DNA of 39,825 nucleotides from assembly GCA_034717415.1 (NCBI GenBank), contig JAYELK010000126.1, positions 1 to 39,825 of the forward strand, read 5' to 3'. The stretch is from Campylobacterota bacterium (GTDB taxonomy: Bacteria > Campylobacterota > Campylobacteria > Campylobacterales > Sulfurimonadaceae). A model generated the notes under the pieces. The model was not told the origin of the DNA. It searched no databases and saw only the letters and a list, made by a program, of their open reading frames with translations. The position numbers were made by a program, and so were the translations under genes. This document shows positions 1-39,825 of the stretch, one piece after another. Each line of letters starts with the position of its first letter. Position 1 is the stretch's first letter.

Positions 1-1115
1 CCACCTCTGCGACCAACGACATCTAAAACTTCTCCACAAAAGTAAAGATTTTTTTGTTTTAGTGATTCCATCGTTTTTGGATTTATCTCAGTAGTATCAA
101 CTCCACCACCACTAACTTCTGCATGTCTAAATCCGTGAGTATCACTTACTTCAAATCTCCAGTTTAACATTTGGTTTGCTATTTTTTTAGATTCTTTTGT
201 ACTTATATTAATCTTGGCATGTGGAATGTTTAATGTTTCTAAAATAGTTCTAGCAATTTTTATAGGTAAAAGAGCATGTAAAATATCTAAAATAGCAATC
301 TTATTTTGAGTCATTTTCAAGATATGAGCAGATAATTTTTGAGCTGTATATTTTGGTAGTAAGTTTATAGATATATCAACTGCTTGATAGTTCATTAAAG
401 ACTCTGAAGCCTCTTGTGAAATATCTAAAATCCCAAAACCAGAGACTCCATAGTTTGTAAATAAAATATCACCTTGGCATGTGGAAGTTTGTTTGTTGTT
501 GATTAAAAGTGTAACTTCACCATCAACTTTTGCTCCACTCATCTTAACACTTAGAGAGTTGGCTAATTGAAGTTGAACTAATGATGGATATGTTGGGATA
601 ATATTGTGTCCACATTCCATAGCAAATTTTTGACCATCACTATTGCCACCCAGATGAGAAGCTGCTTCACTTCCTGTAGCAATAACTACAGCATCATAAT
701 CATTTAGAAGTTTTTTTATATCTGTGATTTTTGTCTCTGTATGAAAATTTACCCCAAGATTTGTAGCATAGTTTATAAAAAGCGAGGCTACACTCTTTGC
801 TTCATTGCTAAGTGGGTAAACTTTTCCATCATCTTTTACTTCAAGAATCAGACCAATACTCAAACAAAATTTTTCAAACTCTTTAAATGAGAAGCTCTCA
901 AGTGCATCTTTAACGAAAGTTGGATTTTCACTAAAATAGTCTTCTTGGCTCGTTGAAATATTTGTAATATTACAACGACCATTACCTGAGACTAAAATTT
1001 TCTTAGCACATTTAGAATTTTGCTCAAAAATATCTACGAGACATGAATTTTTAGCACACTCTATAGCACACAAAAGTCCAGAAGCACCTGCACCGATAAT
1101 AGCTACTCTTTTCAT
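1..1115 (-). CDS. HI0933/YhiN-family NAD(P)/FAD-dependent oxidoreductase (3' end runs off the window)
   Basis: Not in the ORF track; hand translation from ATG at 1115 gives MKRVAIIGAGASG (Rossmann motif), KILVSGNGRCNITN and, near position 1, GGGV...LYFCGEVLDVVGRRG. ATGA overlap with the mutS2 stop. Confidence 0.9.
   Translation of the reverse strand, partial: MKRVAIIGAGASGLLCAIECAKNSCLVDIFEQNSKCAKKILVSGNGRCNITNISTSQEDYFSENPTFVKDALESFSFKEFEKFCLSIGLILEVKDDGKVYPLSNEAKSVASLFINYATNLGVNFHTETKITDIKKLLNDYDAVVIATGSEAASHLGGNSDGQKFAMECGHNIIPTYPSLVQLQLANSLSVKMSGAKVDGEVTLLINNKQTSTCQGDILFTNYGVSGFGILDISQEASESLMNYQAVDISINLLPKYTAQKLSAHILKMTQNKIAILDILHALLPIKIARTILETLNIPHAKINISTKESKKIANQMLNWRFEVSDTHGFRHAEVSGGGVDTTEINPKTMESLKQKNLYFCGEVLDVVGRRG
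213..226 (+). repeat. Dispersed motif CTTGGCATGTGGAA (copy 1)
   Basis: Exact match; read as IPHAK on the minus-strand gene. Confidence 0.9.
473..486 (+). repeat. Dispersed motif CTTGGCATGTGGAA (copy 2)
   Basis: Exact match; read as STCQG on the minus-strand gene. Confidence 0.9.
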
Positions 1116-3331
1116 AGTGTTACAATCTTTGCACCAAAACCACCAAGATGTTGCGGTGCATCGTCAAACTTTTTAACACTTGGATGAGCGATAAGGAAGT
1201 TTTTAACAGCATATGAGAGTTTTCCTGTTCCGATACCGTGATAGATGATAACTTCATCCCAGCCACTTAAAAGAGCATCAGAAAGAAACTTGTCTAAAAC
1301 TTCACATGCTTCATCTGCTCTCATGCCATGAAGGTCGCATTTTAGTCCAGCTTTCTTCTCTACGCTTACTTTTATGTTAGTTTGTGGTTTTGGTTTTATG
1401 ATTTGAGTATGTTTGAGATGTTGTGTTTTTACCCTAACTCTCATCCCTTCCACTTCGATAGTAGCATCTTTTTTATCTCTCATTGAGATTATGACACCTT
1501 TTTGTGAGTGGTATTTTACTTTATCGCCAACTTTGAACTCAACATCTCTTTTTAACTTCTCTTTTTTGCTTTGTGGAAGTTTCTGTTTTGCCTTGTTCAT
1601 CGCTCTGTGTATGGAAGCAGTGTCACCTGATTTGGCAGCTTTTTTAGCTTCATTTATCGCTACGGCATAGCTTGATTTTAGTGCTGCCTTTTGTTCTTCT
1701 AACTCTTTAAATAGACTCTCTTGAAGCTCTTTGAGGTCAAGCTCTTTGGCTTTTAAACTATCTAACTTTTCATCAACTTTTTTATGCTTTTGTTTGAGTT
1801 CACGCTCAAGTTGTGAGCCTCTCTCTATAAGTAGGCTTAGTTTTTCAGAGTTATCGCCATAGACTGATTTTGCTTCATTTACAATCTTGTTAGAAATCCC
1901 ATAACGACTTGCAGTTTCAAAAGCATAACTTTTACCGATGATTCCCTGCATAAACTCATAAGTCGGCATTCTTGCATCTTCATCATAGATAGCAGCCATA
2001 AGTTCAACATCATCTCTATCTGCCATAAGTGCTGCTAGGCGTTTATGGTGAGTTGTAACAACTACTTTTTGACCTCTTTTTATAAGATCATCTAGTATCA
2101 CTTTAAAGAGTGCTGCAGCTTCATCACTATCGGTTCCGAGTTCTATCTCATCTACTCCGACAAGTGCAGATTTATGCTCAAATATACGAGAAAACTCTTG
2201 CATTCTACCAGCAAAGGTTGAGATGTCATTTTTTACATTTTGTGGGTCATCTATAATGGCTAGAACAGTTTTAAATGAGCCAATGTGTGACTTACTCTCA
2301 TTAAGCTTCATAGGTATGATATATTTTGCCATAAAAGCACATGCTAAGATGGATTTTAAAAGCATAGTTTTTCCACCAGCATTTACACCAGTAATCATTA
2401 AAATATTTTTAGAAAAATCAACATTGATAGGTTTTGCTTTGTGAAGAGCAGGGTGGATAAAGTCATTTAAAATTATTTTTGAATCATTTTTAGATTTCAC
2501 TATTTGGTAGTCTTTACTTTTTGCAAATAAAACTCTAGCTTGGTAGTTGTCAAACTTAGTAAACTCTTTATCTATAAAGTTTATAAAGGGTTGTAGTTCT
2601 GTTAATTTTTGAGAGAACTCTTTTGTGTAAGTATAGAAAATTGCCTCTCTTTCTTGTTCTATAAAGCGTATTTTCTCTTTACTTTTTAAGATACTATCTG
2701 GAGATACAAAAAAGAAACCACCACTACTTCTTGCAACCACAGCACCTTTTAGCACATGGTTGAAACCACCACGAACTAAAAGACACTCTTCATCATTTAC
2801 AAGGTGTACTTGAGTATCTACAAGATAACCTGCAAGTTTTGAACTTGACATCATTCTTTTGAGTGAGCCACTCATATTGTTTTTATGCTCTTTAATTCTG
2901 GCGCTCAAGCCAAAGAGAGTCTCATCAAGATTTTCTTCAAATTTGCCGTCATGAGTGAAATACTTTTCTATCTCTAAAAACTTTTCATCAACACTAAATC
3001 TATCCATCCACTCACCGATGATACCATCTAGTTCACGGTTTTTAAAATAGCGAAAATATCTAACAATTTTTACAATCTCAAAAATCTGTTCAAAGTTTAA
3101 AACACCTCGTTTTTTAAGATGTCCTTTTATTGTTGAAAAATCTGCGACTTTTGGAGGTGCTTTAAACTCTATCTTATCAAGTGCTTTTATGTAGCGAAAG
3201 TGGAGTTCTTGGTCACCTTCCATATAGAGAGAACTCTCACGAGAGAAGAGGCTTTTAAAAGAGTTTATATGTTCATTTAAATCTAGTTGGTCTATTAGCA
3301 GTTCTATTTTTGAAGTTTTGTTTTTTTGCAT
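1112..3331 (-). CDS. mutS2: Endonuclease MutS2
   Basis: ITGVNAGGKT Walker A, STFAGRM, VDEIELGTD, TTHH, coiled coil, C-terminal Smr domain (DLHGMR...IYHGIGTG). Confidence 0.96.
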   Translation of the reverse strand: MQKNKTSKIELLIDQLDLNEHINSFKSLFSRESSLYMEGDQELHFRYIKALDKIEFKAPPKVADFSTIKGHLKKRGVLNFEQIFEIVKIVRYFRYFKNRELDGIIGEWMDRFSVDEKFLEIEKYFTHDGKFEENLDETLFGLSARIKEHKNNMSGSLKRMMSSSKLAGYLVDTQVHLVNDEECLLVRGGFNHVLKGAVVARSSGGFFFVSPDSILKSKEKIRFIEQEREAIFYTYTKEFSQKLTELQPFINFIDKEFTKFDNYQARVLFAKSKDYQIVKSKNDSKIILNDFIHPALHKAKPINVDFSKNILMITGVNAGGKTMLLKSILACAFMAKYIIPMKLNESKSHIGSFKTVLAIIDDPQNVKNDISTFAGRMQEFSRIFEHKSALVGVDEIELGTDSDEAAALFKVILDDLIKRGQKVVVTTHHKRLAALMADRDDVELMAAIYDEDARMPTYEFMQGIIGKSYAFETASRYGISNKIVNEAKSVYGDNSEKLSLLIERGSQLERELKQKHKKVDEKLDSLKAKELDLKELQESLFKELEEQKAALKSSYAVAINEAKKAAKSGDTASIHRAMNKAKQKLPQSKKEKLKRDVEFKVGDKVKYHSQKGVIISMRDKKDATIEVEGMRVRVKTQHLKHTQIIKPKPQTNIKVSVEKKAGLKCDLHGMRADEACEVLDKFLSDALLSGWDEVIIYHGIGTGKLSYAVKNFLIAHPSVKKFDDAPQHLGGFGAKIVTL

Positions 3332-3372
3332 TAAAATCTTGTTACGCCTATAATTTATTGATAATTATTTTT

Positions 3373-3396
3373 ATTATAGCATATAAATTGTATAAT
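3373..3396. promoter_or_regulatory. Divergent sigma70-type -10 boxes
   Basis: TATAAT on + at 3391-3396 and on - at 3378-3373 in the AT-rich gap between divergent genes. Confidence 0.5.
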
Positions 3397-3422
3397 GGAT
3401 TTTTTAAAAATAGGAGTCAGAG

Positions 3423-3773
3423 TTGAAAAAATTAATATTGATTTGCAGTATAGCTTTAGTTGTTATGTTTAGTGGTTGTACGCAAGAGACGCAAAATAAG
3501 ATTGGTAGAGGTATCCAAAACTGGACAGGGACGAATGGTGTACTTGATATCTATATGGGTGAAAAGCTTGTACAGAGATTTATAAAAGTAGATAAACTCT
3601 CAACAGCAGAAGCTACACAGGGAGTGTCTCCTAGAACTTATCGTTACGGTTATGGTTATTTGGATCTGAATTTTAACTACAAAGTTGATGCCGGAGAGAA
3701 AAAACTCTATTTTGAGATAAGTGATTATGCAACTCCATATATATTTTATGATAATCCGGGTGCGACTGAATAA
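3423..3773 (+). CDS. Hypothetical lipoprotein
   Basis: TTG start after AGGAG; MKK + hydrophobic stretch + FSGC lipobox; stop overlaps dapE start. Confidence 0.8.
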   Translation: MKKLILICSIALVVMFSGCTQETQNKIGRGIQNWTGTNGVLDIYMGEKLVQRFIKVDKLSTAEATQGVSPRTYRYGYGYLDLNFNYKVDAGEKKLYFEISDYATPYIFYDNPGATE

Positions 3774-4870
3774 TGAGTCTGATAGAACTTTTTAAATTTT
3801 TTATAGAGTCAAAAAGTGAGACTCCTGATGATGGTGGTCTTTTAGATTTTGTAGAGAACTATTTGCCGGATTTTGAAGCTATTCGAGTAGATGTGGAGGA
3901 TGTTAAAAATCTTTTTATCTATAAAAAATTTGGAGAGGGTGATCATCTCTGTTTTGCAGGGCATGTGGATGTAGTTCCGGCAGGTGAGGGATGGGATACA
4001 AATCCTTATAAAGCCATTCAAAAAGATGGTTATATTTATGGTCGTGGTACGCAAGATATGAAGAGTGGTGTTGCTGCTTTTGTTCAAGCTGTTAAAGAGG
4101 TTGAAAATTTCAACGGAACTCTCTCACTTTTACTAACTTCAGATGAAGAGGGTGAAGCTATAAACGGTACTATAAAAGTGCTAGAATATCTAAAAGAGAA
4201 GAGTATGCTTCCACATGCCGTAGTGGTAGCTGAACCGACTTGTGAAGATAGATTTGGTGATGCTATAAAAGTAGGGCGAAGAGGCTCCATAAATGGTTAT
4301 ATCACTTTAAAAGGTAAGCAGGGTCATGCTGCATATCCCCAAAAAGCTATAAATCCCATACATAATCTTTCTCGTGTTTTAGGAGATATGGCAGGGGTAG
4401 ATATAGATGATGGAGATGAGTTTTTTAGTCCAAGTAAGTTTGTGGTAACTGATATTCGTTCAGGAATGCAAGTAACAAATGTAACTCCAAATGAGCTTAA
4501 GATGATGTTCAATGTAAGAAATACCACTCTAACTACGCAAAAAGAGGTTCGAGAGTTTGTAGATAAACATCTTGATGGACTGGATTATGAACTGAAACTC
4601 ACACAAGGCTCATACCCATTTATAACTGACACAGAGACAAAACTTGTTCACAATATAGACTTAGCAATAGAGAGTGTAACAGGTATAAAACCAAAACACT
4701 CAACTGCCGGTGGAACTTCAGATGCAAGGTTTGTTTCGCAGTTTGGTATAGATGTTATAGAGTTCGGTGTTATAAATGATACTATACATGCCATAAATGA
4801 GAGAACAACTACAAAAGAGGTTGAAAATCTTTATAAGGTATTTAAAAAGCTTCTTGGCATGTGGAAATAA
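3773..4870 (+). CDS. dapE: Succinyl-diaminopimelate desuccinylase
   Basis: FAGHVDVVP, YGRGTQDMK, SDEEG, VGRRGS, GKQGHAAYP, GGTSDARF motifs. Confidence 0.95.
   Translation: MSLIELFKFFIESKSETPDDGGLLDFVENYLPDFEAIRVDVEDVKNLFIYKKFGEGDHLCFAGHVDVVPAGEGWDTNPYKAIQKDGYIYGRGTQDMKSGVAAFVQAVKEVENFNGTLSLLLTSDEEGEAINGTIKVLEYLKEKSMLPHAVVVAEPTCEDRFGDAIKVGRRGSINGYITLKGKQGHAAYPQKAINPIHNLSRVLGDMAGVDIDDGDEFFSPSKFVVTDIRSGMQVTNVTPNELKMMFNVRNTTLTTQKEVREFVDKHLDGLDYELKLTQGSYPFITDTETKLVHNIDLAIESVTGIKPKHSTAGGTSDARFVSQFGIDVIEFGVINDTIHAINERTTTKEVENLYKVFKKLLGMWK
4209..4219 (-). repeat. Dispersed motif variant GGCATGTGGAA
   Basis: TTCCACATGCC on +, read as LPHAV in dapE. Confidence 0.75.
4853..4866 (+). repeat. Dispersed motif CTTGGCATGTGGAA
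   Basis: Exact match; encodes the DapE C-terminus LGMWK. Confidence 0.9.
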
Positions 4871-4873
4871 TAT

Positions 4874-6631
4874 ATGCTCTTAAAAAGAGTGATTTATCCT
4901 ATATTTTTATTAATCATTGCTTATATTCTCTTCTTTTTCCATGATGCAAAAACTATTATAGCTGGAGTTGCTGTTTTCTTAGTGGGAATGGTTTTTATGG
5001 AGGATGGTTTTAAACTTTTTAGTGGTGGAATGCTTGAGAAAATTTTAGAAAAATCAACAAACAGCGTACCAAAGGCGATAGGAACAGGTTTTTTAGCAAC
5101 TGCTGTTGTTCAGAGTTCATCTCTATTAACTATAATTATCATCTCTTTTTTAAGTGCAGAGTTGATTTCGCTTAGTGGTGCTATCGGTGTGATTTTTGGC
5201 TCAAACATAGGAACAACCACAACAGCTTGGATAGTATCATCATTTGGTGTAAAGATTAAAATCGCCCACTATGCTATGCCTATGCTTATATTTGGGGTTA
5301 TATTTAGATTTAACAGAAGTAAAACTTACCAAGGCTTGGGAAATATTTTAGTCGGTCTTGGTTTTGTATTTCTTGGTATAGGCTATATGAAAGAGGGCTT
5401 TGAGGCTATGAAAGCCGGACTTGACCTCGCTCAGTTTGCGATGGAGGGATACTTCGGAGTTTTGGTATATATCTCCATTGGAGCAGTGGCAACAGTTGTC
5501 ATCCAATCAAGCAGTGCAACAATGGCTCTAATTATAACGGCACTTGCTACAGGACAGATTGAGTATGTAAATGCACTTGCTCTGGCTATTGGAGCAAATA
5601 TCGGTACCACCGTGACAGCTATTTTAGGTTCTATCTCTTCAAACTTCAATGGTAAAAGATTGGCGATTGCCCATTTTATTTTTAATATGGTTACAGGTTT
5701 TCTTGCTATAGCTTTTCTCTATCAGTTAGCAGATTTAGTGGACTTTTTAGCTTCAATACTTACAATTAAAGATGATGATTATGCAATGAAATTGGCTCTG
5801 TTTCATACTATCTTTAATGTTATGGGTGTTCTTGCAGTTGCACCTTTTACGGGAAAACTTGTTGTTTTTTTAAAGGGGTTGTTTAAAGAGAAACGAGAAG
5901 ATATATCTCGTGCAAAATATTTAGATAAAGTAGTTATAGAAGTTCCAGAGGCAGCCATGATAGCTCTAAAAAAAGAGATAATACATCTTTATGATAATGC
6001 GAGTGAAGTCTTATCACATGCTCTTTCACTCCATCGTCATACTTTTATAGGTATGGGAGATAAGATCAGTAAGATAGTTGAAGCATCAGTTAGTATGATA
6101 GATACAAATGTTGATGATAGTTATGAGAGAAAGATTAAATCTCTCTATGGGGATATTATAAACTTTGCAACAATCTCTCAAGAGGAGATGAGTGTTGAAG
6201 AAAAACATAAAATCTACTCTTTGAAAATAGCATGTAGAGATATAGTTGAGACTATTAAAGATGTTAAAGAGTTGCAAAAAAATGTCAATAGATTTATGAA
6301 CAGTAATAATCCGGATATAAAAGGTGAATACAACTATATAAGAGAGGGTTTGGCAAAAACTTTAGACGGTATTCATGCCTTAAGAACAAATAGTGATGAT
6401 CTTGAGGTATTGGCTAAACTAAAAATACTAGAAGAAAATATGAACAGTCTTGAGATGATTGGAAGTGGAAGGATCGATCATTTGATTCGTACTAATAAGA
6501 TTGAGACAAAAATTGCCACTTCTCTTATAAATGATAGTGGTTTTGCTTATGAAATATCTAAAAAACTTATACGAGTTGCTACTATTTTATGGATAGAAGA
6601 TAGAGAAATTCAAGAACTAGGAGAAGAGTGA
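4874..6631 (+). CDS. Na/Pi cotransporter family protein
   Basis: Two QSSS motifs, each followed by G(S/A)NIGTT; multiple TM helices; soluble helical (PhoU-like) C-terminus. Confidence 0.92.
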   Translation: MLLKRVIYPIFLLIIAYILFFFHDAKTIIAGVAVFLVGMVFMEDGFKLFSGGMLEKILEKSTNSVPKAIGTGFLATAVVQSSSLLTIIIISFLSAELISLSGAIGVIFGSNIGTTTTAWIVSSFGVKIKIAHYAMPMLIFGVIFRFNRSKTYQGLGNILVGLGFVFLGIGYMKEGFEAMKAGLDLAQFAMEGYFGVLVYISIGAVATVVIQSSSATMALIITALATGQIEYVNALALAIGANIGTTVTAILGSISSNFNGKRLAIAHFIFNMVTGFLAIAFLYQLADLVDFLASILTIKDDDYAMKLALFHTIFNVMGVLAVAPFTGKLVVFLKGLFKEKREDISRAKYLDKVVIEVPEAAMIALKKEIIHLYDNASEVLSHALSLHRHTFIGMGDKISKIVEASVSMIDTNVDDSYERKIKSLYGDIINFATISQEEMSVEEKHKIYSLKIACRDIVETIKDVKELQKNVNRFMNSNNPDIKGEYNYIREGLAKTLDGIHALRTNSDDLEVLAKLKILEENMNSLEMIGSGRIDHLIRTNKIETKIATSLINDSGFAYEISKKLIRVATILWIEDREIQELGEE

Positions 6632-6858
6632 TGAAACTAGGAAAATTGTTTAAAAAGGCTGAAAAGTTTTTTGGTATGGGTAGAGCAAAACAAGAGGAAA
6701 ATGGTAAAAAAAAGAAAAAATTAGAGAATTCTTTGGAGAAAAAGATAACTTCAATGAAGGGTAAAATAAAAGATATGACCGATATTTCTAAAAAAAATGA
6801 AGCAAAAAAAGAGTTAGAAGTATTACAAAAATTACATAAAAAATTATTGAAAAAGTAG
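6631..6858 (+). CDS. Small lysine-rich hypothetical protein
   Basis: ATG at 6631 overlaps the upstream TGA, AGGAG upstream (GTG at 6628 is an alternative); fills the operon gap. Confidence 0.7.
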   Translation: MKLGKLFKKAEKFFGMGRAKQEENGKKKKKLENSLEKKITSMKGKIKDMTDISKKNEAKKELEVLQKLHKKLLKK

Positions 6859-6867
6859 AGGAAATTA

Positions 6868-7248
6868 ATGAAATTTATAGAAACTAAAAAAGCACCATCA
6901 GCAATAGGACCATACTCTCAAGCAGTAGTAGTAAATGGAATGGTTTACACTTCAGGTCAAATAGCATTAACTCCAGAAGGTGTGATGCTTGAGAATGATG
7001 TAGTTATCCAGACTAAACAGGTTTTGAAAAATTTAAAAGCTGTTTTAGAAGAGGCTGGAAGTTCAATGAGCAGGGTAGTAAAAACGACTATATTTATCGC
7101 AGACATGGATGATTTTGCTCTTATAAATGAGATATATGAAGAGGCTTTTGGCTCACATAAACCGGCTCGTGCAACAGTAGCAGTAAAGACTCTGCCTAAA
7201 AATGCTTTAGTTGAGATAGACGCTGTAGCACTAGTTTTGAAATTTTGA
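6868..7248 (+). CDS. ridA: RidA/YjgF-family enamine/imine deaminase
   Basis: APSAIGPYSQA, TSGQI, KTTIF, PARATV, LP...VEID. Confidence 0.93.
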   Translation: MKFIETKKAPSAIGPYSQAVVVNGMVYTSGQIALTPEGVMLENDVVIQTKQVLKNLKAVLEEAGSSMSRVVKTTIFIADMDDFALINEIYEEAFGSHKPARATVAVKTLPKNALVEIDAVALVLKF

Positions 7249-7283
7249 AATTTGGTTCCTGACCCCAAATTTCAAATTTCAAA
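7236..7283 (+). terminator. AT-rich inverted repeat at the ridA 3' end (putative terminator or REP-like unit)
   Basis: TTTGAAATTTTGAAATTTGG (7236-7255) pairs with CCAAATTTCAAATTTCAAA (7265-7283) with one bulge. Confidence 0.55.
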
Positions 7284-7366
7284 TTCTTATACTGTACCTA
7301 AGTACAATATACATTTTTTAAAATAAATCTTACCATACTAATAATTGATTTTTTTAGGAGTATGTT

Positions 7367-8950
7367 ATGTCAAAAGTAATTGGAACAGTAGCGAGTATAG
7401 ATGGTGAATTTTATGCAAAAAGTGTTGATGGTTCTCTTCGTGAAATCAGCAAAGGTGATGAGATTTATGAAGGTGAAACTGTTGTAGGTGACAAAAATAA
7501 CTCCCAACTAGAGAGTATTATAATCTCTATGAGTGACGGTACGGATATTGTTGTTTTAGGCAGTGAATCACAACTTTTTGATGCGTCACTTTTTAGTACA
7601 GAATTTTCAGAAGATGAAACTGTAACGCATAAAGAGTCGGTTATAGCTATGTTAGAAGATTCTGCGAATGTGGATGATGTTGATGAGTTGGAAACTGCTG
7701 GTGGTGAAGATGAACCAGTTGAGTCCAGTGAGGGTGGAGAAGCAAAGTTTGCAACTTCTAATGACAAGAATTTTGATGTAGACATTAATGCAGAACTCAG
7801 AGAAAGAGCTTTTGATAACACAATAGATGATGCTCAAACTCAAGCAACTGTAGCTCAAGCTGAAAACGATTCAGATGATGCAGTATCAGCTCTAAAAGAT
7901 GCAGCAGACTTAGCAGCACAAACAGCAAACACAGCAGTAGCAGCCGCTGAAGCTTCAGCAGATACATTAGCAGATATCGAGAACCTAACACAAGCTCAAA
8001 TAGATGAGACTCAAGGATTAGCAGATGACTTTAGTGGTTTTGGTTATGATTTGGAGATAAAAATTACAAACAATGATACAAACGATTATTTATATCTCGA
8101 TAAAATTAATATGACCAAAACAGCAAATGAAGCAGTAGAGGCAGTAGAAGCTGTAGATGCAGTTGCAGAAAGTTTTGCATATGAAGTAACTCTAAATGCT
8201 GGATTGACGGATACTGATGGAAGTGAATCTTTAAGCTCTATAACTGTAGATAATATTCCAACTGGAGCAACAATAGATGGACTTACAGCAAATGCAGATG
8301 GTAGCTATACAGTTCCTGTTGATGTAAATGGCGATGCTACAGTTACACTTACAAGTTCAACAGAGAAAAGCAATACTGACTTAAATAGTATTCAATCTTC
8401 TATAACTTCTACAGAAAGTGATGGTGGAGAGACTCATACAACAATGGCTCATACTTCTTTAGATGAGAGTAGTGATACAGGAAATGATAGTTATGATGTT
8501 TCAGATGACAACACTATAGATGCTGGTGATGGCAAGGATGCATTTACAGCAGATGCTACCGATATAGCAGACAATGGATTAAGCCTTGATGGTGGTGAAG
8601 GTTTAGATACTCTTATTATGAGTGATGATATGAATATTGACTTTAGTGTCCTTGATGATAATATCGCAAATATGGAAGTGATAGACTTAGGTGCAGGTAC
8701 TCAAAATATCACTTCACTTTCAACTGAAGATGTATTAACTATGACAGATACAGATGATGTACTTCGCATAGATGGGGATAGTGCTGATAGTATTGATTTA
8801 AATACTCAAGGTTCTGATGCAGAGTGGACATTAGGTGACTTTAAAACTGATGCAGAAACAGGTGCAACTTATCAAGAAGTTACAGGTGGAGAGGGTGATG
8901 CTACCGTTACTCTTGAGATTAGTACAGATATTGAAATTCACGAGAGTTAA
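7367..8950 (+). CDS. Retention-module-containing, T1SS-substrate/adhesin-like acidic protein
   Basis: N-terminal LapA-like retention module (VIGTVASIDG...GSLREISKGDEIYEGE), LTDTDGSESLS Ig-like segment, RTX-like IDAGDGKD and LDGGEGLDTL, C-terminal LRIDGDSAD region. Confidence 0.8.
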   Translation: MSKVIGTVASIDGEFYAKSVDGSLREISKGDEIYEGETVVGDKNNSQLESIIISMSDGTDIVVLGSESQLFDASLFSTEFSEDETVTHKESVIAMLEDSANVDDVDELETAGGEDEPVESSEGGEAKFATSNDKNFDVDINAELRERAFDNTIDDAQTQATVAQAENDSDDAVSALKDAADLAAQTANTAVAAAEASADTLADIENLTQAQIDETQGLADDFSGFGYDLEIKITNNDTNDYLYLDKINMTKTANEAVEAVEAVDAVAESFAYEVTLNAGLTDTDGSESLSSITVDNIPTGATIDGLTANADGSYTVPVDVNGDATVTLTSSTEKSNTDLNSIQSSITSTESDGGETHTTMAHTSLDESSDTGNDSYDVSDDNTIDAGDGKDAFTADATDIADNGLSLDGGEGLDTLIMSDDMNIDFSVLDDNIANMEVIDLGAGTQNITSLSTEDVLTMTDTDDVLRIDGDSADSIDLNTQGSDAEWTLGDFKTDAETGATYQEVTGGEGDATVTLEISTDIEIHES

Positions 8951-8956
8951 TCTAAT

Positions 8957-8986
8957 CTTGGCATGTGGATTGGTTTCACATGCCAA
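8957..8986 (+). terminator. Hairpin made of an inverted pair of the dispersed motif
   Basis: TTGGCATGTGGA-ttggt-TTCACATGCCAA, 12-bp stem with one G-U pair, starting 7 nt after the stop codon; no strong U-tract. Confidence 0.7.
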
Positions 8987-9034
8987 AGAGTAGATCCCAA
9001 CTTCATATTAATCATCTATTAAGCCAAAAAAATA

Positions 9035-9067
9035 TACAATTCTTTAAATGACTGACGGTCGGTCATT
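9035..9067 (+). promoter_or_regulatory. -10 box and probable TetR operator
   Basis: TACAAT at 9035-9040, then imperfect palindrome AATGACTGAC-G-GTCGGTCATT (9047-9067) just upstream of the tetR start. Confidence 0.7.
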
Positions 9068-9085
9068 ATTCAAACAGGGAGAACT

Positions 9086-9685
9086 ATGGCAATTATTGTA
9101 GATAAAGTACAAAAAAGAAAAGATATAGCCTTAGCATGCAGGGAGATATTTTTTCAGCATGGCATAAAAGATTTAACTATCTCACAGATTGCGAAAACGG
9201 CAGGTATAGGAAAAGGTACACTATATGACTATTTTAAAAACAAGGAAGATATTGTATTTGAAATAGTAAATATATTGGTCCAAGAGCGAAATACAATTGT
9301 AGAAAAACAGATGTCTGAACTAACAATTACAAAAGATAAAATCAAACTCTTTTCCAGTTTTTTTTATAGTGATAAAGATATTGAGCTTAGACAACTTTAT
9401 AAAGAGTTTATCTCTATCTCTCTTAGTTCACCGGATGAGAAGATGATTGAGTTTCAAACAAAATGTTTTGAACTTCATTATGTTTGGTTTGAAAAAATTA
9501 TTCAAGATGCGATAGATAGTGGTGAGATCATAGAACAATCAAAATGCCTTACTAGAGGTATGTTTGTAACTGCTGATGGGATGTTTATAGCCAGTTCATC
9601 AACGAATGCGATTGAGGATGTTCAGCAAGAGATTAACAACTATATTGATGCAATATTTGAACTGATAGAGGTTAAGAAACAGTGA
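9086..9685 (+). CDS. TetR/AcrR family transcriptional regulator
   Basis: TISQIAKTAGIGKGTLYDYFKNKEDI helix-turn-helix. Confidence 0.93.
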   Translation: MAIIVDKVQKRKDIALACREIFFQHGIKDLTISQIAKTAGIGKGTLYDYFKNKEDIVFEIVNILVQERNTIVEKQMSELTITKDKIKLFSSFFYSDKDIELRQLYKEFISISLSSPDEKMIEFQTKCFELHYVWFEKIIQDAIDSGEIIEQSKCLTRGMFVTADGMFIASSSTNAIEDVQQEINNYIDAIFELIEVKKQ

Positions 9686-10905
9686 GATTGTTAATTTTAA
9701 TTATTCCTATTTTTATATATGCAGAAAGTTTGAAATCACTGCTTGATTTTTCAACTCAACATAGTGATTTAGTAGTGTCAAAAACTCTAACACAAAAAGC
9801 AAAAAGCATAAGCGTTGAAGCTAAAAAAAGTGCATACTATCCAACTATAGATATAGGTGCTTTTTATCAAACGCTCCAAGAGAGAACGCCTATGCAAGCA
9901 GGTGATGTTTATAGTGGATATGCAAAAATAGGGTTTGAGATATATGATGGTGGGAAGAAATCAGCACTGCTTTGTCAAAGTGAAAATGAGCATAAAGCAA
10001 GTAGTTTTGATCTAGGAGCAACAAAAAAAAGCTTGAGTTTGCAGATAGTTCAAGATTTTTTCAACATAAAGAGTCTCAAAGCTAGTCTCAAATCAAGAGA
10101 TGAAGCGAAAAATTCACTACAGGAGCAACTAGTCAGAATGGAGAGATTTTTTCTTGCAAAGGTTGCCACAAAAGATGATGTAGATAGGCTACAAGCAGCT
10201 TATGATACAAATATCTACGAGATGGAGTCTATAAAACTTCAAATACTCTCTTTGAAAAAATCCTTAGAGTTAAAAGTCGGAAAAACTATAATAAGCTTTG
10301 ATGATTCCAAGTTTAAAGAGTTTAAAGAGCATAAAATCAAGACAATGGACAGTGTTAAATCTCTAATAGCCAAAAGAGATGCTTTAGTAAGTGGTGCAGA
10401 GTCAGTAGATAGCCTTTACTATCCACAAATAAAGATAGAAGATACTTATAGTGTTTATGGATATGAGAGAGTAGATGCCATGCATCCCAAGGGTGTTGAT
10501 AATCAAAACAAATTGATGCTTTCTTTAAATCTAAGACTCTTTGATAAAGGAAGTGTGGCAAAAAGTAAAGAGACTCTTATGATTGATTCTCAAGCACTAA
10601 ATGCTCAACTTTTCTTTAGTAAAAAAGAGCAGCAGATGCAGTATGAATTGGCACTATCGAGAATTCAGACAAGCAGGATAAAAATTAAAAGTGCCAAGAG
10701 TGCTTTAGTTTCGGCATCTAGTGCATTTAAGACCATAAGTAAAAAGTATGATGCAGGTATAGTTGATAATGTAGTTTATTTGGATGCACTTAGTTCTCAA
10801 ACAAGGGCTAAAGCACTATATGAAACATCTTTGAATGATTTGGAAGTGGCTTTTGCTTCGTACTATTACTATGCAGGAAAAAATATAGAGGAATTTTTAA
10901 AATGA
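9682..10905 (+). CDS. TolC-family outer membrane efflux protein
   Basis: Two repeated OEP halves (YYPTIDI / YYPQIKI), KYDAG...YLDA; operon context. Confidence 0.88.
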   Translation: MRLLILIIPIFIYAESLKSLLDFSTQHSDLVVSKTLTQKAKSISVEAKKSAYYPTIDIGAFYQTLQERTPMQAGDVYSGYAKIGFEIYDGGKKSALLCQSENEHKASSFDLGATKKSLSLQIVQDFFNIKSLKASLKSRDEAKNSLQEQLVRMERFFLAKVATKDDVDRLQAAYDTNIYEMESIKLQILSLKKSLELKVGKTIISFDDSKFKEFKEHKIKTMDSVKSLIAKRDALVSGAESVDSLYYPQIKIEDTYSVYGYERVDAMHPKGVDNQNKLMLSLNLRLFDKGSVAKSKETLMIDSQALNAQLFFSKKEQQMQYELALSRIQTSRIKIKSAKSALVSASSAFKTISKKYDAGIVDNVVYLDALSSQTRAKALYETSLNDLEVAFASYYYYAGKNIEEFLK

Positions 10906-11654
10906 TAAGAACAATTTTAGCTTTTGTAGCTTTAGCAGTTAGTCTGAGTGCAGCAGAGATATATGCGACTTTTAATATCCAAGCAGATAAAAGTGCAGAT
11001 TTAGCCTTTTACTCTAGTGGAATTATAGAGAAAATTTTTGTAGATACTTCAAGTGTTGTAAAAAAAGGCGATAAGTTAGCCCAACTCAACAATGATGACC
11101 TAAAAGCTTCTCTTTTGATTGCTAAAGCTTCTTTACAAAATACAGAGATAATTTTAAAATTTGCAAAAAAAGATTATGAGAGACAGTTACTGATAAAAGA
11201 CCTGATAGATGAAGCAAAGTTTGACCAATATAAATTGAGTTACGAAAAAGCAAAAGTAGCAACTATCCAAGCAGAAGCAAATCTGGCTTATCAGCAATCA
11301 CTTTTAGATAGAAGTGTGATTTTGGCTCCTTTTGATGGTGTGATTTTTGAAAAAAGTGCAGAAGTCGGAGATGTAGTAAGTGGTCTAATGCTTAGAACAA
11401 TTTTTAAGATTCAAAGCCTAAATAAGAGAGATTTGATTTTAGAGTTTGACCAGAAATATTGGAGAGTAGTCAGAGTCGGGGATAAAGTCAGATACACGGT
11501 AAACGGGGATGACAACAGCTATAAAGGTAAAATCTCTAAACTATATCCACATGCTAACAGTGATAACAGAAAGATAAAAGCCGAGGTAGAGGCAGAAGGT
11601 TTTGTAGTTGGTCTTTTTGGTGAGGGGTATATAATCGTACCTGATAAAAGGTAG
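10902..11654 (+). CDS. RND efflux periplasmic adaptor (MFP)
   Basis: SGIIEKI...VKKGDKLAQL and ILAPFDGVI lipoyl halves around an alpha-helical hairpin. Confidence 0.9.
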   Translation: MIRTILAFVALAVSLSAAEIYATFNIQADKSADLAFYSSGIIEKIFVDTSSVVKKGDKLAQLNNDDLKASLLIAKASLQNTEIILKFAKKDYERQLLIKDLIDEAKFDQYKLSYEKAKVATIQAEANLAYQQSLLDRSVILAPFDGVIFEKSAEVGDVVSGLMLRTIFKIQSLNKRDLILEFDQKYWRVVRVGDKVRYTVNGDDNSYKGKISKLYPHANSDNRKIKAEVEAEGFVVGLFGEGYIIVPDKR

Positions 11655-11660
11655 TGATTT

Positions 11661-14600
11661 ATGTATAAATTTGCCATAAATAGACCAATCACAACTCTGA
11701 TGTATGTGGTTTCTCTAGTAATATTTGGATGGATGAGTTATAAGTCTATGCCATCAGCACTCTATCCTAATGTCGATTTTCCCCTTGTGACTATTAAGAC
11801 GGTCTATCCGGGGGCAGAAGCAAGCACAGTAGAATCTCAACTAACAGATAAGATAGAAGAGGCAGTCTCAAGTATTGGGGGCATTGACAATATCATCTCT
11901 ACAAGCAGTGAGGGTGTTAGTATAGTTGTTGTAAAGTTTTTTTTAGCCAGAGATATTAATGAAGCTACAAATGATGTTAGAGATAAGGTCTCGGCAATTA
12001 TTTTACCAAAAGATTCCAGAACACCACTTGTAAGTAAGCTAGACATTGGTGGAGCATCAATAATAAATATCTTTTTAACTGCAAAAAATGAGACTATTGG
12101 AAATCTGATGTTATTTGCAGATGAAAAAGTAAAACCAAAACTCCAAAAGATAAATGGTGTCGGTGGCGTTAATATTATCGGTTATAAAGATAGAGAGATA
12201 AAGATATATCCTGACCCTAAGCTTTTAAATAAGTTTGATATAACAGTACAAGAGTTAAATAACATAGTGGTAAAAGAGAATGTAAAAATAGGTGGTGGTA
12301 AACTAATCACAAAAAGTGAAGAGTTTATACTAAAAACAAAAGCAGATGCTCTAACCATAGAAGAACTTAAAAATATAAAAATCAAAGATGATATAAAACT
12401 AAAAGATATTGCAAGAGTAGAAGATGGGCTAAGTGATGCAAAGAGTTATGCTTCGTATAATGGAGTAGAGGGTGTTATGCTTGAAGTTCAAAAAATTTCA
12501 GGAACAAATACCATAGATATTATTGAAAATGTAAAAAGCATACTTCCTTCTTTAGAGGCTTTAGCTACTGATAGCTATGAAGTCATAGTTTTAAATGACA
12601 CCTCTCCTTTTATTATTCACTCTTTAGAAGATGTAGAGTTTGACTTGATTTATGGTGCAATTTTAGCTGCTATTATTATATTTGTGTTTTTGAGAAATAT
12701 GACTATTACCATAGTTTCTGCTCTATCTATTCCAGCTTCTATTATGGGTACTTTTGCTTTGATGGATTATATGGGTTTTGAACTTAATAAGATGACGCTG
12801 ATTGGGCTTACTTTAGCTATAGGTGTTATTATAGATGATGCCATTGTTGTTATTGAGAATATCTATAAAAAGATGGAAGCAGGTATGAGCAAACTTGAAG
12901 CAGCAGTAGAGGGTACAAAAGAGATGGCATTTACCATTCTTGCAATCTCAGCAATGCTTTTGGCTGTTTTTGTACCTGTTTCGTTTATGAGTGGAATCGT
13001 TGGTAAGTTTTTTGAATCATTTGCGATGACGGTTGGATTTGCGATTATTATCTCATACTCTATTGCTCTTAGTTTTATCCCAAGTTTTAGTGCTAGGATT
13101 CTAAGTAAGGGAGAGAGCAGGTTTTATAACTTAACAGAACCTATGTTTTTAGCGATAGAGAGAGTTTATGAAAAGATTTTAAAACTTGTTCTGAGATTTA
13201 AAATCATAACTCTGATTCTTGTTTTTGCTCTGTTTTTTGCCTCTCTTAGTCTATTTCCAAAGATCGGTATGGATTTTATCCCCAAAGAGGATAAGTCTGA
13301 ACTCGAAGTAAAGATAAAAGCAGATTCAGGTATTTCATTGGAGGAGATGATTCTCAAATCAAAAGCTGTCCAGAAGATAGTAAGAGAGGATCCGAGCGTT
13401 CTCTACACTACTTTAAGCATAGGTTACACAACAGCACAAGAGAACCATAAGGCTCTCATATATGTAAAACTGGTTGAAAAAGACAAGAGAGAACTAAATC
13501 AAGAAGAGGTAACTCAATCTCTTCGAGATAAGTTAAAACCATTTGCTAAAGATATGTTTATAACAGCTGCTGCTATTCCAAATATCAAGGGAGCAGGTGC
13601 ATCTGTTCCATATCAAATAGTTTTAAAATCTGATTCTTTTGAGGATTTGGAAGTTGCAACAAAAAACTTGACAGAGTATATAGCTAAAAAAGAGGGATTT
13701 GTTGATATAGATACAAACTTAGATGAGGCAAAACCACAAATAGATATAAATATTTTAAGACAAAATGCTTCTAGGCTTGGTATATCTGCTTCTCAAATTT
13801 CACAAGCCATATTTACGGCATTTTCAAGTGACTTGGAAATTTCATACTTTGAAGAGAATGGAAAACAGTATAACATTACCTTGAGATTTGATGATGAAAA
13901 CAGAGTAAGCATAGATGATATAAAAAAGATTCAACTCCGCGGGGATAATGGTCAAGCTGTTTATCTTGATGGTTTAGTTACTTTTAGTAAGAACAAGGCT
14001 CTCTCTTGCATAAATCATTTTGACAGACAGAGACAAGTTACTATCTATTCTGATCTGTTTGGTCTTGATTTAGGTGGAGCTGTCTCTTACACTAGGGAGG
14101 GTATTGATGAGTTGATGCCAGAGGGTGTTACATATAGATTTACAGGTTTTGCTGAAGAGATGGAAAAAACAGGTAAAGCTTTTGGGGTAGCACTTGGATT
14201 GTCTGTGATTATTATGTTTATTATTTTAGCGATTCTTTATGAGTCACTTATTCAACCCATAATTATAATGATAGCATTGCCTTTAAGTATAATAGGGGTA
14301 ATGTTAGCTCTTTATCTCTCTGGATTGCAATTTAGTCTCTTTGTTGTGATTGGGTTTATGCTGCTTATGGGTATGGTTGGTAAAAATGCCGTACTTCTTG
14401 TGGACTTTGCAAATGGTGCTATGGATAGAGGAAAAAATGCAGATGAAGCACTTATCGAGGCTGGAGAGAAAAGACTTAGACCGATTTTAATGACTACTGT
14501 TGCTATGGTCTTTGCTATGTTGCCTCTAGCTCTAGGAGATGGACTAGGAAGTGAGACAAAAGCACCAATGGCGATCTCAATTATCGGTGGACTTTTGAGT

Positions 14601-14702
14601 TCTATGGTTTTAACCCTTTTAGTTGTGCCAGTAATGTATAGACTTATCAATCCTCTTGATAGATATTTAAGAGGGTTTTATGAAGTAGGGGAAGTTAAAT
14701 AG
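11661..14702 (+). CDS. RND efflux permease (AcrB/HAE1 family)
   Basis: 1013 aa; FAINRP, IGVIIDDAIVVIENI, KNAVLLVDF, RLRPILMTT. Confidence 0.95.
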   Translation: MYKFAINRPITTLMYVVSLVIFGWMSYKSMPSALYPNVDFPLVTIKTVYPGAEASTVESQLTDKIEEAVSSIGGIDNIISTSSEGVSIVVVKFFLARDINEATNDVRDKVSAIILPKDSRTPLVSKLDIGGASIINIFLTAKNETIGNLMLFADEKVKPKLQKINGVGGVNIIGYKDREIKIYPDPKLLNKFDITVQELNNIVVKENVKIGGGKLITKSEEFILKTKADALTIEELKNIKIKDDIKLKDIARVEDGLSDAKSYASYNGVEGVMLEVQKISGTNTIDIIENVKSILPSLEALATDSYEVIVLNDTSPFIIHSLEDVEFDLIYGAILAAIIIFVFLRNMTITIVSALSIPASIMGTFALMDYMGFELNKMTLIGLTLAIGVIIDDAIVVIENIYKKMEAGMSKLEAAVEGTKEMAFTILAISAMLLAVFVPVSFMSGIVGKFFESFAMTVGFAIIISYSIALSFIPSFSARILSKGESRFYNLTEPMFLAIERVYEKILKLVLRFKIITLILVFALFFASLSLFPKIGMDFIPKEDKSELEVKIKADSGISLEEMILKSKAVQKIVREDPSVLYTTLSIGYTTAQENHKALIYVKLVEKDKRELNQEEVTQSLRDKLKPFAKDMFITAAAIPNIKGAGASVPYQIVLKSDSFEDLEVATKNLTEYIAKKEGFVDIDTNLDEAKPQIDINILRQNASRLGISASQISQAIFTAFSSDLEISYFEENGKQYNITLRFDDENRVSIDDIKKIQLRGDNGQAVYLDGLVTFSKNKALSCINHFDRQRQVTIYSDLFGLDLGGAVSYTREGIDELMPEGVTYRFTGFAEEMEKTGKAFGVALGLSVIIMFIILAILYESLIQPIIIMIALPLSIIGVMLALYLSGLQFSLFVVIGFMLLMGMVGKNAVLLVDFANGAMDRGKNADEALIEAGEKRLRPILMTTVAMVFAMLPLALGDGLGSETKAPMAISIIGGLLSSMVLTLLVVPVMYRLINPLDRYLRGFYEVGEVK

Positions 14703-14802
14703 CCAATTGTAGAGTTTGTTTTAAAAGTTGCAGTTTAGAGTTAAACTTTGGGTTTATTTGAGTTTAGCTAAATGATTAAACAAAACTTAAAGCTTACTTG
14801 GG

Positions 14803-14808
14803 TATAAT
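14803..14808 (+). promoter_or_regulatory. -10 box of the rplU promoter
   Basis: TATAAT 42 nt upstream of the rplU ATG. Confidence 0.55.
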
Positions 14809-14850
14809 TCCGAACTTTTTAGTAGAATTATAAAGATTTAAGGACCGTAT

Positions 14851-15159
14851 ATGTACGCAATTATTAAAAATGGTGGTAAGCAGTATAAAGTTCAAGAGGG
14901 TGATATTTTATCACTTGACAAAATGTCACTTGAGCCAAAAGCTACTATCGAGATCAAAGAAGTTTTAGCAGTTAATGCTGGTGAACTTAAAATGGGAGCT
15001 CCTTTTGTTGAAGGTGCTGTTGTAACTGCTGAGGTTATCAACGAAGGTCGTGACAAGAAAGTTGTTATTTTCAAAAAGCGTCGTCGTAAAGATAGTAAAG
15101 TTAAAAGAGGTTTCAGAAGAGACTTCACTCGTGTTCGTATCACGAAAATAGCAGCATAA
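14851..15159 (+). CDS. rplU: 50S ribosomal protein L21
   Basis: [14 protein letters not shown]; [16 protein letters not shown]. Confidence 0.98.
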
Positions 15160-15174
15160 TAACAAAAACAATAT

Positions 15175-15302
15175 AGCGACTAGTTGCGTGAGCTTTCTGC
15201 TAAAGAAAACTTAGCGTTAGCGTAGCAGGAGGGACTTTGTTCCTTCTGTGTAATAAATTAAAATAAAGAGGTTCCTTAAATTTAGGAACTAAATTTAAGG
15301 AG
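15175..15302 (+). promoter_or_regulatory. Structured rplU-rpmA intergenic region
   Basis: Hairpin 15225-15249 and perfect 13-bp hairpin 15273-15301 covering the rpmA SD. Confidence 0.55.
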
Positions 15303-15309
15303 ATGTAAG

Positions 15310-15567
15310 ATGGCACATAAGAAAGGTCAAGGTAGTACACAGAATAATCGTGACTCGGCTGGTAGAAGACTTGGTGTAAAGAAATATGGTGGAGAAGCTG
15401 TAATCGCTGGTAATATCATTATTCGTCAAAGAGGAACTAAAGTTCATCCTGGTAATAATGTAGGTATGGGGAAAGATCATACAATATTTGCACTAGTTGA
15501 TGGTGTTGTTGCTTTTGAAAGAAAAGATAAAAAGCGTCAACAAGTATCAATAATACCTGCTGTATAA
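15310..15567 (+). CDS. rpmA: 50S ribosomal protein L27
   Basis: [16 protein letters not shown]...RQRGTK. Confidence 0.98.
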
Positions 15568-15574
15568 TTCTACA

Positions 15575-15602
15575 TATCTGAGCTTCTGGCTCAGATAGTT
15601 TC
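15575..15602 (+). terminator. Intrinsic terminator-like hairpin after rpmA
   Basis: TATCTGAGC-ttctg-GCTCAGATA followed by a short T run. Confidence 0.6.
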
Positions 15603-15666
15603 TACCTCACAGAGTTTTAAACTCTTTCACAATTTAATAAAAATTTTTCAAGCATAAGGAAAAACA

Positions 15667-16767
15667 ATGTTCACAGATAGTGTCGAATTAACAGTTTCAT
15701 CAGGTAAAGGTGGACAAGGATGTGTAGCATTTCGTCGTGAAAAGTTTGTATTAAATGGTGGTCCAAATGGTGGTGACGGTGGAAAAGGTGGTGATATCTG
15801 GTTTAGATGTGACAATAACACTCATACACTATCTCACTTTCAAAGAAAGATGCATATAAAGGCAGATGGTGGTGCTCAGGGTGAAGGCTCAAATTGTACT
15901 GGCAAATCAGGGGCTAAAAAAATTATTATTGTTCCTCCGGGAACTCAAATTTTAGATATGGATAGTGGTGAAGTGCTTTTTGATATGTTAAAGCATGGTC
16001 AAGAGGCTAAGTTTATCCAAGGTGGAAAGGGTGGACTTGGTAACACTCACTTTAAATCACCAACAAACCAGAGACCAACTTATGCACAACCGGGTGAAAA
16101 GGGTGAAACTAGAAGTATAAAACTAGATCTTAAGCTTATAGCAGATGTAGGTTTGGTCGGTTTTCCAAATGTTGGAAAATCAACTCTGATTTCAACAGTT
16201 TCAAATGCTCGTCCGGAGATTGCAAACTATGAGTTTACAACACTTACTCCAAAGCTTGGACAAGTAAATATTGGAGATTTTGAGTCATTTGTAATGGCAG
16301 ATATACCCGGTATTATCGGTGGAGCTCATGAGGGTAAAGGTCTTGGAATTCAATTTTTAAGACATATCGAGAGAACTAAAACAGTTCTATATATGGTAGA
16401 TTTGGCTTCATATAGAGAGTTAAAAGAGCAGATTGAAGTACTTAAAGATGAGATAGCTTCATTTTCTGAGAAATTAGGTGAGAGTAAATATGCTATCGCT
16501 TTAACAAGAGTAGATGTAGTTGCACCTAATGAGATAAACGAGTTGGTTTTGGGCTTTTTAGACCTGTTAGGCCTAGAAGCTTCTAAAACAAATGAGTTTG
16601 ATTTTGATAATGAGATGCCGTTTTTTGTACAAGATTCAGCAGATGAGACTTTAGGCTATGATAAAACTAAGCCATACTTAGTTGCACCAATATCTTCGGT
16701 AACAAGCAAGAATATCCAAGCACTTAAATACTCGCTATTTAATCTAGTGCAATCAGATCGTAAATAG
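15667..16767 (+). CDS. obgE: GTPase ObgE/CgtA
   Basis: Gly-rich Obg domain, GFPNVGKST, YEFTTL, DIPG. Confidence 0.97.
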   Translation: MFTDSVELTVSSGKGGQGCVAFRREKFVLNGGPNGGDGGKGGDIWFRCDNNTHTLSHFQRKMHIKADGGAQGEGSNCTGKSGAKKIIIVPPGTQILDMDSGEVLFDMLKHGQEAKFIQGGKGGLGNTHFKSPTNQRPTYAQPGEKGETRSIKLDLKLIADVGLVGFPNVGKSTLISTVSNARPEIANYEFTTLTPKLGQVNIGDFESFVMADIPGIIGGAHEGKGLGIQFLRHIERTKTVLYMVDLASYRELKEQIEVLKDEIASFSEKLGESKYAIALTRVDVVAPNEINELVLGFLDLLGLEASKTNEFDFDNEMPFFVQDSADETLGYDKTKPYLVAPISSVTSKNIQALKYSLFNLVQSDRK

Positions 16768-16769
16768 TT

Positions 16770-17540
16770 ATGAGACGAGTTGTAGTTAAGGTTGGTAGTG
16801 CTGTTTTAACTCAAAATGATGAAATTGCATTAGAGAGAATGCAGTCTTTAGTTGATTTTTTGGCAGAACTTAAAAAATCAAATGAAGTTATTTTAGTTTC
16901 TTCTGGTGCCGTTGCAGGTGGATACACAAAGCTGAAACTTGATAGAACTATTCTTAAAAACAAACAGGCACTAGCAGCTATTGGACAGCCGGTTCTTCTT
17001 AAGAAGTATGACAGAAAATTCTTAAAACATAATATTTTAGTTTCACAAGTATTGGTAACTGCTGCGAATTTGAATAAACTTGATGATATTGTAAGAGTTA
17101 AAAATACAATAGATACACTTTTAGAAAATGGTGTAATTCCTATCATAAATGAAAATGATGCAACATCAACAGATGAACTTGAACTTGGAGACAATGATCA
17201 ACTTTCAGCATACATAGCAAAACATAGTGATTCAGATATACTAATAATTCTTTCAGATATTGATGGATATTATGACCATGATCCAAGAACAAATCCACAT
17301 GCCAAGATATTAAAAGTTATAAATAGCATTGATGAAGCAGAACTTGAAAAAGAGGTCACTCCAAATAATGTTTTCGCAACGGGTGGAATAGTTACAAAAC
17401 TTAAAGCAGCCGATTATCTCTTGGCATGTGGAAAAAGCATGTTTTTAGCAAGTGGTTTTGATTTGAGTGATGTGAAAAGTTTTATGCTAGATAGTAAACA
17501 TTTAGGTGGAACTCTGTTTAAAAAGGCTAATAAACAGTGA
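16770..17540 (+). CDS. proB: Glutamate 5-kinase (no PUA domain)
   Basis: VVKVGS, VSSGAV, INEND, GDNDQLSA, TGGIVTK. Confidence 0.95.
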   Translation: MRRVVVKVGSAVLTQNDEIALERMQSLVDFLAELKKSNEVILVSSGAVAGGYTKLKLDRTILKNKQALAAIGQPVLLKKYDRKFLKHNILVSQVLVTAANLNKLDDIVRVKNTIDTLLENGVIPIINENDATSTDELELGDNDQLSAYIAKHSDSDILIILSDIDGYYDHDPRTNPHAKILKVINSIDEAELEKEVTPNNVFATGGIVTKLKAADYLLACGKSMFLASGFDLSDVKSFMLDSKHLGGTLFKKANKQ

Positions 17541-18516
17541 AAATAATATTTATGGGTACACCCGATTATGCAGAGGCAATACTGCAACGAATTATAGATA
17601 CAAAAGATATGGAAGTAGTTGCAGTTTATACCCAGCCAGATAGGTCGGTTGGTAGAAAAAAGCTTATGACCCCACCGGTTGTTAAGACCTTGGCATGTGA
17701 AAATGAGATAGTTGTTTATCAACCAAATAGAGTTCGTGATAGTGAAGTAGTTCAAGAACTTTTAAAAATTGAGTGTGATTATATAGTCGTTGCAGCTTAT
17801 GGGCAGATTCTTCCACAAGAGATTTTAAATCACGCTCCATGTATCAATCTTCATGCCAGTATCTTGCCACAATATCGTGGAGCAAGTCCGATACAGCAAA
17901 CTCTTCTAAATGATGATAAGAAGACAGGTGTAACTGCTATGCTTATGGATATAGGACTTGATACAGGAGATATTCTTAAAATTGAGACTATAGAAGTTAG
18001 TGCCGATGAGATGGTTGAGACTCTCTTTGATAGATTGACTACTACGGCATGTGATTTGACTATTGATGTTTTGCAAAATTTTATCTCTTACTCTCCAAAA
18101 CCACAAATTGATTCTCTTTGTTCACATTGTTCTAAAATAACAAAAGCAGATGGTGAAGTTGCATTTCTCAATGCAAAAGAGCTTTACAATAAGTATAGAG
18201 CATTTACTCCTTGGCCTGGAACCTATCTAAAAAGTGGTTTGAAACTTAAAAAAATAAAACTAGAAGATAGCTCAAGTTCCAATAATATTGGGCAAATTTT
18301 AAAGATTGAAGATAAGAGTATAGTAGTTGGATGTAGTGAAGGTAGTCTAAGAATTTTTAGTGTTCAGGCACCATCTAAAAAAGAGATAGATATACTCTCT
18401 TATATAAATGGAAAGAGACTTGAACATGAAGATTACCTATCTTGAAACTATCGATTCAACTCAAATATATTTAAAAAAGTTACTACAAGATAAAAACCTT
18501 GAACTTCCACATGCCA
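17294..18516. repeat. Cluster of five dispersed-motif copies
   Basis: 17294-17306 (-), 17420-17433 (+), 17689-17702 (+), 18046-18054 (+), 18505-18516 (-). Confidence 0.88.
17537..18445 (+). CDS. fmt: Methionyl-tRNA formyltransferase
   Basis: IFMGTP, TQPDR, INLHASILPQYRGASPI, GLDTGD. Confidence 0.97.
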   Translation: MKIIFMGTPDYAEAILQRIIDTKDMEVVAVYTQPDRSVGRKKLMTPPVVKTLACENEIVVYQPNRVRDSEVVQELLKIECDYIVVAAYGQILPQEILNHAPCINLHASILPQYRGASPIQQTLLNDDKKTGVTAMLMDIGLDTGDILKIETIEVSADEMVETLFDRLTTTACDLTIDVLQNFISYSPKPQIDSLCSHCSKITKADGEVAFLNAKELYNKYRAFTPWPGTYLKSGLKLKKIKLEDSSSSNNIGQILKIEDKSIVVGCSEGSLRIFSVQAPSKKEIDILSYINGKRLEHEDYLS

Positions 18517-19061
18517 TAGTTGCAAAGACTCAAACTGATGGCATAGGAAGTAGAGGAAATTCATGGAGTGGTATGGATGGAAATCTTTTTTTATCTTTTG
18601 CAACTTCTTTAGACTCTCTGCCAAAAGATTTGAAATTAGAATCTACCTCTATATATTTTGCATATCTTCTAAAAGAGATGTTAAGTGAGTTAAATTCATC
18701 TACTTGGCTAAAGTGGCCAAATGATTTCTATATTGGTGATGTAAAAATAGGTGGAATGATTACAAACATAGTTGGCACTACTCTTGTTTGTGGTGTTGGG
18801 TTAAATTTGGTTAATTCTCCAAAAGAGTTTACAACACTAGATATAAAAATTTCCAAAGATGAGTTGCTGGAAAAATATTTTAATAAAATTGAAAAAAAAG
18901 TTTCATGGAAGCAAGTTTTTAGTAAATATAAGTTAGAATTTTACCGAAACCAAAATTTTTTTACATATAAAAATAGTTTAAGAATTTCATTAGATAGTGC
19001 CACACTTCAGAGTGACGGTTCTATTATAAATAACGGCGAAAGGATATATAGTCTAAGATGA
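18426..19061 (+). CDS. birA: Biotin--[acetyl-CoA carboxylase] ligase (no N-terminal HTH)
   Basis: DSTQ, QTDGIGSRGNSW, LKWPND, KIGG; start moved to ATG 18426 (MKITYLE) to shorten the fmt overlap. Confidence 0.92.
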   Translation: MKITYLETIDSTQIYLKKLLQDKNLELPHAIVAKTQTDGIGSRGNSWSGMDGNLFLSFATSLDSLPKDLKLESTSIYFAYLLKEMLSELNSSTWLKWPNDFYIGDVKIGGMITNIVGTTLVCGVGLNLVNSPKEFTTLDIKISKDELLEKYFNKIEKKVSWKQVFSKYKLEFYRNQNFFTYKNSLRISLDSATLQSDGSIINNGERIYSLR

Positions 19062-19840
19062 GTGAAGTAATAGTAATTGCAAATCAAAAGGGTGGTGTTG
19101 GTAAGACGACTACTGCTGTAAATTTAGCTGCCTCACTTGCTGTTGCAGAAAAAAAAGTGCTTTTGATAGATTCGGATCCACAAGCTAATGCTACTACTTC
19201 TTTAGGTTTTCACCGTAATGATTATGAGTTTAACATCTATCATGTTTTGATAGGTACGAAAAAATTAAAAGATATTATCCTAAAATCAGACCTTCCGACT
19301 TTTCATCTGGCTCCATCAAATATTGGTTTAGTTGGTATAGAAAAAGAGTATTATGATGCTGATAATGCCAAAGGTCGTGAGTTAGTTCTAAAGCGTGCTA
19401 TAGCTAATGTGAAAAAAGATTATGATTATGTAATCATTGATTCACCACCGGCACTCGGACCTATGACCATAAACGCTCTATCGGCTTCAAACTCTGTTAT
19501 TATTCCTATTCAGTGTGAATTTTTTGCCTTAGAGGGTTTGGCTCAACTATTAAATACTGTAAAACTTGTTAGAAAATCTATAAATCCAAAACTTAGCATA
19601 AAAGGCTTTTTACCTACAATGTTTACCTCTCAAAACAACCTTTCAAAACAGGTTTTTGCAGATTTAAGACAGCACTTTAAGGGTAAACTTTTTAAAGATG
19701 AAAAAGATAAGTATATAGTAGTACCGAGAAATGTGAAACTTGCAGAGTCTCCATCTTTTGGAAAACCTGTAATTTTATATGATGTGAAATCCAACGGCTC
19801 AAAAGCTTATCAAAATTTAGCACAAGCGATTATAAAATAA
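19058..19840 (+). CDS. parA: Chromosome partition ATPase ParA/Soj
   Basis: NQKGGVGKTTT, DSDPQAN, PRNVKLAESPSFG. Confidence 0.96.
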   Translation: MSEVIVIANQKGGVGKTTTAVNLAASLAVAEKKVLLIDSDPQANATTSLGFHRNDYEFNIYHVLIGTKKLKDIILKSDLPTFHLAPSNIGLVGIEKEYYDADNAKGRELVLKRAIANVKKDYDYVIIDSPPALGPMTINALSASNSVIIPIQCEFFALEGLAQLLNTVKLVRKSINPKLSIKGFLPTMFTSQNNLSKQVFADLRQHFKGKLFKDEKDKYIVVPRNVKLAESPSFGKPVILYDVKSNGSKAYQNLAQAIIK

Positions 19841-20682
19841 TGAAATCACAAGCGTTGGGTAGAGGATTAGATGCACTTTTTGGTGAAATAGATGAGGCTT
19901 ATGATAATGAAGTTACATCAGCAGATTCTATTTTAGAGATTTCACTTAAAGATATTAGACCAAATCCATACCAGCCAAGAAAATCGTTTGATGAAGAGTC
20001 TCTTGCTGAACTCTCTGAATCTATTAAAAATGATGGTCTTATTCAGCCTATAGTAGTTACTGAAGATATTGATGGCTATATTTTGATTGCAGGTGAGAGA
20101 AGATTTCGTGCATCAAAGTTAGCAAAACTCAAAACAATTCGTGCTATTGTCTTAAATAGTGATGAACAGAAGATGAGACAGTTTGCTCTTATTGAAAATA
20201 TTCAAAGAGAGGAGTTAAACTCCATTGAGTTGGCTCACGCATATAGTGAGTTGCTTAAACTGCATGAGATAACGCATGAAGAACTTTCAAACCTAATTCA
20301 TAAAAGCCGAACGCATATAACAAACAGTATAAGACTTTTACAACTTTCACAAAAGACGCAAAAAACAGTTATTGAGCAGAAAATAACTGCCGGTCATGCC
20401 AGAGTATTAATCGGTTTAGATGATAAGCAGCAACAGTTAATAGTAAATTCTATTATTGGGCAAAAACTTAGTGTTCGTGAAGTTGAGTCTATGATAAAAA
20501 ATATGAAAGAACAGAGAAAGAGTCCGACTCATATTACAACTACTGTTTCATATGACTTTACTAATTTAAAAGAGAGATTTACCTCTTTGGGCTTAAAAGT
20601 TAAAACTTCCCAAAATAGAGTAACAGTAGAATTTGATAATGAAAATCAAATTGAAGAGTTTCTAAAATATTTCTCATCTTAG
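19840..20682 (+). CDS. parB: Chromosome partition protein ParB/Spo0J
   Basis: LGRGLDAL, NPYQPRK, AGERRFRA, ENIQRE. Confidence 0.96.
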   Translation: MKSQALGRGLDALFGEIDEAYDNEVTSADSILEISLKDIRPNPYQPRKSFDEESLAELSESIKNDGLIQPIVVTEDIDGYILIAGERRFRASKLAKLKTIRAIVLNSDEQKMRQFALIENIQREELNSIELAHAYSELLKLHEITHEELSNLIHKSRTHITNSIRLLQLSQKTQKTVIEQKITAGHARVLIGLDDKQQQLIVNSIIGQKLSVREVESMIKNMKEQRKSPTHITTTVSYDFTNLKERFTSLGLKVKTSQNRVTVEFDNENQIEEFLKYFSS

Positions 20683-20779
20683 CATTAACAAAACTACACA
20701 GTTTTTACATTTATCTATAAAAAAATAAATTTTTTATATAATTTTTACTACTTTAACTATCCTTTCAATTTTATCGTTG

Positions 20780-20785
20780 TATAAT
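20780..20785 (+). promoter_or_regulatory. -10 box of the atp operon promoter
   Basis: TATAAT upstream of the AGGAGG RBS of atpF'. Confidence 0.55.
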
Positions 20786-20807
20786 CACGCAACTTTTAGG
20801 AGGTGCT

Positions 20808-21230
20808 ATGTTAGATATAAATCCGATACTACTTATAGCTACATTAATCGTATTTCTTACGCTTATTGCCGTTTTAAACAGTTGGCTTTATAATCCATTA
20901 TTTAGTTTTATGAACAAACGAGATGAAGACATCAAAAAAGACCTAGACAAAGTAGGTAATAATGATGATGAAATCAATGAGTTGAATTCAGAAGCAGAAT
21001 CAATAATTATGAGTGCTAAACTAGAGGCTACAGCCCTAAGAGAGAAAGTTATTGCAGATGCTAAAGAGTTAGCAGATAGTAAGTTAGAAGCGAAGCGTGC
21101 TGAATTAGCTAGTGAATTTTTAGAGTTTGAACAATCTCTTGCTAACTCTAAAGAACAGTTAACAAGTGACTTAATGTCTCAAGTTCCACTGTTCAAAGAA
21201 GCTGTTAAAGCTAAATTTAGTCAAATATAA
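20808..21230 (+). CDS. atpF': F0F1 ATP synthase subunit b'
   Basis: N-terminal TM helix plus coiled coil; first gene of the atp cluster. Confidence 0.9.
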   Translation: MLDINPILLIATLIVFLTLIAVLNSWLYNPLFSFMNKRDEDIKKDLDKVGNNDDEINELNSEAESIIMSAKLEATALREKVIADAKELADSKLEAKRAELASEFLEFEQSLANSKEQLTSDLMSQVPLFKEAVKAKFSQI

Positions 21231-21239
21231 GGATGTGAT

Positions 21240-21758
21240 GTGAGTAGAATTTTAGTATTTATGCTAATGATATCAACTTATGCATTAGCGTCTGGTGGTG
21301 GTGCAGAACATGCAGGTACAGATATAATTCAAAGAACTGTAAACTTTGCACTTTTCGCTGGACTTGTTTGGTACTTAGTTGCTGAACCTGCTAAGAACTA
21401 TTTTGCAGGAAGATCGCAAGGAATTGCTGATGAATTGCAAAAAGTTCAAGATAGGTTAAATGATACAATTGCTCTTAAAAAAGATGCTCTAAGTAAGATT
21501 TCTGATGCACAAAAGTTTGCAGAAGACTTAGTTGTTTCTTCAAAAAAAGAGAATAAAATTATCAATGACAATATGATGACTCAGTGTGATGTTGAGTTAG
21601 AAACATTATCTAAGCAACATGCTTCTTTGAAAGAGTTTGAGCAGAGAAGAATGGTTCGTATCGTTGTAGAAGATATTCTTAGTGAAGTGTTAAGCCAGAG
21701 TAGTGATGGTTTTGATAAAGAAGCTATGGCTAATGTTATCTTAAAGAAGGTGGCATAA
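21240..21758 (+). CDS. atpF: F0F1 ATP synthase subunit b
   Basis: DIIQRTVNF TM segment and coiled coil; position in cluster. Confidence 0.9.
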   Translation: MSRILVFMLMISTYALASGGGAEHAGTDIIQRTVNFALFAGLVWYLVAEPAKNYFAGRSQGIADELQKVQDRLNDTIALKKDALSKISDAQKFAEDLVVSSKKENKIINDNMMTQCDVELETLSKQHASLKEFEQRRMVRIVVEDILSEVLSQSSDGFDKEAMANVILKKVA

Positions 21759-21759
21759 C

Positions 21760-22293
21760 ATGGAAGAATTAATCGCAAAAAGATATATCAAAGCTATTAA
21801 AGATAGTTCTGGTGTAGAGTTAATAGAGAGTATGACTTCTATTTTCTCTGTTTTAGCTGAGTCATTCAAAGATAAAAAGTTTATTAGTGTAATTGACAAT
21901 CCAAATGTTAGTGCTGATGATAAGTTGGATATTTTATTGGGAGCTGTTAAAGTTGCAGATTCTAAAGAGATAGAAAATTTAATAAAACTATTAGTAGAAA
22001 ATGGTCGTATTAATATCATTCCTGCAATGGCAGAAGAGATGAGAAAAGATGTTGCTAAATCTACTAAAACTTATGAGGGTGTTGTTTACAGCGATAGTGA
22101 TATTGATGCAAATGTGATACAAGACTTAAGTGATGGTTTAGGCAAAAGATTTGATTCAAAAATATCTTTAGAATTTATAAAAGATGATTTTAATGGTATT
22201 AAAGTTGATGTTGAAGATCTTGGTATAGAGATTAATTTTTCTAAAACAAGAATAAACAATCAAATTATAGAACATATAATAAAAGCAATTTAA
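21760..22293 (+). CDS. atpH: ATP synthase delta subunit
   Basis: IAKRYIKA, LLVENGR; position in cluster. Confidence 0.92.
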   Translation: MEELIAKRYIKAIKDSSGVELIESMTSIFSVLAESFKDKKFISVIDNPNVSADDKLDILLGAVKVADSKEIENLIKLLVENGRINIIPAMAEEMRKDVAKSTKTYEGVVYSDSDIDANVIQDLSDGLGKRFDSKISLEFIKDDFNGIKVDVEDLGIEINFSKTRINNQIIEHIIKAI

Positions 22294-22317
22294 CTTTTAA
22301 CGAGAGGAGAACAGATA

Positions 22318-23835
22318 GTGGTAGCAAAAATTCAAGCTGATGAAATCAGCTCAATAATTAAAGAGCGTATCGATAACTTTGAACTGAGTGTTGATATTAA
22401 TGAAACTGGTAAAATTGTTTCTTATGCTGATGGTGTTGCACAAGTTTATGGACTTAGCGATGTTATGGCTGGAGAGATGGTAGAGTTCGAAGATGGGACT
22501 CAAGGTTTAGTAATGAACCTTGAAGAGAGCGCTGTAGGTGTTGTTATTCTTGGAGCAGGTACAGAACTTAGAGAGGGTATGAGTGTTAAAAGACTTGGTA
22601 AGCTTCTTAAAGTGCCTGTTGGTGATGCACTTTTAGGTCGCGTTGTAAATGCACTTGGTGAGCCTATTGACGGTAAAGGTCCAATCGAAACAACAGAAAC
22701 TCGTTTTGTTGAAGAGAAAGCACCTGGTATTATGGATAGAAAATCTGTTCATGAGCCATTATCAACCGGTATTAAAGCTATTGATGCACTTGTGCCAATT
22801 GGTAGAGGTCAAAGAGAACTTATTATTGGTGACAGACAAACTGGTAAAACTACAGTTGCAATCGATGCAATCATTAACCAAAAAGGTAATGGCGTTGTTT
22901 GTATCTATGTTGCTGTTGGTCAAAAAGAGTCAACTGTTGCTCAAATTGTTCGTTGTTTAGAAGAGCATGGTGCAATGGAATATACAATTATTGTATCTTC
23001 ATGTGCTTCTGAAGCCGTGGCACTTCAATTTTTAGCTCCATATACTGGTGTTACTATGGGTGAATACTTCCGTGATAACGCTAGACATGGTCTGATTGTT
23101 TATGATGATTTAACTAAACATGCAGTTGCATATCGTGAAATGTCACTTATTCTTCGTCGTCCTCCGGGTCGTGAAGCATATCCTGGTGATGTTTTCTATA
23201 TTCATTCTCGTCTTTTAGAGAGAGCTGCAAAAGTTTCTGATGAGTTAGGTGGTGGTTCTTTAACTGCTCTCCCAATTATTGAGACTCAAGAGGGTGATGT
23301 TGCGGCATATATCCCAACTAATGTTATCTCGATTACTGATGGTCAGATTTTCCTTGAGACTGAACTGTTTAACTCAGGTGTTCGTCCAGCGATTAATGTT
23401 GGTCTTTCAGTTTCTCGTGTTGGTGGTGCTGCTCAGATTAAAGCTACTAAGCAAGTTGCCGGTACACTAAGACTTGACCTTGCTCAGTATCGTGAACTTC
23501 AAGCATTTGCTCAGTTTGCATCTGACCTTGATGAAACATCTCGTAATCAACTAGAGCGTGGACAAAGAATGGTAGAAGTTCTAAAACAAGGACCTTTCTC
23601 TCCACTATCTGCTGAGAAGCAAGTTGCTATTATTTTTGCTGGTAATGAAGGTTTCTTGGATGATATGGACGCATCAAATGTTGTTCGTTTTGAAGCTGAA
23701 ATGTATCCATTTATTGAAGCATCTTATCCTCAAATTTTCGAGAATATTAGAAGTACTTCTAAAGTAGATGATGATACTAAGGCATTGATGATCAAAGCAC
23801 TTGAAGAATTCAAAGCTAGCTTTGTAGTAGCATAA
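22318..23835 (+). CDS. atpA: ATP synthase alpha subunit
   Basis: [20 protein letters not shown]. Confidence 0.98.
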
Positions 23836-23845
23836 GGGAATCGTT

Positions 23846-26139
<2,294 letters not shown>

Positions 26140-26155
26140 TTCATAAAGGACTGAA

Positions 26156-26548
26156 ATGGATAAGCTAAAACTTGAAATCCTAACTCCTAATGGCGAAATC
26201 TTTAATGATGATGTTATTAGTGTAGTTCTCCCCGGTGAAGAGGGAGAATTCGGTGTTCTTGCTCATCATGCTTCTCTATCTACTTTGTTAGAAGCTGGTG
26301 TAATTGATATCGAAAAAGAAGATAAATCAGTCGAGTCTATTTTAATCAATTGGGGCGTAGTCCATGTTGATGAAGAGAAAGTTATTGTTTTGGTAGAGGG
26401 TGCTGTAGCTATCCGTGGTGATAGTGAAAGTGCAATTGCTAAGGAACTTGAAGATGCTAAGGAACTTATTAAAGATATTGCTGATTCAGGTTCTGCAATA
26501 GCTACTGTTTCTGCAAAAATAGAGACAGCTGCTCAAAAATTACTCTAA
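26156..26548 (+). CDS. atpC: ATP synthase epsilon subunit
   Basis: LEILTP, PGEEGEFGVLAHH. Confidence 0.96.
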   Translation: MDKLKLEILTPNGEIFNDDVISVVLPGEEGEFGVLAHHASLSTLLEAGVIDIEKEDKSVESILINWGVVHVDEEKVIVLVEGAVAIRGDSESAIAKELEDAKELIKDIADSGSAIATVSAKIETAAQKLL

Positions 26549-26551
26549 AAT

Positions 26552-27118
26552 ATGACTAACGATTTAATAGATTTTTATCTAAAAAGTCATCCGGTTACTT
26601 TGGGTGTATTGGCTCTTTTGTCGGTATATTTTATCGTTTTAAACTGGGTGTTTTTTTATCGCTACTTTTCTATAAACGGTTGGCTTTTTAAAGAAAATAA
26701 ATCTTTAGAAGCGCTGTTAATGGGATCCTCAACTGTTAATGAAAACTCTTTTTTAAATAATTTTATTAAAACTAGTTCAAATATTTCTAAAGAAGTTTTA
26801 GGTCTTGGAATGTTAGCTGCTACAAAAGAGGCAACAAAAGGTCTCTCGCTTCTTTCTATTTTTGCATCAACCACACCTTTTATAGGACTTTTTGGTACGG
26901 TAGTATCTATTTTGGATACATTTACCCATATTGGTAAAAGTAGTGGAAGTATGTCTATCATATCTAGTGGTGTTTCTGATGCTTTAGTGGCGACTGCTGC
27001 TGGTATATTTGTAGCAATTTTTGCATATACATATCACCAAATTCTAAAAAGAAAATCATTTGAGTTAATTAGTTTTATGCAGATGCAAAGTGATGCTATT
27101 TTAGCAAGAAGAGTTTAG
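26552..27118 (+). CDS. tolQ: MotA/TolQ/ExbB proton channel
   Basis: TPFIGLFGTV, ALVATAAG; upstream of tolB-pal. Confidence 0.85.
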   Translation: MTNDLIDFYLKSHPVTLGVLALLSVYFIVLNWVFFYRYFSINGWLFKENKSLEALLMGSSTVNENSFLNNFIKTSSNISKEVLGLGMLAATKEATKGLSLLSIFASTTPFIGLFGTVVSILDTFTHIGKSSGSMSIISSGVSDALVATAAGIFVAIFAYTYHQILKRKSFELISFMQMQSDAILARRV

Positions 27119-27121
27119 TTA

Positions 27122-27514
27122 ATGCTCTATGACTGGGATGATAAACCTGAGTTAAATATTACTCCTCTTGTGGATGTTATGCTAGTTTTACTAGCTATTT
27201 TGATGGTTATTGCTCCAAATATTGTCTTTGAGGAGAGTATTAAACTTCCTCAAGGCTCAACTTCACAACAACTCTCTAAAATTCCTCCTGTACATATTAC
27301 AGTTGATAGAGAAATGAATGTTAAAATAAACAAAGACAATTATTCACTTCATGAATTCATGGATAATTTTTTTCTTTATTCTAAAAAATTAGATCTTAAA
27401 GCTACTGTACTTATCAGTGCAGATAAATCTTTGGATTATGGTGTTGTTATGTCGGTATTAGCCGCAGTAAAACAAGCAGGTTTTAGTGAGGTATCACTAG
27501 CAACAAATGGTTAG
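27122..27514 (+). CDS. tolR: ExbD/TolR family protein
   Basis: LNITPLVDVMLVLL, ADKSLDYG. Confidence 0.85.
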   Translation: MLYDWDDKPELNITPLVDVMLVLLAILMVIAPNIVFEESIKLPQGSTSQQLSKIPPVHITVDREMNVKINKDNYSLHEFMDNFFLYSKKLDLKATVLISADKSLDYGVVMSVLAAVKQAGFSEVSLATNG

Positions 27515-28226
27515 AAATAGCTCCTATTTTTACATAAGTGGTTTAATCTCTTTATCACTTTTTGTGTTTTTCCTAGTACTTTTTTTTTATATGATGTTTT
27601 CATCAAATGGAGTTAAATCATATGCTCTTAAAAAAGACAACTACATATCAGTATCAATTAATATGTCTAATCTAAACACTAAAAGCTATAAAAAAAATAT
27701 TTCAAAAAAAAAGAATGAAAATGTTGTTACAACACCTAAAGAGGTAAATATTGATAATCTTTTTAGTGATGTATGGACAAAAAAAATAGATAAAAAAACG
27801 ATTAAAAAAAAGAAAAGTGATATTAGACAACTCCATGAGATAGAAAAAAAAGTTAAAACTATCCAAAATAACGATCTAAGTGAAATTTCTGATAAAATTA
27901 ATAAAATCCAAGCTAGCACTCAAAGTGATGAAAATATTCCTTCATCTACATCTAATGAAGTTAATGAATATTTTGCTAAAATTCAAGCCTTAGTTTATAA
28001 CTCTTTTAAACCACCACAAAACTCACAAGGACATAGTGTAAAAGCTGTTATAGAGCTTAGTGCTATAGGTAAAGTTATGGATTTTAGGATTTTAAATTAT
28101 TCAGTAAATAGTAGTTTAAATGATGAGTGTGACAAAATAAAAGCTAGATTGATGGGTGTAATATTTCCAATGAATCCACAAAACAGATCTAGTTATCATA
28201 CAATTATATTAATATCAGAGGAGTAG
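27507..28226 (+). CDS. TolA/TonB C-terminal-domain protein
   Basis: N-terminal TM anchor, Lys-rich linker, TonB_C-like C-terminus; lies between tolR and tolB. Confidence 0.8.
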   Translation: MVRNSSYFYISGLISLSLFVFFLVLFFYMMFSSNGVKSYALKKDNYISVSINMSNLNTKSYKKNISKKKNENVVTTPKEVNIDNLFSDVWTKKIDKKTIKKKKSDIRQLHEIEKKVKTIQNNDLSEISDKINKIQASTQSDENIPSSTSNEVNEYFAKIQALVYNSFKPPQNSQGHSVKAVIELSAIGKVMDFRILNYSVNSSLNDECDKIKARLMGVIFPMNPQNRSSYHTIILISEE

Positions 28227-28229
28227 TTT

Positions 28230-29480
28230 TTGAAAATATTTTTTTTAAGTTTAATTCTTTTTACTTTATCGTTCGCTAATGATGCAACGATTGAGGTTAT
28301 AAAAAAAGTTGATTCATTGCCAACCATTGCAGTGGAGGATTCATCGATAAGTTATGATGATACATTTAGGTTAAAGTTTTTTAAAACAGTTATAGCTGAT
28401 TTAAATGTTATTTCACTTTTTAATGTAGATAGACACCAGCGTATAACACACTTTAATGATAGTAGCGTAGTAGTACAAAACAAAGATATGAATTATGTTT
28501 TAAGATATAAACTATTTGAAGATGATAGTGGTGCTTTGAATGTTGAGACTAAACTTATAAGCAGTGAAAAAGATGTTTTAATAAAAAACTATAAGATTAA
28601 TAATAAAAATGTTTATATGTTTGTTTCACATGCCATAGCGTATGATATTAATGAATTTATGGGTTCTCCATCAGTTGAATGGATGAAAAGAAAAGTAATA
28701 TTTAGCAGAGTTGTTAGCCCAAAAAAGAGTGAAATTGTAATAGCTGATTATACTTTATCTTATCAACACATTGTTATAAAAGGTGGATTTAATATATTTC
28801 CTAAATGGGCAAATAAAGAGCAGAATCAGTTTTACTATACATCGTTAGACGCTAAAAAACCAACACTTAAGCATGTAGATATAAGAACAGCAAAGAGTAG
28901 AAATGTCTTATCTTCTGATGGCATGATGATCTGTTCTGATGTAAGTGACGACTCTAAAAAACTACTTTTAACAATGGCTCCCAAAGGGCAACCGGATATT
29001 TATCTTTATGGAGTTGATTCAAAAAGATATAAGAGAGTAACAAAGCTCAGTGGTATTGATGTAAGTGGTCAGTTTATGAATGACAATACTATAGTTTTTG
29101 TCTCAGGCAGATTGGGATATCCTAATATTTTCTCTAAAAAAATTGGAAGTAATAGTGTAGAGCAGATGGTTTATTATGGTAAAAGCAATGCAGCATGTAG
29201 TGCTAGGGGTGAATATATAGTTTATAAAGCTAGAGAGACTTCGAATGCATTTTCAAAAAATACATTTAATTTACACCTTATCTCTACAAAAACAGACTTT
29301 ATTAGAAGACTTACAGCAACAGGTATAAATGAATTTCCAAGATTTTCAAAAGATGGAGATGCTATACTTTTTATAAAAAATTATAAAGCTCAAAGTTCTT
29401 TGGGTATTATAAGACTTAATCATAACAAAAATTATCTTTTTCCACTTAAATATGGAAAAATACAATCTATGGATTGGTAG
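28230..29480 (+). CDS. tolB: Tol-Pal system protein TolB
   Basis: Signal peptide, beta-propeller repeats (FVSGRLGYPNI, PRFSKDG); precedes pal. Confidence 0.92.
   Translation: MKIFFLSLILFTLSFANDATIEVIKKVDSLPTIAVEDSSISYDDTFRLKFFKTVIADLNVISLFNVDRHQRITHFNDSSVVVQNKDMNYVLRYKLFEDDSGALNVETKLISSEKDVLIKNYKINNKNVYMFVSHAIAYDINEFMGSPSVEWMKRKVIFSRVVSPKKSEIVIADYTLSYQHIVIKGGFNIFPKWANKEQNQFYYTSLDAKKPTLKHVDIRTAKSRNVLSSDGMMICSDVSDDSKKLLLTMAPKGQPDIYLYGVDSKRYKRVTKLSGIDVSGQFMNDNTIVFVSGRLGYPNIFSKKIGSNSVEQMVYYGKSNAACSARGEYIVYKARETSNAFSKNTFNLHLISTKTDFIRRLTATGINEFPRFSKDGDAILFIKNYKAQSSLGIIRLNHNKNYLFPLKYGKIQSMDW
28624..28635 (-). repeat. Dispersed motif variant TGGCATGTGAAA
   Basis: TTTCACATGCCA on +, read as VSHAI in tolB. 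Confidence 0.7.
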
Positions 29481-29503
29481 AAATAGTTTATTAATTGTTT
29501 TTT

Positions 29504-29512
29504 TGGTACAAT
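29504..29512 (+). promoter_or_regulatory. Extended -10 promoter for pal
   Basis: TGgTACAAT 30 nt upstream of the pal ATG. Confidence 0.5.
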
Positions 29513-29542
29513 GACACATCTTTAAAATCAAGGCATTTAAAT

Positions 29543-30106
29543 ATGAAAAGTATTATACTCTCTAGTGCAGTAGTCGCACTTTTAGTTTTTAGTGGATGTA
29601 GCTCTAAAGAGCCAATAGTAGATGAGGCAACTAGTCAGACTTCAAGTCAAGAAGCTCAAGAAGTAGCAGCTCCTGTAACGGAAACTGTTTCAACAGAGGA
29701 TTCGTCAGTTCTTAGTGAAGATAGTGCATCTACTTCAGATACAAATGAGATGAATATGGCAGCTATTGAAAAAGAGTTGTCAACAGTTTATTTTGATTTT
29801 GATAAATTTAATATTCGTGCAGATATGAAAGATAAAGTATCAAATGATGCTCAAATAGCAAATGGTTCTGCAAGCAGTTTTATGGTAAAACTTGAAGGTA
29901 ATTGTGATGAGTGGGGTAGTGATGAGTATAACTTTGCACTTGGATTAAAAAGAGCTTCGGCAGTTAAAAAATCATTAGTAGCAGAGGGTGTTGATACTAC
30001 TCGTATTACTATGGTTAGTTATGGTGAGAGTAACCCTACATGTAGTGATAAAACTAAAGATTGTTGGTCTCAAAATCGTCGTGTAGACTTTAAACTTCTT
30101 CCATAA
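29543..30106 (+). CDS. pal: Peptidoglycan-associated lipoprotein Pal
   Basis: Start reassigned to MKSIIL; FSGC lipobox; VYFDFD, EGNCDEWG...YNFALG, NRRV. Confidence 0.94.
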   Translation: MKSIILSSAVVALLVFSGCSSKEPIVDEATSQTSSQEAQEVAAPVTETVSTEDSSVLSEDSASTSDTNEMNMAAIEKELSTVYFDFDKFNIRADMKDKVSNDAQIANGSASSFMVKLEGNCDEWGSDEYNFALGLKRASAVKKSLVAEGVDTTRITMVSYGESNPTCSDKTKDCWSQNRRVDFKLLP

Positions 30107-30109
30107 TCA

Positions 30110-31051
30110 ATGAATCGCAGTTTTTTAGTTACTTTTCTTGTAGCTTTTCTGCCATTTAATCTAATCGGTGCTGAACCATCTGCGTTTGGTGCCGGTAATT
30201 TAAACAGTTCTAAACCTTATGGCTTAACTTCAAGTGAAGAGGTCGTCTTGCAAAATAAAAAAAATCTTCAAAAAGTTGTTGCAAATAGTAATGATCAAGC
30301 AGATAGAGTTGACTCTATTAGAGAAAGAATTGATGGATTACAGACTATTATAGAGGGTTTAAGTAGAAAATCACAAGAAAATAAAATTAATCTTCAAAAA
30401 TTAGATGAAAAAAATACTCAAGAACTAGATAATTCAAATGAGTATGAAAAAAGAGTTAGTGAAGTAACTCAAAGTAACACTCAAATATCTCAAGTTAATT
30501 CTCAAAATATTGAAGATATTAAATTAGTAATCTCTGAGTTATCACTTCTAGTTGATAATATTCAAAAAACATATGTAACAAAAGATGAGTACAATAGTTT
30601 AGTGAAAGATCTTAATAAGTTTAAGGATTTGGTAGCAAAAGAGCTTAAAAAGAGTTCTTCGCCTAAAAAATCTGGACTTAAAGCTAAGTCTAATGCTCAA
30701 ATAGCTAAAGAGGCTCGTTCTTATTATGATAAAAAATATTATACTAAGTCTATAGAGCGATATAGTTATCTGATTGAAAAAAACTATAAACCGGCTAATG
30801 CCCACTATATGATAGGCGAGATGAAATATAGAAGAAAAAATTATGCAGAGGCAATAGCATATTACAAAAAGAGTGCATCTCTCTATTCTAAGGCAAAATA
30901 TATGCCCATCTTAATGCTTCACACTGCAAGAGCAATGGAATTAACAGGTGATAAAAAGAATGCTAAATCTTTTTATAATGGTGTAATAGTAAAATATCCA
31001 AACTCTTCACAGGCAAAAGATGTAAAAAAATATCTTAATTCAATGAAGTGA
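30110..31051 (+). CDS. CpoB/YbgF-like periplasmic coiled-coil + TPR protein
   Basis: Signal peptide, coiled coil, C-terminal TPRs ending KYPNS; follows pal. Confidence 0.82.
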   Translation: MNRSFLVTFLVAFLPFNLIGAEPSAFGAGNLNSSKPYGLTSSEEVVLQNKKNLQKVVANSNDQADRVDSIRERIDGLQTIIEGLSRKSQENKINLQKLDEKNTQELDNSNEYEKRVSEVTQSNTQISQVNSQNIEDIKLVISELSLLVDNIQKTYVTKDEYNSLVKDLNKFKDLVAKELKKSSSPKKSGLKAKSNAQIAKEARSYYDKKYYTKSIERYSYLIEKNYKPANAHYMIGEMKYRRKNYAEAIAYYKKSASLYSKAKYMPILMLHTARAMELTGDKKNAKSFYNGVIVKYPNSSQAKDVKKYLNSMK

Positions 31052-31141
31052 TAAAGATATTTTGGATTTTTATGATAAAATCCGGAGCAAAATTCTAGGA
31101 ATAAATTTTCTTTAGAAAAAAATAAAAATAAGGTTTAAAAA

Positions 31142-31651
31142 ATGGCAATAGAAGCAAATCAAATAGTATCAATCGAGTATGAAGTTCGTGATGGTGAGAA
31201 TGTAGTAGATAGTAATGTTGGTGGAGCACCTTTAGTTTTTATGTTTGGTAAAGGTCAGATAATTCCTGGTTTAGAAAAAGGAATTGTAGATATGGCTATA
31301 GGTGAGAAAGGTGAAGTCCTTGTAAAATCAGAAGATGCTTATGGTGAGTTAAATCCAGATGCAAAACAAGAAGTTCCAAAAGATCAATTTGCAGGAATTG
31401 ATTTAGAAATAGGAATGACACTTTATGGTCAAGGTGAAGATGGTAGTACTGTTCAAGTAATCGTTAAAGAGATTGGTGAAGAGAATATAATTATTGATTT
31501 TAATCATCCTTTAGCCGGTAAAGATTTAATGTTCAGCGTAACTATCAATAATGTAAGAGATGCTTCTGCTGAGGAAGCTATGACAGGAATACCTGCTGAA
31601 AATGTACAAGAAGAGTCTTGTGGCACTGGTGGTGGGTGTGGATGCAACTAG
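31142..31651 (+). CDS. slyD: FKBP-type peptidyl-prolyl isomerase SlyD
   Basis: QIIPGLEK, DFNHPLAGK, short Cys/Gly tail SCGTGGGCGC. Confidence 0.93.
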   Translation: MAIEANQIVSIEYEVRDGENVVDSNVGGAPLVFMFGKGQIIPGLEKGIVDMAIGEKGEVLVKSEDAYGELNPDAKQEVPKDQFAGIDLEIGMTLYGQGEDGSTVQVIVKEIGEENIIIDFNHPLAGKDLMFSVTINNVRDASAEEAMTGIPAENVQEESCGTGGGCGCN

Positions 31652-32390
31652 TTTTATAACTGCGTCAGATGCTTCAAAAGAGGCATTTAAAACAGCAACT
31701 CTTTTAAAAACATTAACTGTTAGTTCTCTTATTACAGGGGAGGTTGGTGTTGGTAAAAAGAGCCTTGCTAAATATATACTTCCAGATGCACCTATTGTAG
31801 ATGCATCTGATTTTTATGAACTTTTAACTACTCTTGAGAGTTCAAGAGAAATTATAATTATAAATCTTGAAAATTCTCCAAATATTAAGAGAGTTGTTGA
31901 TATAGCTAAAGAGCATAGTGTCAGAATTGTTGCAACAGCAAAAAGTTTATTTGTTGATGAAAATGTTGATGAATTTTTTAGTGTTAAATTTGATATACCA
32001 CCACTCTCTTCAAGACTAAAAGATGTTGATTTTTTAGTTGAAGAGTTTATAAAAGAGGCATCTGTACTTTTTGGTAGTGATGAAAAGTTTAATATTGAAA
32101 ATTTCAAACCTGATTTAAGTCAGAATTCCAACTCTTTAAGACGGCAGGTGATGATAAATTACCTTTTACAAGATATTAAAGATATAGAGTTGATGGGAAT
32201 TGTTCAAAATTATTTAAGTGATAAACTTGGTTCAAATAGTGACTACAAAAAGTTTCTGTATCTATATGAAGTACCATTAATAAGAGCAGGACTTTACAAA
32301 TTTAAGTCTCAACTACAGTTATCAGATAGATTGGGTCTAAACAGAAATACACTTAGAAAAAAAATAGCTGATAATAAACAATATTTATAG
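31638..32390 (+). CDS. Degenerate sigma54-activator-like AAA+ protein with Fis-type HTH
   Basis: LITGEVGVGK, VRIVATA, IPPLSSRLKD, LGLNRNTLRKK; start probably GTG 31638 (track start is 31602). Confidence 0.75.
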   Translation: MDATSFITASDASKEAFKTATLLKTLTVSSLITGEVGVGKKSLAKYILPDAPIVDASDFYELLTTLESSREIIIINLENSPNIKRVVDIAKEHSVRIVATAKSLFVDENVDEFFSVKFDIPPLSSRLKDVDFLVEEFIKEASVLFGSDEKFNIENFKPDLSQNSNSLRRQVMINYLLQDIKDIELMGIVQNYLSDKLGSNSDYKKFLYLYEVPLIRAGLYKFKSQLQLSDRLGLNRNTLRKKIADNKQYL

Positions 32391-32400
32391 GGAGAAAAAA

Positions 32401-33342
32401 ATGTCAAAAAAAATAGCGATGATCTTTTCAGGTCAAGGTTCTCAAGCAGTAGGAATGGGCAGAGACTTTTATGAAGCTAGCGAAGTAGCAAGAGAGATGT
32501 TTCTTAAAGCTGGTGAGAGAATTGGTGTTGATTTCAAAGAATTAATCTTTGAAGAGAATGAGAAATTAGGTCAAACTGCTTTCACTCAACCTGCAATTTT
32601 ATTAGTACAAATGGTAGCTTATAAGCTTTTTAAAGATGCTTGTCCAGATCTCAAAGCAGAACTATTTTTAGGTCACTCACTTGGTGAGTTTTCTGCATTG
32701 TGTGCAAGTGGTGCTATTGATTATATTGATGCAGTTGAACTTGTTCATAAGCGTGGGTCATTTATGCAGTCGGCATGTGAAGAAATAGAAGCAGGAATGA
32801 TGGCTATTGTTGGTCTTGATGATGAGTCTGTAGAAAAAATTTGTACCCAAGCTCAATCAGAAGGTAAAAAAGTTTGGCCTGCAAACTATAATCAAGATGG
32901 TCAGTTAGTTGTAGCTGGAATGAAAAGTGATTTAGTTTCATTAGAGCAATCATTTAAAGATGCCGGTGCCAAAAGAGCTTTGCTTTTAAATATGTCAGTT
33001 GCATCTCACTGTGAGATACTGGCTCCGGCACAAGAGCCTTTAGTAGAGTTAATGTTCTCTATGGTTAAGGATGAGTTTGAAGCTCCTATCATATCTAATG
33101 TTACGACAAAACCTTACAATACAAAAGATAAGGCAGTAGCACTTTTAAAAGATCAGTTAGTTAAACCTGTAAAATATAAACAATCTATCTTAGCAATAGC
33201 TGGTGATGTTGATATAGCTATTGAGTTTGGTAATGGAGTAGTTTTAAAAGGTCTTAATCGTAGAATTGCAAAAGATTTAAAAACATTAAATATATCAGAT
33301 ATGGCATCTTTAGCAAAAGTTCAAGAGGAAGTTTGCAGTTAA
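32401..33342 (+). CDS. fabD: Malonyl CoA-ACP transacylase
   Basis: FSGQGSQ, TQPAI, GHSLGE, ASHC. Confidence 0.96.
   Translation: MSKKIAMIFSGQGSQAVGMGRDFYEASEVAREMFLKAGERIGVDFKELIFEENEKLGQTAFTQPAILLVQMVAYKLFKDACPDLKAELFLGHSLGEFSALCASGAIDYIDAVELVHKRGSFMQSACEEIEAGMMAIVGLDDESVEKICTQAQSEGKKVWPANYNQDGQLVVAGMKSDLVSLEQSFKDAGAKRALLLNMSVASHCEILAPAQEPLVELMFSMVKDEFEAPIISNVTTKPYNTKDKAVALLKDQLVKPVKYKQSILAIAGDVDIAIEFGNGVVLKGLNRRIAKDLKTLNISDMASLAKVQEEVCS
32772..32781 (+). repeat. Dispersed motif core GGCATGTGAA
   Basis: Read as SACE in fabD. Confidence 0.6.
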
Positions 33343-33343
33343 G

Positions 33344-34060
33344 ATGAGAGTAACACTGGTTCAAAGTTCACCAAAATTAAATCGTTCTAATTTGCTTGAT
33401 ATTATTGAAACTGTAAGCAGATATAAAGATAGTAGTGATTTGATTGTATTTCCGGAACTCTCTTTGAACGGTTATCTGCTTCAAGATAAACTCTATGAAG
33501 ATGCTTGGGGATTAGATGAACTAAATGAGTTAAAAGAGCTTAGTTGTCATGTGGATATTGTTGTAGGTGCAGCAATTAAAGATTCTAAAGTATTTAGAAA
33601 TGCAGCTCTCTATTTTTCACAAGGTAAATTGCTTAGTCAACATAACAAAGTGCATCTACCAAATTATGGTATGTTTGAAGAGGCTCGTTACTTTTGTGCC
33701 GGTAGTGTGTTTGAAGGTTTTGATACTCGTCATGGAAAGATTTCTATGCTTGTTTGTGAAGATTTATGGCATGCTGGAGTGCATCATCAGCTTTTTGATG
33801 AAAATCCTGATTATATTATTGCGCTTGTTGCTTCTCCAGCTCGTGGTTTTGATGATGATGGCTTATTGATAGAAGAGCAGTGGCATGCACTTCTAAAATC
33901 AGTTGCTCTGCATTGTGATGCTAAGGTTGTTTTTGTAAATCGTGTAGGTTTTGAGGATGGTCTTGGTTTTTGGGGTGGAAGTTGTATAGTTGATAAAAAT
34001 GCAAAGATTTTAGAGAAACTGCCACATTATGAAACTCTAGTAAAAACATTTGAAATATAG
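33344..34060 (+). CDS. Carbon-nitrogen hydrolase (nitrilase superfamily)
   Basis: VFPEL, KVHLPNYGMFEEARYF, VCEDLW catalytic triad context; resembles a stand-alone NAD synthetase glutaminase domain. Confidence 0.9.
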   Translation: MRVTLVQSSPKLNRSNLLDIIETVSRYKDSSDLIVFPELSLNGYLLQDKLYEDAWGLDELNELKELSCHVDIVVGAAIKDSKVFRNAALYFSQGKLLSQHNKVHLPNYGMFEEARYFCAGSVFEGFDTRHGKISMLVCEDLWHAGVHHQLFDENPDYIIALVASPARGFDDDGLLIEEQWHALLKSVALHCDAKVVFVNRVGFEDGLGFWGGSCIVDKNAKILEKLPHYETLVKTFEI

Positions 34061-34077
34061 AAGAGGGAAGTATTAAA

Positions 34078-34773
34078 ATGAAAATAGCGATTATGGGTGC
34101 AATGCCTGAAGAGATAGCACCAATTTTAGAAAAAATAGGTGAGTATAAAACTACTGAATATGCAAATAATAGATATTATGAAGTAACTTATAAAGGTGTC
34201 CAATTAGTTATAGCATATTCAAAAATAGGTAAGGTGTTTTCAACTTTGACGGCTACAACTTTGATTGAGCATTTTGACTGTGATAAACTACTTTTTTCAG
34301 GGGTTGCCGGGGCTATCTCACCTACTCTTAAAGTTGGTGATCTGATTATTGCTACAAAATTATCTCAACATGATTTAGATATTACAGCTTTCGGTCATCC
34401 TTTTGGTTTTGTTCCAGAGGGTGCAATCTTTGTAGAATCAGATAAAGATTTAATCACTCTTGGCAAAGAAGTAGCAAAAGAGATGGGTAAAACAGTTCAA
34501 GAGGGAACTGTTGCAACTGGAGATCAATTTGTAGCAAATGAAGAGAGAAAAAACTGGATAGGTGATACATTTGGAGCTGATGCTTTAGAGATGGAGGGTG
34601 CTAGTGTTGCTGTTGTTTGTGATGCTTTAAATATACCATTTTTTATTCTTCGTGCCATAAGTGATGCTGCTGATATGGATGCCAGTTTTAGTTTTGATGA
34701 GTTTTTAGAGACAAGCGCAGTAGAGAGTGCAGAGTTTGTTATAAAAATGGTTGATAGATTAATTGAAAAATAA
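34078..34773 (+). CDS. mtnN: 5'-methylthioadenosine/S-adenosylhomocysteine nucleosidase
   Basis: IMGAMPEE, KIGKV, TGDQF, EMEGA, RAISD. Confidence 0.95.
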   Translation: MKIAIMGAMPEEIAPILEKIGEYKTTEYANNRYYEVTYKGVQLVIAYSKIGKVFSTLTATTLIEHFDCDKLLFSGVAGAISPTLKVGDLIIATKLSQHDLDITAFGHPFGFVPEGAIFVESDKDLITLGKEVAKEMGKTVQEGTVATGDQFVANEERKNWIGDTFGADALEMEGASVAVVCDALNIPFFILRAISDAADMDASFSFDEFLETSAVESAEFVIKMVDRLIEK

Positions 34774-35561
34774 TGTCTATTAAAATTTCAAAAAAAATAA
34801 TGTCTAAACTTGGCAAAACAAATGCCGAGTTTGGACTTATAGAAGAGGGCGATAAGATTTTAGTCGGTCTTAGTGGTGGTAAAGATTCTCTTACTATGAT
34901 TCATGCGATGAAAGAACAACAACGCCGTGCTCCCTTTAAATTTGAGTTTATTGCTGTAACTATAGGTTATGGGATGGGTGAAAATTTTGATAACCTTGTT
35001 GAGCATTGTAAGAAACAGGATATTCTTCATATTATACATGAGACACAGACTTATGAGATAGCAAAAGAAAAAATCAGAAAAAATTCATCATTTTGTAGCT
35101 TTTTTTCCCGTATGAGAAGAGGGTTTCTTTATAGTGTGGCACAAGAACATGGGTGCAATAAAGTTGCACTTGGTCATCATATGGATGATGCAGCTGAGAG
35201 TTTTTTTATGAACTTTATTTATAATGGTCAGATGAGAAGTTTGGCTCCAAAATATAGAGCAGAAAATGGACTTATAGTTATTCGTCCTCTGATTCAGATG
35301 AGAGAGAGACAGCTTCGTGCATTTGTAGAAGATAATGGAATCAGCGCAATTGGTGATGAAGCTTGTCCTGCTATGAGGTTTGATGTTAAAATGCCTCATG
35401 CTAGAGCAAATACTAAAGAGATGTTAGCAAAGATGGAAAAAGAGTTTCCATCACTTTTTACCTCTCTTAATGCAGCATTTAAAAATATATCCGAAGATAC
35501 TTTTTTTGATAAGGAGAAGTTTAAGGGAACCTCTAAAAACCCTTACATCCTCAGAGTCTAA
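34773..35561 (+). CDS. ttcA: tRNA 2-thiocytidine biosynthesis TtcA-family protein
   Basis: SGGKDS PP-loop, CSFFSRMRRG, GHHMDD, IRPL; last 12 residues are read through the MITE insertion. Confidence 0.88.
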   Translation: MSIKISKKIMSKLGKTNAEFGLIEEGDKILVGLSGGKDSLTMIHAMKEQQRRAPFKFEFIAVTIGYGMGENFDNLVEHCKKQDILHIIHETQTYEIAKEKIRKNSSFCSFFSRMRRGFLYSVAQEHGCNKVALGHHMDDAAESFFMNFIYNGQMRSLAPKYRAENGLIVIRPLIQMRERQLRAFVEDNGISAIGDEACPAMRFDVKMPHARANTKEMLAKMEKEFPSLFTSLNAAFKNISEDTFFDKEKFKGTSKNPYILRV

Positions 35562-35788
35562 AAGAGGGGTGAGATTATACAGAACTTTTTTTGAGTCATA
35601 GCCTTAGCTACGACGATGAAAAATGCTGTGTAAGATTGCCCCTCTTTTAGGCTCCCTACGGGCAACATCGCAGATTAGCTATTGCGTCGTTAAAAGTATT
35701 TGAAGCTACTAGTAGCTCCTGCATACTTTCGCCTAGCACTAGCTAATCTGCTATGTTGCTGAGGAAATAAGGGTTTTTAGAGGTTCCC
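35525..35788. mobile_element. 264-bp non-autonomous MITE-like element
   Basis: 21-bp perfect TIR GGGAACCTCTAAAAACCCTTA (30 bp with 2 mismatches); TTAA on both sides (35521-35524, 35789-35792); no ORF; two long internal hairpins. Confidence 0.88.
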
Positions 35789-36280
35789 TTAATATTTAGA
35801 TATTAAGTTCTCTTCATCTTTGGCTATTTGAGATTTTTTATTGTGAAGAGTCTCTTCTTTTAAAGTTTTTAAAAAATATATGATATTTTCTTGGTAGGAG
35901 ATAGTATCTTTGTCATGAGATATTGATAGTAGAGGTTTTAGCGAATCAATATCTATTTTTTTGGCATATCTAGGTATTATTTTTAACTCTTTTTGTATAT
36001 TTGACACAAGGGTATCTATATTTAAACCATTGTTTTCTTTTACTTTTTCAACAAGTTCTTTAGTTGAAAGCATTAATAGATTTGCTCTATCTTCATCATT
36101 ATCATATGTTTTCATGCCAATTTCTTTGATAATAATATAGTTTTCAACTTTAATATCTTCATTAGCTGCTATAATAAGTGCAAAAATTTTAGCACGAAAC
36201 TCAAGAGAGCCGTGGTGGTGAACAAATAGTTCACGAAATGCATTGAAAAAATGGTGTTTAATTCTAAAACTAAGCTTCAT
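35789..36280 (-). CDS. Hypothetical protein (possibly TerB-like helical fold)
   Basis: 163-aa ORF with GAGG RBS; FRAKIFALIIAAN helix; fold call is weak. Confidence 0.75.
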   Translation of the reverse strand: MKLSFRIKHHFFNAFRELFVHHHGSLEFRAKIFALIIAANEDIKVENYIIIKEIGMKTYDNDEDRANLLMLSTKELVEKVKENNGLNIDTLVSNIQKELKIIPRYAKKIDIDSLKPLLSISHDKDTISYQENIIYFLKTLKEETLHNKKSQIAKDEENLISKY

Positions 36281-36367
36281 ATATACCTCTAAAATTAATT
36301 ATTTACTAATACTTATATGCTATTATACATTTTTGAATTTAAAATATAGTTTTATAGGTGTAAAAAA

Positions 36368-36715
36368 ATGTTAAATGAAGATGATTATACTCGGTTAAAG
36401 AAAAGTTTCATCGAATCTCAGAGACTTTTTGATAAATTAAATCGTGTTGCATCCCAAGTTAGTGAACTTGATTATGATGAGAGTGGCTTATATCTTGATG
36501 ATGAAGAGATGTATAAGAAACATTGGTTAAAACTAAGTTCAAAGGTTGCAGATGCTTTAAGTAATTCATTGAGTGGATATAAAATAGAACTTTTAAATAA
36601 TGATAATTTAGAGATAAGAAAACTTTCATTTAATTTAAGCAAAGAAAATGATACAAGTAAGATAGATGTAGATTATAGTGAAGATGGTGCTATAAGTATC
36701 ATACAAGTAAGTTAA
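36368..36715 (+). CDS. Hypothetical protein
   Basis: 115-aa ORF with AGGTG RBS, directly upstream of yebC. Confidence 0.7.
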   Translation: MLNEDDYTRLKKSFIESQRLFDKLNRVASQVSELDYDESGLYLDDEEMYKKHWLKLSSKVADALSNSLSGYKIELLNNDNLEIRKLSFNLSKENDTSKIDVDYSEDGAISIIQVS

Positions 36716-36725
36716 GGAGAAAATT

Positions 36726-37436
36726 GTGGGTAGAGCGTTCGAGTATAGAAAAGCATCAAAGTTAAAAAGATGGGGAGCAATGTCAAAGCTGTTTCCTAAA
36801 CTAGGTAAAATAATTACAATGGCAGCGAAAGAGGGTAGTAGCGATCCAGATATGAATTCTAAGCTTCGTACAGCTATCTTAAATGCAAAAGCTGAAAATA
36901 TGTCAAAAGACAATATTGAGGCAGCCATAAAAAGAGCAAGTGCTAAAGACACAGCAAGTATGTTAGAAGTAAATTTTGAGGGTAAAGCTCCACATGGTGT
37001 TCTACTATTTATAGAGTGTATGACTGATAATAATACTAGAACAGTTGCAAATGTTAAAAATATTTTGACTAAACATGGAGGAGAGATGCTTACAAATGGT
37101 TCTTTAGAGTTTATGTTTGATAGAAAAGCACTTATAGAATTTTCTCTAAAAGATGGTATGGATATTGAAGAGTTAGAGTTAGAATTGATTGATTCAGGGC
37201 TTGAAGAGATTGAAGTAGAAGATAGTGTAGTTTTAGTAACTGGAGACTATAAAAGTTTTGGAACTCTGACTTCTGCTTTAGAAGATATGGATGTAGAAAT
37301 TACTAAAGCAAACTTAGAAAGAATGGCAAACTCTCCTGTTACTATTACAGAGCAGCAACAAGCAGAGATTGATAAGATTTTAGAGAAACTTGAAGATGAT
37401 GAGGATGTGCAAAAAGTTTTTACTAACTTAGCATAA
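36726..37436 (+). CDS. yebC: YebC/PmpR family protein
   Basis: MGRAFEYRK, DPDMNSKLR, TDNNTRT, EDDEDVQKVFTN. Confidence 0.95.
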   Translation: MGRAFEYRKASKLKRWGAMSKLFPKLGKIITMAAKEGSSDPDMNSKLRTAILNAKAENMSKDNIEAAIKRASAKDTASMLEVNFEGKAPHGVLLFIECMTDNNTRTVANVKNILTKHGGEMLTNGSLEFMFDRKALIEFSLKDGMDIEELELELIDSGLEEIEVEDSVVLVTGDYKSFGTLTSALEDMDVEITKANLERMANSPVTITEQQQAEIDKILEKLEDDEDVQKVFTNLA

Positions 37437-37447
37437 GCTTATATATT

Positions 37448-37461
37448 CTTGGCATGTGGAA
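37448..37461 (+). repeat. Dispersed motif CTTGGCATGTGGAA (intergenic)
   Basis: Exact match in the 29-nt yebC-yigZ gap. Confidence 0.9.
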
Positions 37462-37465
37462 ATAG

Positions 37466-38041
37466 ATGAAGTTTGTAGATAAATATTACTCCCAAACATT
37501 AGAGATAAAGCAGTCTAAATTTATAGCTCATGCAGTTGCATATAGTATCTATGATAAAACACTTAAAGAGTTAAAAGAGACTCATCCAAAAGCCAGACAT
37601 TTTATTGTGGCATATAGGTATCTAAATGAGTTTAATCAAATTGTAGAACACTCTAGTGATGATGGAGAACCAAAAGGAACTTCCGGTAAGCCGACACTGA
37701 TGGTACTTCAAGGTAGAGATATAATAAATAGTGCTATTATTACTGTTAGATATTTTGGTGGTACTAAACTTGGTACTGGTGGTCTTGTCCGTGCTTATAG
37801 TGATGCTGCAAATTTAGTTTTTCAATCAGCTGTTTTAAAAGAGTATAAGCAAGAATTTTTTAAAACTATTATTTTTAATTATACTAATCTTAGAAGAGTA
37901 GAGTATGAATGTTTGGCATGTGGAGTTGAAATTATCGAAAAAGTTTTTAATGACAAAACTCAATATAGACTAAAATCAGATGAAAACAGTATGAAAAAGT
38001 TTTTGTCTAAAATTGACAGAATGGTAAATGTGATAGAGTAG
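37466..38041 (+). CDS. yigZ: YigZ/IMPACT family protein
   Basis: IKQSKFIA, SDDGEPKGTSGKP, VRYFGGTKLGTGGLVRAY. Confidence 0.95.
   Translation: MKFVDKYYSQTLEIKQSKFIAHAVAYSIYDKTLKELKETHPKARHFIVAYRYLNEFNQIVEHSSDDGEPKGTSGKPTLMVLQGRDIINSAIITVRYFGGTKLGTGGLVRAYSDAANLVFQSAVLKEYKQEFFKTIIFNYTNLRRVEYECLACGVEIIEKVFNDKTQYRLKSDENSMKKFLSKIDRMVNVIE
37913..37924 (+). repeat. Dispersed motif TTGGCATGTGGA
   Basis: Exact match; read as LACG in yigZ. Confidence 0.88.
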
Positions 38042-38052
38042 ATATAAAATAT

Positions 38053-39297
38053 CTACCTACCGTGAACAGCATTCCCCATATCCCACATAGGTAAGAAAAT
38101 ACCAAGTGCTAGTAAGATAACCATAGAAGCGATTATAAGAAGCATAATAGGTTCAATAGCTTCAGAAAGACCATCGATAATTGCATCAAATCTCATCTTA
38201 TAATAATCAGCTACTTTACTTACCATTGCGTCTAATGCACCACTATCTTCACCGGCACTAATCATCTGAATAATCATGTTCTCAAAGAGTTCGGTCTCTT
38301 TAAGACCTTGGTTTAAAGTTCCACCTTTTTCAACAGTTGCTCTAACTGTCATAAGTTTTTCTTTTAAAGGTAGTGAATCTATCATAGAAGTAGAAGTTTC
38401 AAGTGCTTCAGCAATAGGAATACCGGCACGGACAAGTTCAGAAAAGACAAGTGTAAAACGACTGAGAGTTGCAAATTTAATTAAGTTTTTAATTAGATAA
38501 ACTTTTAATAAAAATTTATGCCATCCATATCTGAATTTTTGAGAATTATTAACAAAATATTTAAATACAACTACAAATATAAATATTCCGGCTAATACAT
38601 AGGGACCATAGTTATTAAATAGATGCTCTAAAGTTAATAAGATTTGTGTAGGCAGAGGTAGTTCAGCACCTAACTCTTCAAAAATAGATTTAAACTGAGG
38701 TACAACATAGGAGATTAAAATTGTAAAAGCGATTGCCATAGCAATCATAACATTTCTTGGATATGCCATTGCTTTTTTAAATTTAATAACATTAGCACGA
38801 ATCTCTTCAAGCATATTTGCCAACGAGTATAGTGATTCATCTAAATTACCAGTTTTTTCACCTAATTGAACCATAGCAATAGTTAAGTTGCCAAGTTCAA
38901 AACGAAAATTTTCCATAGAAGCAGATAGTGCATGACCAGAATTTATATCATCAGCTAGCTTAGAAAAAACAAAATTAAGATTTTCATCTTCTGTCGAATT
39001 TGCTATTTCATTGAGTGAATCATAGATCGATATACCAGCGTTTGTCATAACTGCTAATTGTCTGATTGCTGCAATTAAGGCATCTGGTTTAATCTTTCTT
39101 TTTTTGATATTTTGCATCAGATTTGTTTTAAATCTTTTTATTTTTGCATCAAGAGGCTCCTCAGCTTCAACAACCTTAATAATTATTCCAGAAAATTTTA
39201 ACTTTGCATAATTATTTGCTTCTTTTCTATCATTAGCATAGAGTGGAAACTGCTCTTTCTTACCTTTGGTTAATACTGTTGCTAGAAAATAAATCAT
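38053..39297 (-). CDS. GspF/PilC-family platform protein (T2SS/type IV pilus; CtsF- or MshG-like)
   Basis: [35 protein letters not shown]...IFLPMW. Confidence 0.93.
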
Positions 39298-39825
39298 TTT
39301 GCTACCCTTAATATCTCTTCAATACTAGTTACACCATCTAAAGCTTTATCTATCCCATTTTTAAAAATTGGAACAAAACCATCTTGAAGTGCTTGTTCTA
39401 GCATCGCATCTTTTGATGCACCCTTTGCGATAAGAGATGATAAATCTTCAGTTATTGTTAAAACTTCACATATCATTTCTCGACCCATATATCCTGTGTC
39501 ATTACACTCTTTACAACCTTTACCTTTATAAAACTTTGCTCCTTCTGGAATTAAACCTTTTAACTCTTCTAAAGCAGAAGCCGGAACTTGTTCCTCTGTT
39601 TTACAACTAGGACAAATTTTTCTAACCAGTCGTTGAGCCTGTATTCCTACTAATGCACCACTAATCAGATAGTTTTCTATCCCCATATCAACCATACGAG
39701 GAATAGCACTTATGGAGTCATTTGTATGTAGAGTAGATATAACCAAGTGTCCTGTAAGAGCTGCTTTGATCGCAATTTCGAGTGTCTCTTGGTCACGAAT
39801 CTCCCCAATCATAATTTTATCTGGA
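39294..39825 (-). CDS. GspE/PilB-family assembly ATPase (5' part outside the window)
   Basis: [27 protein letters not shown], tetracysteine CPSC...CKEC, GYMGR. Confidence 0.93.

Follow-up and report, generated by a model that had tools for sequence, protein, structure and literature searches.

Dispersed copies of a lineage-specific word in Sulfurimonas chromosomes: a probable DNA-uptake signal

Why does a short, asymmetric word recur through the chromosome of a Sulfurimonas? The window, that is, the whole stretch of 39,825 nucleotides that was analyzed, belongs to the genome under study (G000, a Sulfurimonas), and a sequence-only reading had taken the word for a candidate DNA-uptake signal. 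All 16 exact GGCATGTG cores (11 +, 5 -) lie where that reading had placed them. Chance predicts 0.48 cores, in line with its estimate of less than one 8-mer match in 40 kb, and 100 shuffles gave at most 3. Its count of ten exact 12-mers (TTGGCATGTGRA) is also correct; allowing one mismatch, the window holds 15 against 0.52 expected. Among the one-mismatch relatives it named, those at 11546(-) and 33544(+) are indeed one-mismatch 12-mers, whereas 609(-) and 2338(-) differ from the 8-mer core at one position and from the 12-mer at two. A common variant, GGCATGTA at 4785(-), was missing from its list. Thirteen of the 16 cores lie in genes and three are intergenic. The copies are as follows; the name of the dapE-like gene is assigned from its sequence.

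214..225, + strand: exact 12-mer, in antisense orientation within a flavoprotein gene; codes Pro-His-Ala
474..485, + strand: exact 12-mer, same flavoprotein gene as 214..225; codes Ser-Thr-Cys-Gln
3960..3967, + strand: core only, dapE-like gene; Gly-His-Val
4212..4219, - strand: core, dapE-like gene; Pro-His-Ala
4785..4792, - strand: variant core GGCATGTA, dapE-like gene
4854..4865, + strand: exact 12-mer, final codons of the dapE-like gene, Gly-Met-Trp-Lys-stop
8958..8986, no strand assigned: inverted pair of two exact 12-mers, beginning 7 bases past the stop codon of ORF 7367-8950
11546..11557, - strand: one-mismatch 12-mer, efflux adaptor gene; Pro-His-Ala
17294..17305, - strand: exact 12-mer, proB-like gene; Asn-Pro-His-Ala-Lys
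17421..17432, + strand: exact 12-mer, proB-like gene; Leu-Ala-Cys-Gly
17690..17701, + strand: exact 12-mer, fmt; Leu-Ala-Cys; core common to 8/8 motif-rich loci
18046..18053, + strand: core, fmt; Thr-Ala-Cys
18506..18517, - strand: one-mismatch 12-mer, birA-like gene; Pro-His-Ala; core common to 7/8 motif-rich loci
28625..28636, - strand: one-mismatch 12-mer, tolB-like gene; Ser-His-Ala
32770..32781, + strand: one-mismatch 12-mer, fabD-like gene; Ser-Ala-Cys
33544..33555, + strand: one-mismatch 12-mer, carbon-nitrogen hydrolase-like gene; Cys-His-Val
37449..37460, + strand: exact 12-mer, single and intergenic, between yebC-like and UPF0029 genes
37913..37924, + strand: exact 12-mer, UPF0029 (YigZ-type) gene; Leu-Ala-Cys-Gly

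Throughout G000, GGCATGTG occurs 600 times against 11.4 expected from a third-order Markov model, and for k = 8, 9, 10, and 12, with either Markov order, the word in greatest excess belongs to this motif, as the proposal of a genome-wide signal predicted. The genome-wide consensus is CTTGGCATGTGGAAAT. Symmetrised versions of its arms occur 0 and 6 times, so the motif is not palindromic. Inside genes, 518 copies compare with 76.7 after synonymous shuffling (maximum 87 in 20 shuffles) and 13.9 after shuffling of codon order. The word (CT)TGGCATGTGGAA is a lineage-specific signature scattered over about 600 places in the Sulfurimonas chromosome, where it arose by point substitution.

The mark of this process is visible in the proteins. 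The motif occupies all six reading frames, and the tripeptides of all six are enriched 3.5–9.1-fold (reversed controls, 0.9–2.1), with Pro-His-Ala at the top (177 versus 19.5; 9.1-fold). The carrier genome G191 preserves 34 of 55 orthologous motif sites. Amino acid identity to non-carriers is 0.48–0.57 at motif sites versus 0.73–0.77 overall, and only 3 of 244 site comparisons show gaps. The copies therefore arose via point substitution at permissive codons, altering proteins as they did so.

A remnant of mobile repeats (REP/MITE), a bias of codon or amino acid usage, or an assembly artefact could also multiply a word. Fifteen of the 600 copies form one tandem array on contig C9 (16-base unit, full consensus), and G000 harbors a separate MITE-like repeat family. 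The motif itself, however, is mostly genic (482 of 550 dispersed copies lie in coding frames), has no conserved flanks past about 16 bases and hence no longer conserved unit, shows nearly gap-free orthologous sites, exceeds the codon nulls 7- to 37-fold, and recurs in 24 other assemblies. The codon nulls and the orthologous-site comparison refute this explanation, whose probability we regard as negligible.

Within the genus, 13 of 194 genomes are rich in the motif (230–1059 copies each), 12 are intermediate (40–126), and 169 have ≤16 copies; outside the genus, none of 288 genomes carries it at such counts. The FastTree phylogeny of the carriers has a weak backbone, which does not tell whether they form one clade. 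Palindromic relatives of the motif, TTACATGTAA and CTACATGTAG, are found in other Sulfurimonas and in Sulfurospirillaceae, where 23 of 31 genomes contain 200–1600 matches per strand (genome-wide counts; sampling covered the dnaA region). The palindrome was present in 22 of 22 samples around the complete chromosome G061, and lineage L020 has a form with GATG instead of CATG. In our window, the 17294..17305 column contains the motif in 7 of the 7 motif-rich loci covering it; in the CATG column of 17421..17432, 6 of 7 motif-rich loci have this motif, and 5 loci from another clade have the palindromic form. Overall, columns sharing CATG with the motif bear the palindrome in 17 of 61 cases versus 36 of 273 matched controls (odds ratio 2.5, P 0.01), an association that is overstated because three related genomes were pooled. 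It weakly suggests that asymmetric and palindromic sites may share ancestry. TAGATGCA-type words, present in several genomes, are enriched to a low fold and are probably codon effects.

Given these palindromic forms in relatives, the motif is tied as much to HIP1 (GCGATCGC of cyanobacteria, for which a role in transformation has been proposed) as to the DUS of Neisseriaceae. Like HIP1, it is a highly iterated short word that overrides codon choice, and the palindromic sister forms equal or exceed HIP1 in density. In contrast to HIP1, the asymmetric form lacks palindromy, none of the methyltransferase families searched accompanies it, and its spacing in G000 is clumped rather than even (CV 1.08 versus 0.95 ± 0.05), whereas HIP1 is described as quasi-periodic.

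Could the word serve the chromosome itself? Like Chi and KOPS, it is asymmetric, G/T-rich, and present in hundreds of copies. In contrast to them, it has no marked replichore polarity, in agreement with the expectation of the sequence-only reading: the split is 55:45 in G000 (259:214 by skew, P 0.04; total skew gives 235:222) and 48:52 in G191 (150:162), whereas KOPS-like GGGNAGGG and GGTGAGGG words are skewed in the same test (e.g. 25:8). Runs of + strand matches in long match listings, at first sight a polarity, are an effect of listing order. Neither is the motif confined to one domain, since all four large G191 contigs contain it. A 158-kb gap on G191 contig C1 near the skew switch was considered as terminus exclusion; it is a conjugative element, with normal motif density on both flanks.

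A chromosome-organising or repair protein (nucleoid-associated, or of the Noc/SlmA/MatP type) might nonetheless bind the motif, which selection would then maintain. Palindromes in the sister forms point to a dimeric protein, the TTYCAC half is similar to the parS half-site, G000 has no CACGTG, and the 16-base array on C9 consists of full-consensus units. Sites of parS, Noc, MatP, or SlmA, on the other hand, are palindromic, few, and either bound to one chromosomal domain or kept out of one, and the motif is none of these; sites numbering in the hundreds to thousands lie above the counts known for such proteins. In G191 the motif avoids neither the origin nor the terminus domain, the conjugative element excepted, and the palindrome pervades all samples around G061. 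The clumped spacing and the existence of close relatives that live without the motif also argue against this explanation. Carriers resemble non-carriers in their ParB recognition helices, and parS-like palindromes are present as separate sequences; we found no support for a parS/ParB link. We consider such a protein site quite improbable.

Alternatively, the motif could be the target of a DNA methyltransferase with a CATG- or RCATGY-type core, methylation being the real signal. CATG is present in both main forms, and uptake in Campylobacter jejuni is reported to rely on methylated RAATTY. But PF02086 and PF01555 match nothing in G000, and the complete genome G061, with its palindromic form, lacks a match to these and to PF00145. 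Of 12 other rich carriers, 1 encodes a close orthologue of the fused PF02384 enzyme found in G000, CATG is under-represented in G000 (0.71), RAATTY words are not enriched, and the L020 form has GATG. Neither the four Pfam families that made up this search, in which draft genomes may hide genes, nor the fused enzyme tracks the motif, and methylation as the signal is very unlikely.

Acquired DNA is depleted of the motif, as had been anticipated: prophage contig C45 of G000 spans 21.2 kb with 0 copies, where 6.9 are expected (P 0.001), and the G191 conjugative element (ICE) has 6 in 140 kb versus 413 in 640 kb. A scan of viral sequences found no inverted motif pairs, and a scan with a 15-mer gave 42 single matches, none in any low-GC motif-rich contig; a plasmid search did not yield a close relative. 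In G000, close inverted pairs number 26 where ∼4 are expected. Twenty-three are intergenic, all of them ≤40 bases past a stop codon, like the pair at 8958..8986, which folds into a hairpin (-26.3 kcal/mol for 8940-9010, z -5.1) without a T-run after it. The pairs lie at gene ends, and the hairpins are putative terminators, with a T-rich tail in only 4 of 24.

These features recall the DUS and USS, which are non-palindromic words of 10–16 bases, occur in hundreds to about a thousand copies on both strands, use permissive coding positions, inflate tripeptides, form inverted pairs at gene ends, have lineage-specific dialects, and are scarce in acquired DNA and ICEs. The Sulfurimonas motif resembles Neisseriaceae DUS and Pasteurellaceae USS in each of these published traits. 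It differs in that the word is unrelated in sequence and belongs to another phylum, is patchy within one genus and repeatedly lost, has palindromic sister forms, and forms hairpins mostly without T-tail; an uptake role is established for DUS and USS and putative here. We found no description of the motif in the literature searched.

Which machinery might read it? A Campylobacter-type set of competence genes is present in the genome, and part of it lies at the window end:

38053..39297, - strand: T2SSF/PilC-type platform gene (PF00482, 2e-51), positional counterpart of Campylobacter ctsF; candidate uptake machine
39294..39825, - strand: T2SSE/PilB-type ATPase gene, 3' part (PF00437, 5e-48)

Contig C159, whose sequence overlaps the end of the window, terminates in the 5' part of the ATPase gene and a secretin operon. 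G000 also has ComE-like, DprA-like, and ComM-like genes and pilins, one of which precedes priA, the position that the uptake protein Cj0683 has in C. jejuni; ComEC is encoded in 116 of 118 genus genomes. With the Cts system of C. jejuni, a member of the same order, G000 shares secretin, ATPase, platform, ComEC, and the pilin before priA. It differs from that RAATTY-based system in the lack of PF02086/PF01555 matches and of RAATTY enrichment, and in a signal that is longer and asymmetric. The three competence operon genes examined contain no motif copies, and literature searches brought up no account of competence for these genera.

DUS dialects of Neisseriaceae are read by ComP. The ComP-like receptor that the sequence-only reading had looked toward was not found (PF16732, 0 of 5 genomes, with the control also silent). 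Among 201 genomes from the order, 170 encode a FimU-like minor pilin (its model is closest to FimU/EpsH, weakly), whose tree is not congruent with motif form. Nor do the pilins preceding priA track motif form, and among genes around comEC and the pilin before priA in 20 genomes, none is confined to carriers.

Enrichment, weak polarity, absence of domain confinement, scarcity in acquired DNA, inverted pairs, and competence genes all came out as an uptake signal predicts. On balance, the motif is probably a DNA-uptake signal that accumulated through biased uptake and originated independently of DUS and USS. (CT)TGGCATGTGGAA is likely the word preferred by the competence pilus or secretin, and likely acts as a “self” tag for uptake of kin DNA. 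A surface reader would bind the word, and fragments bearing it would enter and recombine more often; by such molecular drive, each new perfect copy could spread through the population with no benefit to the gene required. Small changes in the reader might give rise to TTACATGTAA, CTACATGTAG, and perhaps TTGGGATGTA. Several points count against an uptake role: ComEC is nearly universal in the genus, yet 169 of its 194 genomes have ≤16 copies; the sister forms are palindromic, unlike any DUS or USS; the competence operon genes examined lack copies; few hairpins have a T-rich tail; the receptor candidates do not track the motif; and most traits are also expected from any sequence-biased step within the cell.

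One such step is a bias after entry, in which the word, read in the periplasm or cytoplasm, protects incoming DNA or aids recombination in the manner of HIP1 or a non-polar Chi. Since this bias acts on incoming DNA, the word would spread by the same drive, and all drive signatures fit equally well. The HIP1-like palindromes, dense in 23 of 31 Sulfurospirillaceae genomes, and the failure of surface pilins to track the motif also speak for it. Chi function requires polarity, which the motif lacks. HIP1 is reported to boost transformation partly via homology-dependent recombination, but its strong effect depends on methylation, and no methyltransferase of the families searched follows the motif. 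We rate a bias after entry as rather unlikely.

More tentatively, and with some doubt, sulfur-cycling Campylobacterota might possess a third, independent sequence-specific uptake system, whose putative receptor would belong to the Campylobacter-type competence apparatus and work without methylation. Its dialects would range between the DUS-like asymmetric TTGGCATGTGGA of some Sulfurimonas and the HIP1-like palindromes TTACATGTAA and CTACATGTAG of other Sulfurimonas and the majority of Sulfurospirillaceae, and would have been gained, switched, and lost repeatedly in one genus. Sequence-specific uptake signals have so far been established in two bacterial families only, and the accumulation of HIP1-type words calls for an explanation; a third system would unite uptake sequences with highly iterated palindromes as a single phenomenon. 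If the uptake role is true, the word offers a practical means of transforming an important group of sulfur and hydrogen oxidisers, and its absence could serve to recognise foreign DNA in their genomes.

With rich, intermediate, and non-carriers as well as palindromic dialects, a single genus provides a natural experiment on molecular drive, and comparative genomics within it is a route to the receptor. Sites would be expected to decay once the uptake preference is lost, and sister lineages shed light on both this decay and the protein cost of the drive; losses are seen in the L032, L009, and L005 lineages. In lineage L032, which groups with carriers L011 and L028 (support 1.0), the exact motif is lost at 4 of 4 shared sites, and His or Cys is replaced at 3 of the 4. 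The amino acids imposed by the motif have reverted in sister lineages without it.

The 16 core 8-mers (11 on the forward and 5 on the reverse strand) and the ten exact 12-mers that the sequence-only reading had counted in the window were borne out, with 0.48 cores expected by chance; at up to one mismatch, 15 12-mers were observed versus 0.52 by chance. The source genome (G000; 1.80 Mb in 179 contigs, 33.5% GC) is a Sulfurimonas genome; its closest named Fmt relatives are Sulfurimonas assemblies (75–81%), and its Fmt cluster includes one member named Sulfurimonas. The over-representation of the motif is real, and the genome-wide k-mer count proposed by that reading upheld it (600 copies of GGCATGTG versus 11.4 expected from a third-order Markov model). 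The flank-derived consensus is (T)CTTGGCATGTGGAAAT, with information absent further out. TGGCATGTGGA occurs 290 times; its commonest single variants are ...GTGAA (99), ...GTAGA (63), and TAGC... (29), and changes within GCATGT are scarce (≤10 each). On contig C9 (∼8360–8710), the full 16-base consensus forms a tandem array, with 15 cores flanking an assembly gap; a flagellar rod gene lies on one side of the array and a gene for a small secreted protein on the other. Same-strand motif pairs spaced 16 bases are also among the matches listed for genome G083.

Genes were taken from our own calls (1841 ORFs, 92.1% coding), and the 50 copies with a same-strand neighbor within 60 bases were removed before the count by frame, leaving 550 dispersed copies. 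Of these, genes contain 482, spread over all six frames (204, 143, 42, 41, 28, and 24). The enrichment also withstood the suggested codon-shuffled null: 518 in-gene copies were observed versus 76.7 when synonymous codons were shuffled and 13.9 when codon order was shuffled (20 shuffles each). The excess of the synonymous over the codon-order null indicates that the proteins themselves are bent by the motif. Tripeptides encoded by it are frequent (observed versus expected: PHA, 177 versus 19.5; LAC, 108 versus 30.9; WHV, 38 versus 4.4; HMP, 47 versus 7.8; TCQ, 42 versus 6.9; GMW, 29 versus 5.7), and reversed-tripeptide controls range from 0.9- to 2.1-fold.

In codon alignments of orthologs, the motif is kept at 34 of 55 G000 sites in another motif-rich Sulfurimonas genome (G191). 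In non-carriers, residues at motif sites are 48–57% identical versus 73–77% overall, and gaps occur in 3 of 244 site comparisons. Low identity and few gaps indicate that the motif arose by substitution at permissive positions and not by insertion, which makes its origin from a mobile repeat highly improbable. A force acts on the DNA sequence that is strong enough to fix histidine, cysteine, and tryptophan at permissive positions. In four window genes, the motif stands at the same columns in 6–8 of 7–8 motif-rich loci. Locus L032, the sister of carriers L011 and L028 (support 1.0), lacks the exact motif at all 4 columns: NPHAK is replaced by NQDAK, LACG by LSFG, and LACA by LASG, and PHA is retained with a silent change. 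Loci L009 and L005, also placed among the carriers, lack it at all four. Unless these placements are wrong (the weak backbone of the tree fits a single origin with losses or spread between clades), the losses indicate that the motif is actively maintained and decays once the force lapses.

The proposed strand-bias check revealed no strong polarity. The strand ratio in G000 is 259:214 (P 0.04) with contigs oriented by skew and 235:222 by total skew, and 312 cores in skewed samples of G191 divide 150:162. Copies of a 15-mer divide 68:72 and are mixed on either side of dnaA among the matches listed (100 of 140 places). Spacing is slightly clumped (CV 1.08 versus 0.95 ± 0.05). A 10-kb core-free gap (window 18516–28626) spans what we take to be parA, parB, ATP synthase, and tol genes.

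Comparison of core with acquired DNA, likewise suggested beforehand, found the latter depleted. Prophage contig C45 of G000, a structural module, has 0 cores in 21.2 kb versus 6.9 expected, and an integrative conjugative element of G191 (C1, ∼240–378 kb) has 6 copies in 140 kb versus 413 in the remaining 640 kb of sampled sequence, with both flanks normal. ORFs of G191 at 55–85% identity to G000 hold 6.9 copies per 10 kb, as against 3.2 in those unshared with G000 and 2.2 in ORFs with an identity of 85% or more between carriers. Genes of integrase-like, partition, conjugation, and defence-like type lie on the conjugative element, which also has a FimU-like pilin copy of its own. G000 also contains a Cas9-like ORF recognized from sequence (C174). 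The MITE/IS-like repeats of this genome form a family that terminates in GGAATTATTTGG; the 40 ends, on 28 contigs, often lie ∼147 bases apart or close to contig ends.

Of the 91 intergenic copies in G000 (variant GGCATGTA counted), 46 make 23 inverted pairs, each of which lies no more than 40 bases past a stop codon, with ∼4 close pairs expected anywhere. A T-rich tail is found at 4 of 24 pairs, so that a terminator role, as in DUS and USS, is putative; convergent genes flank 10 of 24. The window pair folds at −26.3 kcal/mol and has no T-run. A metagenome scan for such pairs yielded 95 loci, mostly with Sulfurimonas-like genes where flanks are present.

Among 194 genomes of the genus, TGGCATGTGRA reaches 230–1059 copies in 13, 40–126 in 12, and ≤16 in 169; no genome of 288 outside the genus exceeds 6 copies, and none of 48 Sulfurospirillaceae genomes exceeds 7. 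Palindromic forms occur elsewhere. TACATGTA is found 138 times versus 7.0 in 440 kb of the complete Sulfurimonas genome G061 (in 22 of 22 samples), and a related CTACATGTAG-type palindrome occurs in Sulfurimonas G073 and G066. TTACATGTA has 210–1599 forward matches in 23 of 31 Sulfurospirillaceae genomes (DnaA cluster named Sulfurospirillum). Its count is also raised in another Sulfurimonadaceae genus (3 of 3 genomes) and does not exceed 21 per strand in the 237 genomes counted from the other families. Asymmetric and palindromic forms share (C)ATGT(G/A)(G/A)A, and at a single column of a presumed proB, six loci carry one form and five carry the other, but across the genome the two coincide only modestly (odds ratio 2.5), so that common descent is only likely.

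Genomes G198, G161, and G175 hold both forms at a moderate level (matches 40 and 143, 49 and 39, and 15 and 131, respectively), possibly dialect switches in progress. Samples L139, L159, and L341–L346 of G075 are enriched on both strands in a different word, TGCGTGAG(G) (20 versus 1.1 over 40 kb and 38 over 160 kb), possibly another independent signature. Single 14–20-kb samples gave candidate words TTGGGATGTA in L020 (TACATCCC, 8 versus 0.6), CGGTGAGGGG in L051 (8 versus 0.0), and TTATCGATA in L012 and L035. ACGT is nearly absent from G000 (0.02 of expected) and G191 (0.09), stands at ∼0.8 in three palindrome carriers, and is avoided by parS-like sites on C129.

The force ignores strand and chromosomal domain, reaches acquired DNA slowly, and can switch between lineages. 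For comparison, we drew on the properties of Chi, KOPS, parS, Noc, MatP, and SlmA. A chromosome-binding protein that reads the motif would yield much of the same pattern and is improbable; a bias at the recombination step would do so too and is somewhat less improbable. Biased DNA uptake followed by homologous recombination is the best reading and, judged from genomic patterns, probably the correct one; it would give all observed traits without a benefit at each site: motif-bearing DNA would be taken up preferentially, and recombination would spread the motif. The motif resembles DUS and USS, as described in published accounts (PMC3630211, PMC2817400, PMC7371117, PMC2397512), on every genomic trait tested, with a terminator role for its inverted pairs putative, yet belongs to neither family, and its uptake function is putative. 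HIP1 (PMC13756078, bioRxiv 2024.09.10.611283, PMC3868556) was also compared, and further literature (PMC8897410, PMC8865925, PMC12616744) was consulted. No description of the motif was found among the literature matches listed (30 of 1,252 in one search), the coverage being main texts of mostly non-subscription papers.

The G000 secretin operon continues into the ATPase and platform genes of the window, and the genome encodes ComEC, a small ComE-like protein, DprA- and ComM-like ORFs (regular-expression matches), and eight pilin-like genes. One of these precedes priA, as does C. jejuni Cj0683, which is reported to be essential for uptake initiation (PMC10046745); the likeness is one of gene position. 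Another of the eight, a conserved FimU-like minor pilin, recurs across the order (170 of 201 genomes):

G000 contig C106, 176–841: FimU-like minor pilin gene

Its confidently predicted structure (pLDDT 89) weakly resembles FimU/EpsH (E 0.03). Among 20 genomes sampled, 18 have this gene or its ortholog directly adjoining an rRNA operon, so that it lies at contig ends in drafts. Neither this pilin nor the one before priA tracks the motif form in the genomes compared. No methyltransferase among those looked for in G000 and its relatives tracks the motif, which renders methylation a very unlikely explanation. An ORF on C104 of G000 (10666–11259; L182) fuses a ComEA-type helix-hairpin-helix domain to a membrane segment, which we take to be MotA/ZorA-like, and is followed by a presumably OmpA/MotB-like gene.
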